In this document: one piece after another, positions 1 to 64,000 of the stretch
How positions within the stretch are numbered: the first letter of the stretch is position 1
Layout: the number at the start of each line of letters is the position of its first letter
Sequence record: PZ495249.1
Origin: a phage
Strand: one strand, 5' to 3'
Length of the DNA: 64,000 bases
The notes under the pieces: model-generated
Seen by the model: only the letters and a program-made list of their open reading frames with translations
Told to the model about the DNA's origin: nothing
The model's database searches: none
Position numbers and translations under genes: made by a program

Positions 1-33
1 TGGGCGCAATGTCTAATAGTTATTTCCTATCAA

Positions 34-219
34 TTAAATATGATTGATAGCCACTACCTGATCAGGCTTAACACGGTTTTTTAGATTGTCAATCAAAATC
101 TCACCGTTATCAATCCCCAGGATCACGCCATTAACCATAAAGCCCCATTGATCACGATAACGCGCTTTTAAGCGCCCTCCGCGCTGTTCTATGGCCTTTT
201 CTATTTGTTCCAATGTCAT
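34..219 (-). CDS. hypothetical early protein (61 aa)
   Basis: track ORF; GGAGG upstream of ATG; part of leftward small-gene array. Confidence 0.55.
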   Translation of the reverse strand: MTLEQIEKAIEQRGGRLKARYRDQWGFMVNGVILGIDNGEILIDNLKNRVKPDQVVAINHI

Positions 220-284
220 TGGATAACCTCCGGTTAAAACTCGTTAGAAAGCGAAAGAGGCGCTATTCTGCGCCCCTTCTCTTA

Positions 285-422
285 TCACTCAATCCAGCCC
301 CGTTTCTCGGTGCGGTCGCGCTTTGTTTTGTTGCGCTTATCCCCTTTGCGGCTGGTATCTTCGTTCCATGCCTTGCGCGGTTTACCGTTACCCATTTTTT
401 CTACGTTGTTGGAACCATTCAT
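285..422 (-). CDS. small Lys/Arg-rich protein (45 aa)
   Basis: hand-called ORF below track cut-off; GAGGG RBS; leader hairpin upstream; frame checked against neighbouring track ORFs. Confidence 0.3.
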   Translation of the reverse strand: MNGSNNVEKMGNGKPRKAWNEDTSRKGDKRNKTKRDRTEKRGWIE

Positions 423-452
423 TTTTAAACCCTCGTTTTATTTTCAATGTTA

Positions 453-469
453 GCGGGAGAAGTTCCCGC
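453..469 (-). promoter_or_regulatory. leader/intercistronic stem-loop GCGGGA-N5-TCCCGC
   Basis: palindrome just upstream of RBS of ORF 285..422. Confidence 0.4.
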
Positions 470-484
470 CGTTGTTGTATCAGC

Positions 485-859
485 TTACGCTACGTTATGA
501 AACTTTGCAACCGCGATCAGTGACCCCGCCAGGTAAAGCCAGTAATTATCCCGCTCGCGGTCAATCGTTGCCTCGCGGCTGGTAGGCTTGAGATAACCCC
601 ACTCAATCAAAAGAGAATCAATCTCATTATAATAGTAAGCGTGGTTAATGTCTGACGGTAAACCCTGCAACCATGAGGCCATCGCTTTTAACACGTTGCC
701 ATTGTAGCGCTGCTGGTTTTCATAATACCAGTATTCAGAATTGAAACGGCGCATCAGTTCTGTAATCTTGCCCTCTTCACTGGTGATTAAGTCCTCTTTA
801 TGATCGTAAAACTCAATTGCTGCCAGGATGTAAGACTTGATTTTTTCTGCTGATTTCAT
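485..859 (-). CDS. hypothetical early protein (124 aa)
   Basis: track ORF; promoter and leader hairpin upstream. Confidence 0.6.
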   Translation of the reverse strand: MKSAEKIKSYILAAIEFYDHKEDLITSEEGKITELMRRFNSEYWYYENQQRYNGNVLKAMASWLQGLPSDINHAYYYNEIDSLLIEWGYLKPTSREATIDRERDNYWLYLAGSLIAVAKFHNVA

Positions 860-882
860 TTTGATAACCTTTTCATTGAGAG

Positions 883-899
883 GGGGAACCGCTCCCCCT
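883..899 (-). promoter_or_regulatory. leader stem-loop GGGGGA-N5-TCCCCC
   Basis: between promoter and start of gene 485..859. Confidence 0.4.
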
Positions 900-907
900 T
901 GAATACT

Positions 908-936
908 AATTTACTTTAAACCGTTTACCGTGTCAA
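908..936 (-). promoter_or_regulatory. sigma70-like promoter TTGACA-N17-TAAATT
   Basis: read on minus strand; upstream of gene 485..859; approximate coordinates. Confidence 0.5.
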
Positions 937-949
937 CCTGTTTTTAAAA

Positions 950-1312
950 TTATTCTTCGCTCTCTTCGGCTTCCAGGTCTGCGATCTCTTCCTCTAAGCT
1001 ATCGCGGCGCTCTTCCAGATCTTCCAGGTCGCTCGTTAACTCCTGATAGGCTGGCACTTCGTCAAGATCCATTGTCCCTTCATAGTCGCTTTTACCGCAA
1101 CGGTACGCCGCCGGATCAAGATTTTTCAGAGCATAGGACGGGCTAAACAATGATCCGCAAACGTCTATGTCTTCGTAGCAGTCATCGAGCATTGCATCAT
1201 ATTCCTCTTCGCTTGCTTCATAAGAGAAGTTGCGGATCTGACGCTCAGTTTCTGCAATATCACGGATCACACTTGCCAGTTCTGCGCGTTTCATTTCGAG
1301 GATAGTAGTCAT
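950..1312 (-). CDS. acidic early protein (120 aa, Glu/Asp-rich C-terminus)
   Basis: track ORF; consensus promoter at about 1380..1408. Confidence 0.6.
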   Translation of the reverse strand: MTTILEMKRAELASVIRDIAETERQIRNFSYEASEEEYDAMLDDCYEDIDVCGSLFSPSYALKNLDPAAYRCGKSDYEGTMDLDEVPAYQELTSDLEDLEERRDSLEEEIADLEAEESEE

Positions 1313-1379
1313 AATATTTTCTCTTCTGTTTAAGCGGGTGCATAATCCTATATTATGCTATTCCCGCCCCTTGATGAAT

Positions 1380-1408
1380 AATTTAATGCTTTTCGGTGAT
1401 GCTGTCAA
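1380..1408 (-). promoter_or_regulatory. sigma70-like promoter TTGACA-N17-TAAATT
   Basis: upstream of gene 950..1312; approximate coordinates. Confidence 0.5.
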
Positions 1409-1421
1409 CTGGTTATTGAAA

Positions 1422-1643
1422 TTATTTTTCTACTACCAATTGATACCAGGATTCAACATTGGTAAACACGATCCGTCCATCGTTACGCTCGGACATAAGC
1501 ATACAAGGCGATAACATACGCTCGGCGGCTTTACATTCAGCATAGACGGCGCTGATCTCACCTGGCTTGCTGTCATCAGCTTGGAAAGTGTCATTGATAA
1601 ACACGTTGCCAGCCACCAGGGAAATAATTGCAAATGTAACCAT
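1422..1643 (-). CDS. small secreted protein, signal-peptide-like N-terminus (73 aa)
   Basis: track ORF 1422..1655 trimmed to internal Met with GAGGT RBS; hydrophobic N-terminus. Confidence 0.5.
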   Translation of the reverse strand: MVTFAIISLVAGNVFINDTFQADDSKPGEISAVYAECKAAERMLSPCMLMSERNDGRIVFTNVESWYQLVVEK

Positions 1644-1644
1644 T

Positions 1645-1839
1645 TTAAACCTCACTATACCATGTTAAAAACTGCTGCTTTTCTGTTTCGGTAATATTGC
1701 GGTCTATACACAATTCACCATCATTGCAAGTGTAATCAAAAGCTAACGAAAGATTTTCAACACTGACAGATTTTTCATCCCACTCTAAAACCTCAGTTAG
1801 TTGGTTGAGTATACGTTGCATTTCGGATAGTGTCAACAT
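1645..1839 (-). CDS. hypothetical early protein (64 aa)
   Basis: track ORF 1645..1884 trimmed to internal Met with GAGGT RBS; longer form would run into the promoter. Confidence 0.5.
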   Translation of the reverse strand: MLTLSEMQRILNQLTEVLEWDEKSVSVENLSLAFDYTCNDGELCIDRNITETEKQQFLTWYSEV

Positions 1840-1883
1840 TTTAACCTCGTTAGATTGTTTGGTTTCTCTCTTCAATGGCTGCA

Positions 1884-1911
1884 TTATCTAACAGCCATTA
1901 CAGAAAGTCAA
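1884..1911 (-). promoter_or_regulatory. sigma70-like promoter TTGACT-N16-GATAAT
   Basis: upstream of gene 1645..1839; approximate coordinates. Confidence 0.45.
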
Positions 1912-2060
1912 CCGATCTCTTCTAATTTTTCTGTTCGCCAGGTATATTTGGTTAGCTTGCTTAACATCGCGCAACCTTCCGCATGAGTTAACGGCGAATC
2001 ATTCATGATCACTTTAACGCCTGTTTTATTGTTGACTACTACAACATTGTACTTTCTCAT
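1908..2060 (-). CDS. small hypothetical protein (50 aa)
   Basis: hand-called ORF; AGGAG 9 nt upstream of ATG; own promoter at about 2097..2124. Confidence 0.3.
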   Translation of the reverse strand: MRKYNVVVVNNKTGVKVIMNDSPLTHAEGCAMLSKLTKYTWRTEKLEEIG

Positions 2061-2096
2061 TGTTCCGGCTCCTGGTTTCTCTTCTCTATAGCGCCC

Positions 2097-2124
2097 ATTA
2101 TAAGGCGCTATAACGAAAAGTCAA
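2097..2124 (-). promoter_or_regulatory. sigma70-like promoter TTGACT-N16-TATAAT
   Basis: upstream of ORF 1908..2060; approximate coordinates. Confidence 0.5.
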
Positions 2125-2126
2125 CT

Positions 2127-2291
2127 TTATTTTTTCAGGCTCAAAGTGCCTTTGTTATCGGCATGAGACAAGCCAGGGAAGATCCAACCGTCTGCGCCTT
2201 TCACTGGTGCTTTAAGCTTCGCGCCTGTATTGGCGCTATTCACTTTACGGGCTACGTTGCGAGCGGCTTCACGGGTAGTCATTGCGATCAT
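2127..2291 (-). CDS. small hypothetical protein (54 aa)
   Basis: track ORF 2127..2348 trimmed to Met preceded by AGAGAGAG RBS; longer form would read through the leader hairpin. Confidence 0.45.
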   Translation of the reverse strand: MIAMTTREAARNVARKVNSANTGAKLKAPVKGADGWIFPGLSHADNKGTLSLKK

Positions 2292-2313
2292 GATGTTTCT
2301 CTCTCTTTGGTGT

Positions 2314-2335
2314 GGCGCGGGAACCATTCCCGCCC
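2314..2335 (-). promoter_or_regulatory. conserved leader stem-loop GGCGCGGGAACCATTCCCGCC
   Basis: between promoter and RBS; same sequence recurs at 3572 and 4492. Confidence 0.5.
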
Positions 2336-2346
2336 CTCTGATAAAC

Positions 2347-2375
2347 AATTTACGCTCTATTTAGTTCACTGTCAA
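2347..2375 (-). promoter_or_regulatory. sigma70-like promoter TTGACA-N17-TAAATT
   Basis: upstream of leader hairpin and gene 2127..2291; approximate coordinates. Confidence 0.5.
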
Positions 2376-2392
2376 GCTAATTTTGCGATAAT

Positions 2393-2506
2393 TTAAAAGC
2401 GGGTTACGATGAAATAGACAAGTGCTATCACCGCCCACGATGGAACCGCCAGGATCAGAGCATTAATAATGCCAGTGGTGAAGCAATTTGCTTTTTTGAT
2501 TAACAT
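2393..2506 (-). CDS. small hydrophobic protein (37 aa)
   Basis: hand-called ORF; single hydrophobic helix; promoter at about 2553..2582. Confidence 0.3.
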   Translation of the reverse strand: MLIKKANCFTTGIINALILAVPSWAVIALVYFIVTRF

Positions 2507-2552
2507 AGTGCATCCTCTTTGGTGTCGGCATCATTGCCGCCCTATGTGATGA

Positions 2553-2582
2553 ATTATGCGCCCCTCCTGGGCGCTTGTCAAT
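2553..2582 (-). promoter_or_regulatory. sigma70-like promoter TTGACA-N18-CATAAT
   Basis: upstream of ORF 2393..2506; approximate coordinates. Confidence 0.45.
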
Positions 2583-2585
2583 CCC

Positions 2586-3134
2586 TTATTTAAAATAATT
2601 TCGTAGGGCTTGCGCTGCCTCTTCCGGTGTCGGATGATACGGCGTGATCGCGTCCTCTTCCAGGACTACCGGATCAAGCTCCGGCTCTTCCTCCGGCGCG
2701 TTCTCTTCCTCCAGGAGTACAGATCCCGCCAGCTTATCGATCTTGCGCTGCGCCTTGTCTGCTTTCACGTCCAGGACTCGCAAGGCGCTACGATAAAGGC
2801 TCTCAGGCATCTTTCCCGCCTCATATGCTTTTGTAAGCGCTGCCACCTTGCCAGGGTACTCTAACAGCGTTTTAAACGCCGGATCTACCATCAGCAGGGG
2901 ATCGCCTTTCGCGTCATCTGCCGGATCTGCCGCCCCTGCAATGTCTGCCTGTCCATTTGGTAGCCAGCCTGGAACCGTGGCGCGGATCGCCGTGTTCCCG
3001 TTGTTACGCGCTACGCGCTGCCCCACTTGCTCGCCACTGTAGCCGCTTGCGTCATCCAGGAGATCAGGCGGGATCACCCTCCAATCATCCTCGTCATGCT
3101 TAACCCACGATTGAATAACATGCTCACGCCCCAT
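2586..3134 (-). CDS. hypothetical early protein (182 aa)
   Basis: track ORF; GAGGGG upstream of ATG. Confidence 0.6.
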   Translation of the reverse strand: MGREHVIQSWVKHDEDDWRVIPPDLLDDASGYSGEQVGQRVARNNGNTAIRATVPGWLPNGQADIAGAADPADDAKGDPLLMVDPAFKTLLEYPGKVAALTKAYEAGKMPESLYRSALRVLDVKADKAQRKIDKLAGSVLLEEENAPEEEPELDPVVLEEDAITPYHPTPEEAAQALRNYFK

Positions 3135-3137
3135 AGG

Positions 3138-3398
3138 TTAACCCCTCGTTACTAACTCACATACACGGTAAAGGCTCCCCGCATCTTTTGAAGGTAGCCA
3201 CCCGATCCGATACTTCCCGATCTCAACCTTCGTAACGTCCTTTACTTCGGCGTTACGGTGATTAAAGATAGTGTAACCGCCCCCACTCCGCTTGTAAACG
3301 TTTTCTTTAAACGTCATTGCATATCGTGCGAGATCATAGGCTGTTGAATCCATAAAGGCGATAACCTCGCCTTTACAGTTTAGAAACAATGGTTTCAT
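3138..3398 (-). CDS. hypothetical early protein (86 aa)
   Basis: track ORF; GGGGGAA upstream of ATG. Confidence 0.55.
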   Translation of the reverse strand: MKPLFLNCKGEVIAFMDSTAYDLARYAMTFKENVYKRSGGGYTIFNHRNAEVKDVTKVEIGKYRIGWLPSKDAGSLYRVCELVTRG

Positions 3399-3405
3399 TA
3401 CGTTA

Positions 3406-3552
3406 TTATTTCCCCCATCTGGTAAACCCCGCGCCCTGATTAGATTTTAACTCACGTTTCAAACGGGCGCAACGGCTCGCGATAGCGAAACGGGAGGGAG
3501 TTACAACGGTTGATCCGGTGTTGGTGTGGATTTTCATTACACGTTGTTTCAT
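3406..3552 (-). CDS. small basic protein (48 aa)
   Basis: hand-called ORF just downstream of promoter and leader hairpin; stop abuts start of next gene. Confidence 0.3.
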   Translation of the reverse strand: MKQRVMKIHTNTGSTVVTPSRFAIASRCARLKRELKSNQGAGFTRWGK

Positions 3553-3571
3553 AATCTTTCACCTTTGAGGA

Positions 3572-3593
3572 GGCGCGGGAACCATTCCCGCCC
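3572..3593 (-). promoter_or_regulatory. conserved leader stem-loop GGCGCGGGAACCATTCCCGCC
   Basis: between promoter 3603..3631 and ORF 3406..3552. Confidence 0.5.
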
Positions 3594-3602
3594 TTTGAGA
3601 TA

Positions 3603-3631
3603 ATATTAGCCCCATTCCTGGGACTTGGCAA
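3603..3631 (-). promoter_or_regulatory. sigma70-like promoter TTGCCA-N17-TAATAT
   Basis: upstream of leader hairpin 3572..3593; approximate coordinates. Confidence 0.45.
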
Positions 3632-3871
3632 CTATCTTACCGTAATTTTTTCACCTTTTACGATAATGTAAGTATGGCCTGAATTACTGTATTGATCGAC
3701 ATAGACACGGCGATCACGCCCCTGGAAATTAATTTTCCATTGAGTAGGTATTTTTGTACCATAGCCGGATCGTGTCTTAGAAAGTCCCGCCGTTTGCCAC
3801 CACAAAGGCGCTTCAATCGTCTCTACTTCCGCTAACAGTGAACCATCTTTTGCAATCAATAAAGTTTCCAT
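3632..3871 (-). CDS. hypothetical early protein (79 aa)
   Basis: track ORF 3632..3934 trimmed to internal Met with GAGAG..AAGAAG RBS; hairpin 3905..3924 lies upstream. Confidence 0.5.
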   Translation of the reverse strand: METLLIAKDGSLLAEVETIEAPLWWQTAGLSKTRSGYGTKIPTQWKINFQGRDRRVYVDQYSNSGHTYIIVKGEKITVR

Positions 3872-3904
3872 CTTCTTACTCTCTTCTGTTGGTGTAGGGG
3901 AATG

Positions 3905-3924
3905 ATAGCCCCTTTCGGGGCTAT
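3905..3924 (-). promoter_or_regulatory. intercistronic hairpin ATAGCCCC-TTTC-GGGGCTAT
   Basis: 8-bp GC-rich stem right after stop of gene 3938..4471; no clear U-run. Confidence 0.4.
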
Positions 3925-3937
3925 GGTCAAGCACTAT

Positions 3938-4471
3938 TTAGACGTTTTCAACAATACTTTTCAAGACGTCTACACCTTCCAGGAGATCACGCGCTGCACT
4001 GATCGCGGCTTCAATTGCATCCTCTTCGCCGCCGTGTTCTTTCCAGATCTCTTCTGCCGTGTCTAAGAGTGATCCTTCATCATCGTAGGAATAATCAAAA
4101 CCGCAACATACTACTTCACCGTCTAACAGGGTATGAGATCCGGCGGTAGCGTCAACCGTGAAATAGTAGTCATTGGCGGTAATGTCACGCGCTAATTGAC
4201 GCTGTAAACTTTCGTAAGCTTCACGGGACGGGTTAGCACGTCCTGCTTTCGCATAGTCTGCCGTGAGTTCTGCCAGCGTATACTGCTGAGGGATAGCATA
4301 TTTAAAGCTATTGCGATCTGCATCAGGGTTAGTAATAGTTACGCCGCCCTCGTGCGTGTCTGTCATTTTCCACTGATCCCCGAACTGGTCAAACGTGTAA
4401 GCACATACAACGTTAACAGTGAAATCAATGTTGTTACGGGAAAAGTTGAAAGTTTCAATGATATCAGACAT
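3938..4471 (-). CDS. hypothetical early protein (177 aa)
   Basis: track ORF; consensus promoter TTGACA-N16-TATAAT and leader hairpin upstream. Confidence 0.6.
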   Translation of the reverse strand: MSDIIETFNFSRNNIDFTVNVVCAYTFDQFGDQWKMTDTHEGGVTITNPDADRNSFKYAIPQQYTLAELTADYAKAGRANPSREAYESLQRQLARDITANDYYFTVDATAGSHTLLDGEVVCCGFDYSYDDEGSLLDTAEEIWKEHGGEEDAIEAAISAARDLLEGVDVLKSIVENV

Positions 4472-4491
4472 TTGGTTATCTCTCTTTAATT

Positions 4492-4512
4492 TGGCGCGGG
4501 AAACATTCCCGC
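4492..4512 (-). promoter_or_regulatory. conserved leader stem-loop GGCGCGGGAAACATTCCCGCC
   Basis: between consensus promoter and RBS of gene 3938..4471; no U-run, so not a terminator. Confidence 0.5.
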
Positions 4513-4525
4513 CGCCTATGAAGTG

Positions 4526-4553
4526 AATTATACGTTACTGGGTGAATCTGTCA
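4526..4553 (-). promoter_or_regulatory. sigma70 consensus promoter TTGACA-N16-TATAAT
   Basis: perfect -35 and -10 hexamers; upstream of leader hairpin and gene 3938..4471. Confidence 0.6.
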
Positions 4554-4562
4554 AGCGTTTAT

Positions 4563-4766
4563 TTACTCAATATCTAAAACTTTTTTCAGGCGGTTGATCT
4601 TCGCTTCGCGTTGCTCATGAGTGATCACGCACATTTCAACCAATGAATCAAGGAAAGCGGATACAATGCAATAGCCGTTAAAATCGTTTTCCTCTTCTTT
4701 CTCACAAAAGCCGTTCACGATCACTTTGATTGATTCAGTCGTCACTACTACATGTAATGTTGCCAT
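4563..4766 (-). CDS. hypothetical early protein (67 aa)
   Basis: track ORF; AGGAAG RBS; promoter at about 4818..4846. Confidence 0.5.
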   Translation of the reverse strand: MATLHVVVTTESIKVIVNGFCEKEEENDFNGYCIVSAFLDSLVEMCVITHEQREAKINRLKKVLDIE

Positions 4767-4817
4767 TTTCTTTTCTTCCTGTTATGCGGTGCGCCTCTCG
4801 CCTCGCCTTGTGTAGTA

Positions 4818-4846
4818 ATATTAGATCGCCGCCCCTATGCTGTCAA
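4818..4846 (-). promoter_or_regulatory. sigma70-like promoter TTGACA-N17-TAATAT
   Basis: upstream of gene 4563..4766; approximate coordinates. Confidence 0.5.
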
Positions 4847-4887
4847 CTACTACCATAAAATTTTTTATATATATTTCCCTGGTGCTT

Positions 4888-5067
4888 GAAAAATAAAAAA
4901 TTTTTTCACCTGGGAGTTCCCACAAAATTTTTTCGATTAGGTGGATCTCGTTTCGGAAATTTTCCTCTTACGTAAAACTCGTTACAAAAATTTTTCGACC
5001 TGGTAAAATCCGTTGGCGGAAAAAATTGAGATCCTAAAACTCAAATCAGCAAAAAATTTTCCTTGCG
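4888..5067. repeat. phased A-tract/T-tract array (AAAA(A)TTTT(T)C about every 30-35 bp, six copies)
   Basis: direct reading of the sequence; candidate intrinsically bent DNA. Confidence 0.5.
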
Positions 5068-5133
5068 CTTTCCTTGGTGTGGTGTATAGTGGTTATCAAG
5101 CCGCCACGGTGGAGGCACAAAGAGGAAATAACC

Positions 5134-5244
5134 ATGAAAGTTTACAGTGTATATGATGACGAAATTTGCAACCATTGCTATCACCCTAAGCGCTTAAAGT
5201 GGTGTTTTATCTGTAAGCAAGAGATGCAAAAACAGGGTAAATAG
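5134..5244 (+). CDS. micro-ORF with CxxC..CxxC zinc-ribbon pattern (36 aa)
   Basis: hand-called ORF; AGAGGA RBS; lone rightward ORF inside the non-coding control region. Confidence 0.3.
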   Translation: MKVYSVYDDEICNHCYHPKRLKWCFICKQEMQKQGK

Positions 5245-5246
5245 TG

Positions 5247-5276
5247 TTGACACGCCCCAGGGAACGGGGCTATAAT
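5247..5276 (+). promoter_or_regulatory. sigma70 consensus promoter TTGACA-N18-TATAAT (rightward)
   Basis: perfect hexamers; no obvious CDS downstream; fires into the repeat region. Confidence 0.5.
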
Positions 5277-5494
5277 CACCACATACAGAAGAGGACACGC
5301 CACCCCACGGCGTAAAGGCGGGGCTAACATACCAGGGCGCTGGTTGCAAGGTGGATCGCCGGTAGCTCGCCTCAAAAAAGTTTTGTAAAGATTGAATAAA
5401 GTGCTTGCGTCCTGGGTTGGTTGTGTTATTATGTATACATGGACAGGGGAACGGGGCTGGCGAGACAATCACCGGAGCTGCCCGTCATTCTGGA

Positions 5495-5595
5495 AATGCG
5501 AATGAGTCTCTTTTCGGTTTGTAGATGAGAATGATTCTCATTCAACTTTATAAACGAGAATGATTATCACTTGCAAATGAGAATGCTTATCATAC
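5495..5595. repeat. four operator-like near-palindromes GAGAATG(A/C)TT(C/A)TCA
   Basis: four spaced copies of an imperfect inverted repeat in about 100 bp. Confidence 0.5.
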
Positions 5596-5613
5596 TCATC
5601 CGGCAAATTTTCG

Positions 5614-5820
5614 AGAATTTTAAATTTTGCTTTTGGAAAAATGCAGATCGAAAAGTTAAAAAACTTTTAATAATTGGGGAATTTTTTGAAAATTTTAAAT
5701 TTTGGTTTTGGATTTTTCTGTGGTAAGATGCAGAAAAGTTTTAAATAATTCAGGGAAATTTTAAATTTTGCTTTTCAATATTTATTGAGCAACCTGGAGA
5801 AAAGTTTTAAATAGTTTGAG
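5614..5820. repeat. three tandem AT-rich direct repeats of about 70 bp
   Basis: GARAATTTTAAATTTTGSTTTTGG plus CAGAAAAGTTTTAAATA recur three times in the same order. Confidence 0.55.
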
Positions 5821-6049
5821 AGTGATTTTCAAAGTTTGTTTCCATATTGTTCGGACTGAGATGGAAATAGATTATCAAGTTATTACAACAACTTACAAGA
5901 TTGCTTAGAGTTTGATTTAAATATGGTGTTAAGAAGTTCAAACTGTGTCTATGAATTTACTGGTATGTTGGAGGTGAGGCTCCGAAATATTGAACCCCAC
6001 ACCCCTTATTCTAAAAACGAAAATTTTTAAAATATCAGATAATATCAGG

Positions 6050-6667
6050 TTAGCCTAACATCGGCAAGAAAAGTCGGTCGCCACTTAGAATTAGTTCTCT
6101 TTGAATTAATCCATAGATGACAAACCCGTGACCACACTTCTTATCCTCAGCATGAATCACATCGTAATAATCCATACCTAACTCCTGGTAGTGATAACCG
6201 TCGAAGTCTAACAGTGCAATTTTCTCACCATCATTAACCCGTTTCCATAAGTCTTTGAATGTATCTGTTTGCACCACTGCACGGGCGTACATTGGGAAGT
6301 ACAGGTTTCGACGGGCAGTGATGTAATCCAGTTTCTTGCCATCCCAGACACTATACAGAGGCTTTCTGCCTTTACCCATAGGGTAGCGTTCTGCTCTCCA
6401 GTTAGCCCAACCTGCTCGCGCCCATGTGTAATACGCTTCGGTTGGATCACCGTTCTCATCTACGTGCTCTTCGTACACTTTACTAAATTGCCAGGCGTTC
6501 TCCATATTCTTGGCTACAATGCCACCATACATAGGTATATCGCGCAGGTAGAACGGGCTAAGCTGCTGTCCGTATCCTTCTTTATCACGGCTGGTAGTGT
6601 TGACCACCTTAAACCCTTCCGGTACTTTGTCCCGCATACCAACCACGATTAGATTATCAAACTTCAT
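6050..6667 (-). CDS. hypothetical protein (205 aa)
   Basis: track ORF 6050..6739 trimmed to internal Met with GGAG-N6-ATG. Confidence 0.6.
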   Translation of the reverse strand: MKFDNLIVVGMRDKVPEGFKVVNTTSRDKEGYGQQLSPFYLRDIPMYGGIVAKNMENAWQFSKVYEEHVDENGDPTEAYYTWARAGWANWRAERYPMGKGRKPLYSVWDGKKLDYITARRNLYFPMYARAVVQTDTFKDLWKRVNDGEKIALLDFDGYHYQELGMDYYDVIHAEDKKCGHGFVIYGLIQRELILSGDRLFLPMLG

Positions 6668-6881
6668 TCTTATCTCCGTAGTTGTCGTGGTAGTATTGGA
6701 TGGCTTCTTCGAGATCCATTCCGCACATACCTGTTTCATTGATACTCACGGTGTATTTATTCTGATACCGTTGGATAACATTCCCTTCCTCGTCATGGCG
6801 AGTCCACCAACCTCCACCTGGGAGGATAGTAACCACATTGTTAAGGATAAAATCAAACATCTGTTCTTTAGTCAGTTTCAT
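6657..6881 (-). CDS. hypothetical protein (74 aa)
   Basis: track ORF 6657..6914 trimmed to Met with GGAGAAA RBS. Confidence 0.45.
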   Translation of the reverse strand: MKLTKEQMFDFILNNVVTILPGGGWWTRHDEEGNVIQRYQNKYTVSINETGMCGMDLEEAIQYYHDNYGDKNEV

Positions 6882-7098
6882 CAGGTTTCTCCGTAATCTC
6901 TTCGATAAAGGCAATCAGTGCTTGCCCTGCTTCATCAGCATTCTTGAGAGAGCGTTCGTAATTACTTGTCACTAAATCACGGCTTGCAGGATCAATCTGT
7001 GTGGGACGTAAATGATCCCACAGTGCCACCTGCCCTTCGTAGACACAGCAATTTTCAATCAGTGCTAATAGTTTCTGTTTTTCTGCTTGCGTAATCAT
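6868..7098 (-). CDS. hypothetical protein (76 aa)
   Basis: track ORF 6868..7143 trimmed to Met with GGAGGA RBS just after hairpin 7107..7134. Confidence 0.45.
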   Translation of the reverse strand: MITQAEKQKLLALIENCCVYEGQVALWDHLRPTQIDPASRDLVTSNYERSLKNADEAGQALIAFIEEITEKPDETD

Positions 7099-7106
7099 AA
7101 TTCCTC

Positions 7107-7134
7107 CACATGAAGAAAGCCCCTTTCGGGGCTT
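7107..7134 (-). terminator. rho-independent terminator
   Basis: AGCCCC-TTTC-GGGGCT stem followed by U-rich run on minus strand; after ATPase gene. Confidence 0.5.
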
Positions 7135-7139
7135 AGTTA

Positions 7140-8264
7140 TCACATAATCAGTGACAGGTTTGCACTTCGCGTTGTGCTTGGTTCCAGTACCACACGGAAG
7201 CTGTCGCCTGGTTCATCGCTGTACACCACCAGTTTACCACCTGCAATCAGGTCTGTCTTCCACTTCGTGGCGTTCAGGTGAATGCGTGGATCACCTTCAT
7301 CATCAATGATGACTGCGGAACATTCTTCGAATGCTTCCTGATTGTCCTGCGTTGCCGGACGCAGATAAACATCGAGGGTTTTGATGCCACTCAGGAATGA
7401 CATTGGATTGAATCCATGCCAGTTGCTAACCCAGTTCACTTCTGCCAGTTTACCGTTCACGGTGATATTGCTGATATCCCACTTGGCTTCGCCGCCCAGG
7501 GAAATACCCATCATATCCAGACACGCTTTGAAGGTCATGTCTTTGTAGAAGTTAAGCTCTTCCACGATGCCTTGAATCACATCGAAGGAGAGTTCCAAAC
7601 TCACATCCCACAGACGCTGGAAGCTTGCCTGATGCTCTTTATCATCGAGATTCTTATCCAGATAATCGAGCATTGTCTCCAGGGAGATCTTATCATAGTT
7701 GAAGCTGTAGAAGATACGGCTCGGACGGTTGATAAAGAACTCGGAGATGAAGCCGCTATTCTTGGTCAGAATAAACAGCTTGTTACCACTGCCTGTACCA
7801 TCCAAAAGCGTTAACAGCGCTTCCTGATCCTGTTTCTTCTCGTACACTTTGTCAAACTCATCGAAGATGACAATTGCTTTCTCTGCAATCTTGCTCATCA
7901 GTTCAATGAAATTGGCATCGCTATACGCTTGCGTTACCATAATAACTGGTAAACCCTCTGCTGCCAGTTTACGGCTAATCACCTTAGCCAGCATGGTTTT
8001 ACCGCTACCCTTTGTGCCGGATAAGAGAACACCTGTGTTCTTGCCCTGCTCCGCACGACGCTTGTAGGTAGAGATGATGTGCGATGCACGTTTCTCTGTT
8101 TCACCATACAGGACGCTTGGTACTCCTGTCAAATCCCCACGACTAAGGAAGTAGTTACCCAGTGGATCACGGCTCACTGTCCAGAAACCAGCAGGGAGAG
8201 TTTCGCTCTTGACACCTGCCTCTTTGTCCACTACTGCGATATCACCATAAATTGTGTATGACAC
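7140..8264 (-). CDS. P-loop ATPase (AAA-like), paralog of 24796..25956
   Basis: Walker A GTKGSGKT and Walker B IVIFDEFD; long blocks conserved with the 24796 gene product. Confidence 0.75.
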   Translation of the reverse strand: MSYTIYGDIAVVDKEAGVKSETLPAGFWTVSRDPLGNYFLSRGDLTGVPSVLYGETEKRASHIISTYKRRAEQGKNTGVLLSGTKGSGKTMLAKVISRKLAAEGLPVIMVTQAYSDANFIELMSKIAEKAIVIFDEFDKVYEKKQDQEALLTLLDGTGSGNKLFILTKNSGFISEFFINRPSRIFYSFNYDKISLETMLDYLDKNLDDKEHQASFQRLWDVSLELSFDVIQGIVEELNFYKDMTFKACLDMMGISLGGEAKWDISNITVNGKLAEVNWVSNWHGFNPMSFLSGIKTLDVYLRPATQDNQEAFEECSAVIIDDEGDPRIHLNATKWKTDLIAGGKLVVYSDEPGDSFRVVLEPSTTRSANLSLIM

Positions 8265-8278
8265 ATAACCCCCTTAAA

Positions 8279-8671
8279 TTATTTTTTAATCAACTGTGCT
8301 GCGTATTCAATCAGCCAAACTTTCGGTGCAATAGAGATGTAAGCCAACTGGAGAAGATTCGCGACAAGCATACTACCACCGACAGCTAAACCTACTACCC
8401 AGAAGATAAATTGTACGAAAGTACCCAACCCTTTTTCATACTGGTTCAGGTTTGGTTTGAATCTGTTACCCATTTTGCACAAGAACACCAGAATAACGAT
8501 ACCAACCACCATCCAAATCGAAACCTTCGCAATGTTCCACATGATAAGTTGATGGATAACTTCTGGAATTTGTTGTTTACCAAACTCCACAACATCGCTG
8601 ACGCTTTGTACTGTCACATCAATCATCTTGACCAGTAACTCACTTGCCTTTGCTTCGAGTGCCTCGTTCAT
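8279..8671 (-). CDS. membrane protein (130 aa)
   Basis: track ORF; AAGGAG RBS; hydrophobic segments. Confidence 0.55.
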   Translation of the reverse strand: MNEALEAKASELLVKMIDVTVQSVSDVVEFGKQQIPEVIHQLIMWNIAKVSIWMVVGIVILVFLCKMGNRFKPNLNQYEKGLGTFVQFIFWVVGLAVGGSMLVANLLQLAYISIAPKVWLIEYAAQLIKK

Positions 8672-8741
8672 GTTTTCTCCTTAGTGGATTAGTTTCTCTC
8701 AACAAGGAACACTTTACAGTGCTCCTCAGTGAAAGTCAACT

Positions 8742-9341
8742 TTATTTGAAGTTGCGCAGTACCAGGTTGGTATTCTGAATAGCGTTGATATCACGCTCAC
8801 TGTTACGAACCAGGAAAATACCGCCACCACTGGTGATCATGTCACGTTTAGCTACGAACACAGAGCGCAGGGACTGATCTTCGTTCAAAGCAACACAGAT
8901 ATCACCAGGTACGATGTTCAGGAATGTGAAGGTTTTATCGGTGTCCTTGCGGTACGTTGGCTGAGCCACACGAACACGCGCTGGTTTGCCGTTGAACAGC
9001 ACACGGATCGCATTACCTTTGATCTGGAACTTAGCTTTCGGTAGAACAGTTTCCAGAATGTTCGGGCGGGTAGAAGGGCTACGCGCTGTGCTAACCAGAC
9101 GGACATATTCACCTTGTTTTGGTTGCTCAACCATCACTTTCGCAGGTGCGGCAACAGGCGTTGCTTTTACGGTGGGTGCTTTCAGCTTAGCCATCTCACC
9201 TTCAACCTTCTCCAGCTTTTCCAGACGCGCATCAGCGAGAACAGACAAGCCGTATGATTTGGTTTCCAGATAATCAATACGTGCTTCCAGTTCAGCAACA
9301 ATCGCATCGTGAGTAGTTTTACGCATCAGACCAAAAATCAT
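8742..9341 (-). CDS. hypothetical protein (199 aa)
   Basis: track ORF; AGGAG RBS. Confidence 0.6.
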   Translation of the reverse strand: MIFGLMRKTTHDAIVAELEARIDYLETKSYGLSVLADARLEKLEKVEGEMAKLKAPTVKATPVAAPAKVMVEQPKQGEYVRLVSTARSPSTRPNILETVLPKAKFQIKGNAIRVLFNGKPARVRVAQPTYRKDTDKTFTFLNIVPGDICVALNEDQSLRSVFVAKRDMITSGGGIFLVRNSERDINAIQNTNLVLRNFK

Positions 9342-9355
9342 ATATTTCTCCTCTT

Positions 9356-9622
9356 TTAAAATTCAACACACTTGTCTAAGTGTTCCAGTTCAACTTCTGC
9401 CAAGGTTAGCATCTTAACTAAACCCTTGTCAATACCTAATTTGATTACTCCGTAATAATCACCAAACAAATCTGTGGGGCAGATCTCATGCTCAGTGACA
9501 ACCACTACCTCGTTACCAGCGACGTACTCACGCCACACCTTACCGCATTTCCACACATGATCTGCTGCATCATCAGAGATCATCTTCTGTTTAACTTTAA
9601 TCAAAACACCCTCGTTGTCCAC
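9356..9622 (-). CDS. hypothetical protein (88 aa), GTG start
   Basis: track ORF; first codon is GTG; overlaps stop of upstream gene. Confidence 0.5.
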   Translation of the reverse strand: MDNEGVLIKVKQKMISDDAADHVWKCGKVWREYVAGNEVVVVTEHEICPTDLFGDYYGVIKLGIDKGLVKMLTLAEVELEHLDKCVEF

Positions 9623-9846
9623 TCTTTACCAGAAGGATAATTACCTCGGCAAATCTTGCCGTCTGAATGCCAGTTTATGCTATCAGGGAACGTATGTCCA
9701 GCAATTTTTTCATGTGGGAGCCATTCTGTTGGCTTCTCATTCCCGTTGATCCACTTGAAACCAGCATCTTCAAGCAGTTCCAGTGCAAAGATCATATCAT
9801 CTTCACAATAAACCGTCATCTTCTGACCTTTAACGAAGTTCATCAC
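9601..9846 (-). CDS. hypothetical protein (81 aa)
   Basis: track ORF in tight array. Confidence 0.5.
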   Translation of the reverse strand: MMNFVKGQKMTVYCEDDMIFALELLEDAGFKWINGNEKPTEWLPHEKIAGHTFPDSINWHSDGKICRGNYPSGKEWTTRVF

Positions 9847-10178
9847 ATATCTCCGTAGCAGACGGTAATATCCATCTCTTTGCAGAGCTTATCCCAGGCT
9901 TGGCTACCGAAGCTGCGACCGCAAATGCAACTATATGCGAAGCAACATGCCGCATGGTACACTAAGGCTTCTGCATCTTCTTCGGCAGAAACTTCTTCTT
10001 GTTTGCCGTAACGCATATCGAACACCACTTTACCATCCTTTTCAAAAACATGCAAGTGGCTCTTAGCCTGGCTGTGGAGATCGGCATAATAAACACCGTT
10101 GGCACGTTTGTGCAACGAAACTTCAATATCGTTGTCAATCAGGTAGGACAGCATTTCTAATACGTTTGGGCTAAACAT
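9843..10178 (-). CDS. hypothetical protein (111 aa)
   Basis: track ORF; start overlaps neighbour stop. Confidence 0.5.
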   Translation of the reverse strand: MFSPNVLEMLSYLIDNDIEVSLHKRANGVYYADLHSQAKSHLHVFEKDGKVVFDMRYGKQEEVSAEEDAEALVYHAACCFAYSCICGRSFGSQAWDKLCKEMDITVCYGDM

Positions 10179-10187
10179 AATTTCTCC

Positions 10188-10595
10188 TTAGTTATACAGA
10201 TTGTTGAAGTATTTAGCAAAGAGTATACGCCCTTCGCGTTCAATGTCAAGACGTTCTGTACGTTTTGCAATATAATGTGGATCAGAGTGGTGGATGATAT
10301 CCTTACTTTGATCGAAAGCATCAATCATACGATCAACGACCCGCAGCCATTCCTTATCTGCCTGTTCAATCTGTTCTTCCGTATGCTCTCCCTGTGGGAC
10401 AGTTGGGAACATCTCACGCAGCAATAAACCAGGGACAGCGCGGAATGGATCATTCGCAATCACTACACGGAACTGGCACAACCCCTGAAAAATGATGGTG
10501 GCGAGAGTAGTATCCAGATCCAACACATCTTCTTTTTCCAGGATCACTTCGGTAATGGTGTCGCCTTTTTCATTCTTCATGTTCTTACTCCTCAT
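10188..10595 (-). CDS. hypothetical protein (135 aa)
   Basis: track ORF. Confidence 0.55.
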   Translation of the reverse strand: MRSKNMKNEKGDTITEVILEKEDVLDLDTTLATIIFQGLCQFRVVIANDPFRAVPGLLLREMFPTVPQGEHTEEQIEQADKEWLRVVDRMIDAFDQSKDIIHHSDPHYIAKRTERLDIEREGRILFAKYFNNLYN

Positions 10596-11055
10596 TTACA
10601 GCTTTCAATTTACGCAGGATGTTTTCCACTTCTGACATAGTTTTAGCTTCTTCAAGCTGGCTTGTCAAGCGAGTAATGATGCCTTTAATTACATCAGGAT
10701 TCGTCTTTGGCTCACGGCGGCGCAGAGCACTCATCTCTTCATAGTGCTTGTTCTCTACTTCCGTCACTTCGTTACGCCAATCCACTTCATCCATTGCGCC
10801 TTTACAGACGCAAGTGAAACCTGTCACATCGTAGTTGCCATAACGTGCAATGTTGGGTTGCAGAGGTAAGCCCTCGTTCCCGCAGTAGGCACACACTGGA
10901 CGACCATAAGTGCTGATCATTTTCGTGGGTTCAGCGTCACACTCACTATTCCAACTGATACGGTAGCTGGAACCATTATCACCATGTGAGGAACCAACAA
11001 AACCACGGCTAAAGCGGTCGTATGAACGTTCATCTGCGTAGTCAGGAATAGCCAT
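10585..11055 (-). CDS. hypothetical Cys-containing protein (156 aa)
   Basis: track ORF. Confidence 0.55.
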   Translation of the reverse strand: MAIPDYADERSYDRFSRGFVGSSHGDNGSSYRISWNSECDAEPTKMISTYGRPVCAYCGNEGLPLQPNIARYGNYDVTGFTCVCKGAMDEVDWRNEVTEVENKHYEEMSALRRREPKTNPDVIKGIITRLTSQLEEAKTMSEVENILRKLKAVNEE

Positions 11056-11068
11056 TTGAATTCTCCTC

Positions 11069-11362
11069 TTAGAATGCCAACACTTTCTTCGTTTCGGTAG
11101 GTGCAGTATCGAACAAGTCGATCACAAAGTCAAGCATTTTTATTAACTCGTTTGTGACATTAAACTCTTTATACGAACGGAGTTGAGTTTTCTCTTCTCC
11201 CACCTGGTGCAACACCTTAATCGGTGCATCCAGACGAATGTTACGATCTTCGTCCTCCTCGAAAGAAGCTAACCATTTCTCGTTAACACCGTGGATAGCA
11301 ATGATGATGCCATACCCTTCGGCTGTTTCTGAGATGTTCTTGGTAGATGCAATGATTTTCAT
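11069..11362 (-). CDS. hypothetical protein (97 aa), first gene of the leftward unit
   Basis: track ORF; AGAGGAG RBS; promoter at about 11392..11419. Confidence 0.55.
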   Translation of the reverse strand: MKIIASTKNISETAEGYGIIIAIHGVNEKWLASFEEDEDRNIRLDAPIKVLHQVGEEKTQLRSYKEFNVTNELIKMLDFVIDLFDTAPTETKKVLAF

Positions 11363-11391
11363 TTATTACTCCTCTTGTTTCAATACCGCCC

Positions 11392-11419
11392 ATCTTACTT
11401 GAAAAATATTTCATGTCAA
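11392..11419 (-). promoter_or_regulatory. leftward promoter TTGACA-N16-TAAGAT
   Basis: divergent pair with rightward promoter; -35 hexamers about 3 nt apart. Confidence 0.5.
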
Positions 11420-11422
11420 GTG

Positions 11423-11450
11423 TTGACTTTCATTTCTGGTTTGATAAGAT
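11423..11450 (+). promoter_or_regulatory. rightward promoter TTGACT-N16-TAAGAT
   Basis: 30 nt upstream of RBS of gene 11481..11969; strand-switch point. Confidence 0.5.
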
Positions 11451-11480
11451 TGTTGCATACAAAACGAGAGGAGACACCTA

Positions 11481-11969
11481 ATGTACAATCTGACCTGGAC
11501 TCAAGCCCAAGAAGCAATGCGTGAAGGTAAACGTGTTAAGAACAGCAACTTCACGGACGAAGAGTTCTTCTATATGGAAGATGGAAAGATCTGGGATGAG
11601 CAGGGCTACCCAATGGCTGGCTGGTATCGTGGCTACGATTGGCAGGAGGCAGGTTGGATGATCCTGGAAGACAACTTCAAACCTTTTGAAGAAGATATCT
11701 CAGAATCTGCCTGGAAAGAAGAAGAGATCCGTCTTACTGGTGCAGAACGCCAGAAGATGAAAGCTGTTATGCTTGGTGAAAACTATTCTGCACTGGAGGA
11801 GAAAGTTCTTGCACTTTACGCAGGGCAAGGTTATGATTTGGAAACTATGGATTGCTACGTTGGTATCACTCCACGATCTCCGACCTTACCTCGTGAAAAG
11901 GAGAACTACAACTTCCGTATCACGAAAGGTCGTGGTCATAACAAATTACAGAAGAGGAAAAAGAAATGA
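11481..11969 (+). CDS. hypothetical protein, N-terminus resembling DUF2829 (Tad2-like) fold
   Basis: track ORF; GAGAGGAG RBS; N-terminal W..A.EAMREGKRV...GW...DW pattern; first gene after rightward promoter. Confidence 0.6.
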   Translation: MYNLTWTQAQEAMREGKRVKNSNFTDEEFFYMEDGKIWDEQGYPMAGWYRGYDWQEAGWMILEDNFKPFEEDISESAWKEEEIRLTGAERQKMKAVMLGENYSALEEKVLALYAGQGYDLETMDCYVGITPRSPTLPREKENYNFRITKGRGHNKLQKRKKK

Positions 11970-12073
11970 TAACATTTCTGTTAGGGTTGGGTATCGGAAC
12001 ACTATTAGGATATATAGCTGTTGTTCTTATCGTTGGAGCAATAGCGGTTTTAATTTTAGATCTATTCAGTTAA
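11966..12073 (+). CDS. small hydrophobic protein (35 aa)
   Basis: hand-called ORF; ATGA start/stop overlap with upstream gene; one predicted helix. Confidence 0.3.
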   Translation: MITFLLGLGIGTLLGYIAVVLIVGAIAVLILDLFS

Positions 12074-12082
12074 GGAGCAGAG

Positions 12083-12256
12083 ATGACTAAATACTACCGG
12101 AACAAACATAACGATCTGATCTACTGGGTCCAGGATGATGTTGTGCTGTGTGACGATGATGATATGTGTGATACCATGCCATCAGCTTTCACTTTAGCCG
12201 AATTTGAGGAAGCACTGCTGGATACTTTTGCGTTTGAAGAAGTGATGGATGTATAA
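12083..12256 (+). CDS. small acidic protein (57 aa)
   Basis: hand-called ORF; AAGGAG RBS. Confidence 0.4.
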   Translation: MTKYYRNKHNDLIYWVQDDVVLCDDDDMCDTMPSAFTLAEFEEALLDTFAFEEVMDV

Positions 12257-12420
12257 TGACTATCTATCAAAATCAGTTTCGTGCTGTCATGCGTAAATAC
12301 GTTGGCAACAAGGGTTACGCCTCTACGGATGGTGGAGTCACTTGGTCTGAAAGCGGTACACCGGAAGAACTGATCAAGAAACTTCCATACTACAAAATTG
12401 TGAATAAAGGAGGAGAGTAA
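12256..12420 (+). CDS. small protein (54 aa)
   Basis: hand-called ORF; TAATG overlap with upstream ORF. Confidence 0.4.
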   Translation: MTIYQNQFRAVMRKYVGNKGYASTDGGVTWSESGTPEELIKKLPYYKIVNKGGE

Positions 12421-12421
12421 A

Positions 12422-12829
12422 ATGAAAAAACAATCTATCTTCAATACTGCTGTGGGTGTCCTCACTATCGCCTTAGCTACGGTTAGTCTTATTGGTTGTG
12501 AACAAGCTGCTGACGTTGCAAGCCGTAACATCGCCACCGCTGGCGATAACTTTGAAGTGTTGCGTTCTATTCACTTCATCAACACCCGTACAGATAAAGA
12601 ACTCATGCGTATCGAAGGTTACTGTGCGAAAGACAACAGTAGCACTGATCGTACACTGATCATCACCTGCCGAGATAAGGCCAACGGTTCCGTGAAGAAG
12701 CACTATATGGGGCTGTCTACCGACACCACCTACTTCATTGAACAAGTGGATGGTGCTCAGGTGAGCGTGGATCACACCCGTGTTATCTTTGCTCCACAAA
12801 CTCTGATCCCAAGTCTGGAAGTACGCTAA
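12422..12829 (+). CDS. lipoprotein (lipobox L-I-G-C)
   Basis: track ORF; signal peptide ending in LIGC; AAGGAGGAG RBS. Confidence 0.65.
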   Translation: MKKQSIFNTAVGVLTIALATVSLIGCEQAADVASRNIATAGDNFEVLRSIHFINTRTDKELMRIEGYCAKDNSSTDRTLIITCRDKANGSVKKHYMGLSTDTTYFIEQVDGAQVSVDHTRVIFAPQTLIPSLEVR

Positions 12830-13176
12830 TGGCTGAACTCACTGTACGTGAAAAGGTGATGAAAGCCGAACTGCAAAACATTGCCTGTGATCTGGGGTTA
12901 GACCACGAGACAGCGGGATTCTTGGACATTGTGAATGCAATCTTTGCATTACAACATCCGTGGATTGATGTTGATGGTATTGACAACATGCCATTTGGTA
13001 ACTGGATTGTCATTATGGCTGATGGTAAACATGGCGTTTGCCAGGTAGTACAAGGTGGTAGCGGTAAGTTTGCAGTGATCAATGGTCACTTCTACTTTGA
13101 CCTGGAACCAGTGGTAGCATACATGCCTATGCCTGAATATATCCCGAAAGGAGGTGTTGAATGTCCTTCTTCTTAG
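12829..13176 (+). CDS. hypothetical protein (115 aa)
   Basis: track ORF; TAATG overlap with upstream gene. Confidence 0.55.
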   Translation: MAELTVREKVMKAELQNIACDLGLDHETAGFLDIVNAIFALQHPWIDVDGIDNMPFGNWIVIMADGKHGVCQVVQGGSGKFAVINGHFYFDLEPVVAYMPMPEYIPKGGVECPSS

Positions 13177-13298
13177 GTATGAACTTGATGTTCATGGTGG
13201 CGTGTAACATTGCCGTTTGGTTGTTCAATAGTCCTGGCTTGGGGCTTGTTTTCTTAGGTTGTCAGGTTGTTTGCTTGTTCTTATCATTCTTGGAGTAG
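13161..13298 (+). CDS. small hydrophobic protein (45 aa)
   Basis: hand-called ORF; GGAGGT RBS; overlaps end of previous gene in another frame. Confidence 0.3.
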   Translation: MSFFLGMNLMFMVACNIAVWLFNSPGLGLVFLGCQVVCLFLSFLE

Positions 13299-13306
13299 GA
13301 GGTTTT

Positions 13307-13738
13307 ATGACAGATATCATTCGCGCTAAATTCGAGGAACTTCACCCGTACAAAGAGGGTAGCAACAAGAGCCTCTACGAATCGCTGTACGCGATCTTCA
13401 AGGAAGGATGGGAAAACGGTAAGTCTTCTCGTGAAAACACGCCAGAGAGCGATACAGGCCGTCGTTATGGCTTCTGCATCCCTGTTATGGAGTTTGAACG
13501 AGGTTGGGGTGCTAAACACGATGGCTACATGGTTGGTTTTACCATCGAAGATATTAAAGCCCGTCAGGAGATTTTTGAAAGAACCAATTCTGACGATTAC
13601 GGCTTGTACTATGCTCGCCCTAATGAATTTACTCCTGTGGAGTTGACAGAAGAGGCAATTGAAGCTTTAATGTTAGCTACCGACAGACACTGTACGATCT
13701 GGTTTGATTATGCAGAACAATTTGCAAAAGGAGAATAA
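13307..13738 (+). CDS. hypothetical protein (143 aa)
   Basis: track ORF 13259..13738 trimmed to Met with AGGAGG RBS. Confidence 0.6.
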   Translation: MTDIIRAKFEELHPYKEGSNKSLYESLYAIFKEGWENGKSSRENTPESDTGRRYGFCIPVMEFERGWGAKHDGYMVGFTIEDIKARQEIFERTNSDDYGLYYARPNEFTPVELTEEAIEALMLATDRHCTIWFDYAEQFAKGE

Positions 13739-13739
13739 C

Positions 13740-14015
13740 ATGCAGAACAACGTCACACCACGCGCTAATATTTCAGATCACATCATCGAAACTGCTGATG
13801 GCAGTTTGTTGTTACTGAAAGATCCTGTTGACTGGAAAGAGGGTGAAACTGTAAGAACAGCATCATCCTCCGTGAAAGGTGTTGACATTCGAGAGTTCTG
13901 TGCTGTATTCTGCAAGGACACAGGCATTCAACAAATTACCTTCGACCAAATGTATCAGATCTGTGAAGTGATGCTGCAAATGGAAGAAGCTGGAAAGGAG
14001 GTATTCCCTAAATGA
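13740..14015 (+). CDS. hypothetical protein (91 aa)
   Basis: track ORF 13704..14015 trimmed to Met with AAAGGAGAA RBS. Confidence 0.55.
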   Translation: MQNNVTPRANISDHIIETADGSLLLLKDPVDWKEGETVRTASSSVKGVDIREFCAVFCKDTGIQQITFDQMYQICEVMLQMEEAGKEVFPK

Positions 14016-14287
14016 GCAAACATCCATACTACCAACTGCTGGCGATGTTACGTAAACAGCGCAACAACATGATCGCAGACTTCCGTCACTTCAAACGGGA
14101 TCGTGTTAACCGTCATTGGATGCCACATAGTGCATTCTCTCATACGGTGACACGCTTCCGTCAGAAGATTAAGGAGATTGACAACCTGATCTTCTACAGT
14201 AAGCTGGCTATCCGTGTATCTCGTGAAACCGGAGTGCAATACCTATACGATCATGAGAACAACCGTATCTACTTTGAACTCCCGTAA
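14012..14287 (+). CDS. hypothetical basic protein (91 aa)
   Basis: track ORF; ATGA overlap. Confidence 0.55.
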   Translation: MSKHPYYQLLAMLRKQRNNMIADFRHFKRDRVNRHWMPHSAFSHTVTRFRQKIKEIDNLIFYSKLAIRVSRETGVQYLYDHENNRIYFELP

Positions 14288-14428
14288 ATAAATGTCACCA
14301 GGGTATTGACTTTCGTTAAAAAGTATGCTACCCTAACCCTGAAAGGTGACGAGCGAAGCGAGTGTGATTTATCTATTCGTTCCTGACACTCGTAGAGTGG
14401 AAGGGACGGATAGCTTAGAGGAGGAAAT

Positions 14429-14695
14429 ATGGATGTAATGACTATGAGATTCATAGTGATCTTCTTGATTATCCTGGTAGGTTTAGTTATTATACCTGCT
14501 GGTTTATGTCTTTGCTGGATGCGTAAGTATGGTGATAATGGTAGATGGTGGATGTTACCTGTATTGTTAGTTTACCTTTACCTATTCTTCAACTATTCTA
14601 ATCTTCTCATGCCTGAGAGATGGACATTGAAGCCAGTGGAAGTGTATCGCTGTGAATGGAAAACTGAATATATACCTAAATACCCTATTGACTAA
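14429..14695 (+). CDS. membrane protein (88 aa)
   Basis: track ORF; GAGGAGGA RBS; two hydrophobic segments. Confidence 0.55.
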   Translation: MDVMTMRFIVIFLIILVGLVIIPAGLCLCWMRKYGDNGRWWMLPVLLVYLYLFFNYSNLLMPERWTLKPVEVYRCEWKTEYIPKYPID

Positions 14696-14714
14696 CTGAT
14701 CAGAGAGGATTACT

Positions 14715-14924
14715 ATGACAATCAGCACAACAAAGTTACCAGCTAACAAGGACAGACCGGATGATCGTCCATACGAAGTTACTGCTTACGATGACATGAT
14801 TCTGATTGAACGTGACAGTAATTTCTTGTATGATTACGAATCTATGGCTCTAACCAAAGAACAAGCCCTGTGTCTCGCTCGATACATCATGGGTAAGTAT
14901 GGAATCAAAAACGAGGAGGTATAA
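14715..14924 (+). CDS. hypothetical protein (69 aa)
   Basis: track ORF; AGAGGA RBS. Confidence 0.5.
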   Translation: MTISTTKLPANKDRPDDRPYEVTAYDDMILIERDSNFLYDYESMALTKEQALCLARYIMGKYGIKNEEV

Positions 14925-14925
14925 C

Positions 14926-15153
14926 ATGCAAATCGAATATCCTGTGTTTCGTCGTAAAGGCGTGAAAGCCAAGTTCAACCTGGATCAGTATGCAGGCTAC
15001 AGTGTGGCTGAATGGGATACTTGTCGTATCCACCTGACGAACGGTAACACCGTTCACACGGCGTGGTCGCCGGAGCACCTGGAACGCGCTATCGAGCGTG
15101 CGGAGAAAGCCGAGATTGAGGCGGAGAACTGCCGTTGGGATCTTGAGGACTGA
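14926..15153 (+). CDS. hypothetical protein (75 aa)
   Basis: track ORF 14899..15153 trimmed to Met with GAGGAGG RBS; terminator follows. Confidence 0.5.
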   Translation: MQIEYPVFRRKGVKAKFNLDQYAGYSVAEWDTCRIHLTNGNTVHTAWSPEHLERAIERAEKAEIEAENCRWDLED

Positions 15154-15158
15154 TAACA

Positions 15159-15183
15159 AAGGGGCGTAAGCCCCTTATTTTAT
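15159..15183 (+). terminator. rho-independent terminator
   Basis: GGGGC-GTAA-GCCCC stem plus T-run. Confidence 0.55.
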
Positions 15184-15193
15184 AGGAGATGTT

Positions 15194-15634
15194 ATGAACC
15201 TGATTGAACTGTTAGGGGGAATTAAATTCCCATCAGATGTTAAATTTGTCAGCCAAGATGAAGATGGTGTGATAAATATGTACCACTCAGATCCTGAGCA
15301 ACGATCTGTCGAGCAATACTGGACATGTAAATTCTTCCTGCAATACTTAGAAGGTGAAGACGGTGAAGATCTCTATCTGCCATTGGCAGATGACTTCCGT
15401 ACTGCACTTCTGACTGTTGTTGATGGTAAAGTGGCAGGTCTTGCTTATGGTTGTGTGAATGCCCCTCCCAAACCAAAAGCTGAGTTCAAAATTCTCTTGT
15501 GTCAGGAAGATTTTGATTATATGATGGATGGCATGGAGGTTGCTGAACTCACGGTAGGCATTGTCAACCAGATCCTGAAAGAGCAGGGTGTAGATATTGT
15601 CTTTGCAGTAGAAGACAGTTCTGACGAAGAATAA
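15194..15634 (+). CDS. acidic hypothetical protein (146 aa)
   Basis: track ORF; TAGGAG RBS. Confidence 0.6.
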   Translation: MNLIELLGGIKFPSDVKFVSQDEDGVINMYHSDPEQRSVEQYWTCKFFLQYLEGEDGEDLYLPLADDFRTALLTVVDGKVAGLAYGCVNAPPKPKAEFKILLCQEDFDYMMDGMEVAELTVGIVNQILKEQGVDIVFAVEDSSDEE

Positions 15635-15651
15635 TTGATAAAGGAGATCCC

Positions 15652-16722
15652 ATGAAAGTAGGCTTAATTTTCGGTAAATTTGCACCACTGACAGCAGGAC
15701 ATGTCAACTTCATCCGTATGGCAGTAGAGTCGGGCATTGATCGTCTGTATTTGTTCCTGTCTTTCGACCAGAAGTTCAACGACACTCAAACTCCGTGGAT
15801 GCAGAAGCGCCTTGGCCTCACACAACGTTTGTGGGATCTCAAGTCTCTTATCGAAGACTCTGGACTCACTCGCAAAGTGATCGTAGACTACGTGGACGAG
15901 TCCAACATTCCTGGCTACCCAGAAGGTGGTAAGGCGTATGCTGAGTTGATTCGTGCTAAGATCCCCGAAGGAGAGGTGTTGACACACGCATTCTCTTCTG
16001 AGCCGGAGTATACTGCCTACTTCTCTGAGTATTTCCCAGAGGTGGAGCATGTTGTGCTGGATGCAGAGCGCAGCGGAGTAGATATTTCTGCTACACGCAT
16101 CCGTACCAACCTGCGGGACAACTTCGAGTATCTTTCCGAGCAAGCTAAACCTCGCTTTGTCAAGCGTGTGGCTATTATCGGTGTAGAAAGCACTGGTAAA
16201 TCCACGATGACCGAGCGTTTAGCTCACCACTACGCAACAACGTCTACGCCTGAGATCGGGCGGGACATTTGCGAAGAGTTATTCTGTGGTAGTGAATTCC
16301 TAATGGATCGTGAAGCGTATCTCAAAGTTGCTATGGCACACCGTATGGAAGAATATATGCACTCCAACGAGGCACACGTTGTCCACATCTCGGACACCAC
16401 CAACTTGATCACGCACTTCTCCGGTATTTGTTCAGGCAAACTGTATCTGAACGACCATATGTTCAGGGCTTTATCTCGTGAAGAAGCTAACACCTTCTAT
16501 GACCTGGTGTTGTTCCTGTCTCCAGAAGTCGAGTGGGTAGAAGATCCTCTGCGACTGCAAAATACGCCACGGAAACGACTTGACACACATAATTTCCTTG
16601 ATATGATGGTGACTGAACATTATGTCGGTCGTGTTCCTGTTGTTCACATCACGGGTACGGACTATGAAGATCGTATCAACCAGGCTATTAAAGCCATTGA
16701 TAAACTTTTAGCGGAGGGTTGA
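15652..16722 (+). CDS. nadR: NadR-like bifunctional NMN adenylyltransferase / ribosylnicotinamide kinase (no HTH domain)
   Basis: N-terminal nucleotidyltransferase motif GKFAPLTAGH; C-terminal P-loop GVESTGKST; AAAGGAG RBS. Confidence 0.8.
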   Translation: MKVGLIFGKFAPLTAGHVNFIRMAVESGIDRLYLFLSFDQKFNDTQTPWMQKRLGLTQRLWDLKSLIEDSGLTRKVIVDYVDESNIPGYPEGGKAYAELIRAKIPEGEVLTHAFSSEPEYTAYFSEYFPEVEHVVLDAERSGVDISATRIRTNLRDNFEYLSEQAKPRFVKRVAIIGVESTGKSTMTERLAHHYATTSTPEIGRDICEELFCGSEFLMDREAYLKVAMAHRMEEYMHSNEAHVVHISDTTNLITHFSGICSGKLYLNDHMFRALSREEANTFYDLVLFLSPEVEWVEDPLRLQNTPRKRLDTHNFLDMMVTEHYVGRVPVVHITGTDYEDRINQAIKAIDKLLAEG

Positions 16723-16724
16723 CA

Positions 16725-16898
16725 ATGTTTGGAAAACGTCTTAAAGTGTTGGCTACAGAACGAGCAGTACCAAAGCTGGAACTGCGTGAATATGAAATCG
16801 TGGTGCGCCACGGCAAAGAATGGATTGTTGACGGGTACGGCGGGTTTGTTCCGGTTAAAGAACTCCACCTTGCTAAGGTGACATTCGAAAGACTCTAA
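16725..16898 (+). CDS. small protein (57 aa)
   Basis: hand-called ORF filling the gap between nadR-like and the next gene. Confidence 0.4.
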   Translation: MFGKRLKVLATERAVPKLELREYEIVVRHGKEWIVDGYGGFVPVKELHLAKVTFERL

Positions 16899-16907
16899 GG
16901 AGGGTTT

Positions 16908-17093
16908 ATGAAAGTTGGAGATGTGTTGCGTTGTACTTACTCCGTGGACAGTGATTTCACGGTAGGAAATCTCTATGAGATCGTGTCTTTTGATAAGGAT
17001 GGTGATCCTATTTTGAGGGATAACGACGATTACACTGGCGGTATCGGTGTTGTCATGAATGGCACTCGTTGGCGTTTCGAGGAGGTTGAATGA
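16908..17093 (+). CDS. small protein (61 aa), tandem paralog A
   Basis: track ORF; shares MK.GD.(L/V)RCT..(S/D)D....G.LY pattern with next gene. Confidence 0.5.
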   Translation: MKVGDVLRCTYSVDSDFTVGNLYEIVSFDKDGDPILRDNDDYTGGIGVVMNGTRWRFEEVE

Positions 17094-17281
17094 AAATCGG
17101 TGATCGTGTAAGATGTACTCGCAGCGATGACTCTGAATTGTATTCGGTGGATACTCTCTATGTGATAGAAGGATTTGGATACGGTGGAATGTTGCTACGT
17201 GATGATAAGGGTGGTCTGGATCGCATTCCTATCCCGATGAAAGGTGCATTCTGGGATTTCGAACCAGTTTTAGAAAACTAA
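17090..17281 (+). CDS. small protein (63 aa), tandem paralog B
   Basis: track ORF; ATGA overlap with paralog A. Confidence 0.5.
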   Translation: MKIGDRVRCTRSDDSELYSVDTLYVIEGFGYGGMLLRDDKGGLDRIPIPMKGAFWDFEPVLEN

Positions 17282-17305
17282 TTTAATCCTAAAGAGGAGA
17301 TGAAC

Positions 17306-17998
17306 ATGAACTTATACGTTAAATCCACCTGGACTGACTTCTACGGCTGGAAACCTTTGGAATATCTTTGGTTGGTTATCTGTACTGCCAGTATCGGTGC
17401 GATCTCTATTGCGATGAACAGTACGCTGGTTGAGTTTATCTCCTCAGTAACAGGGATTGTAGGTGCAATCCTTGTGGCAAAGGGTAAAATTTCAAGCTAC
17501 TGGTGGGGTGTCATTGCTACGGCACTCTACGCATGGATCTCATACAAATACCAACTCTTCGGTGAAGCGATCATGTACACACTCGTGTTCCTCCCGATGC
17601 AGTTCTGGGGTGCAGTGGTGTGGAGTCGAAAGCTGAATGTAAGTGGAGATCGTGCAGATGTTATCAAGAACTACCTGACGACAAAGCAACGCATTTGGGT
17701 GAGCGTCGGTACGCTGGCAGCAATTGGGCTTTATGCCTTGTTCGTAGCCGAACTGAAAGGTAGTATGCCTGGTTTGGATTCTGCAACTGCAATCCTGTCC
17801 ATTCTGGCTACCACACTTATGATGTACCGTTATGCTGAGCAATGGTATGTTTGGGTGTTGGTTAACATCGTGGCAGTGGTCATGTGGATTCAGGCTACAC
17901 TACACCATGAAGGTGGTGGCGCAGCAGTGCTGGCAATGTGGGTAGCATTCCTGCTTAACTCTCTGTTTGGAGTGTACCAATGGCGCAAGCAAAGTTAG
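17306..17998 (+). CDS. pnuC: PnuC-family nicotinamide riboside transporter
   Basis: multi-helix membrane protein with PnuC-like W/Y-rich pattern; AGAGGAG RBS (alternative ATG at 17300). Confidence 0.8.
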   Translation: MNLYVKSTWTDFYGWKPLEYLWLVICTASIGAISIAMNSTLVEFISSVTGIVGAILVAKGKISSYWWGVIATALYAWISYKYQLFGEAIMYTLVFLPMQFWGAVVWSRKLNVSGDRADVIKNYLTTKQRIWVSVGTLAAIGLYALFVAELKGSMPGLDSATAILSILATTLMMYRYAEQWYVWVLVNIVAVVMWIQATLHHEGGGAAVLAMWVAFLLNSLFGVYQWRKQS

Positions 17999-18137
17999 TG
18001 AAATACTCCCTGTACGGGAGAATGGGTTGGGACAGTGAGCCAGTTTGTCTGCACACAAATCTTAGCGCGGTACAAGTGGCTCTTAAAATAGAACATTACC
18101 TCGCCACCTGGCGACATGTTGAAGTGAGGAGAGAATT

Positions 18138-18494
18138 ATGAGTTATCAAGAAGCATTAGAAGCAACAGGTGCGGAAGTGCTGGACTACCAGGAATTTGGT
18201 AGCTATCAGGGCGAATGGTTGGCTCTTGTACGAGTTAATGGTGTTCTCGGTGTAGCTGAGGGTTCCTACGGCTCCTGCTCTGGTTGTGACTCGTTTGAGG
18301 CAGAATTTGGTTGGGGTGATCGTGATGCTGACGACTACCAGGAGCGACTCGCTGATTTCGGCAATGGTTATCTTCCGGCTTGGTCGTTCAATGAATTAAT
18401 CTCTCGCCTGGAGTACCAGGTGGAGGAGTATTCATGGGGTGATTACGAAGAAATGTTGGAGAAAGTTAAGGCTTGGAAAGAAGCCTACGAGTAA
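18138..18494 (+). CDS. acidic hypothetical protein (118 aa)
   Basis: track ORF; GAGGAGAG RBS; strongly Asp/Glu-rich. Confidence 0.6.
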   Translation: MSYQEALEATGAEVLDYQEFGSYQGEWLALVRVNGVLGVAEGSYGSCSGCDSFEAEFGWGDRDADDYQERLADFGNGYLPAWSFNELISRLEYQVEEYSWGDYEEMLEKVKAWKEAYE

Positions 18495-18503
18495 GGAGGG
18501 ACA

Positions 18504-18881
18504 GTGAAAACAACGATTGAAGTTGATTTAAAATGGTATACAATGCGTCAGAATAACTCTGGTGGTTACTTCATCCGTAATGATGAAGTGAGAGACACGG
18601 TTATCATCCAAGCAACATCACCAGAGGATGCACAGAGTCGTGCTGATCGTATAACCTGTGGAAATGACTCATACTGTGAATGCTGCGGTGAACGTTGGTA
18701 CACTTGGTTTAGCTCAACAGATGGTGAAGAAGTACCAAGTTTGTACGGTACACCAATCGACGAATTAGATCGTGAATCTTTCCGTTATGATGCAGTGTTG
18801 TACTACTTTGACGGAACCAAGCGTTTCTATAAGTTTGGTACTGGGTTCGTACCTTACGAACAACTGGAGGATGATGAATGA
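18504..18881 (+). CDS. hypothetical Cys-containing protein (125 aa), GTG start
   Basis: track ORF; AAGGAGGG 4-5 nt before GTG. Confidence 0.55.
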   Translation: MKTTIEVDLKWYTMRQNNSGGYFIRNDEVRDTVIIQATSPEDAQSRADRITCGNDSYCECCGERWYTWFSSTDGEEVPSLYGTPIDELDRESFRYDAVLYYFDGTKRFYKFGTGFVPYEQLEDDE

Positions 18882-19240
18882 TTAAGTGGCTATTGGTGAT
18901 CGCGCTGTTTTTATCTGCTGGCGCGAATGCGCGGGAAGGATTCAAAGTGGTTGCCAATGGCACTAAATTCTTTACCTGGTATGGTGGTGTAGCTTTATAC
19001 CAAGATGAAGGTAAGGACATTCGTTGTAAGCTGGACAAGAGTACAAAATCAGTGGATCAGTGGGGCGATGCCTTTAAAGCCACTGGCTTTTATTGTGGGA
19101 AGGATCTCTTCATCCTTGTCAAAGAATACATGGACATAGACCGCCAACTCTTCATCACTCTCAATCCTGCGAAATTTGAAGAAAGGAAAACCTACAAAGT
19201 AGATTTGTTCCTGGAGTACAAAGAGGACGAGAAGAAATGA
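18878..19240 (+). CDS. secreted protein with signal peptide (120 aa)
   Basis: track ORF; N-terminus MIKWLLVIALFLSAGANA. Confidence 0.6.
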   Translation: MIKWLLVIALFLSAGANAREGFKVVANGTKFFTWYGGVALYQDEGKDIRCKLDKSTKSVDQWGDAFKATGFYCGKDLFILVKEYMDIDRQLFITLNPAKFEERKTYKVDLFLEYKEDEKK

Positions 19241-19614
19241 AAGTTTTAAATTTTTACCACCTTGGCAAGGTGATTCCAGAGGGAGCGACATACATTGGAC
19301 GTGCAATGCCCCACTTCGGGCTTAAAGCCTCCAAGTTTGCCAACCCTTTTAAGCTACAAGATGGAGAGCCAAGAGGCTCAACAATTCAGCGATACAAAGA
19401 ATGGTTGTGGGAACAGATACGTTCTGGTAAGATTACCCTTGAGGATTTACTGGAATTGGAAGGTCAAAACCTTGTTTGCTTCTGTGCTCCTCAAGCTTGT
19501 CACGGAGATGTGTTGGTTGCAGCCGTACAATGGGCGAGAAGAGAATGGGACAAACGTCACCCGCCATTTAAAGATGACTATTGGGTTTGGGAGGAAAATT
19601 ATGGTAACAGTTAA
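19237..19614 (+). CDS. hypothetical protein (125 aa) with CxC..CHGDVL motif
   Basis: track ORF; ATGA overlap. Confidence 0.6.
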   Translation: MKVLNFYHLGKVIPEGATYIGRAMPHFGLKASKFANPFKLQDGEPRGSTIQRYKEWLWEQIRSGKITLEDLLELEGQNLVCFCAPQACHGDVLVAAVQWARREWDKRHPPFKDDYWVWEENYGNS

Positions 19615-19831
19615 AGTGTTTGCCTATAAAGATGATTTGGGGATTGACTGCGAAGATTTCGTGGTTAATGATGGCATACTCTTTCCATTGGGAGAATCCA
19701 AGGATGAAGAAGATCGGAAAGCAACGGCTATCCGTTGTGTGAAAGGTCACTTTTACGGCTTAAATGCCGATCAGAACATGGACAAGAAAGCAGTCCTGAT
19801 TGCAACCTATACCTTCGAGGAGGAAGTATGA
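19601..19831 (+). CDS. hypothetical protein (76 aa)
   Basis: track ORF 19295..19831 trimmed to Met 103 with GGAGGAAAA RBS. Confidence 0.5.
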   Translation: MVTVKVFAYKDDLGIDCEDFVVNDGILFPLGESKDEEDRKATAIRCVKGHFYGLNADQNMDKKAVLIATYTFEEEV

Positions 19832-20202
19832 ATCAAACAACACAAGATATTGATATCTTCAAACTAACCATGCTGGCAGATCGTCCAGCCACCATTTACC
19901 ATGATCTGGATAAGAACGATACCTTCATCTACATCGGTGCAGAACGTTTCACAATTCCGCATGGTTCAATGGCACTCTCCCGACCAGGAGATCACCCACT
20001 GAAAGAAAAATTCAGAGGCTTCGGTTTCGCACAGGATGTTAAACTGGATGGTTGGATCAAAGTGTTCCAGATGGATGAACACTACCTGGTGATGTTCGCC
20101 ACAGAGAAGTTCACGGAGCAACCAGGGGAACCTGATGCAGTGAATGATATCATCCTGCTCAAAGCAGGTAACGCACTGGATGACGTTAAAGCCCTAAGCT
20201 AA
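19828..20202 (+). CDS. hypothetical protein (124 aa)
   Basis: track ORF 19735..20202 trimmed to Met with GGAGGAAG RBS. Confidence 0.55.
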   Translation: MNQTTQDIDIFKLTMLADRPATIYHDLDKNDTFIYIGAERFTIPHGSMALSRPGDHPLKEKFRGFGFAQDVKLDGWIKVFQMDEHYLVMFATEKFTEQPGEPDAVNDIILLKAGNALDDVKALS

Positions 20203-20211
20203 GGAGGCAAG

Positions 20212-20721
20212 ATGTTTTTTGATGTTTTCTCACCTTTGGTTGAATCTTCAAGCCAAGCGGTTATTTACCCTGAGTGGGATGAACGTGAAGAGTGGATTGA
20301 AAACCACGATTACGATCCGACAAATGTAAACTGGTGTAGCCTGGATGTTCATAACTTCAAACGTGATACAGGCATCTTAAAATATTACGCTTTCTACACG
20401 GTGGATAACATCTACGAATACTTTGTGTTCCGTAGTTTGATTATCCATCTGAACAAACTTGGTGGTCTGGAGGGTAAAGGTAGTTTCACTTTAGGCCACT
20501 ACATCCCCTTTAAGAAAGGGGGCGTTCACTTCCCCAGTAATTGGATCATTCAAACTCAACGTGAGAACTCTCACGCTGGAGATAAATTGCCGGAGAAAAA
20601 AGAAAAATGGACATGGGAAGAGCAGAAAGATTATATCTTCAAGCACTTACCAGAAGATTTGAACGGTGAGTATGCAGAAATCACTATAAAACGTATGTTG
20701 CAAGTGATGGACTTTTACTGA
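20212..20721 (+). CDS. hypothetical protein with possible HNH-like (His-Me finger) motif
   Basis: track ORF; AAGGAGG RBS; GHYIPFKKGG...N....REN pattern. Confidence 0.55.
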   Translation: MFFDVFSPLVESSSQAVIYPEWDEREEWIENHDYDPTNVNWCSLDVHNFKRDTGILKYYAFYTVDNIYEYFVFRSLIIHLNKLGGLEGKGSFTLGHYIPFKKGGVHFPSNWIIQTQRENSHAGDKLPEKKEKWTWEEQKDYIFKHLPEDLNGEYAEITIKRMLQVMDFY

Positions 20722-20730
20722 GGAGGAACA

Positions 20731-21192
20731 ATGAGTAAACGTTTTGGACGAAACCAAAAACGCAAAATGCGTGAAGCTCTGGCTGCACAGCAAGAACAAT
20801 TAAATAAATTGCAGAGAGATCTTGACAACAGTCGTAATGAGAATAGAATGGAGCGCGAATGTCTTGAAATGACATGCGAACTCCTGGGAGAATATTTCCC
20901 AACCCTCATGCCTAAAACCAAAGATGTAAATTACCTTCCAGTACAATTAGCTCGTACATCTGGTGAAGATATCTACAATATGATGGCGACTATTCACACC
21001 TTACGAGGTATTGAGTATCGTGCTGACCTCGACAGATTACGAGATACTATGTATATCCGTGTCTCTACACCGGAAGGTGGTACTGTGGCATATAACTGGC
21101 AGTTTAGAAATCTGCCCTCACACATCATGGAGCGAGTATTGGAACGAGATCTGATTCCCATGTTAGTGAATGAAATTAAGAGAGGAATGTAA
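20731..21192 (+). CDS. coiled-coil protein (153 aa)
   Basis: track ORF; GAGGAGG RBS. Confidence 0.6.
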   Translation: MSKRFGRNQKRKMREALAAQQEQLNKLQRDLDNSRNENRMERECLEMTCELLGEYFPTLMPKTKDVNYLPVQLARTSGEDIYNMMATIHTLRGIEYRADLDRLRDTMYIRVSTPEGGTVAYNWQFRNLPSHIMERVLERDLIPMLVNEIKRGM

Positions 21193-23006
21193 TGGCTAAA
21201 AGCGAACTAAGTTTTACACCGACTGACGAACAATTTGCAATTGAAGGTGCGTTCAAAGAGAACCGATTCACCACCATTCAAGCTAAATCTGGATCTGGTA
21301 AAACTTCCACATTGTATATGCTGGCAAATGGTACGGATGATAAGATCCTGTATCTGGCATTTAACAAAAGCATGGCAGAAGAAGCCCGTCGCAAGATGCC
21401 GGATAATGTAGAATGCAGAACATTGCATTCCATATGCTACCAGCAACTGGATCAGTCTCTGCGTCACAAGCTGACACGTCCAGAAGGTGCATACGTTAAC
21501 GTGGCAGGAACGGGTAACGAGATTGCCAAGAAGTTCAAAATCAATAACTTGATTGATAAAAATGGGAAAACTCTGCTCACTCGTGCAATGATTGGTTTGA
21601 TGATCAAGCAAACTGTGGGTAAGTTTGAATTCTCCGACGATGCTCACCTGGGGCGTAAACACTTCCCTACTGTGCATCTGGCAGATATTAAACGCAAAAA
21701 CATCAATGAAAACAAACTGATTTCAGAGGTGGTTACGTATGCTAAACAGCTTTGGCGTGAACGTATTGATCCTAAGTCAGAAACAATCATGACTCACGAC
21801 ACCTATGTGAAACTGTTTGAATTGTCGGGTAAAGACTTGGGATACGATATCATCTTTGGTGATGAGTTCCAGGACGTTAACCCTGCGTTCCTGTCCATCC
21901 TGCGTAATGCCAAGGCAGCTAAACGCATTGTGGTGGTAGGGGATGAATTCCAGAGTATCTATCAGTTCCGTGGTAGTCAGAACATGATGAAAGAAACCTC
22001 CACCTACGGTGTAGAACTTCCTCTGACAGCATGTTTTCGATTCGGTCCGAAAGTGGCAACTATCGCCAACATGATCCTGGAAGATAAAGAACCGCTGGCT
22101 CACCCGCTGGTAGGTAAAGGTTATGATACAACGGTAGGCAGTTATGTCTCTGATATGGTGGATTACACCAAGCCGTATACAATCATCTTCCGTAAAAACC
22201 TGACACTGCTGATGGAAGCAATGGATCGTATCGCTGATGGTGAGGAGATTATCATCAACGTTGACACCAAAGACTTTATCTCAATGGTGGATAGCGTGAA
22301 CGCTCTGCGTCGTGGTGATATTGAGAAGGTGAAACACGAAACAGTGTTACCATATGCAAACTGGGATGAGTTTGTAGAGTGCGCTGAGAGCGATCCTGAC
22401 GCGAAACGACTGCTTAACGTAGTTGTGAGTGGGAAAGCGAATACAATCGCTCACACCCTGCGTACACATCGAAATTCACCTACTGCGAAGGTGACGCTCA
22501 CTACGGCTCACAAGTCAAAAGGTCTGGAGTGGGATCAGGTAGTTGTTGCTAACGACTTCCCTTCCAACTATGATAAGAAAACAGGGGAATGGGTGGGTTT
22601 GGAAGAAGCAGAGCGTAACCTGTTGTACGTAGCCCACACTCGTTGTATCAAATGCTTACAGTGGAACAGCACTGTTCAAGAGATTATTGATATCAGGGGT
22701 GTAGCGCAGGAGAAAACTGCGCCCCCAAAGGAGAAGCCGCTTAAAGGCGGCATCCCCATCGAAAATGTTCGCTTAGGCGTGTTTGGTGCTGGCTGTACGA
22801 CAGCCAGTGATATCAAGTGCTTCGTAGCAGATAGCTTCGATGGTAACGATAACCACCTCCAGGCTTACGAAAGTTGGCTTGAAGATGGTGACGGTGAATT
22901 CCTGGGAGAGATTGATTTGATGCCGGACTTGTCCCGTAGCAATGACCTCTTAGGACGCATCGAAAGAAAGATAGCAATGGAAAACTATGACGGAGATACC
23001 TGTTAA
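21192..23006 (+). CDS. UvrD/PcrA-like superfamily 1 DNA helicase
   Basis: Walker A AKSGSGKT; Walker B FGDEFQD; helicase C-terminal motifs; 604 aa. Confidence 0.8.
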   Translation: MAKSELSFTPTDEQFAIEGAFKENRFTTIQAKSGSGKTSTLYMLANGTDDKILYLAFNKSMAEEARRKMPDNVECRTLHSICYQQLDQSLRHKLTRPEGAYVNVAGTGNEIAKKFKINNLIDKNGKTLLTRAMIGLMIKQTVGKFEFSDDAHLGRKHFPTVHLADIKRKNINENKLISEVVTYAKQLWRERIDPKSETIMTHDTYVKLFELSGKDLGYDIIFGDEFQDVNPAFLSILRNAKAAKRIVVVGDEFQSIYQFRGSQNMMKETSTYGVELPLTACFRFGPKVATIANMILEDKEPLAHPLVGKGYDTTVGSYVSDMVDYTKPYTIIFRKNLTLLMEAMDRIADGEEIIINVDTKDFISMVDSVNALRRGDIEKVKHETVLPYANWDEFVECAESDPDAKRLLNVVVSGKANTIAHTLRTHRNSPTAKVTLTTAHKSKGLEWDQVVVANDFPSNYDKKTGEWVGLEEAERNLLYVAHTRCIKCLQWNSTVQEIIDIRGVAQEKTAPPKEKPLKGGIPIENVRLGVFGAGCTTASDIKCFVADSFDGNDNHLQAYESWLEDGDGEFLGEIDLMPDLSRSNDLLGRIERKIAMENYDGDTC

Positions 23007-23194
23007 TGGACGGAAGTTCAATTCTGCACAAAGTATTAACCTGGCTTGAACAAGAAGTAGAAAAAGGCTTGCATGATCCCTCAGTGGATGCTAAAGTAGA
23101 GTCACTTTTGAAACTTGGCTGGACAAAGACCAAAGAACAACTCATCGAACTCGTTGAGAAGTGGGATGGCACTGAGGACAGTTTGAAGAAATAA
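23006..23194 (+). CDS. hypothetical protein (62 aa)
   Basis: track ORF; terminator immediately downstream. Confidence 0.5.
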   Translation: MDGSSILHKVLTWLEQEVEKGLHDPSVDAKVESLLKLGWTKTKEQLIELVEKWDGTEDSLKK

Positions 23195-23197
23195 TAC

Positions 23198-23219
23198 ATG
23201 CCCCTTCGGGGGCATTTTA
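23198..23219 (+). terminator. rho-independent terminator
   Basis: ATGCCCC-TTCG-GGGGCAT stem plus TTTT. Confidence 0.55.
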
Positions 23220-23232
23220 CAGGAGATAACTT

Positions 23233-23445
23233 ATGTGTGAGAATGACACTATTGCTTTTGGAATGAATGCAGCAGAAATCGTGTTGACAATTTTTGCATT
23301 TGGTTCTATCATTGCCTTAGCTGTTGTGATGATTGCCTATCTTAACGGACATATTTTTGCCGATGCTGAAACTAAAGCAACCAGAGGTACTCTCACAAGA
23401 GAACAGATCTCAGAACTGCATAGCCACATGATACGCAAAGAATAA
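23233..23445 (+). CDS. small membrane protein (70 aa)
   Basis: track ORF; AGGAGA RBS; one hydrophobic helix. Confidence 0.5.
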   Translation: MCENDTIAFGMNAAEIVLTIFAFGSIIALAVVMIAYLNGHIFADAETKATRGTLTREQISELHSHMIRKE

Positions 23446-23460
23446 TTAAAGGAGAAAAGA

Positions 23461-23895
23461 ATGAGCATTGTAACTCAAATGAAAGCAGATCGTATTCTGG
23501 CACGTACCACAGATAAAGGTGCGTTCGCCCTGTTAACCAATATCATCGGTGAGTTTGATCTCGCTCGTACTCAGAAAGCGAATCTGGGTAAATCCGAAGA
23601 CGATATCATGATCAATATCGTAAAAGTCGGGATTGCTCACACCAAAGAAGAGATTGCTTCTCTGAAAGCTGTATCTGCTTCCCAGGCACGTATCGAACGT
23701 GCAGAGCGCGATGTTATCGTACTGGAGCGCTATCTGCCGGAAATGCTGTCTGAGGAAGACCTGCGTTTCATTGCAGAAGAATTTGCTCTATCTGGTAAGA
23801 AAATGCCCGATATGATGAAACACCTGCGTACTGATTTCCCTAACCAGTACGATGGTAAACTGGCTTCCACTATCGCTAAGGAGATCTTGGGATGA
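23461..23895 (+). CDS. GatB/YqeY-domain protein
   Basis: track ORF; AAAGGAGAAAAG RBS; YqeY-like helical pattern (..LERYLPEMLSEEDL..). Confidence 0.65.
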   Translation: MSIVTQMKADRILARTTDKGAFALLTNIIGEFDLARTQKANLGKSEDDIMINIVKVGIAHTKEEIASLKAVSASQARIERAERDVIVLERYLPEMLSEEDLRFIAEEFALSGKKMPDMMKHLRTDFPNQYDGKLASTIAKEILG

Positions 23896-24728
23896 ATATT
23901 TTAAAAATTGCTTTTGATGACAAGCAGCTTGATAAAGAAAAACTGCAAAACGTCTTAGATGCTATTCAAACTGATCACATTTTCTGGGAGAATGCTGATG
24001 AATTTATTCTCTTTTCAAGAGACGGGGAATTCACATGGCTTGAAAAAAGCGGAGATACCATTTCTCTTGGTGGTGGTGCAAATCTACCTGGTGGAGTTGA
24101 GGTGGTTGATTTTGATGTGTGGTACAAAGAGGCTATGAAAACACTTGGAGAAGAAACAATTACCGATAAGAAAGAAGATAAAATTATCGGTATTCCAGAA
24201 GGGTTTATCTATCACGATGGTAAATCTGTCGTAGGTGACAAAGATCGCAAAGTGAAGATCGTAGTTCGCGAGGGGGATGTATTAGATGGTAGGGTGGGAG
24301 AATTCCGTTGGAATCATTACGGCAATGACCGAGATATTGTAGGTTATAGATTCTTGGATGACAAGCCAACACCTGTACGTAACCCTCGTCCACGCTATCG
24401 TAAACGTACTCGTCAGAAGCCAACCGTGGCTAAAACTATCGTCCGTGTACTTTACACCACGCAGCAAGTGTACACGTTTAAAAACGTGCGCAGTGTGCAG
24501 GTGATCGATGGTACGGTGTACATCCAACATGAGCGGGAAGTCACCGAAGGTATTAAAGAGAGCATCGAAACTGAGATCGATGAAAAACTGCTGATGGCTG
24601 TAGTGATCCACGATGTGGGTAATCGCTCAAGCTTCCTGCGTAACATTGACGGCTCCTGGGATTACCAGGCAGAAGATGGTACGGTGATCAATGGCGGTAA
24701 ACAACTCGGTCGAATTTTTAAAAAATAA
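23892..24728 (+). CDS. hypothetical protein (278 aa)
   Basis: track ORF; ATGA overlap. Confidence 0.6.
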   Translation: MNILKIAFDDKQLDKEKLQNVLDAIQTDHIFWENADEFILFSRDGEFTWLEKSGDTISLGGGANLPGGVEVVDFDVWYKEAMKTLGEETITDKKEDKIIGIPEGFIYHDGKSVVGDKDRKVKIVVREGDVLDGRVGEFRWNHYGNDRDIVGYRFLDDKPTPVRNPRPRYRKRTRQKPTVAKTIVRVLYTTQQVYTFKNVRSVQVIDGTVYIQHEREVTEGIKESIETEIDEKLLMAVVIHDVGNRSSFLRNIDGSWDYQAEDGTVINGGKQLGRIFKK

Positions 24729-24795
24729 GAGTTGATTTTCACAGGGGAGGTTGATATACTTCCCCTACACTTTAAAGAGAAAGAAGGAGAAATAC

Positions 24796-25956
24796 ATGTT
24801 CACACAATTCGGTAGCCAAATCTTCCTGCGTCAGAAATCCGGTGTTGATATCGACGTAATTCCAGCGGGTACTTATGGTATCGGCGTTACAATGGAAGGT
24901 GCGTTTTATCTGTACCCTAAAAACGATATGGAAGTGCCAGCCGTAACCTACGGCGACACAGATGACAAGTCCGAACGTATCATCAAGACGTTCCTGAGCC
25001 GTGATGGTAAGAACACTGGTGTTCTCCTGGAAGGTACTAAAGGCAGTGGTAAAACCCTGCAAGCGAAAATGCTGTCAGTGGCACTGCGTAAACAGGGCAT
25101 CCCTACCATCTCCATCGGTAGCCCGTTCAACGGTGAAGCGTTCATCAACTTCATGTCGAAAATCAAACAGCCGATCATGGTGATGGTGGATGAATTCGAT
25201 AAGCTTTATGCTGAGAAAGAACACCAGGACGGTCTGCTTACTCTGCTGGATGGTGTCGGTGGTTACAACAAACTGTTCGTTCTGACCAAAAACGATGGTT
25301 ATGTTTCTGAATTCCTGCGCAACCGACCAAGCCGTATCTTCTATAGCTTTAGCTATAAGAAACTGCCTAAGTCTACGCTGGATGATTACCTGGATAAAAA
25401 CCTGGTAAACAAAGCGTTCGTTGCAGACTTCGAAACTCTGTACAACCTGTCAGCAGATCTGAACTTCGACGTAATTCAGTCGCTGGTAGAAGAACTGAAC
25501 CGTTACCCTGACGATAAGTTCTCTGATGCGCTGAACCTGATGGGTATTTCGATCAACGAAGGTAGCCGTTCTGCCAAAGAGATTAAAACTCTGAAAGTGA
25601 ATGGTGTAGATCGTCTGCAAGATGTCCGTGGATTCGATCTGTCTGGAATGTCAGCACAGTCCCTGTTCCAGGGCGCTAAGTTCCAGATCAACGTAGACCA
25701 CAAAGAAGGTACTGAACGTCTGCCTAACATGAAAGGTGTTGTTACCCTTGACCAGCAGGACGCTGACGGCGATTGGTACTATGATTGCGACAAGATCTTC
25801 ATCAGCTACGATGAGAAGAGCATTAAGAGCATGGGCGGAGATGGTTATCACTTCGTGTTCGCTCAGGGCGATAACGTCATTGAGATTGAGGTGAAACAGA
25901 AAGAAACCCTCAACTACATGGATTACGCCTTCTCAGGCGCAGGTTACAACTACTAA
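24796..25956 (+). CDS. P-loop ATPase (AAA-like), paralog of 7140..8264
   Basis: track ORF 24751..25956 trimmed to Met with AAGGAGAAA RBS; Walker A GTKGSGKT; Walker B VMVDEFD. Confidence 0.75.
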   Translation: MFTQFGSQIFLRQKSGVDIDVIPAGTYGIGVTMEGAFYLYPKNDMEVPAVTYGDTDDKSERIIKTFLSRDGKNTGVLLEGTKGSGKTLQAKMLSVALRKQGIPTISIGSPFNGEAFINFMSKIKQPIMVMVDEFDKLYAEKEHQDGLLTLLDGVGGYNKLFVLTKNDGYVSEFLRNRPSRIFYSFSYKKLPKSTLDDYLDKNLVNKAFVADFETLYNLSADLNFDVIQSLVEELNRYPDDKFSDALNLMGISINEGSRSAKEIKTLKVNGVDRLQDVRGFDLSGMSAQSLFQGAKFQINVDHKEGTERLPNMKGVVTLDQQDADGDWYYDCDKIFISYDEKSIKSMGGDGYHFVFAQGDNVIEIEVKQKETLNYMDYAFSGAGYNY

Positions 25957-25960
25957 TTGA

Positions 25961-25986
25961 AAGGGGCGAAAGCCCCTTTCTTGTTT
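25961..25986 (+). terminator. rho-independent terminator
   Basis: GGGGC-GAAA-GCCCC stem plus TTTCTTGTTT; after ATPase gene. Confidence 0.6.
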
Positions 25987-25995
25987 GGAGGATTT

Positions 25996-26187
25996 ATGGC
26001 TCAGTTTTATTTCTATAAAGATCAGATCGATAGTGCAAAGGGGTTCGTAGAAAAGAGTGATCGAGATACTCGTGAAATGCTCGGTACTCTGGTGGAAATC
26101 CTACAAAGAAAAGAGTTGCTTTCTGATAGAGACATTGCTAATATTGTTGGCATTGAACCGTATGAGTTAGAACGCGCACCTTTCTAA
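25996..26187 (+). CDS. hypothetical protein (63 aa)
   Basis: track ORF 25957..26187 trimmed to Met with GGAGGA RBS; longer form would include the terminator hairpin. Confidence 0.5.
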   Translation: MAQFYFYKDQIDSAKGFVEKSDRDTREMLGTLVEILQRKELLSDRDIANIVGIEPYELERAPF

Positions 26188-26197
26188 GGAGGAAACA

Positions 26198-26803
26198 ATG
26201 AAACATAAGCTGATCGTCAACCTGCCACGCACCAACGGTGAACCTCTTGGTGTTCCAGTGGAGAAGGTGTGGAAAGCGCACTTTCATCTCACCCTGGCAG
26301 ATGTAAATAGTGAACAACTCATGGAGGCAGCAAAATTGATTGGTGCAAAATGTACCACAATCGATCTGCACCGTGATACTCAGTCACAGCGTGACCGTAT
26401 GCTCACTAAATACCAGGCGGGTATTGAGACAGATCTTATGTTGGATTGTGTAGCAAAACTCGAAGACGCTGGATTCAAGGTGGTACGCTATAAACTGGAA
26501 CGGATGTTCCGACATATTGCGTGTGTGATGTTTATGGATCTCAGTAAAGAGCATTACGGGGAAGTTCATATCAAAACTCCCGCCAGTACGCCGGAAATTG
26601 ACACTGGCTTCTTCCGTATCTCTTCCAATGCCGAAGAGGTTGATTATCGCTTCTATAATGCCCGTTTGTATTCCGCAGAAGATAAGTTGCGTTTCAATGA
26701 GGCGTATGGTATGCTTCTGTTAAATGGAATCGAAATGAAGAGCTATCACGTAGAACAAGTGATAGTAGATAGTAACTTAAACCTTGACGCATGGTGGGCT
26801 TAA
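26198..26803 (+). CDS. hypothetical protein (201 aa), possible 2H-phosphoesterase-like H-x-T-x motif
   Basis: track ORF; AAGGAGGAAA RBS; single HLTL motif only. Confidence 0.6.
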   Translation: MKHKLIVNLPRTNGEPLGVPVEKVWKAHFHLTLADVNSEQLMEAAKLIGAKCTTIDLHRDTQSQRDRMLTKYQAGIETDLMLDCVAKLEDAGFKVVRYKLERMFRHIACVMFMDLSKEHYGEVHIKTPASTPEIDTGFFRISSNAEEVDYRFYNARLYSAEDKLRFNEAYGMLLLNGIEMKSYHVEQVIVDSNLNLDAWWA

Positions 26804-26804
26804 T

Positions 26805-27464
26805 ATGACAATCAAACACATCTCTTTTGACGTATGGAATACCCTGATCACTGCTAATCCTCGTTATGCTTACGAGCGTACAGAAATTATTTCTTACTTT
26901 GGCGGAGTAGCTCCAGAAGAGGCAGATGCTGCCTATGCACACGTCAAACGTGTGTTGGATATGAATGCTGAACACATGTTGTGTGGTGATCAATATCACG
27001 CATGGTGGGCGTTGGGTAGACACTTGGGTGTAGATCGAAAATCAGCAGAGCAGATGAAAAAGTATTCTGAGATGGCTTTCCTGGTGAATCCACCACACCT
27101 GAGTATGGATTTGGTTGACCAACTGATTAATCTGGCGATGGATTATGAGTTGAGCATTAAGAGCAATACCAACTTCATTCCTGGATATATTCTGGCACAG
27201 GCTGTCGGTTTTGATCGTATGCCCTTCTGGGCTTTCATGCACTTTTCTGATAACTGGGAAATGTGTAAACCTGATAAACGCTTCTTTGACCAGACAGTTC
27301 TTCGATCTTACAATCGCCAGCTTCAACCTGACGAAGTGTTGCACATCGGAGATAGTGAAATTTTTGATGGGAAATGTGTTGACGCAGGATTTAATTTCTG
27401 TCACATTAAGAACCCACAAGACCTGTTAGAGAAACTGCAAAAAGGAGAAATCATCAATGCGTAA
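26805..27464 (+). CDS. HAD-superfamily hydrolase-like protein
   Basis: track ORF 26784..27464 trimmed to ATG; motif I ISFDVWNTLI (atypical second position), motif III KPDKR, motif IV GDSEIFDG. Confidence 0.65.
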   Translation: MTIKHISFDVWNTLITANPRYAYERTEIISYFGGVAPEEADAAYAHVKRVLDMNAEHMLCGDQYHAWWALGRHLGVDRKSAEQMKKYSEMAFLVNPPHLSMDLVDQLINLAMDYELSIKSNTNFIPGYILAQAVGFDRMPFWAFMHFSDNWEMCKPDKRFFDQTVLRSYNRQLQPDEVLHIGDSEIFDGKCVDAGFNFCHIKNPQDLLEKLQKGEIINA

Positions 27465-28290
27465 CCAGAAACAACACTTCGCCCATGTCTTTAGCGACCT
27501 GACTGTTGCTTGTTTTAATACTGCCGACTACTCACGTCTGAAATTCGGTAGTAATCAAGCTGCGAAGCGTATGGGACGTAAACTGGCAGAGAGCTTCTAT
27601 GAAGCCCACAAACTGCGTCTGTTGAACGAACAGTTCGTGGTGATACCTTCGCCTTACAACTACGTTAAAAACGCAGCTACGGTGTTGTCAGAGCATTTTG
27701 TAGACCATCTCAACTATCTGATGAACCGTATGGGTGGTGCTTACCCAATTGAGTGGGATATCATCCATCGTAAGGTAAGTTACATTAATGATTACGGCTT
27801 CCTGAGTAAGGAAGATCGTAAGGCTCTGATCGATGGCGACACGTTCTCCATCAATAAAGACTTTTGGGGCAACAAGAATCTGATCTTCATTGATGACGTG
27901 AATATCACAGGAACCCATGAGGATAAGCTGATTGAGATCCTGGATGCAGAGAATGTAACTAACGACACATTTTTCCTGTACTTTGCCAAGTATAACGGCA
28001 ATGAGGCAAACACCGAAGCGGCGCTGAATTTCAGCGACATTAACAGTGTCTCTGCATTTGTGCAGATGATCAAGGATGAACCAGATGCCAAGTGTTTGGT
28101 ACGTCCAATCAAATATCTGATGAGCCAGAGTGAGATCACATTTAAGGTGGCACTCAGCCAGCTTCCGCTATCTTATGTTGAAGCACTCTACTTCGGCTGC
28201 CTGGCGGAAGGTTACAACAGCATTGAGAAATATGAAGAGAACTTTGAGTTCTTGGAACACTTCTTTGAAAGTAACATCTTGAACAAGTAA
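27457..28290 (+). CDS. type I phosphoribosyltransferase-fold protein
   Basis: PRPP-binding-loop-like LIFIDDVNITGTHEDKL; AAGGAGAAA RBS. Confidence 0.65.
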   Translation: MRNQKQHFAHVFSDLTVACFNTADYSRLKFGSNQAAKRMGRKLAESFYEAHKLRLLNEQFVVIPSPYNYVKNAATVLSEHFVDHLNYLMNRMGGAYPIEWDIIHRKVSYINDYGFLSKEDRKALIDGDTFSINKDFWGNKNLIFIDDVNITGTHEDKLIEILDAENVTNDTFFLYFAKYNGNEANTEAALNFSDINSVSAFVQMIKDEPDAKCLVRPIKYLMSQSEITFKVALSQLPLSYVEALYFGCLAEGYNSIEKYEENFEFLEHFFESNILNK

Positions 28291-28299
28291 GGAGAGAGA

Positions 28300-28857
28300 A
28301 TGCTAAGAGAGATTAAAGAAATATGGGCTTCTGATGCAGGACGTATTGCAGTATCTGCTGATGGTACATACGAAGTGATATTTAAACACATCACCAGGGT
28401 AGATGATGAGGGAGGGGTGTTTGCTCTGGTTGAAAGCAACATGCGTGATGGTGGTATCTTCAGTGATTTTGCTATTATTGGTGGGCGTCAGAAAATGTTT
28501 TGGAAATGCGAATATGCCAAGGAGTTAGACTATCCCGAAATGACACTGGATATATCCGCAGCAGTACATGCCAGTCGTTATGTTAATCAACCTCGTGGTG
28601 TATTTGAGGTAATGGCTTATCTCACTTCCGAAACCGGAGAATGTGCAGATTGGCTGGTAAACCCTGATCGTCAGAAAGAAGATCTCTTGGGAGAGTGTGC
28701 TGACGTTATTATCTGCGCATTGGACCTTGCACTGATGCACAAGAAGTCAACCAGTGGTCTTGATGGTCAGGAACTGGCAGACGAAGTGATCAGTCATCTC
28801 AATGATCTGCTGAAAGTTAAAGCTGAGAAATGGTTGGATAAACATGCAGCAGATTGA
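28300..28857 (+). CDS. hypothetical protein, possibly MazG-like helical NTP pyrophosphohydrolase
   Basis: track ORF; AAGGAGAGAGA RBS; ECADVIICALDLALMH helix. Confidence 0.55.
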   Translation: MLREIKEIWASDAGRIAVSADGTYEVIFKHITRVDDEGGVFALVESNMRDGGIFSDFAIIGGRQKMFWKCEYAKELDYPEMTLDISAAVHASRYVNQPRGVFEVMAYLTSETGECADWLVNPDRQKEDLLGECADVIICALDLALMHKKSTSGLDGQELADEVISHLNDLLKVKAEKWLDKHAAD

Positions 28858-29332
28858 ACCTATTCAATACCGAGAAGGAGATCTTCTTGTCGCAGCTTCG
28901 GAAGGTGAAGTAGATGCGATTGCGCACTGCTGCAACTGCTGGAACACAATGAGGAGCGGCATTGCTCCCAAGATTAAGGCTAAATGGCCTGATGTGTACG
29001 CCGCAGATTGTGCAACTATTAAAGGCGACAAGTACAAACTTGGTGGCTACAGTAAAGCTGTAGTTGAGGATGGTTTCCTGACTGTCTACAACCTGTACGG
29101 ACAGTACGGGGATAGTAAACGAGATCAAGGCATTCGTGACCTGAATTACAATGCCATCTACGATGCACTGGATGCGATGGGAGCAGACCTGGTAGCCAAT
29201 GGTGCAAGACGTGTGGGTTTACCCCTGATCGGTTGTGGCTTGGCTGGAGGTAAGTGGTCTGTCGTTGAGGCCATGATCAAAGAAACTCTGACGCTGAGAG
29301 GCTTAGAGGTAATTGTTTATCAATTGAAGTAA
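28844..29332 (+). CDS. macro-domain (ADP-ribose-binding/processing) protein
   Basis: GDLL...VDAIAHCCNC and GLPLIGCGLAGG motifs typical of macro domains. Confidence 0.7.
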   Translation: MQQIEPIQYREGDLLVAASEGEVDAIAHCCNCWNTMRSGIAPKIKAKWPDVYAADCATIKGDKYKLGGYSKAVVEDGFLTVYNLYGQYGDSKRDQGIRDLNYNAIYDALDAMGADLVANGARRVGLPLIGCGLAGGKWSVVEAMIKETLTLRGLEVIVYQLK

Positions 29333-29342
29333 GGAGAAAATT

Positions 29343-29546
29343 ATGGAGTTTATTGTAGGATTGTTATTTCTGGTGGTCATATTCCTGATTTGCCTGATCC
29401 CAACGTGGTTGCTGATGTTGGCATATAACTACATTGTTGTGCTCGTTGGTCATCCTAACTGGGAAATCCCTGTCACGCTGTTGAGTGTGGTATGTGTCGC
29501 ATTCATTCTGACAGTGATCCGTGGAATATTCCGAGGTCGAAAATGA
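29343..29546 (+). CDS. small membrane protein (67 aa)
   Basis: track ORF; AAGGAGAAAA RBS; two hydrophobic helices. Confidence 0.5.
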   Translation: MEFIVGLLFLVVIFLICLIPTWLLMLAYNYIVVLVGHPNWEIPVTLLSVVCVAFILTVIRGIFRGRK

Positions 29547-29758
29547 AAAGAATTTTGTTGACTCTGGCTCTCGTCCTCGGTACTATGGGGACAGCTAACG
29601 CCGATGAGGTGAGAGTGAATCAGGTTTACGATGGTTGGGATGCTGTGAATAAGATCTTCATCATGCAGGATGATCAGAACCACAAGTTCTGTTACATCGT
29701 AAGCAATTCGAGCGGTTCAGTTGGTATGTACTGTTTCGATAAAGAAAGTTCAAAATAA
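29543..29758 (+). CDS. small secreted protein with signal peptide (71 aa)
   Basis: track ORF 29492..29758 trimmed to Met with GAGGT RBS; MKRILLTLALVLGTMGTANA. Confidence 0.5.
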   Translation: MKRILLTLALVLGTMGTANADEVRVNQVYDGWDAVNKIFIMQDDQNHKFCYIVSNSSGSVGMYCFDKESSK

Positions 29759-29839
29759 CGCTTGACTCTGTGCGAAAAGAGAGTAAAGTATAAGTTATCA
29801 AGAGGGAGATAGGCTCCCTCTTCAAAAGAGGAGAAAAAC

Positions 29840-30820
29840 ATGACTCATTTCGGATTCCCACTGCTGGATATCGCAGTGCTGGTTGGTGTACTGGTACTGT
29901 CAATCGTAGTGGACTTCTTCGGTCATAAGGAGAATAAAGAGATTGGTATTAAAAGTGCGCTGGCATGGTCAGCATTCTGGATTGCCCTGGCGTTTGCGTA
30001 CTACGGTTTTATTTGGGTAGAGTACGGTAAAGAATTTGCTTCCCTCTTCCTAAGCGGGTATGTATTAGAGAAGTCCTTGTCGGTGGATAACCTGATGGTG
30101 TTCATGGCAATCTTTGCAAGTTTCGGTATCAAATCGACACACTTGCAGCATAAGATTCTGCTTTGGGGTATCGCAGGTGCAATCGTCTTCCGTGGTATCT
30201 TTGTAGCAGCAGGTACTGCACTGTTCAACCTTCACTGGTCTGTACAAGTGTTGTTCGGTTTGATTGTCGCATGGTCTGCAATGGCTATCATCAAAGGCGG
30301 TGAGGATGAAGAAGATGTGGATTACTCCAAACACTGGGCTACCCGTTTGGTTGGTAAGATCCTTCCGGTTCATCCGGCTCTTGATGGCGAGAAGTTCATC
30401 ACGATCAAAAACAATATCAAATACGCAACTCCAGCCCTGCTGTGTGTGTTCGTGGTAGAGTTTACTGACGTAATCTTCTCCTTCGACTCTGTACCTGCGG
30501 TGATCGGTGTGACACAAGAACCTCTGCTGGTTTACTCTGCGATGCTGTTCGCAATCCTGGGTTTACGTGCTTTGTTCTTCGTGCTGAGTGTTGCAGTTAA
30601 GTATCTGGTTCACCTGGAGAAAGCAGTGGCGGTGGTCCTGGTGTTTGTTGGTGCTAAACTGATTTACCACCCGTTCGGTGAAACGTTACATGCTAAGTGG
30701 GCGTTCCTGCCACACGATATCTCAGCCAACGTTAGTCTGTATATCGTACTGGGTACTTTGGCACTGGGTGTTCTGGCAAGCCTGGTCTTCCCTGAAAAAG
30801 AAGACGAAGCAACAGCTTAA
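29840..30820 (+). CDS. terC: TerC-family integral membrane protein
   Basis: LEKSLSVDNLMVF and FSFDSVPAVIGVT...AILGLRALFF motifs; about 9 helices; terminator downstream. Confidence 0.85.
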   Translation: MTHFGFPLLDIAVLVGVLVLSIVVDFFGHKENKEIGIKSALAWSAFWIALAFAYYGFIWVEYGKEFASLFLSGYVLEKSLSVDNLMVFMAIFASFGIKSTHLQHKILLWGIAGAIVFRGIFVAAGTALFNLHWSVQVLFGLIVAWSAMAIIKGGEDEEDVDYSKHWATRLVGKILPVHPALDGEKFITIKNNIKYATPALLCVFVVEFTDVIFSFDSVPAVIGVTQEPLLVYSAMLFAILGLRALFFVLSVAVKYLVHLEKAVAVVLVFVGAKLIYHPFGETLHAKWAFLPHDISANVSLYIVLGTLALGVLASLVFPEKEDEATA

Positions 30821-30825
30821 TCAAA

Positions 30826-30850
30826 AGAGCCTCCTTCGGGAGGCTTTTGT
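30826..30850 (+). terminator. rho-independent terminator
   Basis: GCCTCC-TTCG-GGAGGC stem plus TTTT; after terC. Confidence 0.6.
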
Positions 30851-30864
30851 ATAAGGAGAGAGAA

Positions 30865-31062
30865 GTGAAAATCTTAAAAGTGATCTGGATCGTGTTTGAA
30901 AATATTTGTTACGCAATCGGATTTTTATTTTTGTTCACGGTGTTGACAATGGTACTTAACGGAGGTACTATTGAAATCATGAAAGACGGGAAGCAAACAT
31001 ATTGCTACTCGACCGATAAAACTAAATGTGAAATTTCAAGCGAGGAGAACAAACATGACTAA
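30865..31062 (+). CDS. small membrane protein (65 aa), GTG start
   Basis: track ORF 30847..31062 trimmed to GTG preceded by AAGGAGAGAGAA. Confidence 0.45.
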   Translation: MKILKVIWIVFENICYAIGFLFLFTVLTMVLNGGTIEIMKDGKQTYCYSTDKTKCEISSEENKHD

Positions 31063-31618
31063 TATGAAACTGGTACTGGGTGCTGTGATCGTTCTGGGTG
31101 CAAGTATGCTGGCAGGTTGTGATGACGATGTTCCAAAACAAACTCAATACGTCCCTGCTCCTCAGCAGCAGATGGTGGATGAGCAATACGTTAACCAACC
31201 AGCGCCTCAAGTTGTTCAGGCGGCTCCTGCTCCGGTTATCGTTCAAAGCGGCGGTCATGATTCGGGTGTTGGTGATTTTGCCACTGGTATGATCCTGGGT
31301 CACATGATGAGCGGTGGTGGTAACGGTGGTGGTTATAGCAATAACTCCAGCCGTACCACGATCATCAATAACAACACCGTAGCACAGCCTCGTAGTGGTA
31401 GTAGCTATTCCAGCAAGACCACTCGTTATTATAACAACAGCGGTAAGCAGGTGTATCAAACGCAGTCCCGTCCGACTATGAGCACTAACAGCGCATACTC
31501 GGCTAAGAAATCCTACTCCAGCCCAATGAGTAGCTATAGTAAACCATCTCGTAGTTATAGCAGCAGCAAGAGCTTCTCCTCAAGTCGTAGCAGCTTTAGC
31601 TCAAGTCGTCGTCGCTAA
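31055..31618 (+). CDS. lipoprotein with Ser/Tyr-rich C-terminal tail
   Basis: track ORF 31028..31618 trimmed to Met with GAGGAGA RBS; lipobox LAGC. Confidence 0.65.
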   Translation: MTNMKLVLGAVIVLGASMLAGCDDDVPKQTQYVPAPQQQMVDEQYVNQPAPQVVQAAPAPVIVQSGGHDSGVGDFATGMILGHMMSGGGNGGGYSNNSSRTTIINNNTVAQPRSGSSYSSKTTRYYNNSGKQVYQTQSRPTMSTNSAYSAKKSYSSPMSSYSKPSRSYSSSKSFSSSRSSFSSSRRR

Positions 31619-31630
31619 TAAGGAGGCAAT

Positions 31631-31870
31631 ATGTTTAAGAATGCAAAGAAAGGTGATATCGCAGTAATGGTTGACACAGACTTCTCGGCACACGGGGATA
31701 AAGATCAACTGGAAATCGTCCTGGTTGACGAAGACGGTATCTACGTCTACGATCCGAATGACCGACTGCTGTTTCAGCACGAAAGTGGCGTTGAATTCAG
31801 CTTCCTTATTGATTTTGATGGCACATTAGCAGGACGTGAGCCAGCAATTAAAGAAATCATTCCGCAGTAA
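31631..31870 (+). CDS. hypothetical protein (79 aa)
   Basis: track ORF; AAGGAGG RBS. Confidence 0.55.
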   Translation: MFKNAKKGDIAVMVDTDFSAHGDKDQLEIVLVDEDGIYVYDPNDRLLFQHESGVEFSFLIDFDGTLAGREPAIKEIIPQ

Positions 31871-31939
31871 GGTTGACTTTTGCTTAGAGGGATAATAAAG
31901 TCCCTCTCGTCAAGAGAAACCAATAACAAAGGAGAGAAC

Positions 31940-32503
31940 ATGCAACTTATCGTAAATAATGTGTACCACCTGACCGGAGAAGGTTTCGCGGAGAGTGTTC
32001 TGGAAGATAACAGCAATCTTTTCAGACTTGTTCGCATTGAAAACAACGGTGATTGGGTGTTTAAGGGTGTAACAACAGGAACTACTCAATTCTCTGGTGC
32101 TGATATGGTGAAAACTGGTGAAGCCGTTATTACGCCAATGTACCCAGTTCTTCAAACAGAAAAACCAAAACGTGCCAAACGTAAAAAGGGTGAACGAAAC
32201 AAAGCCCCAACTGTAAATAAAGCGACAATTACTTTCACAAGTGGAGAGCAGTATACAGTGAAAGACTTTATTTCCATCGAAGTAACTGCTGAGAAGGTTG
32301 TCTTTATCATGGAAGATAACTGGAAAGATACTGTAAACTACCGTCAAGCAATCACCGTACCTAATGATGATGTTGCGCGTGTCAAAGTCCGTGGTGTTAA
32401 CCATCAATTTGAACTGGATATGTCACTCACCAACTTGGGGACTGTGATCCTCGAAGCTGAGGGTGCAGAAATGTACACATCCTCCATTAACATGACTGTA
32501 TAA
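31940..32503 (+). CDS. hypothetical protein (187 aa)
   Basis: track ORF 31880..32503 trimmed to Met with AAAGGAGAGAA RBS. Confidence 0.6.
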   Translation: MQLIVNNVYHLTGEGFAESVLEDNSNLFRLVRIENNGDWVFKGVTTGTTQFSGADMVKTGEAVITPMYPVLQTEKPKRAKRKKGERNKAPTVNKATITFTSGEQYTVKDFISIEVTAEKVVFIMEDNWKDTVNYRQAITVPNDDVARVKVRGVNHQFELDMSLTNLGTVILEAEGAEMYTSSINMTV

Positions 32504-32513
32504 GGAGAAAGAA

Positions 32514-33617
32514 ATGTCTAAGAGTCCATTCCTGAATGCCGTGAAAGGCAATAAGCATGGTGCAAGTGTTCTGACCACTGTTGATGACAAACGCTCTGCA
32601 CTGGCTCCAAGTGTGCTGGAAGCAAGCCCTGTGTTTGCTCCGGCAGTTGTTAAACCTGTACCTGCTCTTCCTGCAATGAGCCGCAAGGAGATTGATGGAG
32701 TGGGCGCTGAGGCAGGACTAACTCTGCGTAGCCTCAACAGCGAAGTGCTGAAACACCAACGTGGTAATCAAGGCGGGGAGATGAATGAACGCCTCACTGC
32801 CCTGATTAAACAGGCTAAACAGCTTGATCCTTCTTCAATCAAGCAGTCAAAAGGCGTTGGTAAATTCATCAAGAAGATCATGGGGCTGAAAGAAGATCTG
32901 TTTGCTGAGTACGACAACGTTAACAACCGTATTGATGTTCTGGTGAAAGAACTGGAAGGTGATGTACGTAAAGAGGAAGATTCACTTGTCTATCTGGAAA
33001 AACTGAAATCCGCTATTGCTCAGTACGCCATGAGCCTTAACCGTGATGTGGAACTCCTGACGGACACCTACGCAAAAGAGGAAGCACGTTTCTTGAATAC
33101 ACCAGAGGAACAAGTGGAAACTCGTACCGAGATCCGTGATACCCTGGATATTCTGGAGATTCGTATTGCTGACCTTAAAGCACTGCGTCTGCTGTGTGTT
33201 CAGATGGGACCACGAGTGAACAGTATGATCAAGGTTAGCGAGATGCTTATGCGATCTGCTCGTAACATAGTGAACAACGTTATTCCGGCTTACTCTGCAA
33301 ACTTCTCAATGTATATTGAGAGCTTACGCCAGGCAGAAGCTGGTAAAACTCAGGCTAATGTGTTGGATGAATTCAACACTGCAATTCAAATGGGGAGCGA
33401 TTTGGCTGCACAAAACATTATCAATGCTACGGCTCTGTCTAACCGTCAGATTCTGGACATTGAAACCCTGCGTAAAGATCAGGAAAACCTGGTTAAAATG
33501 CTGGAAGAAACCAACCGCATCAATACCGAGGCTCGCGCCGCTCGTATTGATTACATCAACGAGGTTCAATCCCTGGAAGATGGGATGATCCAAAAAGTCA
33601 AATCTGGCTTAGTGTAA
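32514..33617 (+). CDS. TelA-like (toxic anion resistance family) helical protein
   Basis: track ORF; AAGGAGAAAGA RBS; all-helical 367 aa; C-terminal ILDIETLRKDQENL..EETNRIN pattern recalled from TelA/YaaN proteins. Confidence 0.6.
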   Translation: MSKSPFLNAVKGNKHGASVLTTVDDKRSALAPSVLEASPVFAPAVVKPVPALPAMSRKEIDGVGAEAGLTLRSLNSEVLKHQRGNQGGEMNERLTALIKQAKQLDPSSIKQSKGVGKFIKKIMGLKEDLFAEYDNVNNRIDVLVKELEGDVRKEEDSLVYLEKLKSAIAQYAMSLNRDVELLTDTYAKEEARFLNTPEEQVETRTEIRDTLDILEIRIADLKALRLLCVQMGPRVNSMIKVSEMLMRSARNIVNNVIPAYSANFSMYIESLRQAEAGKTQANVLDEFNTAIQMGSDLAAQNIINATALSNRQILDIETLRKDQENLVKMLEETNRINTEARAARIDYINEVQSLEDGMIQKVKSGLV

Positions 33618-33626
33618 GGAGAAAAC

Positions 33627-33833
33627 ATGCGAATTCGTATTTATAAACTGGAAGATGGGTATGTAGCTGTTCGTTATGATGATGAAGAGCAGTTTGCAGG
33701 GAACAGTGATCATATTTTATCTTTCCCTAATCTGGAGCCTGTGTTGGCTGTTGGTCGTGAACTCTATGGTTATGACCAGTGTTCAGCAGAACGCTTTGAT
33801 GAACTTGAGTTGGTCAAGGAGTTTGAGGTATGA
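33627..33833 (+). CDS. hypothetical protein (68 aa)
   Basis: track ORF; AAGGAGAAAAC RBS. Confidence 0.5.
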   Translation: MRIRIYKLEDGYVAVRYDDEEQFAGNSDHILSFPNLEPVLAVGRELYGYDQCSAERFDELELVKEFEV

Positions 33834-34069
33834 AGATTGCTCTCGTAATTGCCGATTGCGGTGATGGTAGCGCCACTATTCGTTTCTTCAAAGATGTTGA
33901 CTTTGCGGAGAAGATCGCTTACCATGATTACTTCTGTGAAGAGTTAGCAATGAGCGAAGGTGGAACAATCATCGAAGTGCCTGATGACTTCAAACCACCC
34001 GCTGGTTGGTCAGATCAAGACTATCGTGAAGAAGTAGAACGTGCAGGGTTGGATTTAGACGATGAGTGA
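33830..34069 (+). CDS. acidic hypothetical protein (79 aa)
   Basis: track ORF; ATGA overlap. Confidence 0.5.
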   Translation: MKIALVIADCGDGSATIRFFKDVDFAEKIAYHDYFCEELAMSEGGTIIEVPDDFKPPAGWSDQDYREEVERAGLDLDDE

Positions 34070-34268
34070 TAAAATTGTCTTGACACGCGAAGAGTTGAAG
34101 ACTATCATTGAAGACGCATTCATAGATGGTTGGAAGCAAGGGCAAGAATCGGATTGGTACGATGCAGAAGACTTTTTGCACTACCACGCCAATCCAGATG
34201 GTTCTGAGGAAGAAACTCAGTCTGAAACAACCATCGCAATCAAAAACTTAATGGAGGAAAAATTATGA
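34062..34268 (+). CDS. hypothetical protein (68 aa)
   Basis: track ORF; overlaps neighbours. Confidence 0.5.
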   Translation: MSDKIVLTREELKTIIEDAFIDGWKQGQESDWYDAEDFLHYHANPDGSEEETQSETTIAIKNLMEEKL

Positions 34269-35059
34269 GCGAGAAAATTAGTCTGGTGAAACGTCAGGAA
34301 CAACTGGTAATCAGCCTGAAAAAGAAAAAGATTGCACAGATCGTACTGCGCGTTGCATCTGCACTGGATATCTCCGGTAGTATGCACAGCCTATATCGTA
34401 ACGGGACTGTTAGCGATTTCGTTGGTAAACTCCTGCCGTTCGGTATGCAGTTTGACGATAACCAGCAGATCGATATGTGGGCGTTCAACAACTACTCTTC
34501 TGAACTGCCGCCAGCTACCGCTGACGTGTACGATGACTATGTAGGTAAATGTATGCGTAACGTATCCATCAATGGTGGCACGAGCTACGCACCAGTTATC
34601 CAGGCGATCTACGACGAATACTTTGGCTCTACGCCAATGAAAACTGTATCTCGTGAAGTTGAGGTACAAGAGCAGCGTCCGGTGAGCGGTTTCTTTGCCA
34701 AACTGACAGGTAAAACTGAAACCGTTACTGTCAAGAAAACGATCACAGAACAAGTACCAGATACCTCTGCGCCTGTGGATACCACACCTGCAATGGTGTT
34801 CTTCCAGACTGATGGTGAGAACAATGACGAATCCGCAGTACGCGCTGTACTGAACCGTAACAAAGGTAAACCTATCTACTGGTTCATGGTTGGTGTTGGT
34901 AATGCTCGCTTTAGCTTCCTGAAAGCTCTGGCAAATGAATACGATAACGTAGCTTTCATCGGCATTGATGACCTGGATCTGTCTGACGAGCAACTCTATG
35001 ACAAACTGCTGTCTGATGAGTTTGGTCAGTGGGTTGAGAAAGTAGGTGCAAAAAACTAA
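34265..35059 (+). CDS. von Willebrand factor A domain protein (TerY-like)
   Basis: MIDAS motif LDISGSM; vWA fold pattern; directly upstream of TerD. Confidence 0.75.
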   Translation: MSEKISLVKRQEQLVISLKKKKIAQIVLRVASALDISGSMHSLYRNGTVSDFVGKLLPFGMQFDDNQQIDMWAFNNYSSELPPATADVYDDYVGKCMRNVSINGGTSYAPVIQAIYDEYFGSTPMKTVSREVEVQEQRPVSGFFAKLTGKTETVTVKKTITEQVPDTSAPVDTTPAMVFFQTDGENNDESAVRAVLNRNKGKPIYWFMVGVGNARFSFLKALANEYDNVAFIGIDDLDLSDEQLYDKLLSDEFGQWVEKVGAKN

Positions 35060-35164
35060 AAATAGTTGTTGACTTACCCGAAGAAATACGTAGAATAGAT
35101 TACATCAAAGGGGAAGAGCGGTTCTTCCCCCCAGTAAATGAAAACAGAAAGAAGGAGAACATAC

Positions 35165-35767
35165 ATGTCTGAGAAAATTTCCCTGAAAAAAGGTTCCACC
35201 GAAAAGATCTCCCTGAAAAAGATCGCACCTCTGCTGAAAGAGATTCGTCTGGAATTCTCCTGGAAATCATCCACTAAACTGGATCTGGACGTAAGCGCAC
35301 TGGTGTGCCGTCATAATGCCTCTGGTAATCCAGAAATGCTGTCTGCCCGTCACCTGGTTTGCTATGCAAACAAAGTTGATCCAGAGCGTTCAACCTTCGC
35401 TGGCGAAGATGTTCGTGATGGTACTGGCAACCTGGAGCAGATCGATGTTACTCTGAGTAAAATCTCCCAGAATGCAGATGAAATTGCATTCGTGATCACC
35501 ATCGACGATGAAACTGGTCAGAAGCGCCTCGGTCATGCCTCCGAAGGTATGCTGAAAATCTTCGACGCAGAACGTAACGTCGAGATCCTGGACTTTGACT
35601 TCCTTGCACCGGAAGTTGCTGGTAACACCATCTGTCACGTAGCTTCGCTGGTTCGCGAAGATGGCGAATGGAAACTGAAAGCCTACGGTGTTGGTAAAGC
35701 AGGTATGGATATCTGTGATGTGGTGGTAGCATTCGGTGGTGACGTCAACTGGTTTGACTGCCCGTAA
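35165..35767 (+). CDS. terD: TerD-domain protein
   Basis: track ORF 35138..35767 trimmed to Met with AGAAGGAGAA RBS; TerD pattern ISLKKG..LDLDVSAL..GEDVRDGTG..EWKLKAYGVG. Confidence 0.8.
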   Translation: MSEKISLKKGSTEKISLKKIAPLLKEIRLEFSWKSSTKLDLDVSALVCRHNASGNPEMLSARHLVCYANKVDPERSTFAGEDVRDGTGNLEQIDVTLSKISQNADEIAFVITIDDETGQKRLGHASEGMLKIFDAERNVEILDFDFLAPEVAGNTICHVASLVREDGEWKLKAYGVGKAGMDICDVVVAFGGDVNWFDCP

Positions 35768-35782
35768 GGATTAATCTGCCAC

Positions 35783-35800
35783 GGAGGGCGCAAGCCCTCC
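35783..35800 (+). terminator. GC-rich hairpin (weak terminator or RNA-processing site)
   Basis: GGAGGGC-GCAA-GCCCTCC stem without T-run; after terD. Confidence 0.35.
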
Positions 35801-35828
35801 CCACTGAAACTTAAAGAAGGAGAATAAA

Positions 35829-36482
35829 ATGAGTGCATTAGAGAAACTGCGTAGCCTGTTCGAAGAAGATTTTGTTATTGATGTGGACTACAACGCAGCT
35901 AAGAGCCGCAAAGCTACAGCTTTATTTCAAGATGTAAGGGATATGGGTATTCATTTCACCGTCTGCGAGAATTTTGAAGATACTTGGATGGGTAAAACTG
36001 GTTTCACAATTGATAACTGGAACTATATGGGTATCAAAGACGGTGACACCGAGATCGATGACTGCGACTGGAGTGATCGTGATCCTCTCGAAGTAGAAGA
36101 GTTTGAAGAGATGGTTAGTGCAGCAATATCGGAATTCCAGTATCTGCAAAGTTTACCATCTTCAACCACTCTTGCAGTAGGTGTAAATACTGCTCCAGTG
36201 GCAATCGTGTTGGGTGATAATCTGGTAGTTAGCGGTGGTGTAGTTGTCGTCAACTATAAAAACGGTAGTTCTTACCACCTGGAACATGACGGTAAAGCTA
36301 CTCTGATCGTCGCAGACAAGGTGGTAGTCACAGAGCGTACTTTCCTGAAAGATGGTCAACCAGCCTACGAGCGTGTGACTGTCAAACTGGAATCTCTGGA
36401 TAATATTCAGAGCGACACCCTCAAGCTCACCGTCCTTGAAGATGGCGCTAAAGTGGACTTCACCACCACTTTCACACTGTAA
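35829..36482 (+). CDS. hypothetical protein (217 aa)
   Basis: track ORF; AGAAGGAGAA RBS; terminator downstream. Confidence 0.6.
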   Translation: MSALEKLRSLFEEDFVIDVDYNAAKSRKATALFQDVRDMGIHFTVCENFEDTWMGKTGFTIDNWNYMGIKDGDTEIDDCDWSDRDPLEVEEFEEMVSAAISEFQYLQSLPSSTTLAVGVNTAPVAIVLGDNLVVSGGVVVVNYKNGSSYHLEHDGKATLIVADKVVVTERTFLKDGQPAYERVTVKLESLDNIQSDTLKLTVLEDGAKVDFTTTFTL

Positions 36483-36488
36483 CATGAG

Positions 36489-36512
36489 AGGGGCGAAAGC
36501 CCCTTTCTCTTG
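36489..36512 (+). terminator. rho-independent terminator
   Basis: AGGGGC-GAAA-GCCCCT stem plus T-rich tail. Confidence 0.55.
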
Positions 36513-36569
36513 CAAAATCCTCCCTCCTGTGATAGAATAATAGTTCGTAAAACAAAAAGGAGGCAAAAT

Positions 36570-37094
36570 TTGCTGATACGAAACTTTGTAACAATTGCGT
36601 TACTATCATTAACTGCTTTTACATTTACACCTGTAATCGGCGTTGCCGAAGCTGCAAACGTAAAGACCGCTAAAGTAGTCCACAAGTGTACAAAGCGAGA
36701 TACGAAAGAAAATCTTTTAGCTTGTGCAATGTACGCAGAGAGCCGTAACCAAGGAAAGAAAGGAATGGCTGCTGTCGGTAATGTTGTTCTGAATCGTGTT
36801 AACGATCCTCAGTTCCCTAAGACCGTCAAAGGTGTTCTCTTCCAACCAGGACAATTCTCATACACGTATAAAGGCGCATTTAATGTCGTCGAAAAGGACA
36901 GATGGCAGGAGGCAAAGCATATTGCTGATCGCTTAATCTACCTTGATAAGAACTTCCCCGAAGCTCGTGATGCAACAGATGTAACGAAAGGGGCTAAGTA
37001 TTTCAAAAAGAAGAATATCCGTACCCATTGGGAGAAGGATATGATCTTGGTGTACCGTTACAAGGAACATCAATTCTATATACCTAAGAGCTAA
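36570..37094 (+). CDS. SleB/CwlJ-family cell-wall hydrolase with N-terminal signal anchor (endolysin candidate), TTG start
   Basis: track ORF 36510..37094 trimmed to TTG 6 nt after AAGGAGG; CAMYAESRNQG...GNVVLNRV...FQPGQFS hydrolase motifs. Confidence 0.7.
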   Translation: MLIRNFVTIALLSLTAFTFTPVIGVAEAANVKTAKVVHKCTKRDTKENLLACAMYAESRNQGKKGMAAVGNVVLNRVNDPQFPKTVKGVLFQPGQFSYTYKGAFNVVEKDRWQEAKHIADRLIYLDKNFPEARDATDVTKGAKYFKKKNIRTHWEKDMILVYRYKEHQFYIPKS

Positions 37095-37103
37095 GGAGAA
37101 AAT

Positions 37104-37385
37104 ATGCAGGATAGACATGTAGTGGTGGCGAGTTATTTGATGATTGGACTCACTGAGGAGGATGCTCTGTACATCCGTAAACACCTCGAAAGTTATGGTC
37201 AGATGTTCGTGGAGGAAGATGAGAACCCAAACGTGTTTCACGTAGAGGTTATTCACGACTCTATCTATCCTTGCATAGCTCTCAAGGTTGATGCAGAGGT
37301 GTGGGAACGTTTTTCACGATCTCACGACATGGTAGAACTCAGTGCTACGATGGCACAGAATAACATCTTGGGAGCAGTACATTGA
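37104..37385 (+). CDS. hypothetical protein (93 aa)
   Basis: track ORF; AAGGAGAAAA RBS. Confidence 0.55.
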   Translation: MQDRHVVVASYLMIGLTEEDALYIRKHLESYGQMFVEEDENPNVFHVEVIHDSIYPCIALKVDAEVWERFSRSHDMVELSATMAQNNILGAVH

Positions 37386-37609
37386 TGGCAGATATCATCG
37401 AAGTTAATTTTCGTACTAAGAAACGTATTGAGAAGTACACAATCCTGAAAAATGTTTGCGTTGTGTGTTTCAACAGTGTAATCTATGACTCTCGTCGGGA
37501 AGATAACTCCCCGTATATTGAACTTGAAAAGAACAAAGGCAATTGTATCTGTAAAGATTGTGCCGTAGCCATTAAGGAGGTTGTTGATGCAAACGAATGG
37601 GACAAATGA
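37382..37609 (+). CDS. Cys-rich small protein (75 aa)
   Basis: track ORF; CVVC...CICKDC pattern. Confidence 0.5.
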   Translation: MMADIIEVNFRTKKRIEKYTILKNVCVVCFNSVIYDSRREDNSPYIELEKNKGNCICKDCAVAIKEVVDANEWDK

Positions 37610-37784
37610 TGTAGAGGTGTTTGATGACCTGACTCAGGTGACAGACGAGAAGCTCTTGAAGCTGCGCGATGTGGCTGGTGATCATCTCCAGGAGACTTTC
37701 ACAGAGTACATGGCTGCACGAGATCGCTCTATTGCCATTCAGTTGGAGCTACAGAATCGTGGCATTGTGAAGCCTAAAGATTAA
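37587..37784 (+). CDS. hypothetical protein (65 aa)
   Basis: track ORF 37581..37784 trimmed to Met after AAGGAGG. Confidence 0.45.
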   Translation: MQTNGTNDVEVFDDLTQVTDEKLLKLRDVAGDHLQETFTEYMAARDRSIAIQLELQNRGIVKPKD

Positions 37785-37846
37785 TAGGCAATACCGATTG
37801 GACATTTCCACTGATCGGTGCTAAATTAACATTACAGGAGGGAGAA

Positions 37847-38410
37847 ATGATCTTCCACATTACTCCCTATCTTTCTGGTGATATCGGCAAAGGCATCAAC
37901 GATACCATCCGTGAACTGCCGGAAGATAGTTGGATTTGCTTGAGGGATATCGACACGATGTTCCTACTACCAGAACAACCGATGTGGCTTGAAACCCTCG
38001 TCCGTTCTAACCCAGAGTATGATGTTATTGGTGCATCATGCAACCGCTTGGGATCTACTTACCAATTGTTCGGTAACGAAATAAGTGACGATTCAGACAT
38101 ACGCAATCACATAGAAATTGCGAAAGCAGCCCGAACAGCCTGGGGCAATAGCATTGAAGATGTTCCTCTGGGAGTACCACTTGCAGGATTCTTCTTATTA
38201 TTCAGGAAGAGTTTGTGGCAAGAAATTCCATTCGAAGAAAGATCTATTCAATTCGATTTAATCTTCTCTAATACTCTACACGCAGCAGGAAAGCGATTAG
38301 GAATCATGCGAGGAATGTATCTGTTCCATACTTATCGTCTTGGAGCAATCGATCCACGTAGAGCCATTTCGCATCTCATTCACTGCCAGGATATGGAGAA
38401 GGTAATATGA
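37847..38410 (+). CDS. hypothetical protein (187 aa), possible sugar-nucleotide transferase
   Basis: track ORF; CAGGAGGGAGAA RBS; heads a three-gene block with two glycosyltransferase-like paralogs. Confidence 0.55.
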   Translation: MIFHITPYLSGDIGKGINDTIRELPEDSWICLRDIDTMFLLPEQPMWLETLVRSNPEYDVIGASCNRLGSTYQLFGNEISDDSDIRNHIEIAKAARTAWGNSIEDVPLGVPLAGFFLLFRKSLWQEIPFEERSIQFDLIFSNTLHAAGKRLGIMRGMYLFHTYRLGAIDPRRAISHLIHCQDMEKVI

Positions 38411-38436
38411 TTGATAATTTAAGGAGGATGTTAAAC

Positions 38437-39405
38437 ATGCTTGTTCATAAGCCCCGCTTATATTGTGATAACAAGTTAGGGAGTGGGTGCGACTATCACC
38501 GAGTGGTGATGCCTTTTGCTGATAATAAATTCAAACCAAAAGAGAATGTATTGGTGTTCAACCGTATTTATTCTCGTGGTGCAGAAGAGGTTCGCCGTCT
38601 GAAAGAGCGTGGTGTTAAAGTGGTAGTAGATTTAGATGACTTCTATGAACTTAACCCTGAGCATTACCTGGCAAGCGTGTTCACAAGTCACACACAGAAC
38701 ATCATTGACATGGTGAAATTAGCAGATATTGTTATCGTCACCACTGAATATCTGGCTTACAAGGTAAGGCCACTGAATAGAAATGTGGTGGTTATCCGTA
38801 ACGCACTGCCTTTCGACACTGGTCAGTTTACCCTGAGTGAAGATAAAGAGTCAGACACTCCGCTGATATGGGCGGGTGGTGCAAGTCACTATCCTGATCT
38901 ATCTCTTGTCTCGAACAGTTTTGATGATGATTTGTTAACAATTGCCGGATATGAAGAGCACAAGTCTGCTCCTGCTGGTAGTCATCAGCAATTGACAACT
39001 GCCGAGTGGAGAAAAGTCAGACGTAAGCTACCAAATGCACAATACAAACCAGCAGTACATCATTTAGGCGAGTATATGTCGGTGTACGATGGTCATGCCG
39101 TAGCTATTGCTCCCTTGGTTGATAACGACTTCAATGCTTGTAAAAGCAACTTGAAGATCCTGGAGGCAGGAGCTAAGGGACTACCTATCATTTGTTCTAA
39201 GGTGTTACCATATTATAATCCGGTGGATGCTAACGTGGTGTTTTATGCTGAATCCCGCGCAGAATGGCACTACGAGGTGGTGAAACTTCTTCGTAATCCA
39301 AACTACGCAGAGGATCGTGGTTTAATGCTTGCAGAACACGTCAGAACACATTACAATCTTGATGATGCAAATGAATTGCGCCGACAAGTGATCGAAAGTT
39401 TATAA
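38437..39405 (+). CDS. putative GT-B-type glycosyltransferase, paralog 1
   Basis: track ORF 38407..39405 trimmed to Met after AAGGAGG; C-terminal KSNLKILEAGAKGLPIICS motif. Confidence 0.6.
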   Translation: MLVHKPRLYCDNKLGSGCDYHRVVMPFADNKFKPKENVLVFNRIYSRGAEEVRRLKERGVKVVVDLDDFYELNPEHYLASVFTSHTQNIIDMVKLADIVIVTTEYLAYKVRPLNRNVVVIRNALPFDTGQFTLSEDKESDTPLIWAGGASHYPDLSLVSNSFDDDLLTIAGYEEHKSAPAGSHQQLTTAEWRKVRRKLPNAQYKPAVHHLGEYMSVYDGHAVAIAPLVDNDFNACKSNLKILEAGAKGLPIICSKVLPYYNPVDANVVFYAESRAEWHYEVVKLLRNPNYAEDRGLMLAEHVRTHYNLDDANELRRQVIESL

Positions 39406-39413
39406 GGAGTTCT

Positions 39414-40358
39414 ATGCCTAACATTGTGCTTGACACACGCGACGGACATAATTATAGTGTCTGTGATTTCCATAGAATTATCCTTCCATACAAACGAGCG
39501 CTCACCATTAACCCACAACACAATATCTTCGTGTTCAATGGTGTGCCTACTCGTGGGAAGTCAGGATTCCTGGCTCTCAAACAACTTGGTTTCAAAATGG
39601 TTATGGATCTTGATGACTCTCTACATATTCCAGAAGGACATATGCTTGAGGACTTGTTTGATACCCGTATCCGTGATGACCTCAAGTGGTTTTTGGAACG
39701 GAGTGATTTGGTAACAACAACTACTCCTGCTCTCCAGAAAGAACTCTCAGAATATAATGACAACGTGCATATTGTGCCGAATGGTTTGCCTTTCGATGAA
39801 TGGCAATTCACCATAACAAAGGATCGTTATTCTAAGAGTCCACTGGTGTGGGCTGGCAGTGAAACCCATAAACATGACTTGGCAATCCTACCGCCCCTCG
39901 GTAAGATGCTAACACTCTGCGGATTCCGTAGAGACAAAGAAGAGCTAAGTAGCTTGCAATGGATATTGATACGAGAAGATATTCAACCTGATTGTATCTA
40001 TGAAGGTGTCCGACCATACGCCACTTACATGGAATCGTATGACGGTCATCAGGTGAGCATTGCTCCACTTGTGGATAATCCTTTTAATAATGCAAAAAGC
40101 AATCTCAAGATTCTTGAGGCTGGAGCCAAAGGCTTACCGCTGATTTGTTCTCCTCGTGAGAATTATTTCACCGAAGAGTTTAAGGATCTGGTTTACTTTG
40201 CCGATTCATTATCCGAATGGAAAGATCTGGTAGAATACTTAGTAGAGTCTCCAGATATTTGTGTTGAAAAGGGAATGGCCTTAGCCAAATATGTACGTGC
40301 TCAATACAGTATTGACGCATTAAACGAGACTCGTAGATTACTTATTGAGAGGTTGTAA
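39414..40358 (+). CDS. putative GT-B-type glycosyltransferase, paralog 2
   Basis: track ORF; AAGGAG RBS; same C-terminal motif (KSNLKILEAGAKGLPLICS) and overall colinearity with paralog 1. Confidence 0.6.
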   Translation: MPNIVLDTRDGHNYSVCDFHRIILPYKRALTINPQHNIFVFNGVPTRGKSGFLALKQLGFKMVMDLDDSLHIPEGHMLEDLFDTRIRDDLKWFLERSDLVTTTTPALQKELSEYNDNVHIVPNGLPFDEWQFTITKDRYSKSPLVWAGSETHKHDLAILPPLGKMLTLCGFRRDKEELSSLQWILIREDIQPDCIYEGVRPYATYMESYDGHQVSIAPLVDNPFNNAKSNLKILEAGAKGLPLICSPRENYFTEEFKDLVYFADSLSEWKDLVEYLVESPDICVEKGMALAKYVRAQYSIDALNETRRLLIERL

Positions 40359-40627
40359 TGAACACATTCGATTTTGAATATAACTTGCCGTCCGGCACTC
40401 CTGTAATTGTCGAAGTAGATTTCTTCTACGAAGAACCAAATCCATTGTCTCGTGAAAGTGATTGGGACTTCTACGGTGGACTCATCATTGATGATGTTCG
40501 TGTCTATGATGGAATGGAAGAAATATCCAACGTAAGTATTACAGGTGCAGAAATAGCTTTCCAATTTAAGAAATACAAGGAAGACTTGGAACTTAATTAT
40601 GTAATGGAGAGCAACGAATATTTTTAA
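40358..40627 (+). CDS. hypothetical protein (89 aa)
   Basis: track ORF; overlaps stop of upstream gene. Confidence 0.55.
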   Translation: MNTFDFEYNLPSGTPVIVEVDFFYEEPNPLSRESDWDFYGGLIIDDVRVYDGMEEISNVSITGAEIAFQFKKYKEDLELNYVMESNEYF

Positions 40628-40639
40628 CAGGAGAAACCA

Positions 40640-42409
40640 GTGACACATGTTGTAAATAAGTACGGCTTTAATATTGATTTGAGTCGAGAAGGTCACACTG
40701 GTTGTCCACGTTGTATGAAGAATGGTAGAGATCGTTCACAGAATAACTTGATGGTATATGGGTTAGATAGTGGCGGTGAGCACAAAGGAGCACACTGCTT
40801 CTCATGCGAATTTACCATTCCGAGTCAAGAATGGTTGGATGAACACGGTGAAGAAATTGAAGAGGAGGATATCTTGGGAAGCGAGTTCAACCCACAAATT
40901 CATGATAAACTGAAAGAACAAACCGGAACAAACCCACGAGGCTATCGTGGAATCCGAGAAGATATTTCAAAACCCCTGGGTGTACGTTATGGTTATGATG
41001 CTGAAACAGGCAATGTGACAGACACATATTATCCAACCACTAAGAGCTATCAGATCGCAGGTTATAAACACCGCATTGATCCGAAAGACTTTACGCAACC
41101 CGTAGGGGAAACAGGTAAAGAATGTGACCTGTTCGGTGAGTTTAAATATCGAAACCACAGTGGTACAATCGTCATCGTAGGTGGTGAGCATGACATGCTT
41201 GCAGCTACACAGATGCTGATGGATCATAACAAAGGTGGTAAATACCCTGTGCCAGCCGTTGTCTCTGGTACATGCGGTGAGAGTTCCCTGCACAAGCAAC
41301 TGCAATCACGCTACAAGTTCCTTGATCAGTTCAAGAAAATCATTCTCTGCATGGACAATGATGATGCTGGTAGAGCAGCAGTAGAGAAGTGTGTTAAGAT
41401 TCTACCTCGCAACAAAGTGTACGTGATGGACTTAACTGAGGTTAAAGATCCTAATCAGGCACTTGAAGAAGGGAAGGTTGATCACTTCATTGACCGATTC
41501 TTTAAAGCGAAGATGTACACCCCTGCTGGTGTATACGCATCAAACGTCCTGTACGAGGCTGCATTGGAATGTTTGGAGGCTAAGGTCATAACCCTACCGC
41601 CATTCATGCGACAGGCTGCTAACATGCTTGGAGGCGGTTTGGTGGAGGAAGAGATTACTGTTATTCTGGCTAAAACCAGTATCGGTAAAACTCTCCTGGT
41701 GAATGAGATCACCAAACACATTATCATGGCGCACCCAGAGCATACTCTTGGCGTTCTTTCCTTGGAGGCAACGTACAAGAAGTATTCTCGTAACTTGCTG
41801 TCATCTTTCCTGCACATTCCTCTGCACCGTAAAACGGCAGAAGAGAAACAGGAGATCCTGAAAGCGAATGAGGAGAGAATTCGTAACTTCTACGAGCACG
41901 AAGACGGCACTCCACGTTTCTACGTGTGTGATGACCGAGGAGCTAACGTAGACGTTATCAAGGAAAAGGTTCTGGAGATGATCATCTACTTCGGAGTGAC
42001 AATCCTTGTTATCGACCCTTATTCTGACTTGCTTTCTGGTATGGATGTTTCCGCGCAGGAAGAACTCGCAACTTGGCTGAAACGTATTATGAAAGAGTAC
42101 GGTATCACTATTATCGTAATCTCTCACGTTAAGAAGTCTTCCAATAACAGCAATGAACACATTGTGGAAGATGATGCAATGGGTAGTAGCTTCCTGGCTA
42201 AAGGTGCTGGTATCACCATCGCACTGGAACGTGACAAACAAGCAGAAGATCCAATGGAACGAAACCGTACATATTGCTACATCCTCAAGAACCGTGAGTT
42301 CTCTGAGACAGGTGCAGCAGGTAGTTTCTTCTATGAAATCAAGACTGCTACCCTTCATGATTACGATCAGTACATGAACAAACTGCCTGTACCCGAAGGT
42401 AGTTATTAA
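40640..42409 (+). CDS. bifunctional DNA primase/helicase (T7 gp4-like), GTG start
   Basis: N-terminal Cys4 zinc ribbon; TOPRIM-like acidic motifs (MDNDDAG); C-terminal P-loop KTSIGKT. Confidence 0.85.
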   Translation: MTHVVNKYGFNIDLSREGHTGCPRCMKNGRDRSQNNLMVYGLDSGGEHKGAHCFSCEFTIPSQEWLDEHGEEIEEEDILGSEFNPQIHDKLKEQTGTNPRGYRGIREDISKPLGVRYGYDAETGNVTDTYYPTTKSYQIAGYKHRIDPKDFTQPVGETGKECDLFGEFKYRNHSGTIVIVGGEHDMLAATQMLMDHNKGGKYPVPAVVSGTCGESSLHKQLQSRYKFLDQFKKIILCMDNDDAGRAAVEKCVKILPRNKVYVMDLTEVKDPNQALEEGKVDHFIDRFFKAKMYTPAGVYASNVLYEAALECLEAKVITLPPFMRQAANMLGGGLVEEEITVILAKTSIGKTLLVNEITKHIIMAHPEHTLGVLSLEATYKKYSRNLLSSFLHIPLHRKTAEEKQEILKANEERIRNFYEHEDGTPRFYVCDDRGANVDVIKEKVLEMIIYFGVTILVIDPYSDLLSGMDVSAQEELATWLKRIMKEYGITIIVISHVKKSSNNSNEHIVEDDAMGSSFLAKGAGITIALERDKQAEDPMERNRTYCYILKNREFSETGAAGSFFYEIKTATLHDYDQYMNKLPVPEGSY

Positions 42410-42412
42410 TAA

Positions 42413-42432
42413 AAGGGGCGCAAGCCCCTTGA
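42413..42432 (+). terminator. hairpin, weak terminator
   Basis: GGGGC-GCAA-GCCCC stem with short T-run; after primase-helicase. Confidence 0.4.
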
Positions 42433-42448
42433 CTTAGAGGAGAGAATT

Positions 42449-42766
42449 ATGATACAGTTAAAAGGTTCCGTAACGACAGTCGAGAGAATGGATGTAGAAG
42501 TTACCCCGCAGGAACTATCCAAACACACAATAAAGAACTTCACCCCTTACGAAATAACCCGCATGGCTTATGCAAGTTGGCTTGCTGGCAAGGGTATGGG
42601 GACAGATGTTCAACTCAAACAAAATTCCCTTGGTGCATATTATTTTCAAGAGTATGAAAATAATGGGAGCCATTATTCAGGTTATTACGAAGTGAGTAAT
42701 GCATACAAGGAAGGTGACGAAGTTATTTGGGAGCAATTCCATCAGCTACTTAATACATTAAAATAA
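42449..42766 (+). CDS. hypothetical protein (105 aa)
   Basis: track ORF between primase-helicase and polymerase. Confidence 0.55.
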   Translation: MIQLKGSVTTVERMDVEVTPQELSKHTIKNFTPYEITRMAYASWLAGKGMGTDVQLKQNSLGAYYFQEYENNGSHYSGYYEVSNAYKEGDEVIWEQFHQLLNTLK

Positions 42767-42778
42767 TTAGGAGGGAAA

Positions 42779-45364
42779 ATGGGAGCATTTACTTTCGACA
42801 TTGAAAGTAACAACTTGCTTAATGATGAGAGTGTGGATTACCTGTCAAGTCCTTATCGACTGAAAGACAGTTTCGAGATGCACTGTATTGTATGCGAGAG
42901 TCATGACACCGGAGAGATTATTGCTTTCCACGATGGAGACAAGTATCACTTCGATGGTCGTCCTTACGTAGAGACTGACGGGAAATACACTTACAGCCTG
43001 TTAGAATACGAACATCAGGATTACACCCATTTTCCAATGAGCGCATTCCGAGACTTCGTTAAAGGCACTGGTGTATTTGCCAACAAACCTCAGTACAAGA
43101 TTACGAAAGTAGTTGGTCATAACATTATCAACTTTGACTTGTTAGCCATTAAACTCTACTTTAAAATGAATTACAGCGTGAAATACAATACTTGGGATAA
43201 TCAGGATGTAGAAATCTGTGATACCATGATCCTGAGTAAAGTGCTGAACCCTGACCGTTTCGGTGGTCATAGCCTGGCGGAATTATCCAGCAAGGCAGGT
43301 GGTGATGTTAAGCTTGACTTCCGTAAAGATATTCCGGTTGAAGATCGATTCAAAACGTTTGCAGCAGACATGCTCTATTACTGTATTTACGATAACAAAT
43401 CGAACACCGCCGTATATAAATATCTGATGGAAGAATGGGGAGACTACGATAAATGGGCGGAACCATTTATTCTTGAACAACGTATTGCTGATATTATCAC
43501 TCGTCAGGAACACCGTGGCTTCGCTTTCAATATGAAACAAGCCGAAGAGAATATAAAAGATCTTGATTCTAAGATGGAAGCGTGTAGACTTGAGGCTGAA
43601 CCTATTCTTCCTCCGAAACCTGCAACGAAAGGTTATCTGAAAGACTTCATTCCGCCTAAACTCCAGTTTAAGAAGAATGGTGATCCAACGAGTAACATTA
43701 CGAAGTTTGCAGCTAAGCATGGTGGTGAACTGGTTGAACGTGAAGATGGATGGTGGTTGATCGCCTTGGATAAGGAAATGAAACTTCCTATCTCCAGTGA
43801 AGAGCCAATCTGTGAACCTACTGTTCCGGCTACACTGAACGACACGACACACATCAAGAACTGGCTGGTAGGATTAGGCTGGAGTCCTTCTGAGTACAAA
43901 GATAAAGACATTACGTTGAAGTCTGGTACTAAGATTAAAAAGGACGAGGCGCAGATGGAGAAAGCGATTCGCGATTACGTGGATCAAACTTTAGCATCAA
44001 ACTTCTGTCAAGATCGTTGTGACCACCTTGAATGTACGCCTGAAACTCTTGAGTGGAAGCTGCGTGACCGTATTGCTAAGGCAAAAGGTAAAGGTGTGAA
44101 GGTATTGACTAACCCATCATTCACCAAGGGGCAGGAGAAAGAGATTTGTCCTAACTTGGCTGAACTGGGTGAGAAGTTCCCGTATGCTACCCAGATCGTG
44201 GAATACCTGACGTACAAACACCGTCGAAACTCTATTCTCGGTGGTGGTGCAGATTGGGAAGATGATGAAGAGGATCAGGAATACAACAAAGGTTATCTTG
44301 CAGCAGTAAGGGCAGACGGGCGTATTCCAACGCCAGCGGCAACGTGTGACGCTGCTACTTCTCGTATGAAACACCGTCTTGTTGCTAACATTCCTCGTGT
44401 AACCTCTCTATACGGTTTCCAGATGCGTAACATGTTTGGTGTAGAGGTTCCGGCATACTTCCAGATTGGTTATGACTTTGACTCACTTGAGGCGAAGATT
44501 GAATCACATTACTGCTGGAGATATGAAGCAGAGCCGCATGAATATTGTAACGCTCTTCTGTTAGAAAAGCCGCACGATGTTCACTCAATGATGGCACGAC
44601 GCATTACAGAAACTATCGGACGTAAGTTTGAACGTGCTCCGGCTAAATCTGTTAAGTATGGTATCACATACGGCGCTCAGGCTGCGAAGGTGGCTAAGAC
44701 AATCGGTAGTGATATGCACACAGGCCAGATGGTTTATGATGCATTCTGGGAAGCTGCAAAGCCTCTCGCATTACTGAAAGAACGTCTGCATGACTTCTGG
44801 GTTAAAACAGGTAAGAAATACATTCTCGGTATCGACGGACGTAAAGTGCCTACCCGTTCTGCTCACGCTATCCTGAACTCACTTTTCCAGAGTGGCGGGG
44901 TAATCTGTGCGAAACGTGCAATGGTGATTTACGACGACCTGATCGAAGAAGAAGGGCTGGCAGTTGACTTCTTTGTTGACGATTGGAAAAACAAATCCTT
45001 CGTGCAGCAAATGATCGCTTACCACGATGAAGCACAACTTGAGGTTACTCGTGACCTGGTTGAGTTCAAATGGTTCTCCAAAGAATCTCTGGGCTGGATT
45101 CAAGTTGAGGATGAGAAAGAGCAGGAACGAATCGACAAAGAATGTATGGCTAAAGTAAATGCGTGGAAAGCTGAGGAAGAAACTCGTACTGGTAAGATCT
45201 GGGCTAACGTACACGAATCTCCGAAAGGTGGTTGGTTTACTGGCTACAGTCGTGCAGGTGAACTGGCATCCATCGCAGTTAAGAAAGCAGGTGAATTCTA
45301 TGGCCTGAACGTAGAACTGACAGCAGGTTATGACTTAGGTAATTCCTGGGCGTCCTGTCACTGA
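42779..45364 (+). CDS. family A DNA polymerase with 3-prime to 5-prime exonuclease domain
   Basis: Exo motif FDIESNNL; polymerase motif B-like KSVKYGITYGAQ; HDEAQ motif C; 861 aa. Confidence 0.85.
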   Translation: MGAFTFDIESNNLLNDESVDYLSSPYRLKDSFEMHCIVCESHDTGEIIAFHDGDKYHFDGRPYVETDGKYTYSLLEYEHQDYTHFPMSAFRDFVKGTGVFANKPQYKITKVVGHNIINFDLLAIKLYFKMNYSVKYNTWDNQDVEICDTMILSKVLNPDRFGGHSLAELSSKAGGDVKLDFRKDIPVEDRFKTFAADMLYYCIYDNKSNTAVYKYLMEEWGDYDKWAEPFILEQRIADIITRQEHRGFAFNMKQAEENIKDLDSKMEACRLEAEPILPPKPATKGYLKDFIPPKLQFKKNGDPTSNITKFAAKHGGELVEREDGWWLIALDKEMKLPISSEEPICEPTVPATLNDTTHIKNWLVGLGWSPSEYKDKDITLKSGTKIKKDEAQMEKAIRDYVDQTLASNFCQDRCDHLECTPETLEWKLRDRIAKAKGKGVKVLTNPSFTKGQEKEICPNLAELGEKFPYATQIVEYLTYKHRRNSILGGGADWEDDEEDQEYNKGYLAAVRADGRIPTPAATCDAATSRMKHRLVANIPRVTSLYGFQMRNMFGVEVPAYFQIGYDFDSLEAKIESHYCWRYEAEPHEYCNALLLEKPHDVHSMMARRITETIGRKFERAPAKSVKYGITYGAQAAKVAKTIGSDMHTGQMVYDAFWEAAKPLALLKERLHDFWVKTGKKYILGIDGRKVPTRSAHAILNSLFQSGGVICAKRAMVIYDDLIEEEGLAVDFFVDDWKNKSFVQQMIAYHDEAQLEVTRDLVEFKWFSKESLGWIQVEDEKEQERIDKECMAKVNAWKAEEETRTGKIWANVHESPKGGWFTGYSRAGELASIAVKKAGEFYGLNVELTAGYDLGNSWASCH

Positions 45365-45368
45365 TAAA

Positions 45369-45390
45369 CAGGGGCGAAAGCCCCTTATTA
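45369..45390 (+). terminator. rho-independent terminator
   Basis: GGGGC-GAAA-GCCCC stem plus TTATTA; after DNA polymerase. Confidence 0.5.
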
Positions 45391-45402
45391 GAGGAGAAAA
45401 CA

Positions 45403-45633
45403 ATGAAATTAGTATTCCAAACAGACGACATTTTCATGTTCACAAAGGATATGGGAACATATACAGGTGGACAGATTATCATCCTGGGAGATAAAAACGG
45501 ATCATCATTTAATATCTTAGGTGACATTCGTAAGGATGGGGAAGAAAAACCTGTGACTGTAACAGGTTCAGAGAGTTGGTTAGAAACTTTATACCAAACT
45601 GGTGTTATCAAATTTATTGGGGAGAAAAAATGA
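45403..45633 (+). CDS. small protein (76 aa), tandem paralog A
   Basis: track ORF; GAGGAGAAAA RBS; C-terminal G.(I/V)K(F/L)(I/L)GE.K shared with next gene. Confidence 0.5.
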   Translation: MKLVFQTDDIFMFTKDMGTYTGGQIIILGDKNGSSFNILGDIRKDGEEKPVTVTGSESWLETLYQTGVIKFIGEKK

Positions 45634-45872
45634 AACTTGTAGAAACAGTAATCACTACCGTAGAATTTGAAGTAGGGGATGTAGTTATGTTCCTGGATGA
45701 AGTTGGCTTTTATAAATTGGGAGATGTAATTGTTCTCCGTAAAGATTCCGAGCCAGAGAGATTCAAAGCTGAGGGTGCAGGGTTTATTGCTGGAGAAGCT
45801 AATGTAACACAGAAATGGCTGCATGATCTTCTGAAAGAAGGTCGAGTGAAACTGTTAGGGGAGTTAAAATAA
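45630..45872 (+). CDS. small protein (80 aa), tandem paralog B
   Basis: track ORF 45576..45872 trimmed to Met after GGGGAGAAAAA. Confidence 0.5.
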   Translation: MKLVETVITTVEFEVGDVVMFLDEVGFYKLGDVIVLRKDSEPERFKAEGAGFIAGEANVTQKWLHDLLKEGRVKLLGELK

Positions 45873-46510
45873 TGGCATTATTCATGACCGTAGATAATCA
45901 AAAGCAAGCAGCATCAGAACTTCTTTCTAAATTGAAGATGGTAGATCCGTTTGCTATGATCGCAGGTGGTGCTCCTCGTGACTGGTACTTTAACACCGTT
46001 GCCAAGGACTTGGACGTATATCTCCGTCTTCCTAACCACAATACCATTGGATTGGTAACTTCCTTGGCTGCAATGGTGGGGATTAAAGATTTCTACCCTA
46101 TCGACAAGATTAAGGAATCAACCTACGCAGAATTACCTAACCTGAAATGGGTGTTTGAAGGTCGTTACAACGGTGTTCAAGTTAATCTGATGGTTATGGA
46201 GAAGGGTGTACGCGAAGAAATTATCAAAGATTTCGACGTGGCTATCTGTCGGGCATGGTTTGATGGGATCGAGTGTCATTACAATGAAGAATTTCAATTC
46301 TGTGTGAAGACTCGTGTTTGCCTGGTTCATGAGAACTACACTGGTAAAGAAGCCCACCTGCGTAAGATGGCTAAACGTTTCCCACAATTCATGTTCTATA
46401 AGAAAGTGGAGATCCCAGAAGAACCGGACGTGAGCTTTGACGCACCTCCAAGCCACGCTAAGGCTGCACCGCTTCCTCGTAAGCTGCCTGATTTCTGTGA
46501 TGAAATTTAA
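45872..46510 (+). CDS. Pol-beta-superfamily nucleotidyltransferase (CCA-adding-enzyme head-domain-like)
   Basis: IAGGAPRDWYF...DLDVYL matches the GG..RD...DxD nucleotidyltransferase signature. Confidence 0.6.
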   Translation: MALFMTVDNQKQAASELLSKLKMVDPFAMIAGGAPRDWYFNTVAKDLDVYLRLPNHNTIGLVTSLAAMVGIKDFYPIDKIKESTYAELPNLKWVFEGRYNGVQVNLMVMEKGVREEIIKDFDVAICRAWFDGIECHYNEEFQFCVKTRVCLVHENYTGKEAHLRKMAKRFPQFMFYKKVEIPEEPDVSFDAPPSHAKAAPLPRKLPDFCDEI

Positions 46511-46561
46511 TAAATAAGGGGTTGACAAGCCCCTCCATTTTATGTTAAGATGAGGACTTGA

Positions 46562-46960
46562 ATGACAGATTCACGCGCTAAAATAACAGTCGAGACTTCT
46601 TACAGTCGTGAGATGAACAGTCTCGTTCTCGTTGAGAAAGAAGCACTTCCGCAAGACAATTCGTTCTTCATACAACTCCTGAGTATCACTGGCGGTGCAG
46701 TACGTTTAAGTGTACGTATCGACGATTCTCAGTTCTCAGAACAAACTGTCACCCGTAAAGAATTTACCCTGTTGCAAGACACACTCCGAAATATCTTAGA
46801 TACTCCAGGCAAAGCCGGAATCATTAATCTTGGTGGAAACAAGATTCAACTTCTGCATTTTGAAAATGGTGAAATCGGTGTGGGTATTGGGAAAGGTAAA
46901 TATCTGTTAGAACCAACAGATGCAATTCTATTAAGAGAATTCTGTGTCAAAGTAATGTAA
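46562..46960 (+). CDS. hypothetical protein (132 aa)
   Basis: track ORF. Confidence 0.55.
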   Translation: MTDSRAKITVETSYSREMNSLVLVEKEALPQDNSFFIQLLSITGGAVRLSVRIDDSQFSEQTVTRKEFTLLQDTLRNILDTPGKAGIINLGGNKIQLLHFENGEIGVGIGKGKYLLEPTDAILLREFCVKVM

Positions 46961-46977
46961 TCCAAAGAGGAGAATAT

Positions 46978-47886
46978 ATGCCAGTAATTAATTCCGAAAT
47001 CGACCGCAAGACTAAACAAGAAGCATTCTGGGCTGAGGGTATTGTAGAATACGTTAAGCTGGATAAGTTTGCAGAGATGAAAGTCTCTTACATTAAAGTC
47101 GCTGGTCAGCCGGATAAGAAAATTGAGTCCACTCACAAAGCTTCCATTCTTCTGAAAGAGAAAGGTGCTGGTAAGGATGATCCAGGTGTTTGGATCGGTC
47201 TGGGTGATGTTAAGCTGCATCCAGAGCATGAAAATCTGCAAGTCAAGAAAGACGACCAGTGGGTGACTATCGAACGTGGTGTTGAAATTACACTGGACGT
47301 TAAGCCTAATGAATGGCAGGGTAAAACTTATTACCAATCATCCAAAGGTAAGATCTTCGTTGTATCTACCGAAGGTGTTCAAGCTGCTGCTCCGAAAGCA
47401 GGAAAAGGTGGTGATAGCACTCCAGCTAAACAACCGTTCAAGAAACGCGATACCGTAGGTATTGAAACTGGTCACGCTGTTAACGGTGCTCTTGAGCTAA
47501 TCCGTGGTGGTGTGAAAGGTGATGCCTTTGAACTCGCAGGTGTAGTACAGTCTGCCACTGTAACGCTGAAAGCAGAAGTTGCTAAGGCTCGTGGTGTGGA
47601 TATCACTGATTACGATCTGGGTGCTTCTGTCGGTCATGCTATCCTGAATGCTTGCCGTGATCACTCTCGCGATGATGTGACCATTGACGAACTGATTGAA
47701 GCTGCTCGCGATGTGCTGGCGCTATCTGATAAGGTGGCTGCTGCAATCCGTGGTGATGCTCCTGTTGCTGAATCCAAACCAGCCGCAGAGAAGCCAAAGA
47801 CAACTCGTAAGCCAAAAGAGGCGGTAAAAGCTCCTGAGCCAGAGCCAGAACCTCCAATGGACTTCGACGACGATATTCCTTTCTAA
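46978..47886 (+). CDS. ssDNA-binding-protein-like replisome protein with E. coli SSB-type C-terminal tip
   Basis: C-terminus ...PEPEPEPPMDFDDDIPF identical to the E. coli SSB tail tip; adjacent to polymerase and primase-helicase. Confidence 0.65.
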   Translation: MPVINSEIDRKTKQEAFWAEGIVEYVKLDKFAEMKVSYIKVAGQPDKKIESTHKASILLKEKGAGKDDPGVWIGLGDVKLHPEHENLQVKKDDQWVTIERGVEITLDVKPNEWQGKTYYQSSKGKIFVVSTEGVQAAAPKAGKGGDSTPAKQPFKKRDTVGIETGHAVNGALELIRGGVKGDAFELAGVVQSATVTLKAEVAKARGVDITDYDLGASVGHAILNACRDHSRDDVTIDELIEAARDVLALSDKVAAAIRGDAPVAESKPAAEKPKTTRKPKEAVKAPEPEPEPPMDFDDDIPF

Positions 47887-47890
47887 GGAT

Positions 47891-47928
47891 AAAAATAAAG
47901 GGAGCCTCTTTCGAGGTTCCCTTTTTTA
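47891..47928. terminator. bidirectional terminator at convergence of middle and late blocks
   Basis: 9-bp stem flanked by A-run on one side and T6 on the other; between convergent genes ending at 47886 and 47929. Confidence 0.6.
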
Positions 47929-49080
47929 TTACACAGCATTTACGGATAAGTAGGAGCTATCAGAAGCAACCACCGTACCTTGATATGTGGCAGTACATCC
48001 TATCCTGCACCCGCCATCGCCTACTCCAGTAATAAGACCATTACTATCAACCGTAGCCACTGTAGGATCTGTTGTGGTATAAGTGATAACCATATCTGAT
48101 AACGACGCTGCACCATCTGGTGTTATCGTTGCCACAAGTTGTTGTGTAGTCCCTACACTCATTGCACTCAAGCTTTCAGTGTACACGCTTAATGTAGATG
48201 CATAGCCTCCAGAACTATCAGAGAGCGTTGTTCCAACATTGTTTTTAGCTGTTAAACTTGCATCGAAACCACCTTCACTAACAAACGACATTAGCCCATT
48301 AGTATCAATGGTCATAATAGAAGTATTACTTGAAGCATAAACTTTATCTGTTATTGGTGCTCCGGTTGGAGTAACAGAGTATGTTAATTGTTTCGTGCCT
48401 CCCACTATTGCAATACCGATGGAATCTGTGGTAATGCTTGTGGCTGTCGGTACTATACTGGTCATGATAGTTAGATCGTCTATTTTACCACGCAGCATTA
48501 GCGCGTTATCTGTAGTCCCAGCAATACAGAAGGGATTAGCAGTATTTCCCCCGAAACCCTTAGAAATAGTTAAAACAGATCCGAGAAAGACATTATCTTT
48601 CTTCACATACAAGCTACTCCCTGACTTCGTTATTGTCAGTCGAAACCAAGTATTAACTGGTAGTGCAGCAGTCCCAAAACGAAATCTTTGGACTTCCCCT
48701 GTCGTGCTGTAGCCATCTATACTAACGGATGCGAATACTTGATACGTATTGTTTAAGGTTATCCACCAACTACCAGAACCAGCATTGTTATTCAAGTTAC
48801 CGCATAGAATAGCTTGAGAGGTGTTATCTAAATATAACCATGTGTCTATAAGTAGGTCGGTAGTAGTCCCAACCACAAGACCAGTAGGTAGGCCACCAGA
48901 CGGGTTTGTAACGGTTATTTTACTATTAGATGTTCCACTAAATATGAGCGAACCTTTCCCTGATGCCGAATCTGTAGACTCGGCAACACCTGCACCCAAG
49001 GTAACTACACCGAATTCTTGCAAGCGTTTAACGATGTAGTTTACGTAAGGCTTTCCTCCGGCGAGTAACACTTCAAGCAT
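47929..49080 (-). CDS. tail fibre/adhesin-like protein with Ig-like (Big_2-type) C-terminal domain
   Basis: TTDPTVATVDSNGLITGVGDGG Ig-like motif; Thr/Ser/Gly-rich; first gene of late leftward block. Confidence 0.65.
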   Translation of the reverse strand: MLEVLLAGGKPYVNYIVKRLQEFGVVTLGAGVAESTDSASGKGSLIFSGTSNSKITVTNPSGGLPTGLVVGTTTDLLIDTWLYLDNTSQAILCGNLNNNAGSGSWWITLNNTYQVFASVSIDGYSTTGEVQRFRFGTAALPVNTWFRLTITKSGSSLYVKKDNVFLGSVLTISKGFGGNTANPFCIAGTTDNALMLRGKIDDLTIMTSIVPTATSITTDSIGIAIVGGTKQLTYSVTPTGAPITDKVYASSNTSIMTIDTNGLMSFVSEGGFDASLTAKNNVGTTLSDSSGGYASTLSVYTESLSAMSVGTTQQLVATITPDGAASLSDMVITYTTTDPTVATVDSNGLITGVGDGGCRIGCTATYQGTVVASDSSYLSVNAV

Positions 49081-49089
49081 AAGTTCACC

Positions 49090-49758
49090 TTAACTAATAA
49101 ATGTATTAGGTACAGCAGGTAGATTCTGCTTACTTGTCGCCTCGTATGTTGCTTTCAAGACAGTCAGATAATTTTGTACCACAACACCCCATTGCTTCAT
49201 AGCTTCATCAATTAGGCCAAGGGTATCTGTTTTATTTAGTGGATTTGACACACCTTCTTTCAGATTGATCAGATAAGTATCGGTGGCAGTTCCGCTGGTA
49301 GCAGACGTTTTGATAATATTTAATAGTGCCATACCATCTGCTGTCATTTGCAGGGTGTAATTTTGACCTGCGTATGTAACAGTGATACCTGTGAAACCAT
49401 CTTGAATAAAGATGTTATACAAGTTAGCTGCTTGACCTTGTTTTCTTTGTGCAAGATCTGCTGCGGCTTCTTGTTCATCAAAATCACGTACAACATAAGT
49501 ACGGTAGAATTTACCATCTGCCCCTTGCACTGGAGTGACTTCTGTAATAACATCACCATCAGGAATAGGTGAATCGAAAATCACAGCATAACCAAACTCT
49601 TCAAGAATGTAATCTCGGCAAGGGTATGGATAACTGATGTTAGTGTTAGAAGCACGAATAGCAGGGAAATAAATAGGCCAAGAAAGATCAGCCATATTAA
49701 TTAACGGGGTGTAATCATAAACCAAAGTAAAATCTTCGATTGAAGTAGTTTCTTCCAT
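49090..49758 (-). CDS. hypothetical structural-module protein (222 aa)
   Basis: track ORF; GGAGGA RBS; between two fibre genes. Confidence 0.55.
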   Translation of the reverse strand: MEETTSIEDFTLVYDYTPLINMADLSWPIYFPAIRASNTNISYPYPCRDYILEEFGYAVIFDSPIPDGDVITEVTPVQGADGKFYRTYVVRDFDEQEAAADLAQRKQGQAANLYNIFIQDGFTGITVTYAGQNYTLQMTADGMALLNIIKTSATSGTATDTYLINLKEGVSNPLNKTDTLGLIDEAMKQWGVVVQNYLTVLKATYEATSKQNLPAVPNTFIS

Positions 49759-49770
49759 CGTATTCCTCCG

Positions 49771-49799
49771 AATAAAAGAAGAGGGGATTTCTCCCCTCT
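49771..49799 (-). terminator. rho-independent terminator
   Basis: AGAGGGGA-TTTC-TCCCCTCT hairpin plus U-run on minus strand; after collagen-like fibre gene. Confidence 0.55.
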
Positions 49800-49803
49800 G
49801 TTA

Positions 49804-52296
49804 TTAAGCGTAACCACCTGGTTTGAAACCAAGTAGGCTCGTTCCGTCCCATAACAGACTAACTGTGCAACGTCCAGTGGTGTAGGTTGGAGCCGTTCCA
49901 TCTGTCCAGTTGATTGTGTTAGTCCATGACACTGAACCTGTATTACCAGTGAAGATAACAACAATGGTCATCGCTCTACCCGCTGGTAGGTTAGTAATCG
50001 TTAGGGTTTTGCTTGATGCCAGAGAGACAGTAAACACTTGTCCCTGACTTGCGTCAAGTGTAGCAGTTGCAGTAGATACAGCCAAATCGTAACGATTTAG
50101 ACGAGTCCACACACCACCGCTTTGCATGTAATATCCATCTGTGGTAGGGGCTTTCGCCAGTGTTTCTACCCAAGCTGTATCTTTACGTGCATAAACTTTC
50201 CCATCAGCAGGAGCATCTGAGATTCCTGGAGAAGGAATCGTAAACGCTGTCCAACCACCGTCTTTACGAGCGTACATAGAGCCATCGCTTGGTGCGTCAT
50301 AGACGTTACCACCACCCATGTAACCCATAGAAGCCCAGTTAAGGCTGCTGGTTTTCTGGAAGAACTGTAGTGTTAAGGAGTTTAGGAAGTAGTCGCCTAC
50401 ACGTCCGTCAGCAGGTCCAGGGTTACGCTGCAATACGATCCACAGTGTACCTTGATCACCCTTATCACCTTTCACACCCTGCGCACCTTGCGGTCCCGCT
50501 GGTCCCTGGATATTACCTGCGTTCTGGTATGATCCATTTCCTGAGCTATCTACGTTCCAAACCCAGAAGTTGCCATCAATCAGATAACCTTCACCGATGG
50601 TTCCAGTTGCAGGAAGATCTGCGGTTGAATCAAGTTCACCAAGGATCTTAACCCCTGGTCCCATAGGACCTGGAATACCCTGAATACCTTGTTCCCCTTG
50701 AATACCCTGCTCACCCTGGATACCTTGTGGACCGCTGTTCACGCCCATATCGATCCAAGCTGTACCGCTCCAGATGTATGAACGCTGGTGAATGTAGTAC
50801 ATGTCACCTTGAATGTTACCAGTGGTAGGTAGGTCTGAGGTGTTACTTAGTTCACCCTTCGCATGAATAGAATTACCAGTGGCTCCTGTTGCACCTTGTT
50901 CCCCTTGGATGCCACGAAGAACACCCATATCCACCCAACCTTCACTCTTGTCAAAGTTTAGCGTATAGATGTAAAGATTGCCAGTGTCTTCTAAGCTATA
51001 TGCGCTACCGTATGGAGGCTTAACTGGAAGATCGCTTGCAGATGGTACTTGACCTTTAGCGGTGATTGAGATACCTTGTAGAACACCAGCGTTGAGCCAT
51101 TCACCAGTTCCTGCAACAGGATCTATTGCTACCCAAATATAGATGTATTTATCAGGACCGACTAAGTAAGCTGTACCATAATTAACATCTTCCGGCGGAG
51201 GTAATTGACTTTCGTTATCTACTTCACCTACGATGTTAAGACCTGTACCAGGAACACCTTGGATACCAGGTACACCTTGCTCGCCTTGGATACCTTGTTC
51301 ACCTCTATCTCCTTTATCTCCCTTCAGAGATGCAAGGAAATCGGCTTCGGAACCAAAGTTACCAGCATTAATCCAGATTTGGTAAGCGGAGTCCCCGTCT
51401 TTACCATCTGCACCGTTTGTACCAGCATTACCTTTGTCTCCCTTATCCCCTTTGTCGCCTTTCGGACCGACAATAGCTCCCATGTCCACCCACGCAGTAC
51501 CGTTAGATACGTAGAGGTAGGTTCCATAGCTCCATGCCTGAGATACGTTAGCTGGAGATGGTAGTGGCAGTAGTCCAGGATCAGAGATAGCACCCTGATA
51601 ATCAAATCCGTTAGCGTTTACACCAGGATCACCTTTCTGTCCTTGTGGACTTGGATCACCTTTATCGCCCTTGATGGATTGAACGAAGTCAAGCTCTGTA
51701 CCTGTGTTACCAACGTCTAACCAACTTTGATACGCAGATTTACCTTCCGGTCCCACTTGACCAACAGGCGACCATTGGATACTATCCCATACCCACATTT
51801 GCTCTTGAACAATATATGCATCACCAGGAGAGTTTCCTGTCATAGGTAGGTCGGATACAGAATCAAAGCTTCCTTTGATTACAAGACCACTACCTGTATC
51901 TCCTTTCAGAGAATCAAGCCATTCTTGTTCAGTACCGACGAAGCCATTATCTACCGCAATATCATATGCAGATTTACCAGCTTCTGGAATTTGTGTAGCG
52001 AGGTCGTCGATCTCTTGTTGAATAGTTGTGAACTTGGCATTGATAATAGCAATATCGTCAGCTTTACCAACGTTAACCCAAGTGTTAACACCGATGCCAC
52101 CTGTAGAACCAGGGGTAGAGTTTGCTGGAACGACTTTCGGTAAAGCGCCCTTCCATTGATAGTAGTTACCGTCTGTATCGTACAGTAATACTTCTCTTGC
52201 ATTTGTTAATGTAAAGCCAGCTACAAAGCTTCTACGCTTTCTGTAGGTAGCTTCGACCATATCAGCAATAGCGCTATTAGGTCTTGTTAGAATCAT
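49804..52296 (-). CDS. tail fibre protein with collagen-like Gly-X-Y repeats
   Basis: several Gly-X-Y runs (e.g. GPQGIQGEQGIQGEQGIQGIPGPMGPG, GPKGDKGDKGDKGNAGTNGADGKDG); 830 aa; GAGGAG RBS. Confidence 0.8.
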   Translation of the reverse strand: MILTRPNSAIADMVEATYRKRRSFVAGFTLTNAREVLLYDTDGNYYQWKGALPKVVPANSTPGSTGGIGVNTWVNVGKADDIAIINAKFTTIQQEIDDLATQIPEAGKSAYDIAVDNGFVGTEQEWLDSLKGDTGSGLVIKGSFDSVSDLPMTGNSPGDAYIVQEQMWVWDSIQWSPVGQVGPEGKSAYQSWLDVGNTGTELDFVQSIKGDKGDPSPQGQKGDPGVNANGFDYQGAISDPGLLPLPSPANVSQAWSYGTYLYVSNGTAWVDMGAIVGPKGDKGDKGDKGNAGTNGADGKDGDSAYQIWINAGNFGSEADFLASLKGDKGDRGEQGIQGEQGVPGIQGVPGTGLNIVGEVDNESQLPPPEDVNYGTAYLVGPDKYIYIWVAIDPVAGTGEWLNAGVLQGISITAKGQVPSASDLPVKPPYGSAYSLEDTGNLYIYTLNFDKSEGWVDMGVLRGIQGEQGATGATGNSIHAKGELSNTSDLPTTGNIQGDMYYIHQRSYIWSGTAWIDMGVNSGPQGIQGEQGIQGEQGIQGIPGPMGPGVKILGELDSTADLPATGTIGEGYLIDGNFWVWNVDSSGNGSYQNAGNIQGPAGPQGAQGVKGDKGDQGTLWIVLQRNPGPADGRVGDYFLNSLTLQFFQKTSSLNWASMGYMGGGNVYDAPSDGSMYARKDGGWTAFTIPSPGISDAPADGKVYARKDTAWVETLAKAPTTDGYYMQSGGVWTRLNRYDLAVSTATATLDASQGQVFTVSLASSKTLTITNLPAGRAMTIVVIFTGNTGSVSWTNTINWTDGTAPTYTTGRCTVSLLWDGTSLLGFKPGGYA

Positions 52297-52329
52297 TTAT
52301 TACTCCTCGTTCGATTATTAAACGGTAGC

Positions 52330-52360
52330 ATAGAAATTAAAGAGGGGATTTCTCCCCTCT
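52330..52360 (-). terminator. rho-independent terminator (same hairpin as 49780..49799)
   Basis: identical AGAGGGGATTTCTCCCCTCT hairpin; after tailspike gene. Confidence 0.55.
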
Positions 52361-52362
52361 AT

Positions 52363-55300
52363 TTACGTCGTTGGTACATCGTTTGGAGTTGGACGAATTA
52401 CCGCAGTGTTACCCACTGAAACATTACTTGCGTCGTTAGGAACAGTTTTAATTCTAATTCCAGCCGCAGTAGCTGTTTGAATAGGATCGGCAATATCAAT
52501 CTTGACAGGGTTTGTCCACAGGTCATTATCTTGATATGGTGCGCGGGTAATTACAGTATCGAGATCTGCACCACCTGCACCTGCCCCAGGAATACGGATA
52601 CGTGTTCCGGCTGATAATGGGTAATGGTATAACCAAGAAGCGTTTGTCGCCGTTCCATTTGGTACTAAGTTCTGAGCCAGTGATTTATCGCCAACAGTTG
52701 TTGCACGAATTCCGAATGCTGCAATATCTGGGATATATGCACCACTTGTCGTAACAAGGAAGAACGTGTTATCTGCTTTAACGATCATGTCACCTTTATC
52801 AAACTCTTTCCCAGTTGGGAAGTGCAGACCATCAATGTTTCTGCTTGGGTTAGCTTCCAGGTAATAAACCTTTCCGGTAGAACCAAGAAGAGCACCAATT
52901 CCGCCAGCGATGTTGGTATACATGTTGGCTTCAACGTTACAGTTGACACGGTGAATGTCAGAGTAACGGCAACGGCTCCATGCTGGACGACCACTAACCA
53001 TTGTGTTACCATTTGGGTAGCAGTTTACGTTAACCATTTCAAGAACAGATTTCTCGCGACGGAAGAATCCATCGTAGAATGTACCTGGTCCTGACTCTGG
53101 TTGACCAACACACTCGAAGCTGTTACAAGTGATGTTTGACATTGACAGCCAAGAAGCAATACCGAATAGCTGTAGTGCAGCACAACGGATGTTCTCGAAG
53201 CTCACACGGTTTTCAAATCCTGGTCCTGCTGAAACACCTGCGAACACACGCCCTGTGCGGGTATGAACGTTCTTAACAGAGTAGTTGAAGCAAGGGTTTG
53301 AAGGTCTACCTTGTGGTGGCTGAACTGGTTGTCCATCCGGTCCCAATACTGGGTTAGTACCCCACTCCAAGTAAATCAGACGGATATTACTTGCTGGAGT
53401 GTTAGCATCAGTTTTAGGTTCACCGTAAACACCGTCAATCGTGAAGTCTTTGCTTCCGTACATTACCACTGCACCTGTTGCTAAACCAGTACCTGTCGAA
53501 ACAGTCTGATCAGGATCACCGTGGATGTTCTCAATAGTAATGTTACGTCCAACTTCTACGTGAACAATTTGACGACAACGTTTTGCAAACACGTTGCGGA
53601 TTGTGATATTCTTACAGTATTGACTGTCTGGGATATCGTAACCATATGGTCCCTGTCCTGCCACACCGATACCGATACCCCAGTTGGAGTTAGCGATAGG
53701 AGCGTTTGTACCGTCAATGTTAGACAGATAGATGTTCTCGATCACACAACCATCATCATAGTGTTTACTGATAACGTTAAGTTCGATAGCATCACCTTGC
53801 ATATCCATGAAGGTAAGGTTGCGGAATACACCACGAGTTACAGGCTCACCAGTACCTTGTTGAAGAATACCGTATAAACCGTTTTTGAAGGTACAGTTGT
53901 CAATCTCGAATGTACCCGTGATTGGGTTGCCCTGGAATACCAGGCTACCAACTTGTCCTGCGCGTGGCGCACCGTCCCACAGGCAGTCGTAGATACGAAC
54001 TGCACCACCCCAATACATAACGCGAGCGTTACGGAAGGTTACACCTTCTAAGGTAGCATTTTGTAAACGATAGTCACGTTGACCACGGAATACACCACCT
54101 TTCAGCGTGATACCAGTGATATCAAAGCTGCTTGTAGTGAAAGTCATGTCACACCCGTAGGCGTTCAACACTTTCCCTTTGCTGTTAGCAGTTGCTGTCA
54201 GAGCCGCCTGGAAAGCTGCTTCTGGTGTGGTGTATTTTGAATTGTTCGCAAACTCAGACAAGTAAACAACGTCGAACAGATCGTTGAATACACCACCGTG
54301 TGGTGTTAGAAGCGCTTCTGTGTTCGTCAGAACCCAAGTGGTAGGGCTAACCCCTCCGCTGCTTTCTAAAGTGTCTGTAGCTGAAATTGTCTTAGGTAGA
54401 GTACCAGCCCAACGATAACGACCTGAACCCATACCGATAGTTTGGTTCTTGATAGTTAAAGTAGCTGCGTTACCGAAGCTCGTTGGCAGGTGAACAAATT
54501 GTCCACGTTCAACAGCCAGTGCAGCAAGGTCAACTGTACCACCTGAGTAAGTTAACACACCTGTTGCAGAAAGGCTACCGAAGTTACCGCTAATACCTAC
54601 TGGTAGAGTGTACGCTGCTTGGGTTGTAGGATCGTAAAGAGCCTTAATCCCTGTTAGAGACTGCCCTGTTTGTGCTAAACCAACTTCTGCATCTTTCAGA
54701 CCGAACTTACGTGCCACAATCTGTGTTGGAACTTTACTCATCTGAGTCGTCAGATCAGAAGTAGTAGTTTCCAGTGCAGTAACACGGTTTGCCAGGTTAG
54801 GATCGTTATCTGCGGCAGCTACAATTTTACCAATGTACGCAAACAGTTTGTTAGGTAGTCCAGTAGCAGGATCTAAACCAAGAGGTTCAGAAAGAATGAT
54901 CTTGCTGTCCTGAATAGTATACGCATCACCAACAATCTGCACAACCCCGTTGATAGTTACGATAGCACTATCAAACACGTATGGAGGGCTGATAACTTTC
55001 TCATAACCTGTTGCGCCAGTGTACAACCAAGGGTATACTTCGTTAGCAAGCTGTTCAGTTTTCATAGCCCAGAGAACCCAGTTATTATCTCCTACTGGAG
55101 TCCCTTGCATAGGGATTGGGTTAGCGGTTGTCGCTGTTGGAGCGTAGTAATACCCACTCAGAATCCCATTCTGGAAGAAACGGAGTTGGTTAAATACTGT
55201 TTCATTAGTACCTGCCGCCCAAGCGACAGGGCTTTTGAAATAGAAGTTATCAAGCAACGCTTTACGCAGCGTAGGAATTAAACCTGTTTCAGTTTCAACC

Positions 55301-55407
55301 GTAGCTGTCGCAGCACCGTTAATAACATCGTGCAACTGGTTAGAAGAGAAAATAACCAGGTCAACACCCTGATCGAGTGTTGTAGCAGGATATGTTGGAA
55401 ATGCCAT
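52363..55407 (-). CDS. tailspike / receptor-binding protein with parallel beta-helix-like repeats (candidate depolymerase)
   Basis: 1014 aa; repeated N.T..N pattern (NCTFKNG, NITIRNV, NITIENI) typical of pectate-lyase-like beta-helices. Confidence 0.7.
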   Translation of the reverse strand: MAFPTYPATTLDQGVDLVIFSSNQLHDVINGAATATVETETGLIPTLRKALLDNFYFKSPVAWAAGTNETVFNQLRFFQNGILSGYYYAPTATTANPIPMQGTPVGDNNWVLWAMKTEQLANEVYPWLYTGATGYEKVISPPYVFDSAIVTINGVVQIVGDAYTIQDSKIILSEPLGLDPATGLPNKLFAYIGKIVAAADNDPNLANRVTALETTTSDLTTQMSKVPTQIVARKFGLKDAEVGLAQTGQSLTGIKALYDPTTQAAYTLPVGISGNFGSLSATGVLTYSGGTVDLAALAVERGQFVHLPTSFGNAATLTIKNQTIGMGSGRYRWAGTLPKTISATDTLESSGGVSPTTWVLTNTEALLTPHGGVFNDLFDVVYLSEFANNSKYTTPEAAFQAALTATANSKGKVLNAYGCDMTFTTSSFDITGITLKGGVFRGQRDYRLQNATLEGVTFRNARVMYWGGAVRIYDCLWDGAPRAGQVGSLVFQGNPITGTFEIDNCTFKNGLYGILQQGTGEPVTRGVFRNLTFMDMQGDAIELNVISKHYDDGCVIENIYLSNIDGTNAPIANSNWGIGIGVAGQGPYGYDIPDSQYCKNITIRNVFAKRCRQIVHVEVGRNITIENIHGDPDQTVSTGTGLATGAVVMYGSKDFTIDGVYGEPKTDANTPASNIRLIYLEWGTNPVLGPDGQPVQPPQGRPSNPCFNYSVKNVHTRTGRVFAGVSAGPGFENRVSFENIRCAALQLFGIASWLSMSNITCNSFECVGQPESGPGTFYDGFFRREKSVLEMVNVNCYPNGNTMVSGRPAWSRCRYSDIHRVNCNVEANMYTNIAGGIGALLGSTGKVYYLEANPSRNIDGLHFPTGKEFDKGDMIVKADNTFFLVTTSGAYIPDIAAFGIRATTVGDKSLAQNLVPNGTATNASWLYHYPLSAGTRIRIPGAGAGGADLDTVITRAPYQDNDLWTNPVKIDIADPIQTATAAGIRIKTVPNDASNVSVGNTAVIRPTPNDVPTT

Positions 55408-55748
55408 TAATTTTTGTCCTTACTTTGTGTGCGTTTAGTTATTTCCTCTAACATCATCTGGATAGTCGCATTCTTGAGATCCATAATCTTTTCGATTTTC
55501 TGTTCAAGAGCGGTATTGTTTGCCATCAGAGTAGAGTTTATCTGGTTCAGCATCTGAGCAAGTTCGGCTTTCGTTGCGTAAGTTGATTCGACAAAGACGA
55601 GTTTCTTTTCTAATTCTCGATACTTGTCTTCAACTTCTTCTAAATCCGATGACATGTCATCAACTTTCTGTTTGAAGAAGAACCAGATAACACCAATTAA
55701 AGGGAGTATCGTTTCCTTTGCGATATCCCATAGTTCGGTAATTTGCAT
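55407..55748 (-). CDS. hypothetical protein with N-terminal hydrophobic helix (113 aa)
   Basis: track ORF; AAGGAG RBS; ATGA-type overlap with tailspike start. Confidence 0.5.
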   Translation of the reverse strand: MQITELWDIAKETILPLIGVIWFFFKQKVDDMSSDLEEVEDKYRELEKKLVFVESTYATKAELAQMLNQINSTLMANNTALEQKIEKIMDLKNATIQMMLEEITKRTQSKDKN

Positions 55749-55757
55749 GTGATCTCC

Positions 55758-56303
55758 TTATTTGGTTGGCAGGATAGGCCATTCAATATTAGTTGGATAG
55801 CCCTCTTGCGAAGTCACACGGCTTAGATATACCAAGTAACGTTGCAATTCTTTTAAGTAGGCAGCTTCTTCGTCAGTCATCATATCCAACTCTTTAGCCG
55901 CCTGTAACGGAGCCATAAGTTGAGAGACTTCGTTTTGTAATGTATCTGCTTTACTTTTTGCATTTGCAATCAGTTCTTCACGAGTTGGTATACGATCTTT
56001 TATTTTCCCTGTTCGAAGATCAAACACCTTGTTTTTGAAATCATCAATGACACCATCTAAATCAATATCGGCAATGCAAGCATTGATAGGCCACAAGCCA
56101 GATACATCCTTGGAGACGGATGTAATTACCCCAGACTGTTTATCGAAAACAATTTTCAGCTTATCATTATCAAACAAACGCTGGCATTCGTACCAATCTA
56201 CACCTTCTTGACTTTTCAGAAAAATGACGTTTAAAGTTTTCTGTAACTCCAGCTTGTCTTTATCTTCTGGGTTGTAAATTTTAAAATTTGTTAAAATAGT
56301 CAT
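55758..56303 (-). CDS. tail fibre assembly chaperone-like protein
   Basis: track ORF 55758..56327 trimmed to Met overlapping fibre stop (TAATG); Tfa-like C-terminus; sits immediately downstream of a fibre gene. Confidence 0.6.
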   Translation of the reverse strand: MTILTNFKIYNPEDKDKLELQKTLNVIFLKSQEGVDWYECQRLFDNDKLKIVFDKQSGVITSVSKDVSGLWPINACIADIDLDGVIDDFKNKVFDLRTGKIKDRIPTREELIANAKSKADTLQNEVSQLMAPLQAAKELDMMTDEEAAYLKELQRYLVYLSRVTSQEGYPTNIEWPILPTK

Positions 56304-57358
56304 TATAATTGTCCCACCGTGTACCAATTTCCGTTAACATTCTTCTGGACAGGTTTGAAATATAATGTATCCCCGCCAGGGTTTTCACCCTCGAAGTAAT
56401 AACCCATTACAAAACCGCCACCATCTGCTAAGACAGCCTGATTGTGTTTAATAATCTTCGTGTACGTCGCGCCTAAGCGGATATCTATAACACAGTTAGC
56501 AAGAGTCCAGTTCCAGTTGTTAGAGATCTGCCCTTGCAGGTAGTCCTGTACGTTAGTAATACGGTTGTTAACTGCACCAATCTGAGAGTTGATGTAGTTA
56601 GTTAGGTTGGTATTAACGTTGTTGATGTTGTTTTGCAACGTCGTCTGTAACGTGTTTAAACGTGAGTTTAAATAGTCTAAACGAACAAGCGCATTCTGGT
56701 TCACTGTATCCTGTGCATCGTTTGTACGAGGACTTGTCAGGGTAACATAACCACCATCCCACATAGTAACAACAGCAGTTTGAGCACCGTTTGCAGGGTT
56801 AATACGTGCCATTGATAAATAACCACCACCCGCATAAGTGGATGAGAAGTTACCATTAGTCTGACCAGCGAAATTCTGAAAGAAGATCGTTGCAGCATCT
56901 GTTGTGCTTGTACCACAGACATAAATATCACCGCCCCAAATACCACCATTACCATCTCGCTTAACTAATACGTTAGGAGTGACAACATTACTTGTAGCAT
57001 CTGAGATATTCGCTGATAAGTGGTTGTGACTGTTATCTACCACCTGAATTGAAAGAGTAACCTCTTTGTTACCATTCCAAGTTACAGAACCCGTGGCATC
57101 ACCAGCCATTGTAATCTTAGTACCAACAAGCGGAAGATAGGTGTTTGGTAACGTTGGCATGAAGTCATCTACGATGTAGTGAATCCATAATCCAAGGTTA
57201 TTCAGCAGCCAGTTTAATTCTTCGCAAGTCATAATTTGACCGAAGTCCATACCCACTGTGCGGATAGTTTCTTTCGGTCTAATCTTGTTTGTGTTCCCTG
57301 TCCCTGGAAGCGTTACTGTTTGTGTCGCCCAATCAGGGTAGTATGTTGGCTTAGCCAT
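56303..57358 (-). CDS. tail fibre protein (351 aa)
   Basis: Asn-rich coiled segment NNINNVNTNLTNYINSQIGAVNNRITNVQ; AAGGAG RBS; followed by chaperone gene. Confidence 0.6.
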   Translation of the reverse strand: MAKPTYYPDWATQTVTLPGTGNTNKIRPKETIRTVGMDFGQIMTCEELNWLLNNLGLWIHYIVDDFMPTLPNTYLPLVGTKITMAGDATGSVTWNGNKEVTLSIQVVDNSHNHLSANISDATSNVVTPNVLVKRDGNGGIWGGDIYVCGTSTTDAATIFFQNFAGQTNGNFSSTYAGGGYLSMARINPANGAQTAVVTMWDGGYVTLTSPRTNDAQDTVNQNALVRLDYLNSRLNTLQTTLQNNINNVNTNLTNYINSQIGAVNNRITNVQDYLQGQISNNWNWTLANCVIDIRLGATYTKIIKHNQAVLADGGGFVMGYYFEGENPGGDTLYFKPVQKNVNGNWYTVGQL

Positions 57359-57367
57359 TTAAACTCC

Positions 57368-57997
57368 TTACTCTATTTGCGCTATTAGCATACACATGCG
57401 TCCAGTTTCTTCTCCGGTAGATTCCATGTATAGGGAACCCAGGCCACCAATCCCATGAGGGGGCTTAGTCGCGTAATAGGAAGTGAAACCGAAAGCCGAT
57501 CCAGACTTCGCTCCTAAACGGTAGCTACTTAAAATTGGGAAAACGTTAAGCAGTTGCGCAATAGCCTGATCAGATTGCAGACACAAGTTATAAAAGAATA
57601 CGTCGAAGGTTTTGTTTAACCCAACGTATGTGTTAATCGTAGATCTATCTGTACCTGTGAAACGAGCGAAAATATCAATAATGTCGCCTCGTGTACCAGA
57701 GGATGCAACACGATATGCCCTGATTTTTAAAATCGTTCTATACTCTTCATCGTCAGAACCATTTCGTTCGATCCCCATTTCTTCACCGATGATATCGAGA
57801 TATTCACCTGTAGCAGTGGAGATCAAACGGTGTTTAGCAAGATAGATCATTGCCTGATCTATCTTTTGCTTTTCACTTGAAATGACGTAAAGGAGCTTGA
57901 CAATGTTTTCAGAAGATTTAAAATCTTCAATCAGGAGGTTTTTAACATCTTCATTGATATTATCCCAAGTCGTTACATGGTCAACACTCACTGCCAT
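57368..57997 (-). CDS. baseplate protein (P2 gpI-like position)
   Basis: track ORF; called from position next to the gpJ-like gene, in P2-like J-I-H-G order. Confidence 0.5.
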   Translation of the reverse strand: MAVSVDHVTTWDNINEDVKNLLIEDFKSSENIVKLLYVISSEKQKIDQAMIYLAKHRLISTATGEYLDIIGEEMGIERNGSDDEEYRTILKIRAYRVASSGTRGDIIDIFARFTGTDRSTINTYVGLNKTFDVFFYNLCLQSDQAIAQLLNVFPILSSYRLGAKSGSAFGFTSYYATKPPHGIGGLGSLYMESTGEETGRMCMLIAQIE

Positions 57998-57999
57998 TT

Positions 58000-59487
58000 T
58001 TAGACTCCGTATTCGTATGAAATGTTTTCAAGGTCGAATGATGGTACAACGTTGTACGCAGGAACGATATCGCTCTCAGTGTATTTACTGTCATCCTCAG
58101 TATTAAGTTTAACATAAACACGCAGAGAAGTCAAGCGTCCAAACGCCAGAGCGGAATAAATTACCCCTTTAATCTGGTCGTTAGTAACAGTTGAACCTAA
58201 TTCGAAGTAAGCTTGCAGGTCAGAGAGAGCCTTGACAATGTTTTCTCTTTCTGTCGTACTTAGAGTAGAACCGTTAGCACTCTGATAAACCAGTTTCAGA
58301 GAGTAAACTTGGCTATCACCTGGAGAGAAACGAATAATCTCTTGACCACCGTCTTCCGTTGTGATAGTAATAGCTGTAGTCCCATAAGTCAGGGTGTTGA
58401 TTGGCTTAGTGTCATAAATAACTTTAGCCACTTCCTCAGCGTTACCACCGAATACGATAGTTTGGAAAGTAAAGGCTGGTGCATATGTCTGATCGTGCAG
58501 TGTCGGGTTATCATAAATCTTAACCTTAGTTACACCGTCAGTTAACAGCAGAGCTTTGACAATCGCAGCACGAGTAGCAGCATTTGCTTCATCAAGGTTG
58601 TCATTGAAACGTGAACGGAATTCCGCATCGGTTTCAACATCACGACCTGGGGAGAATGCATAGAAGTTACCAGTGTCTAAGTAACCCGCAAATGTTGAAG
58701 AGATACCAGTGATACTCTCCACGCCAACAGGGTTATATCCAGCCTCTGCACCAACGACAGGAATTTCACTCCACTTAATTCCGATAGGAATGGAAGCGTA
58801 GAATTTCATTGGAGTAACAAGCCCAACGGGATTAACGTTATCTGAGGTATTAAAACCTACGTATACGTTGCTTGAATCGTTCCATACAAGGTTTCTATCC
58901 GTGATAGATACGTTTGCCTTAATGAAATTCATTAAGTCTGTAATGAACGTTGTAGAGTTCGGATTTAGCGTTTTACTGTTCAGACCACCATCACTTGCGT
59001 TCTGCATGTAGAATGTAATAGCGTTTACACCAGATCCTGTTGCGTTAGCCTTGGAAATAGTGTATGCTCCAATCTTAGCATTAAGCATGGTAGGAGTGCT
59101 GACGTAATATGTCAAGTCGTTATCTGCATTGAAATAGGTTTCTGTGCCTAATTCATAAGTCCAAGCAGCTTTGTTGTTTGTCTTAACGTAAGCATAACCA
59201 CTACCAGCAGATGCACCTTGGCGGTAGAAACCACGTTTAGAGAAAATCTCGTCGAGGTAAATACCTTCTGCGCCATCTAAGGTTTGCGTGTTATAGACAC
59301 CCTGCATACCTTCCCACAATGTGTAGTCGGTGTATGCAACAATGCGGAACAACTGCCCGAAAACCGTATCTTCGGAAGTTGCAGTGTCTGCCCCGAAAGT
59401 GTTTTTCAGGGAAGTCATGTAGTTATTCAGAATGTCATCGAATGTCGGGATTACAAATCCCGCATCTGTTAGGCCATAATCTGCCAT
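58000..59487 (-). CDS. baseplate wedge protein (gpJ-like)
   Basis: 495 aa; AAGGAGGA RBS; position between spike/wedge genes and fibre genes. Confidence 0.55.
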   Translation of the reverse strand: MADYGLTDAGFVIPTFDDILNNYMTSLKNTFGADTATSEDTVFGQLFRIVAYTDYTLWEGMQGVYNTQTLDGAEGIYLDEIFSKRGFYRQGASAGSGYAYVKTNNKAAWTYELGTETYFNADNDLTYYVSTPTMLNAKIGAYTISKANATGSGVNAITFYMQNASDGGLNSKTLNPNSTTFITDLMNFIKANVSITDRNLVWNDSSNVYVGFNTSDNVNPVGLVTPMKFYASIPIGIKWSEIPVVGAEAGYNPVGVESITGISSTFAGYLDTGNFYAFSPGRDVETDAEFRSRFNDNLDEANAATRAAIVKALLLTDGVTKVKIYDNPTLHDQTYAPAFTFQTIVFGGNAEEVAKVIYDTKPINTLTYGTTAITITTEDGGQEIIRFSPGDSQVYSLKLVYQSANGSTLSTTERENIVKALSDLQAYFELGSTVTNDQIKGVIYSALAFGRLTSLRVYVKLNTEDDSKYTESDIVPAYNVVPSFDLENISYEYGV

Positions 59488-59735
59488 TAATCTTCCTCCT
59501 TCTTATCAGGGGCAGGTGTTCTGCCCCAACGTAGATCGATCAGATTCTTCATTAAGCGTGAAGGTGTGATCATGAAAACGAAAGCCCAACCCATCCACTC
59601 AGGGATCTCTTTTTCGATCCCTAAGAAGATGAACATTCCTGTCATGGTAAGCATTCCGACTGCGTTCCACACTTTGGTAGAACTAACTTTGCTGTTTGGA
59701 TAAGTACAAAACATTCCGATTAAAAATTTCTTCAT
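59487..59735 (-). CDS. small membrane-like protein (82 aa)
   Basis: track ORF; ATGA overlap; hydrophobic segments. Confidence 0.45.
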   Translation of the reverse strand: MKKFLIGMFCTYPNSKVSSTKVWNAVGMLTMTGMFIFLGIEKEIPEWMGWAFVFMITPSRLMKNLIDLRWGRTPAPDKKEED

Positions 59736-62566
59736 TGGTTTTTTCTCAAGTCAATGCCAATATCTGGTAGGCTTGACTGCGGATTCAGTTCACGGTAAAG
59801 TGCATACAGACCGAAGCCACGTAGCAATTCACCTGCGTGGAAACCGAAGAACATGCCGTTGTCCGTATTGGCGCGAGGTGCAACACTCCAGCTTCCGTTC
59901 ATTGGATGATTAGGAGTCAGAATGATGTAATTTTCTTGGATCAGTTCGAAGCAACGATCAGCCACAATACCGATGTTAGGAATTTGATTTTCCAGACCAG
60001 CAAGACCAACATAAGAACATCCAGCCATCCACAACGCTGACATGTGACTTGTGAAGTCATCAATAGGTGCAAGCACTGTTCCATCTGGGTTAAAGATGGT
60101 TGGTGTACGTCCATCATTATGATCCTGGAACCATTTCAGGTAATCAACCCAGTTCTTAACAACTGTCAGTAGTTTAGGTGGAATAGGCTCGTTACGAGCT
60201 TTTAGTTCGTGCAGACAACGTGCAGCACAATAGAATGCGCGAGCTTCGTATCCATCCCAAGCTTTCTCGTTCCAGTGTTTCATTGTGAACTCATTGGTGT
60301 CACCGTATTTCTTAGCATCCCAACGATCCCATACGAATGCTTGAGCCATAGGACCAGGCATTACAGGATTGAATGTTGTGTAGAACCATTGTTGAGCGTC
60401 ATAAAGGAAGTTGATACTTTCATTCAGACGTGTATAATCAATGTTCTGACCTTTGAAGCAATACAGAGTAGGGTACTGGTATCCTGGGTATGGAAGTCCA
60501 CGCCATCCATCAAACAAAGCCGTATTAGGGTCACTGATGTTGGAGAACGGGATAATACCAGGTGTGTAGTACAAACTGTTTAGCTTATAGTCGATGATTA
60601 CACAATCACCAAGTTTGGCATTGTACGGATTGCTTCCCTGTACCGTGATACGGAAATACATGGTATAATCATCACCACTCGTAGAGGAGTAGGTGGTAGG
60701 TACGTCATTAACGCAATACCAATCAATTTTACCATTTACACCGTTCACTGGATCTGTATCCAGCACCAGGTTGATTTGATCTACATGGCTTAAATCAATA
60801 ACAGATGGTTTAGGATCTGTCTCTGGGTGGTTAGGCTGATAAGCACTTAATTTGAAGCTTGCTGGAGTTAGGTTTAATGTAGACCATGCACCACCAGTTT
60901 TCGGAACCATAGCCCACCATCTCCATCCGGCAGCATCTGTAATCGTGATATTAAAATCATCGTTGTAAGATCTGTACGATAGAGACTTTAAGTTTGTTGT
61001 CTCAGCATCAAGTAACCAGAAACCGATAGTGATACCACCATCGCCATCCATTGTTGCACTGCAAATCTGATCACTAATTCCTGATAGAATGTTAGTAGTA
61101 TACTGGAATTGTACCACAGTATTATCACCCCAGTCAACAACAATTCGTGGATCTGCAATAATATATTGACCACCACCAGGAGGAGTTGAACGGACGAAGT
61201 TATATAGCGGAATATCCATTGACTGAATCGCTGTTGTACCTAATGGCAAACCACAACGATACTCAACTAAATCATTCTCAGTTTTTGATTTACTCAGTGA
61301 TAATTCAGGGCGGAACAGCAGACCATTACCTGCATCATCTACACCGGAGAATTGAACACGGAGTTTAGAATTCTGATCTACACGGAACCAGATTGCTTGT
61401 TGTTCCAGTGTAGTTTGTGCAGCCACATTCTGACGAATTGTGATATAACCCTTTGAGTCACGTCCATATACCGGAGTAGCATCTGAGGGGTATGTGTAAT
61501 CATAACTGATACCGTCAGTAAATGGAATAGCTGCCATTGTTGATTTACGGAAGAATTTATCAAAACGGTCAATATCTGAATAGTCGATACATACCATTAA
61601 TGAAGACTGCCAGCAAAGCCAGTATTTTCTTTCTCCAGTAATTTTATACATGATGTAGTTAACATCGCACCACCATGTCTCAGCATCCGAGGCATTGTCT
61701 GCGAAGTCAAGAGAAATAGGAACGTTCACAGGACGGTTATGCCACATTTCATTACGTCCCATTAAATATCCACCTTTATCCACCGGATTGCAAGTTGCGT
61801 AATTGAACTTGTGGTTTCCATTTAATGTTGTGTTCTTTAACTGAACTGTTCCATATTCGGCAACAGAATACCCTTCTTGGATAATATTTCCGTCCCAATC
61901 CACTTTACGTCCCAGGCGGTCGATAATCCAATCCACATCATATTGCTGTCCCTTAGCATCCCAGTTTGTTGATCCGTCAGCGTTAGCAGCATATACTGTT
62001 GCGTTAACAGAATTCCAACCTAAGTTACCGTCGAAAGCGAACCATGCTTTGTCCAGATATTCACCCCAATGCGGAGCACCGTGAGGAATAACAGTACGCC
62101 CGTTTGTCCATGTCATCATGCTTCCTTTGAAGCCACCATGAGTAGGATATCCGTCATCGGTTAACGGGTAGTGTGCCAGGCGCGGTTCTTTCCCGTTAAT
62201 GATCCAGTTAGGACGATATTTAGCCGGAGGATCAGGAATAGGTTGACCACCGAAGAAGTGATCAATATAGGCTTGCCAGTATTTCTTAGCAGAGTCTAAA
62301 TATTTCTTATCCCCCGTAGCAAGATATGCATAGGCACATCCAAGAATCAGCACTGATTGACCTTCGGTAGTAGCGTCACCATTTGGCTGACCTTCTTGAC
62401 CTGTCCAGTTAATAAAGTGTCTGTTGTTCGCTAATACGAATTGTGGGTTGAATACGTAGTGTTGAACTGTAGGATCAATAGTCAAACCCGTATTACGATC
62501 AAGGAACTGAATATGTCCCTCAATCAATTGAAAAGCATTGTCAATATTGTGCTGTGTTCTTGACAT
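59732..62566 (-). CDS. large baseplate-associated structural protein (944 aa)
   Basis: track ORF; AGGAG RBS; Trp/Tyr/Asn-rich; embedded in baseplate cluster. Confidence 0.65.
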   Translation of the reverse strand: MSRTQHNIDNAFQLIEGHIQFLDRNTGLTIDPTVQHYVFNPQFVLANNRHFINWTGQEGQPNGDATTEGQSVLILGCAYAYLATGDKKYLDSAKKYWQAYIDHFFGGQPIPDPPAKYRPNWIINGKEPRLAHYPLTDDGYPTHGGFKGSMMTWTNGRTVIPHGAPHWGEYLDKAWFAFDGNLGWNSVNATVYAANADGSTNWDAKGQQYDVDWIIDRLGRKVDWDGNIIQEGYSVAEYGTVQLKNTTLNGNHKFNYATCNPVDKGGYLMGRNEMWHNRPVNVPISLDFADNASDAETWWCDVNYIMYKITGERKYWLCWQSSLMVCIDYSDIDRFDKFFRKSTMAAIPFTDGISYDYTYPSDATPVYGRDSKGYITIRQNVAAQTTLEQQAIWFRVDQNSKLRVQFSGVDDAGNGLLFRPELSLSKSKTENDLVEYRCGLPLGTTAIQSMDIPLYNFVRSTPPGGGQYIIADPRIVVDWGDNTVVQFQYTTNILSGISDQICSATMDGDGGITIGFWLLDAETTNLKSLSYRSYNDDFNITITDAAGWRWWAMVPKTGGAWSTLNLTPASFKLSAYQPNHPETDPKPSVIDLSHVDQINLVLDTDPVNGVNGKIDWYCVNDVPTTYSSTSGDDYTMYFRITVQGSNPYNAKLGDCVIIDYKLNSLYYTPGIIPFSNISDPNTALFDGWRGLPYPGYQYPTLYCFKGQNIDYTRLNESINFLYDAQQWFYTTFNPVMPGPMAQAFVWDRWDAKKYGDTNEFTMKHWNEKAWDGYEARAFYCAARCLHELKARNEPIPPKLLTVVKNWVDYLKWFQDHNDGRTPTIFNPDGTVLAPIDDFTSHMSALWMAGCSYVGLAGLENQIPNIGIVADRCFELIQENYIILTPNHPMNGSWSVAPRANTDNGMFFGFHAGELLRGFGLYALYRELNPQSSLPDIGIDLRKNQ

Positions 62567-63039
62567 TAAATAACTCCTGCTGTCGCTAACTTACCTGTCC
62601 AGGTAGCGCCGTTGTCATAGCTGGTGAACTCGAAAGTGTCAACAGCCCCTTGTGCATAACTCAACACCGGATCACGTCCATAGCTCCACTTGACAGAAGG
62701 AGGCCATGATACTAAATTAGCACCACTGCCTTGTTTCAATGCCAATACAAACGTCTGAACCACGTTCGTAGTTACAGGAATGTTTGTGAAGCTGATTGTA
62801 CATGTTGAGGATGATAGTGTGGCAGTGAAATAGTCTGCCGTGTTTAAGTCTAAAGATAAAGCACTACCTACTGTTCCTCTTACAGAGAGGCGGTTACGCA
62901 CCACCCCTCCTCCGGCAAGAAGAACTTTCAAGGCAGTTTTCTTAGTGATACCCGCTTGGTCAGTAATGAAGAAATCATTATCTCCTACTGACGTTGTTTG
63001 GGAAAGATCACTAACCTTGATTGTTGTTAGATCTGCCAT
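62566..63039 (-). CDS. virion structural protein (157 aa)
   Basis: track ORF; ATGA overlap with downstream gene. Confidence 0.55.
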   Translation of the reverse strand: MADLTTIKVSDLSQTTSVGDNDFFITDQAGITKKTALKVLLAGGGVVRNRLSVRGTVGSALSLDLNTADYFTATLSSSTCTISFTNIPVTTNVVQTFVLALKQGSGANLVSWPPSVKWSYGRDPVLSYAQGAVDTFEFTSYDNGATWTGKLATAGVI

Positions 63040-63667
63040 TTATACTGTTAACTCCCATAGTTGCAGTAATACCGAAGCCATTATCATTCGCCAATGCTTT
63101 ACCACCCTCGTTGACCATGATTTTCTCAACGAGTCCTTCTTCAACCCATTCATTCCACCAGGTAGAATATGTTCCTCTTGGTAGCCCAACAAAGTTGATG
63201 AAGCGGTATAGACGGTTAGAAGAATCGACAATTTCGAATGCTTCACAAGTGATCGAAGCGTTATCATCCCCAGATTCAGGATAAATAAATTCTTCGGAAG
63301 GTTGTGTGTTAAATACTGAGGTAACAGTATCTGCACCAACTGTAACAGTGACATTCATAGAGTAATATCTTTCATCACGATCAAAGTAGGACGTGTATGA
63401 ATTGATATTGTCTACGTAAATGTTGTTAGCAATTTCAGCCAGGAAGATTCTGTCCACAACTTCTTTCTTCTTAGCCACACCTACAATTTCTTGGAGATAT
63501 GGTACACCGAATTGAGAATTTAGGAACCACTCTCCACGATATGTTTTAAGAGTGATACCTAAAGTTTGAGCAGCAATTTCCGTCTTCGTTGTCGTTAGTG
63601 TAAGATCCCCGTTCGCAAGAACGAGGTCATTATTACTACCTAACTTTAGATCAAATGGAATACCCAT
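63011..63667 (-). CDS. putative baseplate protein (218 aa)
   Basis: track ORF; GGAG RBS; N-terminal DL.L..NGDL.L....EI.AQTL.I.L.T..GEWF pattern. Confidence 0.55.
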   Translation of the reverse strand: MGIPFDLKLGSNNDLVLANGDLTLTTTKTEIAAQTLGITLKTYRGEWFLNSQFGVPYLQEIVGVAKKKEVVDRIFLAEIANNIYVDNINSYTSYFDRDERYYSMNVTVTVGADTVTSVFNTQPSEEFIYPESGDDNASITCEAFEIVDSSNRLYRFINFVGLPRGTYSTWWNEWVEEGLVEKIMVNEGGKALANDNGFGITATMGVNSINGRSNNNQG

Positions 63668-63669
63668 TA

Positions 63670-64000
63670 TTATTCTCCAGTAGGTGGATCAGATTCACGA
63701 GAACTATTACCGCTCTGAACGTTACGGACTGTGTGGGTGTGGTTATGGAATCCAATACCGTTACCATCAGTCATCTTACCGCTTTCGTCGATAATTAAGC
63801 CGTTAATGTTTACTACGCCACCTTTCCATGTTAACTTACCGCCAGAGATGGTTAATGTTCCTGTACCATCCGTGATAGTTATTCCAGAAGGTGTCATATC
63901 CATTTTCATGCCTTGGCTATTGTAAATGGAAATAGTACCTGTCGGGTCGAATGAGGCGTATGTATTTTTATTGTTTGAGATAACCACTTTATCGGAGTCA
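63670..64000 (-). CDS. baseplate central spike-like protein, 5-prime end outside window
   Basis: reading frame open to window edge (track start is GTG at 63987); C-terminal GIGFHNHTHTV His-rich motif as in gpV-type spike tips. Confidence 0.5.
   Translation of the reverse strand, partial: DSDKVVISNNKNTYASFDPTGTISIYNSQGMKMDMTPSGITITDGTGTLTISGGKLTWKGGVVNINGLIIDESGKMTDGNGIGFHNHTHTVRNVQSGNSSRESDPPTGE

Follow-up and report, generated by a model that had tools for sequence, protein, structure and literature searches.

Two diverged AAA-type ATPase paralogues of PHROG 2376 on opposite strands of a phi92-group Klebsiella phage genome

In Pex1/Pex6, Rpt1-6 and RuvBL1/2 one function is performed by a co-assembled heteromeric ring. 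The DNA analysed here (the window, 64,000 nucleotides of record PZ495249.1) is that of a Stephanstirmvirinae Klebsiella phage of the phi92 group, and two diverged genes of an AAA-type ATPase family, A and B, were found in it. The pairs of phi92 and phi1_175008 are their direct orthologues, with the same gene order, the same two-copy state and no essential difference; in phi92 the B gene follows directly after nrdD/nrdG and lacks the promoter-like cassette found in this window. Both genes had thus been recorded before, under the label 'ATPase', for phi92 and its relatives, and the pair itself adds little. The phi1_175008 orthologues (XKX17617.1 and XKX17661.1) are both labelled 'ATPase', while the product of phi92 gene 190 (YP_009012522.1) is recorded as 'ATPase; putative ATPase or Zn metalloprotease'. 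The names given to the family in public records are inconsistent: replicative helicase (phage KP2025), FtsH-like protease, Zn metalloprotease and DNA polymerase III beta subunit are all in use, and none of these four labels is supported. A literature search for the function, expression timing, essentiality or any experiment on the family, including expression data for A and B, found nothing; the CRISPRi-ART paper on phage SUSP1 does not mention any ATPase, and SUSP1 is absent among the tblastn matches listed for the family.

The two genes lie 17 kb apart, and a four-part build is common to the predicted structures of their products:

7140..8264, minus strand: gene A, 374 aa, PHROG 2376 AAA-type ATPase
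8115..8264, minus strand: N-terminal five-stranded beta domain of A, aa 1-50 (AlphaFold2 model)
7695..8114, minus strand: linker and AAA alpha/beta core of A, aa 51-190
7500..7694, minus strand: helical lid of A, aa 191-255, with the invariant F227-D228 and E236-x-N238
7143..7499, minus strand: C-terminal beta-rich domain of A, aa 256-374, with a hydrophobic tail at its end
24796..25956, plus strand: gene B, 386 aa, PHROG 2376 AAA-type ATPase
24796..24936, plus strand: N-terminal beta domain of B, aa 1-47 (predicted structure)
24937..25356, plus strand: linker and AAA core of B, aa 48-187
25357..25551, plus strand: helical lid of B, aa 188-252
25552..25953, plus strand: C-terminal beta-rich domain of B, aa 253-386

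The start codon of A is GTG, preceded by AAGGGGG, and that of B is ATG, preceded by AAGGAG; no third copy was detected within the window by tblastn. An earlier note on this DNA had described the genes as diverged paralogues on opposite strands, which is borne out by a BLASTP alignment of 308 aa (44% identical, 63% positive, E 2e-81). Each of the blocks quoted there lies inside this alignment, and the likeness far exceeds generic P-loop motifs. The same note held that the proteins differ at both termini. Divergence is indeed concentrated in the terminal domains (in a global alignment the N-terminal approx. 50 aa reach an identity of 24%, compared with 55% for the ATPase core and 51% for the lid), but the N-termini can still be aligned from residue 2-3 on. 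In case of the C-terminal approx. 115-130 aa no alignment between A and B was obtained by BLAST; however, in profile comparison both C-termini match an intermediate clade of homologues, P0025-P0030 (E 5e-7 and 1e-8), P0025 aligns end to end with each copy in tblastn (47% over 361 and 377 aa), and the C-terminal strand order is identical in the two predicted structures. Since the intermediate clade matches both and the predicted strand order is the same, the C-terminal domains are considered homologous and fast-diverged. A C-terminal domain swap between A and B was thus ruled out in favour of rapid divergence of one homologous domain.

The motifs expected of an AAA-type ATPase were located in both copies:

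7995..8018, minus strand: Walker A of A, G83-T90 (GTKGSGKT)
7923..7925, minus strand: aromatic residue of A at the pore-loop-1 position, Y114
7857..7862, minus strand: Walker B of A, D135-E136
7758..7760, minus strand: sensor-1 of A, N169
7716..7727, minus strand: R180-P-S-R183 of A
25033..25056, plus strand: Walker A of B, G80-T87
25126..25128, plus strand: aromatic residue of B at the pore-loop-1 position, F111
25189..25194, plus strand: Walker B of B, D132-E133
25291..25293, plus strand: sensor-1 of B, N166
25324..25335, plus strand: R177-P-S-R180 of B

GxKGxGK(T), DE, LLxxLDG, the sensor-1 N and R-P-x-R are invariant in 79 and 74 homologues; in the last motif R, P and R are the invariant positions, and they align to the RPGR of p97. 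The pore-loop-1 position is aromatic (Y/F/W) in 75 of the 79 sequences and is followed by x-G/D, the middle residue being polar and the loop approx. 7 aa shorter than in p97. None of the lid arginines (sensor 2) is conserved among the aligned homologues. The dN/dS values against phi1_175008 were 0.05 for A and 0.12 for B, so purifying selection acts on both genes. Between these two phages the dN of B is about four times that of A, and the fastest-evolving part of B is its C-terminal domain (72% amino acid identity, dN/dS 0.19). With every catalytic motif preserved and a low dN/dS for either gene, the decay of one copy into a pseudo-ATPase was ruled out. Both genes are apparently functional, and these observations would fit retained, diverged functions.

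Both proteins match the PHROG 2376 profile significantly and at full length (A: E 2.3e-101, aa 1-302; B: E 5.9e-101, aa 1-307). At a clustering threshold of 50% identity this phage-specific family comprises 3,224 clusters or more; its full-length four-part build recurs across many phage families, and it is uniform in architecture and spread over many families of large virulent phages. Within the last 8 residues a hydrophobic-aromatic motif was found in 108 of 117 homologues, against a background of 22%. Sequence profile and predicted fold both place the ATPase module nearest the classic AAA clade (Cdc48/p97, NVL, Rix7, Bcs1): the top 60 hits of a profile search of PDB sequences were classic AAA proteins only, and Pfam PF00004 (AAA) scored 40.4 bits with A and a marginal 23.0 bits with B (gathering cut-off 21.2 bits). 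NCBIfam and PADLOC searches gave no match above cut-off for either protein; the best PADLOC match, mad8 (E 1.6e-4), covers the P-loop region only and does not indicate membership among the known anti-phage defence ATPases. The FtsH or Zn-metalloprotease identity of the phi92 annotation was rejected, as there is no HExxH, no Peptidase_M41 match and no membrane segment (no 19-mer exceeds 1.15 on the Kyte-Doolittle scale in either protein) and the C-terminal domain is beta-rich. The replicative helicase of the KP2025 annotation was rejected as well, the fold being AAA+ and not RecA/DnaB.

An A-type copy is present in approx. 133 Stephanstirmvirinae records, about 60 of which also have a B-type copy. 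Both are found in all Justusliebigvirus (phi92-like) and related Klebsiella phages, and among isolated phages each genome with the B type also carries the A type (two places per record). For A the identity is 74% with the phi92-like orthologues and 96.5% with the copy of phi1_175008; B is the orthologue of phi92 gene 190 (74%) and is 86% identical to its phi1_175008 counterpart. The single copy of Phapecoctavirus shares 64% identity with A and 48% with B and lies approx. 2.5 kb from a divergent intergenic region, like A in the window; A is its positional orthologue. Since Phapecoctavirus has the A type only, at the position of A, B is the extra copy.

The surroundings of the two genes contain the following elements:

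11056..11480 (about), no strand assigned: divergent intergenic region with sigma-70-like sites in both directions, the A arm running leftward and the B arm rightward
8700..8740, minus strand: promoter-like cassette GTTGACTTTCACTGAGGAG with an 11-bp hairpin (z -4.6), upstream of the unit formed by ORF 8279..8671 and A
8279..8671, minus strand: ORF of 130 aa encoding two hydrophobic segments (PHROG 3054), located 14 nt upstream of A
6868..7143, minus strand: 91-aa ORF overlapping the end of A by 4 nt
24731..24766, plus strand: promoter-like cassette upstream of B, GTTGATTTTCACAGGGGAG followed by a hairpin spanning the -10-like TATACT
25959..25980, plus strand: terminator-like hairpin with GAAA loop and T-run, three bases past the B stop (z -3.8)

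Both small ORFs are probably co-transcribed with A. No homologue of the membrane protein encoded by 8279..8671 was found upstream of the Phapecoctavirus copy. The pairing in the hairpin upstream of B is kept by a double change in phi1_175008, and compensatory changes preserve the terminator-like hairpin in phi1_175008 and phi92. The placement of the genes in different temporal blocks, as proposed earlier, was not upheld: they lie on two arms of one divergent non-structural region, B in the replication/nucleotide-metabolism arm, and similar cassettes (the same 19-nt promoter-like motif plus a hairpin) precede B and the short unit containing A. A conserved neighbour gene was discarded as a functional clue, as no gene is common to the neighbourhoods in phages 7-11, LAh_8, CBB and Lpa804, an Enterococcus phage and a crAss-like phage; in most other phages the family gene is found among small early genes, without replication neighbours. 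No tRNA or Rfam element was detected within the window.

The reading we favour, with moderate confidence, is that A and B are old paralogues of PHROG 2376, each a client-remodelling ring, with clients or partners differing between the copies. All members of the family are built alike: a small beta domain at the N-terminus is followed by a compact ATPase module and a helical lid, and a second beta domain with a short hydrophobic-aromatic tail forms the C-terminus. A would occupy the site of the single ancestral copy, as in Phapecoctavirus, and B would be an additional copy, arisen within or exchanged among a Stephanstirmvirinae-like lineage and retained, together with a promoter-like site and a terminator of its own, in all phi92-like and related Klebsiella phages. 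Each protein may form a ring that spends ATP on remodelling or unfolding a client protein, which would be contacted by the terminal domains and the conserved pore-loop aromatic residue. It is plausible that the clients of A and B are different, and we infer subfunctionalisation (or neofunctionalisation), which would take effect in the pre-late phase. For a classic AAA protein the ATPase module is unusually compact, and this counts against the proposal of a ring remodeller.

The origin of B could also be different. In neighbour-joining (distance) trees the A and the B clades each have 100% bootstrap, and the P0025-P0030 clade joins the B clade with 82%. The source of P0025 is an uncultured 154-kb phage whose copy is placed differently, at 2.3 kb from a divergent region and with a UvrD-like helicase downstream of it. 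This grouping makes transfer instead of in-genome duplication possible, that is, B may be a xenologue recombined in from a related large phage with a diverged version of the gene. It is in line with this that by raw identity A (44%) is no nearer to B than are the homologues from jumbo phages or Aeromonas phages (approx. 48%), that P0025 is equidistant from the two copies and that both loci are flanked by promoter-plus-hairpin cassettes, elements of a kind associated with gene shuffling in T4-type phages. However, A, B and their intermediate relatives are monophyletic against all other sampled clades (92.5% bootstrap). Any donor of B would therefore be a close relative, hard to distinguish from ancient duplication and loss, and we regard the transfer as unlikely.

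The paralogues might also co-assemble into a single heteromeric ring with one joint function, after the manner of Pex1/Pex6, Rpt1-6 or RuvBL1/2, their divergence reflecting labour division inside the machine. The constant company of B with A in isolated phages, the retention of the trans-acting arginines and all catalytic motifs in both, the equal divergence of the A and B orthologues between this phage and the phi92-like phages and the similar cassettes in front of them would all agree with this. Against it stand the distance between the genes and their opposite strands, the unequal dN and the single copy of most lineages, Phapecoctavirus included, which implies that a homomeric state works. 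We therefore find a joint ring rather improbable.

An equally doubtful alternative is that the family serves not protein remodelling but DNA replication, as a loader or regulator of the clamp-loader, Hda or DnaC type, its C-terminal tail docking on a part of the replisome, e.g. the host sliding clamp. Secondary PHROG matches are 'clamp loader of DNA polymerase' (1e-8) and 'DnaC-like helicase loader', the best NCBIfam match is Hda (6.7e-8), and the module is compact, with no pore-loop insertions, in which it resembles AAA+ proteins of the clamp-loader type. The position of B in the replication/nucleotide-metabolism arm would suit this reading, and so would that of the crAss-like homologue, which is directly behind the primase gene inside a replication/recombination cluster; the conserved tail motif could serve the docking. 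The scores are nevertheless far below the cut-offs: membership among the clamp loaders (RFC/DnaX/T4 gp44) was rejected at 15 bits against 250 for dnaX_nterm and 16.6 against 280 for the RFC large subunit, and membership in the initiator clade (DnaA/Hda, DnaC/IstB) at 32 bits against 195 for Hda and 19 against 200 for IstB, the models being without the inserted helix. The classic AAA proteins at the top of the PDB-sequence search, the R-P-x-R and LLxxxDG motifs as classic-AAA signatures, the non-conserved lid arginine, the modelled beta-rich C-terminal domain in place of a helical collar and the usual neighbourhood of small early genes also speak against it. To a further reading, that the members of PHROG 2376 are early host-takeover machines whose tail docks on a host complex (e.g. 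sliding clamp, protease/chaperone) and remodels it, A and B splitting the targets, we assign a similarly low probability. If it were true, the pair would be a natural split onto two host or phage targets, set by the fast-evolving terminal beta domains. The wider family is large (thousands of clusters) and uncharacterised, and a lineage with two copies and diverged putative client-binding domains is a convenient starting point.

Compared with the known systems, A and B share with the clamp-loader and initiator AAA+ proteins (RFC, gamma/tau, T4 gp44, Hda/DnaA, DnaC/IstB) a minimal core with no long pore-loop insertions, weak profile matches and, in some homologues, a replication gene neighbourhood. 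Unlike these, they have no SRC-type motif context, sensor-2 arginine, helical collar or DNA-binding domain, and their models have no initiator-specific helix. Like Pex1/Pex6, Yta10/Yta12 and RuvBL1/RuvBL2, they are two diverged AAA copies in one genome with intact catalytic residues; unlike those, they have many single-copy relatives. From the classic AAA proteins (Cdc48/p97 D2, NVL/Rix7, Afg2, Msp1/ATAD1, Bcs1, the FtsH ATPase module) they differ in an identity of only 15-20%, in the absence of a protease domain, HExxH or membrane segment and in N- and C-terminal beta domains with no counterpart identified there. Besides the shorter pore-loop-1 segment, the stretch between Walker B and alpha-3 (pore loop 2) is approx. 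12 aa shorter than in p97, and in the predicted structures the extra helix between beta-2 and alpha-2 is replaced by a 6-residue loop (111-116 in A, 108-113 in B). It is nevertheless this group that gives the best sequence-profile and fold matches, and with it A and B have in common Walker A and B, the LLxxMDG-like motif, the sensor-1 Asn, the R-P-G-R-type arginine pair, the lack of a conserved sensor-2 arginine and the aromatic residue at the pore-loop-1 position.

Two open reading frames of the window, A and B, encode ATPases on opposite strands:

7140..8264, minus strand, ORF A, 374 aa, GTG start
7143-7166, C-terminal tail of A
24796..25956, plus strand, ORF B, 386 aa counted from the ATG
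25930-25953, C-terminal tail of B

The BLASTP comparison of A with B gave an alignment of 308 aa with 44% identity, 63% positives and E 2e-81, and all of the blocks quoted in the earlier note, which had described the genes as two diverged paralogues, lie inside this alignment. Since the similarity reaches far past the P-loop motifs and the shared blocks are not merely generic, the paralogy of A and B is real and had been described correctly at the sequence level. No third copy of the family was found in the 64-kb window by tblastn. The two-copy state is a lineage-wide feature of the phi92-like phages, where it has been annotated already.

The DNA of the window is 82-90% identical to that of the Klebsiella phages phi1_175008, KP2025, FKP3 and KP13-26, while its polymerase/primase region shows approx. 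76% identity to the phi92-like coliphages. Phage phi1_175008 is classified in Stephanstirmvirinae and its record labels both genes plainly as 'ATPase'. The names given to orthologues and homologues in PP919962.1, MZ501063.1, NC_023693.1 and MT740244.1 clash: they are 'replicative helicase', 'FtsH-like protease', 'ATPase or Zn metalloprotease' and 'DNA polymerase III subunit beta', and none of them matches the motifs or the predicted fold. Since both HExxH and a membrane segment are absent from A and B, the 'FtsH-like' and 'Zn metalloprotease' labels are unsupported.

The AlphaFold2 models of A and B (pLDDT 87 and 80, respectively) are alike, each having a five-stranded beta domain at the N-terminus (approx. 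aa 1-45), followed by the AAA core and a helical lid, and a beta-rich domain at the C-terminus. The identity between the copies is 24% in the N domain, 55% in the core, 51% in the lid and 23% in the C domain. No BLAST alignment was obtained between the two C-terminal domains and the hhalign comparison was weak (P 0.01). Each of them matched the intermediate homologue clade P0025-P0030 (E 5e-7 and 1e-8), and P0025 could be aligned end to end with A and with B at 47% identity each. The joint alignment of the C domains is collinear, with a common VNG motif, an acidic loop and a terminal hairpin. The matches to this clade, the end-to-end alignments and the collinearity show that the C-terminal domains of A and B are homologous and have diverged fast. 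Neither copy shows decay. Compared with the phi1_175008 orthologues, dN/dS was 0.05 for A (96.5% amino acid identity) and 0.12 for B (85.7%), the fastest part of B being its C-terminal domain (72% identity, dN/dS 0.19); against the phi92-like phages both orthologue pairs were approx. 74% identical.

A hydrophobic-aromatic dipeptide is present inside the last 8 residues of 108 of the 117 full-length homologues (background 22%), in tails such as ...SVF, ...RVW, ...TMFDGK and ...RRLFK. In the models it is placed in a low-confidence tail, which is what a docking peptide would show, and the tail may be a candidate docking motif.

The family was detected by tblastn in approx. 400 phage records, in Stephanstirmvirinae, several Herelleviridae genera, 7-11-like and Lahexavirus phages as well as in CBB-like jumbo, crAss-like, 949-like lactococcal and 6ec-like staphylococcal phages. 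The full-length build of A and B recurs across these groups (Foldseek against BFVD). When 1.84 billion cluster representatives were searched with a profile, 3,224 family clusters (50% identity) were obtained at E <= 1e-30; the best 150 listed of these had lengths of 347-443 aa. With at least 60% identity as the threshold of assignment, the A-type gene is found in approx. 133 Stephanstirmvirinae records, approx. 60 of which (Justusliebigvirus and the Klebsiella clade) have the B-type gene as well.

The one copy of Phapecoctavirus shares 64% identity with A and 48% with B, and it lies approx. 2.5 kb off a divergent intergenic region, the same placement as that of A in the window. In the neighbour-joining trees, calculated on 251 core columns, the A clade including Phapecoctavirus and the B clade both had 100% support, B together with the P0025 clade 82%, and A, B and relatives against every other clade 92.5%. 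Since the single copy of Phapecoctavirus is nearer to A and is placed like it, and in line with the trees, A is the copy in the ancestral position. B is an additional copy of old date: it either was duplicated and has since been lost from Phapecoctavirus, or was gained from a close relative. Because P0025 is encoded at another genomic place, in an uncultured 154-kb phage (contig SRR10882646_19), B may have arrived by transfer, although a xenologous B is considered unlikely. Two places for the family were found by tblastn in Lpa804, a Lactobacillus phage of the Herelleviridae; thus duplication of the ATPase may have occurred more than once.

The earlier note had also assigned the genes to different temporal blocks. 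The features bearing on their transcription are the following:

~11055 down through A, minus strand, leftward genes
11481 through the helicase gene (21192..23006) to B and beyond, plus strand, rightward genes
11056..11480, intergenic region with sigma-70-like sites in both directions
24731-24766, plus strand, cassette (promoter-like motif and hairpin) upstream of B
8700-8740, minus strand, cassette upstream of the A-containing unit, with a promoter-like site at 8739..8711
25959-25980, plus strand, hairpin with GAAA loop and T-run, three bases past the B stop codon (RNA fold z -3.8)
8279-8671, minus strand, 130-aa ORF of PHROG 3054 (function unknown), 14 nt upstream of A; its protein has two hydrophobic segments

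The 67-nt spacer ahead of B holds a promoter-like site (TTGATT, 17 nt, TATACT). At both cassettes a 19-nt motif, GTTGAyTTTCACwGrGGAG (16/19 identical), stands immediately 3' of the stop codon of the preceding gene and is followed by a hairpin spanning the -10-like hexamer. The pairing of the B-side hairpin is kept in phi1_175008 by a G:C to A:T double substitution; the motif on the A side is not conserved in that phage. Motif and hairpin may serve as a promoter/operator cassette, or may mark a hotspot of recombination. Sites with the common motif precede both B and the A unit. The assignment to different temporal blocks found no support; these consensus-level observations would, if anything, suggest similar control of A and B in this phage. 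No transcriptome was found in the literature for this phage group. In phi1_175008 and phi92 the hairpin after B is retained, its stem carrying compensatory changes, thus B may end a transcription unit. The ORF next after A overlaps its end by 4 nt, and the 130-aa ORF has no homology to the gene that precedes the copy of Phapecoctavirus.

The surroundings of B were compared as well. In phi92 (stretch L002, 3435-5980) the B orthologue directly follows the intron-split nrdD and nrdG. These are absent at the B site of the window (23892-24795) and of phi1_175008, where B is preceded by a 278-aa protein with a C-terminal half matching PHROG 15930. A putative 63-aa ORF, its frame read by eye (25996-26187, plus strand), just past the post-B hairpin and below the 80-aa minimum of the ORF lists, would encode a homologue of a 63-aa ORF of phi1_175008 and of phi92 gp189, annotated as a putative helix-turn-helix regulator.

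Since no neighbour genes are common to the loci of the window and those of six other phage groups, and neither a paper on the PHROG 2376 family nor a characterised member was found, the best-supported mechanism is a generic one. Each of A and B would be a ring-forming, classic-AAA-like ATPase, engaging a protein client by its terminal beta domains and a conserved aromatic residue of the pore. Because the divergence is concentrated in the terminal beta domains, the two would differ in client or partner. The subfunctionalisation proposed earlier is a plausible hypothesis. That A and B form one heteromeric ring instead seems quite unlikely. A homologue follows the primase gene in a crAss-like phage, which would fit a role like that of a replication loader, the tail then serving as a docking motif of the clamp type, a reading we regard as similarly doubtful; ribonucleotide reductase genes lie near the homologue of an Enterococcus phage and that of phi92. 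The pair is chiefly of value as a pointer to a phage AAA family that is large and uncharacterised.

A and B each hit PHROG 2376 ('ATPase', E approx. 1e-101) and pass the cut-off of Pfam AAA (PF00004), B marginally, and in the NCBIfam and PADLOC searches no model came near its cut-off. With a profile built from 79 homologues, the top 60 PDB-sequence matches were all classic AAA proteins, the best being Cdc48/p97 (E 6e-11), followed by NVL, Rix7, Afg2, Msp1 and Pex1. Walker A GxKGxGK(T), Walker B DE, LLxxLDG, the sensor-1 Asn and the R-P-x-R pair are invariant in the family; among these, the Asn and R-P-x-R are characteristic of the second region of homology of classic AAA proteins. In the lid the motif is S-F-D-V-I-Q..VEE versus G-A-D-I..L..EA, and the invariant columns suggest that the lid lacks the sensor-2 arginine. 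Between beta-2 and alpha-2, no additional helix is seen in the models of A and B. An aromatic residue is present at the position aligned to the pore-loop-1 aromatics of p97 in 75 of the 79 sequences; this residue is Y114 in A and F111 in B. The module is unusually compact, its pore-loop-1 segment being approx. 7 aa and its pore-loop-2 segment approx. 12 aa shorter than those of p97.

Follow-up and report, generated by a model that had tools for sequence, protein, structure and literature searches.

Introduction

Sponge proteins have repeatedly been used to reveal new bacterial immune signals; His-ADPR, for instance, was found with ModTad2. As a whole, the Tad2 family binds at least five classes of signal, namely gcADPR, His-ADPR, N7-cADPR, cCMP/cUMP and cyclic dinucleotides (PMC12393519; 10.1101/2024.01.03.573942; PMC10680739), and as such a Tad2 fold does not imply inhibition of type I Thoeris. 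Solved Tad2 proteins are 89-104 amino acids (aa) long; their protomers pair via helix α2 and strand β2, and two dimers interlock along helix α1. The gcADPR pocket of SPO1 Tad2 lies between non-dimeric protomers and comprises W25, N26, W73 and D79 together with S76, T78, H71, D67, I63 and T65. Long Tad2 forms bind cyclic dinucleotides with an insertion between strands β2 and β5 (PMC10680739). Known sponge pockets are positively charged (PMC12265669).

Tad2 members are often fused to other modules (PMC12393519; PMC12265669; PMC10680739). The fused sponges Tad2-Acb4 and Tad2-Sequestin (PF21825; PMC12265669), for example, carry a Tad2-type module and a second region in one polypeptide. A further system that bears on the locus described here is NARP3, a two-gene, NAD+-restoring counter-defence module of a PnuC-like and a NadR-like gene reported in 2026 and described there as rare in Klebsiella phages (~1% of 124 hits; PMC13464706).

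Here we analyse a gene in a 64,000-nucleotide stretch (the window) of phage sequence record PZ495249.1. The phage is ~150 kb in size and shows ~80% DNA identity to Stephanstirmvirinae-type Klebsiella phages (KP13-26, KP2025, FKP3). The original prediction for this gene was that it is the first of a rightward block, that its N-terminus resembles DUF2829, the family of the gcADPR-sequestering Tad2 proteins, that a basic extension of ~100 aa follows, and that its neighbourhood fits a counter-defence theme. We compared the gene product with SPO1 Tad2 (8SME/8SMF), HgmTad2, i.e., AcrIIA7 (8KBI), SptTad2 (8WJD) and ModTad2 (9EIB), and set the gene in the context of its relatives and of the surrounding genes.

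Results

Gene, promoters and neighbourhood

The Tad2-like gene is an open reading frame (ORF) at 11481..11969 (+) with an ATG start, encoding 162 aa, and a Shine-Dalgarno motif, AGGAG, can be read from the sequence at 11469..11473 (+), 7 nt ahead of the ATG. A putative sigma-70-like promoter at 11423..11450 (+), consisting of TTGACT, a 16 nt spacer and TAAGAT with TG ahead of the -10 (extended -10), lies 30 nt upstream of the ORF. Back-to-back with it is a putative leftward sigma-70-like promoter at 11419..11392 (-; TTGACA, 16, TAAGAT). A consensus scan gave agreement at 9/12 and 10/12 positions for the pair, from which promoter function at 11423..11450 is inferred. Because the promoters are divergent and back-to-back, the Tad2-like gene would come first in the rightward unit of an early region that is transcribed divergently. 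The two promoters at 11392-11450 overlap and are predicted to drive divergent gene blocks, and the first leftward gene after them (11069-11362, -) encodes a DUF7325 protein (E 5e-19).

Position as first rightward gene holds in the window but not in KP13-26, where an additional 120-aa ORF (L001 3075-3437) separates the homolog of the Tad2-like gene from the early promoters. Downstream, a 35-aa ORF at 11966..12073 (+), whose ATG overlaps the Tad2-like stop codon (ATGA), is possibly translationally coupled to the Tad2-like gene, judging from this overlap; its product is hydrophobic throughout (MITFLLGLGIGTLLGYIAVVLIVGAIAVLILDLFS). KP13-26 has an unrelated 59-aa ORF in its place. The locus is thus plastic, and the promoter-proximal slot differs among related phages. 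Homologs numbered 70, all on phage-sized contigs (140-155 kb), and none of the 70 carried a precomputed Pfam domain.

Approximately 4 kb downstream, on the same strand as the Tad2-like gene, are two genes ~580 nt apart. The first, at 15652-16722 (+), encodes a NadR-like NMN adenylyltransferase/ribosylnicotinamide kinase (TIGR01526 nadR, E 4e-54; AAA_28), with a score of 184 bits that is below the TIGR01526 equivalog cut-off of 341. The second, at 17300-17998 (+), encodes a PnuC-like nicotinamide riboside transporter (TIGR01528, 111 bits against a cut-off of 42; PF04973). By gene content, a NARP3-like pair of adjacent same-strand genes is therefore present in the window, and the predicted counter-defence neighbourhood is to that extent real. 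It is circumstantial: the neighbourhood fits a counter-defence region and proves nothing about the Tad2-like gene itself.

Other products of the rightward block include a 135-aa Phage_VG64 protein (12422-12829, +; E 3e-42), whose N-terminal signal sequence closes with L-I-G-C, resembling a lipobox; on this evidence it may be a phage lipoprotein. Further down the block are a 604-aa UvrD/Rep-type helicase (21192-23006, +) and a YqeY-like protein (23461-23895, +).

A minimal Tad2-like domain at the N-terminus

The pattern on which the DUF2829 assignment was based is present in the protein (W6, A9, EAMREGKRVKN at 11-21, GW 47-48, DW 53-54 and GW 58-59). Conventional family searches were silent. 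No Pfam match was returned for the protein by hmmscan even at E<=10, its 29 close homologs likewise did not match PF11195 at that cut-off, and direct searches of NCBIfam and PADLOC found nothing. The protein thus fails to reach the gathering threshold of PF11195 (25 bits; a model of 73 positions), and DUF2829 membership at Pfam's own threshold could not be upheld. The sole PDB result of a whole-protein phmmer search, a threonine aldolase at E 1.2, was a chance match.

Profile searches were more informative. When a profile of the N-terminal domain was compared by hmmsearch with 177,635 distinct PDB sequences, the top three were SptTad2 (E 8.7e-4), followed by 8V3E Tad2 and ModTad2 (both E ~0.6), and both ends of the domain align in the Tad2 matches. 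With a broader alignment (A3), designed Kelch-like 'SAKe' repeats topped the PDB list; these were rejected as summed sub-threshold repeat matches of which no single stretch passed. Against 17 canonical DUF2829 proteins, hhalign gave probabilities of 81-89% (P ~1e-5 to 2e-6), restricted to the first 25-31 columns. When hhalign was forced across the full domain (-mact 0.05, -glob), its C-terminal register disagreed with that of HMMER, and residue equivalences past position ~31 are therefore tentative.

The structural evidence covers the whole domain. AlphaFold2 with a deeper alignment modelled residues 1-65 with a pLDDT of 94.2 and a pTM of 0.79; in the whole-protein model the N-domain had a pLDDT of 73-82, and residues 64-162 fell below 61. 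The secondary structure of residues 1-63 consists of a helix (6-14), strands at 18-21, 30-33 and 36-39, a short helix (53-56) and a strand (59-62). The top 12 Foldseek matches in the PDB were all Tad2 chains (TM 0.59-0.70, probability 0.75-0.99), and the 13th had a TM of 0.24 and a probability of 0.15, so that in structure the likeness to DUF2829/Tad2 greatly exceeds chance. E-values for the Tad2 chains were only 0.1-0.9 because the domain is short. On superposition with solved Tad2, 57/65 residues matched at 1.7-1.8 Å. In a viral model library the nearest proteins after the domain's own family were labelled DUF2829 or Tad2-like, some of them 60-63 aa long. TadIV-1, the T4 sponge for N7-cADPR, was also considered as a relative and ruled out, since its authors report a structure unlike that of any known sponge.

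On the basis of the structure model and the profiles, residues 1-63 (11481..11669, +) are a minimal Tad2-like (DUF2829-superfamily) domain, the model having the Tad2/DUF2829 core fold. Tad2 proteins begin with a helix bearing the motif xxFxxAxxAhxxGKxV, continue with an antiparallel sheet, an aromatic loop and a short helix, and end in a (D/G)-W strand. The present module shares this layout: helix α1, the β-sheet core and the β1-β2 loop are kept, as are the aromatic loop that precedes the short helix and, at the end, the G-W strand. The N-terminal module is very probably remotely homologous to Tad2/DUF2829, through a sequence signal that is weak but specific, and the likeness predicted for the N-terminal ~63 residues was borne out by both profile and structure comparison. 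It is also under strong purifying conservation: residues 1-63 are strongly conserved among homologs, with 17 invariant positions in the window protein's clade. We regard the protein as a variant within the Tad2 superfamily, set outside PF11195 because it misses the Pfam threshold and departs from canonical Tad2 in two features that define it, one of residues and one of architecture.

A widespread mini-family of mostly stand-alone modules

Residues 1-63 match positions 1-63 of the 64-position profile of phrog_3474 (E 6.9e-28), while the full-length architecture is covered by phrog_22208. PHROGs separates this mini-family (phrog_3474/phrog_22208) from canonical DUF2829 (phrog_1048, phrog_872), and one relative, P0132, bridges both. 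An exhaustive HMMER search of 1.84 billion cluster representatives (clusters defined at 50% identity) recovered 305 related clusters, mostly stand-alone proteins of 59-75 aa. Members of the mini-family are thus mostly the module alone, whereas the clade of the window protein adds a linker, a helix and a polybasic tail.

The stand-alone relatives lead back to PF11195. Individually, 37/81 match it (best E 1.9e-6), nearly all below 25 bits, and no other family recurs among them; typical scores are 14-22 bits, P0132 reaches 28.7, and 1/10 relatives examined individually clears the gathering score. Some relatives align end-to-end on the 73-position model (P0139, 1-72/73; P0147, 1-69/73).

Of the 450 phage genomes in which tblastn located the module, 169 belong to Klebsiella phages, 110 to Escherichia phages, 73 to Salmonella phages and the rest to others, and all copies are annotated as hypothetical. 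The left terminal repeat of the T5-like phage saus176N holds a stand-alone 65-aa copy (L004 3501-3698), close to A2 and within the pre-early (first-step-transfer) region. In a T4-like Jiaodavirus a stand-alone copy sits in a cluster of early small genes, with nrdG/glutaredoxin on one side and gp55 on the other. One 175-aa relative (P0100) contains two tandem copies of the module in one polypeptide; its sequence suggests a possible covalent dimer and gives a hint that bears on oligomerisation.

A canonical DUF2829/Tad2 domain was also seen in another fusion context, as the C-terminal half of a 173-aa protein of Escherichia phage Kapi1 (L003 185-706). The N-terminal ~75 aa of that protein are unannotated, and the fusion is labelled hypothetical.

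An acidic linker and a conserved polybasic tail

The C-terminal extension can be divided into three parts. Residues 64-101 (11670..11783, +) form an acidic linker (pI 4.6) with indels and little conservation in alignment A1 and a pLDDT of 44-56. Residues 102-135 (11784..11885, +) are moderately conserved, with a predicted helix at 103-115 and the motif [ND][FY]SALEx[KR]V, and gave no family or structure match in Pfam and PDB searches. Residues 136-162 (11886..11966, +) are a conserved polybasic tail, PREKxNYNFRITKGRGHNKLQKRKKK, with 11 K/R and a pI of 11.2. The description of the ~100-aa extension as basic is therefore right for the last 27 residues only; residues 64-135 are acidic (pI 4.2-4.6).

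For the extension (64-162), sequence searches detected no family, the AlphaFold2 model showed no confident fold, and no known sponge family was matched. In this the protein differs from the fused sponges, as its second region consists largely of a variable linker modelled at low confidence, followed by a short basic motif. When the C-terminal 60 residues were used as a query, the homology search returned 2 fragments only and no pointer to the function of the tail, which weakly matches the C-terminus of phrog_27594. In a six-frame scan of the window the tail motif was confined to this gene, and by tblastn the tail occurs, among isolates, in 7 Klebsiella phages only. The motif KG[RK]GHN[KR]LQKRKKK recurs on the distant relatives P0071, P0073 and P0082 despite unrelated linkers.

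Appendages of this kind are found more widely in the mini-family. Polybasic or Cys-rich tails occur in 12/37 extended relatives, i.e., cluster representatives that lengthen the module by at least 25 residues. Unrelated polybasic tails end P0147, P0213, P0167 and P0105, and three of the 12 (P0113, P0129, P0187) carry a C-terminal SEC-C motif above threshold (PF02810; as at the SecA C-terminus). The SEC-C motifs occupy the same position as the tail described here, and both are short, basic C-terminal appendages. The tail of the window protein contains no cysteines and is not SEC-C, and any functional equivalence is inferred.

A different putative ligand site and no dimerisation helix

Despite the shared fold, the module differs from solved Tad2 in architecture and in residues at the ligand site. 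At 63 aa it is shorter than the 89-104 aa of solved Tad2: strands 30-33 and 36-39 are joined in the AlphaFold2 model by a two-residue turn, α2 is absent, and the insertion that carries it has shrunk to a tight hairpin. In solved Tad2 this insertion provides the dimer interface as well as a second pocket that accepts cyclic dinucleotides. Strand β4 and the insertion that supplies I63/T65/D67 in SPO1 Tad2 are likewise shortened.

After β1 the canonical G-W-N-G ligand loop is absent, the aligned residues being N23-F24-T25-D26, and the invariant R-x-G-W-N-G is replaced by N(H)-x-x-F-T-D-x-E. Canonical R18 (alignment A4 numbering) corresponds to N21 here and to H in 72/81 mini-family members, so that a near-invariant H of the wider mini-family is replaced by N in the window protein's clade. 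SPO1 W25 (A4 W21) becomes F24, which keeps the aromatic character, and SPO1 N26 (A4 N22) becomes T25. In the HMMER register W48 equals SPO1 W73, D53 equals D79, S76 becomes G51, T78 becomes Y52 and G58-W59 equals D-W; this register is low-scoring and hhalign prefers another. It is supported by the similar W-to-W spacing (11 residues here, 12 in canonical Tad2) and by the shared succession of loop, short helix and last strand. The S-Q-T-D helix does not appear to be conserved, and D53 is variable even among close homologs, being A, E, T or P in some. Conservation of the gcADPR-binding residues was thus not supported: F24/T25 stand in for W25/N26, S76 and T78 have no counterpart in the HMMER register, and D79 is retained in some homologs only.

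The mini-family has its own near-invariant set, consisting of A9, G16, H21, F24, E28, E40, G42, G58 and W59, in which E28 and E40 are new invariant acidic residues compared with canonical Tad2. From the alignments and the SPO1 contacts, its most conserved positions coincide with Tad2 ligand-loop positions. The N-domain as a whole is acidic (pI 4.4), in contrast to the positively charged pockets of known sponges.

Discussion

We propose that the gene encodes an early-expressed accessory protein with a minimal Tad2 sponge fold, and that it is a plausible counter-defence candidate. It resembles Tad2 in being a small, early protein encoded by a phage; it differs in that the module continues here into a 100-aa extension ending in a polybasic tail. 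The case for early timing is circumstantial and draws on the sigma-70-like promoter and on the stand-alone copies in T5-like pre-early and T4-like early regions.

The most likely mechanism, to which we give a little less than an even chance, is that a nucleotide-derived signal is sequestered in a re-tooled pocket while the tail localises the protein. The module would oligomerise, as Tad2 does, and a small nucleotide-derived immune signal would be held in a pocket formed by the β1-β2 loop and the aromatic loop. The putative pocket positions (H/N21, F24, E28, E40, W48/F-W and G58-W59) would be those that show the strongest conservation in the mini-family. The C-terminal helix and polybasic tail, in place of which other relatives have a SEC-C zinc motif or other polybasic tails, may anchor or enrich the module at a polyanionic partner in the cell, for example nucleic acid, the ribosome or a membrane. 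We consider a sponge mechanism the most likely because the proteins of this fold that have been characterised are all oligomeric sponges, and because the family has diversified in its ligands. The ligand is probably not 1''-3' gcADPR, judging from the residues of the site, because the pocket chemistry differs from R-x-G-W-N-G and W-x-x-S-x-T-D. Several findings count against a sponge: the silence of Pfam, NCBIfam and PADLOC, a profile similarity limited to 25-31 columns, the acidic domain, and N in place of H21. Furthermore, a Tad2-like tetramer is not assured, because α2, the canonical dimer-interface element, is absent.

It is unlikely, though a serious contender, that the Tad2 fold has instead been repurposed to bind proteins or nucleic acids within a factor for early host takeover, with the polybasic tail (SEC-C in relatives) as the main functional element, e.g., binding DNA, RNA, the ribosome or a membrane. 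The lack of conservation of the gcADPR contacts, the missing α2 dimerisation element, the acidity of the domain and the separation from canonical DUF2829 in PHROGs all speak for this account, as does the joining of the module to many unrelated C-terminal regions (SEC-C, polybasic) that canonical sponges do not carry. However, most members stand alone without a tail, which argues that the module is functional by itself; the residues it conserves best fall at Tad2 ligand-loop positions, and the characterised proteins with this fold are all sponges.

That the protein is a Tad2 in the original sense, i.e., that it blocks type I Thoeris by soaking up 1''-3'/1''-2' gcADPR, is improbable. It has the same fold, retains the aromatics of SPO1 W25/W73 as F24/W48, aligns D53 with D79 in the HMMER register, and lies near a NARP3-like module that also counters NAD+-depleting defences. 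The polar contacts, however, are replaced, which makes classic gcADPR binding and type I Thoeris inhibition unlikely: N26 is T, S76 and T78 lack a counterpart in that register, D53 is inconstant, the invariant loop is exchanged and the β4 region with I63/T65/D67 is shortened. Even canonical-looking Tad2 homologs, ModTad2 for example, do not bind gcADPR. A convergent or accidental likeness of a small α+β domain unrelated to Tad2, to which the empty pairwise and Pfam searches with the protein itself and the modest Foldseek E-values might point, is effectively excluded.

Returning to sequestration by a sponge, a bolder and rather doubtful extension is that the Tad2 superfamily has in the phrog_3474 mini-family, with its ~305 clusters and 450 sequenced enterobacterial phages, a separate branch that has gone unrecognised. 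Its re-tooled pocket (H/N21, F24, E28, E40, the aromatic loop and G58-W59) would sequester an immune or metabolic signal other than those known for Tad2, with the polybasic tail localising the sponge in this lineage and SEC-C doing so analogously elsewhere (a 'tethered sponge').

Short DUF2829-labelled proteins are already in UniProt, so the mini format is not new. In the literature searched we found no description of the clade's missing annotation, its altered pocket or its polybasic/SEC-C tail architecture. Searches at the Pfam threshold miss part of the Tad2 superfamily, and the carriers of this part include hundreds of Klebsiella, E. coli and Salmonella phages, among them therapeutic-type myoviruses and, in their pre-early regions, T5-like phages. 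A minimal Tad2 fold with a conserved and chemically different putative pocket is a candidate for a new ligand specificity, and a domain of 63 aa is cheap to test. The recurring fusions to polybasic and SEC-C tails are unexplained by current sponge models. Should the module prove to bind no small molecules, it would provide the first case of a Tad2 fold put to a different use; if the 'tethered sponge' is true, it would be an architecture not described before.

Follow-up and report, generated by a model that had tools for sequence, protein, structure and literature searches.

The window (the whole 64,000-nt stretch of DNA analysed) comes from a Stephanstirmvirinae (Justusliebigvirus-like) phage, a 140–150 kb myophage whose DNA is ∼80–83% identical to that of the Klebsiella phages KP2025, FKP3, phi1_175008 and KP13-26. 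A plus strand operon and an early block on the minus strand both carry very short ORFs between or beside larger genes (Table 1). Nine of these micro-ORFs had been proposed in a sequence-only reading of the window; all nine are where they were said to be, and each opens with ATG, spans a multiple of three nucleotides and ends in a stop codon. The remark that several are hydrophobic is borne out by GRAVY values of 2.34 (T35), 1.64 (T45) and 1.47 (T37).

Table 1. Micro-ORFs, neighbouring genes and signals in the window
Feature	Position	Strand	Length	Description	Remarks
ORF 285	285..422	−	45 codons	very basic protein, T7 gp1.1 family	PF08200; phrog_2490
ORF 1908	1908..2060	−	50 codons		own promoter TTGACT-16-TATAAT at 2124..2097
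T37	2393..2506	−	37 codons	single-pass hydrophobic peptide	own promoter 2581..2553
ORF 3406	3406..3552	−	48 codons	basic	promoter 3631..3603; phrog_8393 (E 9.7e-15); stop 7 nt before next gene start
Promoter candidate	11423..11450	+		sigma-70-like, TTGACT-16-TAAGAT, TG-extended	consensus scan, pattern match only
U	11481..11969	+	162 aa	gene upstream of T35	no Pfam family
T35	11966..12073	+	35 codons	peptide, nearly all one hydrophobic helix, MITFLLGLGIGTLLGYIAVVLIVGAIAVLILDLFS	ATGA overlap with U
3′ end of 117-nt cassette	12071..12082	+		stop codon and TAAGGAGCAGAG	new Shine-Dalgarno for next gene
A57	12083..12256	+	57 codons	acidic Cys-containing protein	divergent ortholog of syntenic 59-aa Klebsiella phage ORF
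B54	12256..12420	+	54 codons	single Asp-box motif STDGGVTW	TAATG overlap with A57
Phage_VG64-family gene	12422..12829	+	135 aa	lipoprotein-type signal peptide (…LIGC)	PF25682, 143.7 bits; start 1 nt past B54 stop
G115	12829..13176	+	115 aa	TAATG overlap with preceding gene	3′ end carries AAGGAGGTG for T45
T45	13161..13298	+	45 codons	two hydrophobic segments and NSPG turn, predicted membrane hairpin	
Downstream gene	13307..13738	+	143 aa		start 8 nt past T45 stop, behind TAGGAGG
ORF 16725	16725..16898	+	57 codons	start 2 nt past stop of nadR-like gene	phrog_10388 (E 1.4e-18)
ORF 17980	17980..18141	+	53 aa	additional micro-ORF, absent from the earlier list	overlaps end of pnuC-like gene by 19 nt

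The same reading had called the ORFs unlisted, which is correct relative to the length threshold of its ORF track; most of them are already annotated in related genomes. Gene calls in public assemblies cover six of the nine exact ORF sequences, and most micro-ORFs are annotated elsewhere as hypothetical proteins or belong to PHROG or Pfam families; an NCBIfam search with all of them gave no matches. The four Klebsiella phages named above and KP13-16 have annotated CDS counterparts of 59, 54, 45/39, 45, 37, 48 and 57 aa in identical gene order and identical slots, with aa identities of 64–100% for most counterparts, whereas the 35-aa ORF is in none of these records. The locus also illustrates systematic under-annotation, as the 54-aa homolog is omitted from the GenBank record of KP13-16 and the 45-aa homolog from that of KP13-26. 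Literature searches supplied general context only and turned up no expression data for this phage group.

Conservation of the reading frames in relatives had been put forward as a check, and the frames pass it. Stop-free, full-length counterparts with a bias towards synonymous changes exist for eight of the nine ORFs, each in one to nine relatives; homologs of the remaining one, ORF 1908, occur in 12 phage records, the early region of a T7-like phage included, and it falls in a 20-member cluster at an identity of at least 90%. The pN/pS ratio, computed for the eight ORFs other than ORF 1908, is 0.00–0.31 across pairs with >65% nt identity. Frames stay open in relatives at 55–93% nt identity, with a strong third-position bias. 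In the coding-potential model four ORFs are gene-like, and just 0.4–2% of shadow ORFs match the scores of the seven non-membrane or intermediate ORFs; for the two membrane ORFs on the plus strand the scores are low, being equalled or exceeded by 9% and 4% of shadow ORFs, because their composition is atypical. We infer that the micro-ORFs are translated and that they are very probably real protein-coding genes of a Stephanstirmvirinae phage, those at 11966–13298 and 16725 being re-initiating cistrons and those of the early block promoter-driven.

Short ORFs are common, and if those considered here had arisen by chance, as open frames in the non-coding DNA that separates larger genes, one could understand why two of them have weak Shine-Dalgarno (SD) sequences and why 6.8–16.5% of shuffles that match the three hydrophobic ORFs in composition stay open. 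Chance, however, would not be expected to give intact frames with third-position bias over such a range of divergence, nor the family matches, the hundreds of homologs and the exact cassette boundaries described below, and we regard this explanation as very improbable.

Longer ORFs that are open in the window overlap some of the small ones: 12121..12537 (−, 138 aa), 213..428 (+, 71 aa), 16662..16868 (−, 68 aa) and 11773..12090 (+, 105 aa). Were these the real genes, the micro-ORFs would be their shadows. Yet the antisense ORF over A57 and B54 has a different extent and different ends in each relative (80, 104 and 153 aa) while the sense ORFs remain intact, and substitutions concentrate at the third positions of the sense frames. 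Of the six frames, the sense frame scores best in seven of nine cases; the exceptions are T35 and T45, where one antisense frame is slightly ahead. The alternative plus strand frame over T35, compared with that of the relative L011, has differences of 5/3/1 by codon position, the opposite of a coding pattern. The antisense ORFs were rejected as genes on the grounds of unstable boundaries, third-position substitutions in the sense frames and frame scores, and the idea that any of the longer ORFs displaces a micro-ORF is scarcely credible.

Along the plus strand, from U to the 143-aa gene, the spacings between stop and start are −4 (ATGA), +9, −1 (TAATG), +1, −1, −16 and +8 nt. ATGA or TAATG overlaps, earlier ascribed to all four micro-ORFs of this stretch, are thus present at T35 (ATGA) and B54 (TAATG), while A57 follows a 9-nt spacer with TAAGGAG and T45 overlaps its upstream neighbour by 16 nt. 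Good ribosome binding sites, also claimed, were found for most of the ORFs: SD pairing to the 16S tail is strongest at T45 (−12.9 kcal/mol) and places all nine within the best 18% of the window's ATGs, but it is weak at B54 (−4.1 kcal/mol) and ORF 3406 (−4.3). The overlaps of 4 nt and 1 nt, the spacers of 1–9 nt and the position of SDs within the upstream coding sequence are as in translationally coupled operons; coupled cistrons with ATGA or TAATG overlaps are found in many bacterial and phage operons. The stop/start geometry fits translational coupling of T35, A57, B54, T45 and ORF 16725. The suggestion of coupling does not extend to ORFs 285, 1908 and 2393, which would be stand-alone cistrons, because the latter two have sigma-70-like promoters of their own, and a hairpin and some 60 nt lie between the first and its neighbour.

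The candidate promoter at 11423..11450 lies in a divergent intergenic region ahead of the plus strand operon; promoter-like sites in 10800–17400 number 16 against 12.3 expected, i.e. they are not enriched. In the arrangement we propose, the micro-ORFs of 11966–13298 and ORF 16725 would be cistrons of one long polycistronic mRNA, each start overlapping the preceding stop or trailing it by 1–9 nt with its SD embedded in the last part of the gene before it, and ribosomes finishing one gene would, judging by this geometry, most likely re-initiate on the next.

The T35 gene is the exceptional member of the series. It corresponds to an exact 117-nt indel (11966–12082) made up of the ORF and an additional SD that serves the gene after it, which is missing in the relatives L008, L009 and L010; the closest relative of the window does not have it. 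The last codons of U carry the SD AGAGGA, and the TGA of U overlaps the T35 start; at the other end TAAGGAG is kept in all three cassette variants. The insertion contains a start codon, an ORF, a stop and an SD, and no promoter-like match was found inside it. A moron is an inserted gene, independently transcribed and flanked by its own promoter and terminator; the T35 insertion differs in not bringing such a pair.

Searches with the cassette against 50,697 phage records (blastn and tblastn) gave no match, and exact and back-translated pattern scans found nothing in viral contigs or genome contigs; a pattern scan of metagenome sequences returned one contig and an exhaustive search of representative proteins one family member. 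Absent from all of these deposited phage records, the gene yet recurs in metagenomes: six contigs, L011 and L018–L021 among them, carry it in the identical slot with a protein 85–94% identical. Cassette DNA is 87–91% identical among carriers versus ∼60% for the 300 nt upstream. The comparison comprises only three sequence variants, in which the 15 variable sites fall 5/3/7 by codon position; pN/pS is 0.15 versus L011, and in the pair L011 and L018 the third-position bias is absent. Second codon positions of T35 are 62% T, compared with 40% overall, and none of 200,000 shuffles was both open and equally hydrophobic.

Could the 117-nt insertion have a regulatory role as RNA or DNA, for example as an attenuator or a terminator hairpin, with the open frame being incidental? 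A terminator-like scan does report a hairpin (12017..12045) with GGTTTTAATT after it, and the L011 variant forms the same local hairpin with changes of the U-A to U-G type only. L018, however, folds differently, just 4 of the 11 stem pairs are G-C, and the cassette fold is not unusually stable in any of the three variants (z = −1.4, +0.1 and +0.3). A regulatory element would also leave without explanation that the insertion starts exactly at the ATG by the SD and stop of U and closes with a stop codon and TAAGGAG, that all 35 codons are open in every variant, and that the frame shows the T periodicity and hydrophobicity just described. We consider this alternative improbable.

T35 is in the −1 frame relative to U, and the end of U in the window reads AGG AAA AAG AAA TGA; the run G-AAA-AAG, which resembles the dnaX slip site A-AAA-AAG, would allow T35 to be a C-terminal membrane anchor of the 162-aa U protein made by −1 frameshifting before the stop. 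The other T35 carriers, though, have AGG AAG AAG AAA TGA or AGG AAG AAG AGA TGA, where the slippery-like run is absent, and we rejected the U–T35 fusion for this reason. Moreover, the heptamer begins with G rather than A, and T35 starts with an ATG of its own that is well spaced from the SD, which leaves frameshifting a highly unlikely origin.

T45 occupies a second slot of this type. The protein is 87–91% identical to its counterparts in KP2025 and L008 (pN/pS 0.06–0.08), the slot elsewhere holds divergent homologs (30–44%), and in L009 and L010 the gene is missing through a precise start-codon-to-start-codon indel with AGGAGGT(G)TTT(A)ATG repeats on either side. By these boundaries T45 is a start-to-start cassette, similar in kind to that of T35. 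As for the long overlap with G115, loss of the ancestral stop codon has extended G115 by seven codons relative to its counterparts, the junction being GTTTAATG in relatives versus GTTGAATG in the window, where the TAA of the ancestral TAATG is gone. Holins are encoded in a lysis cassette beside an endolysin, and those with two transmembrane domains typically have 65 aa or more. As a holin or antiholin candidate T45 has 45 aa, and among its neighbours (115 aa and 143 aa, without Pfam family) no endolysin was recognised. Searches within the window found no paralogs of T35, T45 or T37.

We propose that the slots between larger genes are fluid, with whole units of the form ATG-ORF-stop-SD-spacer being gained and lost and both ends of the change falling exactly at start codons, and that the coupling of the neighbours would therefore be preserved. 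In T4-type phages, small genes are shuffled as modules by means of PeSL promoter/stem-loop cassettes (PMC2839356, PMC4122927), in which, as here, small non-essential ORFs are gained, lost or replaced among close relatives at short repeated signals. The early-block ORFs 1908, 2393 and 3406 resemble PeSL cassettes more closely, as promoter-plus-hairpin units with putative terminators. The T35 and T45 cassettes differ from them in that their boundaries are SD/ATG junctions within one operon instead of promoters and terminators; their only hairpin is the weak one internal to T35. It is conceivable, if rather unlikely, that SD/start-codon junctions act as short direct repeats for insertion and excision of micro-genes, a translation-level counterpart of PeSL, and that T35 is spreading laterally owing to some advantage at the membrane. 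In that event T35 would be restricted to this phage group and conserved far better than the sequences around it, and a part in exclusion of competitors or in host takeover might be considered.

The remaining two micro-genes of the series appear to encode small soluble proteins. A57 shows 37–39% identity to the 59-aa Klebsiella phage ORF and has a coding-potential score typical of genes. Its pN/pS is 0.06 versus L009 and L010, and the 26 nt differences from L009 are distributed 5/0/21 over codon positions. A tblastn search against phages gave no match, in 5.8 billion proteins A57 was found in its own cluster only (three members), and Foldseek found no PDB match better than E = 1.2 for its AlphaFold model (pLDDT 75, strands-helix-strand). 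B54 has homologs in 223 phage records, 350-kb jumbo phages among them; it belongs to phrog_2381 (E 1.6e-6), has pN/pS of 0.10–0.22 across nine relatives and yielded an unusable structure model (pLDDT 55). The two genes are probably an old tandem duplicate.

Assignment of B54 to the Pfam BNR/Asp-box repeat (PF02012) was rejected, the single motif scoring 16.8 bits versus a cut-off of 27. BNR/Asp-box proteins usually have several repeats and form a beta-propeller. The label ‘BNR/Asp-box repeat protein’ given to the homolog in KP2025 is an overstatement. The Phage_VG64-family gene that follows B54 is missing in L008 and L011.

T35 and T45 are predicted to be a single-helix membrane peptide and a two-helix membrane hairpin, respectively. 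Both would most likely enter the host inner membrane and might act on host membrane functions or in phage exclusion, a guess made because of peptide composition and of a location amid non-structural genes that have no assigned function. For screens of toxicity, membrane potential and superinfection exclusion, the three hydrophobic peptides are inexpensive candidates. As a whole, the micro-ORFs are a known kind of small phage gene and, the 35-codon insertion excepted, ordinary phage biology; current understanding is not overturned by them. What the locus may offer is a clean natural example of micro-genes being added to and removed from a coupled operon with the expression of neighbours undisturbed.

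In the early block the ORFs would be real genes, individually promoter-driven and uncoupled. ORF 285 matches PF08200 (Phage_1_1) with 28.6 bits, above the cut-off of 21, over profile positions 1–39 of 40, and its pN/pS is 0.22–0.29. It is like the proteins of the T7 gene 1.1 family in being small and very basic, but is carried by the genome of a large myophage, not by that of a T7-like podophage; the family is not known to have an assigned function. T37 has 64–78% aa identity to relatives with pN/pS of 0.23–0.45, and ORF 3406 is 100% identical at the aa level in two relatives with 3–4 synonymous changes. On the plus strand, ORF 16725 shows 86–95% aa identity to relatives (pN/pS 0.07–0.20). ORF 17980 has an SD pairing of −6.8 kcal/mol and 91–98% aa identity in L007 and L009, and its counterpart is annotated in relatives.

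All nine micro-ORFs described in the sequence-only reading are present in the window where that reading placed them, each with an ATG start and a stop codon; the four in the focal region are referred to here by length and the others by start coordinate. Klebsiella phages of the subfamily Stephanstirmvirinae [KP2025, FKP3 (genus Justusliebigvirus), phi1_175008, KP13-26 and KP13-16] share the gene order and ∼80–83% nucleotide identity with the window, a divergence sufficient for testing the conservation of small frames as coding sequence. Frame conservation in relatives, which that reading had named as its check, was indeed observed by local tblastn and codon-wise comparison. Protein identity is 89–94% for the 54-codon ORF (nine relatives) and 87–91% for the 45-codon ORF (KP2025 and related contig L008); the 57-codon ORF and its counterpart in contigs L009 and L010 have 26 nucleotide differences (5/0/21 by codon position), and two relatives of ORF 3406 have 100% protein identity with synonymous changes only.

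Coordinates and properties of micro-ORFs and other features of the window
Feature	Coordinates	Strand	Length	SD (kcal/mol)	pN/pS
35-codon ORF	11966..12073	+	35 codons		0.15 (vs contig L011)
57-codon ORF	12083..12256	+	57 codons	−8.4	0.06 (vs L009/L010)
54-codon ORF	12256..12420	+	54 codons	−4.1	0.10–0.22
45-codon ORF	13161..13298	+	45 codons	−12.9	0.06–0.08
ORF 16725	16725..16898	+	57 codons	−10.0	0.07–0.20
ORF 285	285..422	−	45 codons		0.22–0.29
ORF 1908	1908..2060	−	50 codons		
ORF 2393	2393..2506	−	37 codons		0.23–0.45
ORF 3406	3406..3552	−	48 codons	−4.3	
Further micro-ORF	17980..18141	+	53 codons	−6.8	
Phage_VG64 gene	12422..12829	+	135 aa		
NadR-like NAD-salvage gene	15652..16722	+	356 aa		
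PnuC-like NAD-salvage gene	17300..17998	+	232 aa		
Similar adjacent ORFs	16908..17093, 17090..17281	+	61 aa, 63 aa		
Sigma-70-like promoters (and others)	3930..3902, 3631..3603, 2581..2553, 2124..2097, 1911..1883	−			
AT-rich stretch	4600–6900		∼2 kb		
Four copies of a 23-nt unit	5490–5593		23 nt each		
Three copies of a 61-nt unit	5615–5816		61 nt each		

In a three-periodic Markov model trained on the long ORFs of the window, the 57- and 54-codon ORFs and ORFs 285 and 16725 score like typical genes, ORFs 1908, 2393 and 3406 are intermediate between genes and shadow ORFs, and the two plus-strand membrane ORFs (35 and 45 codons) score low, as expected from their unusual composition. Longer overlapping ORFs, antisense or in a different frame, were rejected as genes: they behave as shadows whose extent varies between relatives while the sense micro-ORFs stay intact, and the substitutions fall at third positions of the sense frames. 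At the sequence level, the comparison shows that the micro-ORFs have been kept as coding sequence and adjoin their neighbours stop to start.

The nine ORFs are small phage genes of an ordinary kind, and the phage group is a known one. Exact sequences of six were previously called as genes in public assemblies, and most counterparts are annotated as ‘hypothetical protein’ in related GenBank records; the 45-aa homolog is missing from the KP13-26 annotation and from several metagenome gene calls. Annotation problems were seen in KP2025, where the label ‘portal protein’ is given to the homolog of the 48-aa ORF (4582..4728) and ‘BNR/Asp-box repeat protein’ to the 54-aa ORF (13285..13449); in KP13-16 the 54-aa homolog (2037..2198) was left unannotated. 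The 54-codon ORF and ORFs 285, 3406 and 16725 match PHROG families, and ORF 285 belongs to the T7 gene 1.1 protein family (PF08200, 28.6 bits; cut-off 21). The 54-aa protein has a single Asp-box motif, STDGGVTW, scores below the Pfam BNR threshold and has homologs in 223 phage records across Stephanstirmvirinae, Vequintavirinae and 350-kb jumbo phages. Homologs of ORF 1908 occur in 12 records, one of them the early region of a T7-like Kayfunavirus, where the homolog sits between ocr and the RNA polymerase gene.

The description of the ORFs as having good ribosome-binding sites holds for the 45-codon ORF, ORF 16725 and the 57-codon ORF; most others are moderate, and the 54-codon ORF and ORF 3406 are weak. 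Hydrophobicity, ascribed to several, is strong in three of the nine (the 35- and 45-codon ORFs and ORF 2393). The ATGA and TAATG overlaps are present at the 35- and 54-codon ORFs, respectively, but the 57-codon ORF follows a 9-nt spacer carrying TAAGGAG and the 45-codon ORF overlaps its upstream neighbour, a 115-aa gene, by 16 nt. At this last junction relatives have GGTGTTTAATG and the window GGTGTTGAATG, so that the upstream stop was lost and the gene extended by 7 codons; the overlap is secondary.

The 35-codon ORF is absent from all five related phage genomes, and neither its DNA nor its protein has a match in the phage collection. Alignment with the closest contigs, of which L008 is 99.4% identical to the window over the 57-codon ORF, reveals an exact insertion of 117 nt. 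Relatives without it read …AAGAAGAA|ATGACTAAA, with an ATGA overlap between the upstream stop and the 57-codon ORF, while the window reads ATGATAACA…TTCAGTTAAGGAGCAGAG, then ATGACTAAA. The insert thus brings a start codon, which now uses the upstream SD and ATGA junction, then 35 codons and a stop, and last a new TAAGGAG correctly spaced for the displaced 57-codon gene.

Scanning with a back-translated pattern and searching exhaustively with HMMER located the 35-aa peptide in six metagenome contigs, including two further variants (85–94% identical), always at the same upstream junction and with the 54-aa gene directly after; the pattern scan found none in bacterial or archaeal genomes, and there is no paralog within the window. 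The deposited phage records searched do not contain this gene, and only the window was seen to pair it with the 57-aa gene. Cassette DNA is 87–91% identical among carrier phages and the 300 nt upstream ∼60%, a contrast that suggests either lateral exchange or unusually strong constraint. The insertion could also be read as a regulatory hairpin, and a terminator-like hairpin was reported within the ORF; this is a weak explanation, as the cassette folds no better than shuffles and one of its variants folds differently. As for a peptide-coding role, every variant has an open frame of exactly 35 codons, T makes up 62% of the bases at second codon positions (40% overall), and none of 200,000 shuffles was both open and equally hydrophobic; the three variants have only 15 variable sites, 5/3/7 by codon position.

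The 45-codon ORF behaves likewise as a start-codon-exact insertion. L009 and L010, which lack it, read GGAGGTGTTTAATGACAGAT, with the upstream gene directly coupled to the downstream gene; in the window, L008 and KP2025, ATG-ORF-TAGGAGGTTTTATGACAGAT is inserted exactly at that start codon, and the two junctions, AGGAGGTGTTTAATG and AGGAGGTTTTATG, repeat each other directly but imperfectly. Divergent homologs (30–44% identity) fill this slot in other relatives; the family has two hydrophobic segments with a polar turn between them and invariant N16, Q35, C38, L39 and C-terminal E.

The 57-aa ORF is rare (one cluster of three sequences among 5.8 billion), and tblastn of the phage collection gave no match. 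It is collinear with a syntenic 59-aa ORF of Klebsiella phages (37–39% identity, 19 invariant positions), which is itself similar along its entire length to the adjoining 54-aa Asp-box protein (BLASTP E 2e-4; profile–profile E 9e-5, probability 59%). The 57/59-aa gene most likely arose when the Asp-box micro-gene underwent tandem duplication long ago, after which the first copy probably diverged fast and, in the window lineage, turned acidic and lost the motif.

Across 13 sequences, the window included, the slot before the 54-aa gene is empty or holds either the 57/59-aa gene or the 35-aa gene, with both present in the window only; the slot after it holds a VG64-family lipoprotein-like gene or nothing; and the slot after the 108/115-aa gene holds a 45-aa-family peptide or nothing. 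Conserved junctions are spaced −8 to +9 nt, except for the 16-nt overlap of the window and a few wider gaps, at which calling ORFs from ATG alone may have placed the start too far downstream. The Phage_VG64 protein of the window (143.7 bits in Pfam) has an N-terminal lipoprotein-type signal peptide ending in LIGC; its gene is missing from two related contigs, and the label ‘site-specific recombination directionality factor RDF’ in two related records looks like a mislabel.

We infer that the focal micro-ORFs are translated by termination–reinitiation from one polycistronic mRNA, possibly from a promoter-like site at 11423..11450, and that micro-gene units can be gained or lost start codon to start codon with neighbours undisturbed. 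The stop/start geometry is that of classical translational coupling. The way small ORFs come and go between close relatives resembles PeSL-mediated shuffling in T4-type phages (PMC2839356), but translational signals, rather than promoter/terminator units, mark the boundaries in the focal region. As a guess, the hydrophobic peptides might lodge in the inner membrane of the host and target its membrane proteins or competing phages.

The early-block arrangement is different: ORFs 1908, 2393 and 3406 each lie behind their own promoter and are predicted to be stand-alone early cistrons. Sigma-70-like promoters are enriched in the early block (window 1–4600; 18 found, 7.8 expected), nearly all on the minus strand. 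About half have a GC-rich hairpin within the −35/−10 spacer or across the −10 box, recalling the promoter/stem-loop (PeSL) cassettes of T4-type phages. Among 11 early promoters examined, three or four share a leader motif, GGGCGGGAATGG, ∼10–15 nt past the −10, and a fifth has a looser variant; the ATG of the motif opens a real gene (MVPAPHQ…, about 2327) or a mini upstream ORF (MVPAPPQR-stop) ending 7 nt ahead of the ATG of the 48-codon ORF.

The window has no tRNA genes. Its AT-rich stretch, which has no convincing ORFs, could be an origin or regulatory region; the 23-nt units contain a Fur-box-like palindrome (ATGAGAATGATTCTCAT) and are spaced 29/29/23. The NadR-like and PnuC-like genes, both conserved in relatives, flank ORF 16725. 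The 61- and 63-aa ORFs (MKVGDVLRCT…/MKIGDRVRCT…), joined by an ATGA overlap, look like tandem paralogs. The further micro-ORF, outside the earlier list, shares 19 nt with the end of the pnuC-like gene and has 91–98% protein identity in two relatives, where its counterpart is annotated.
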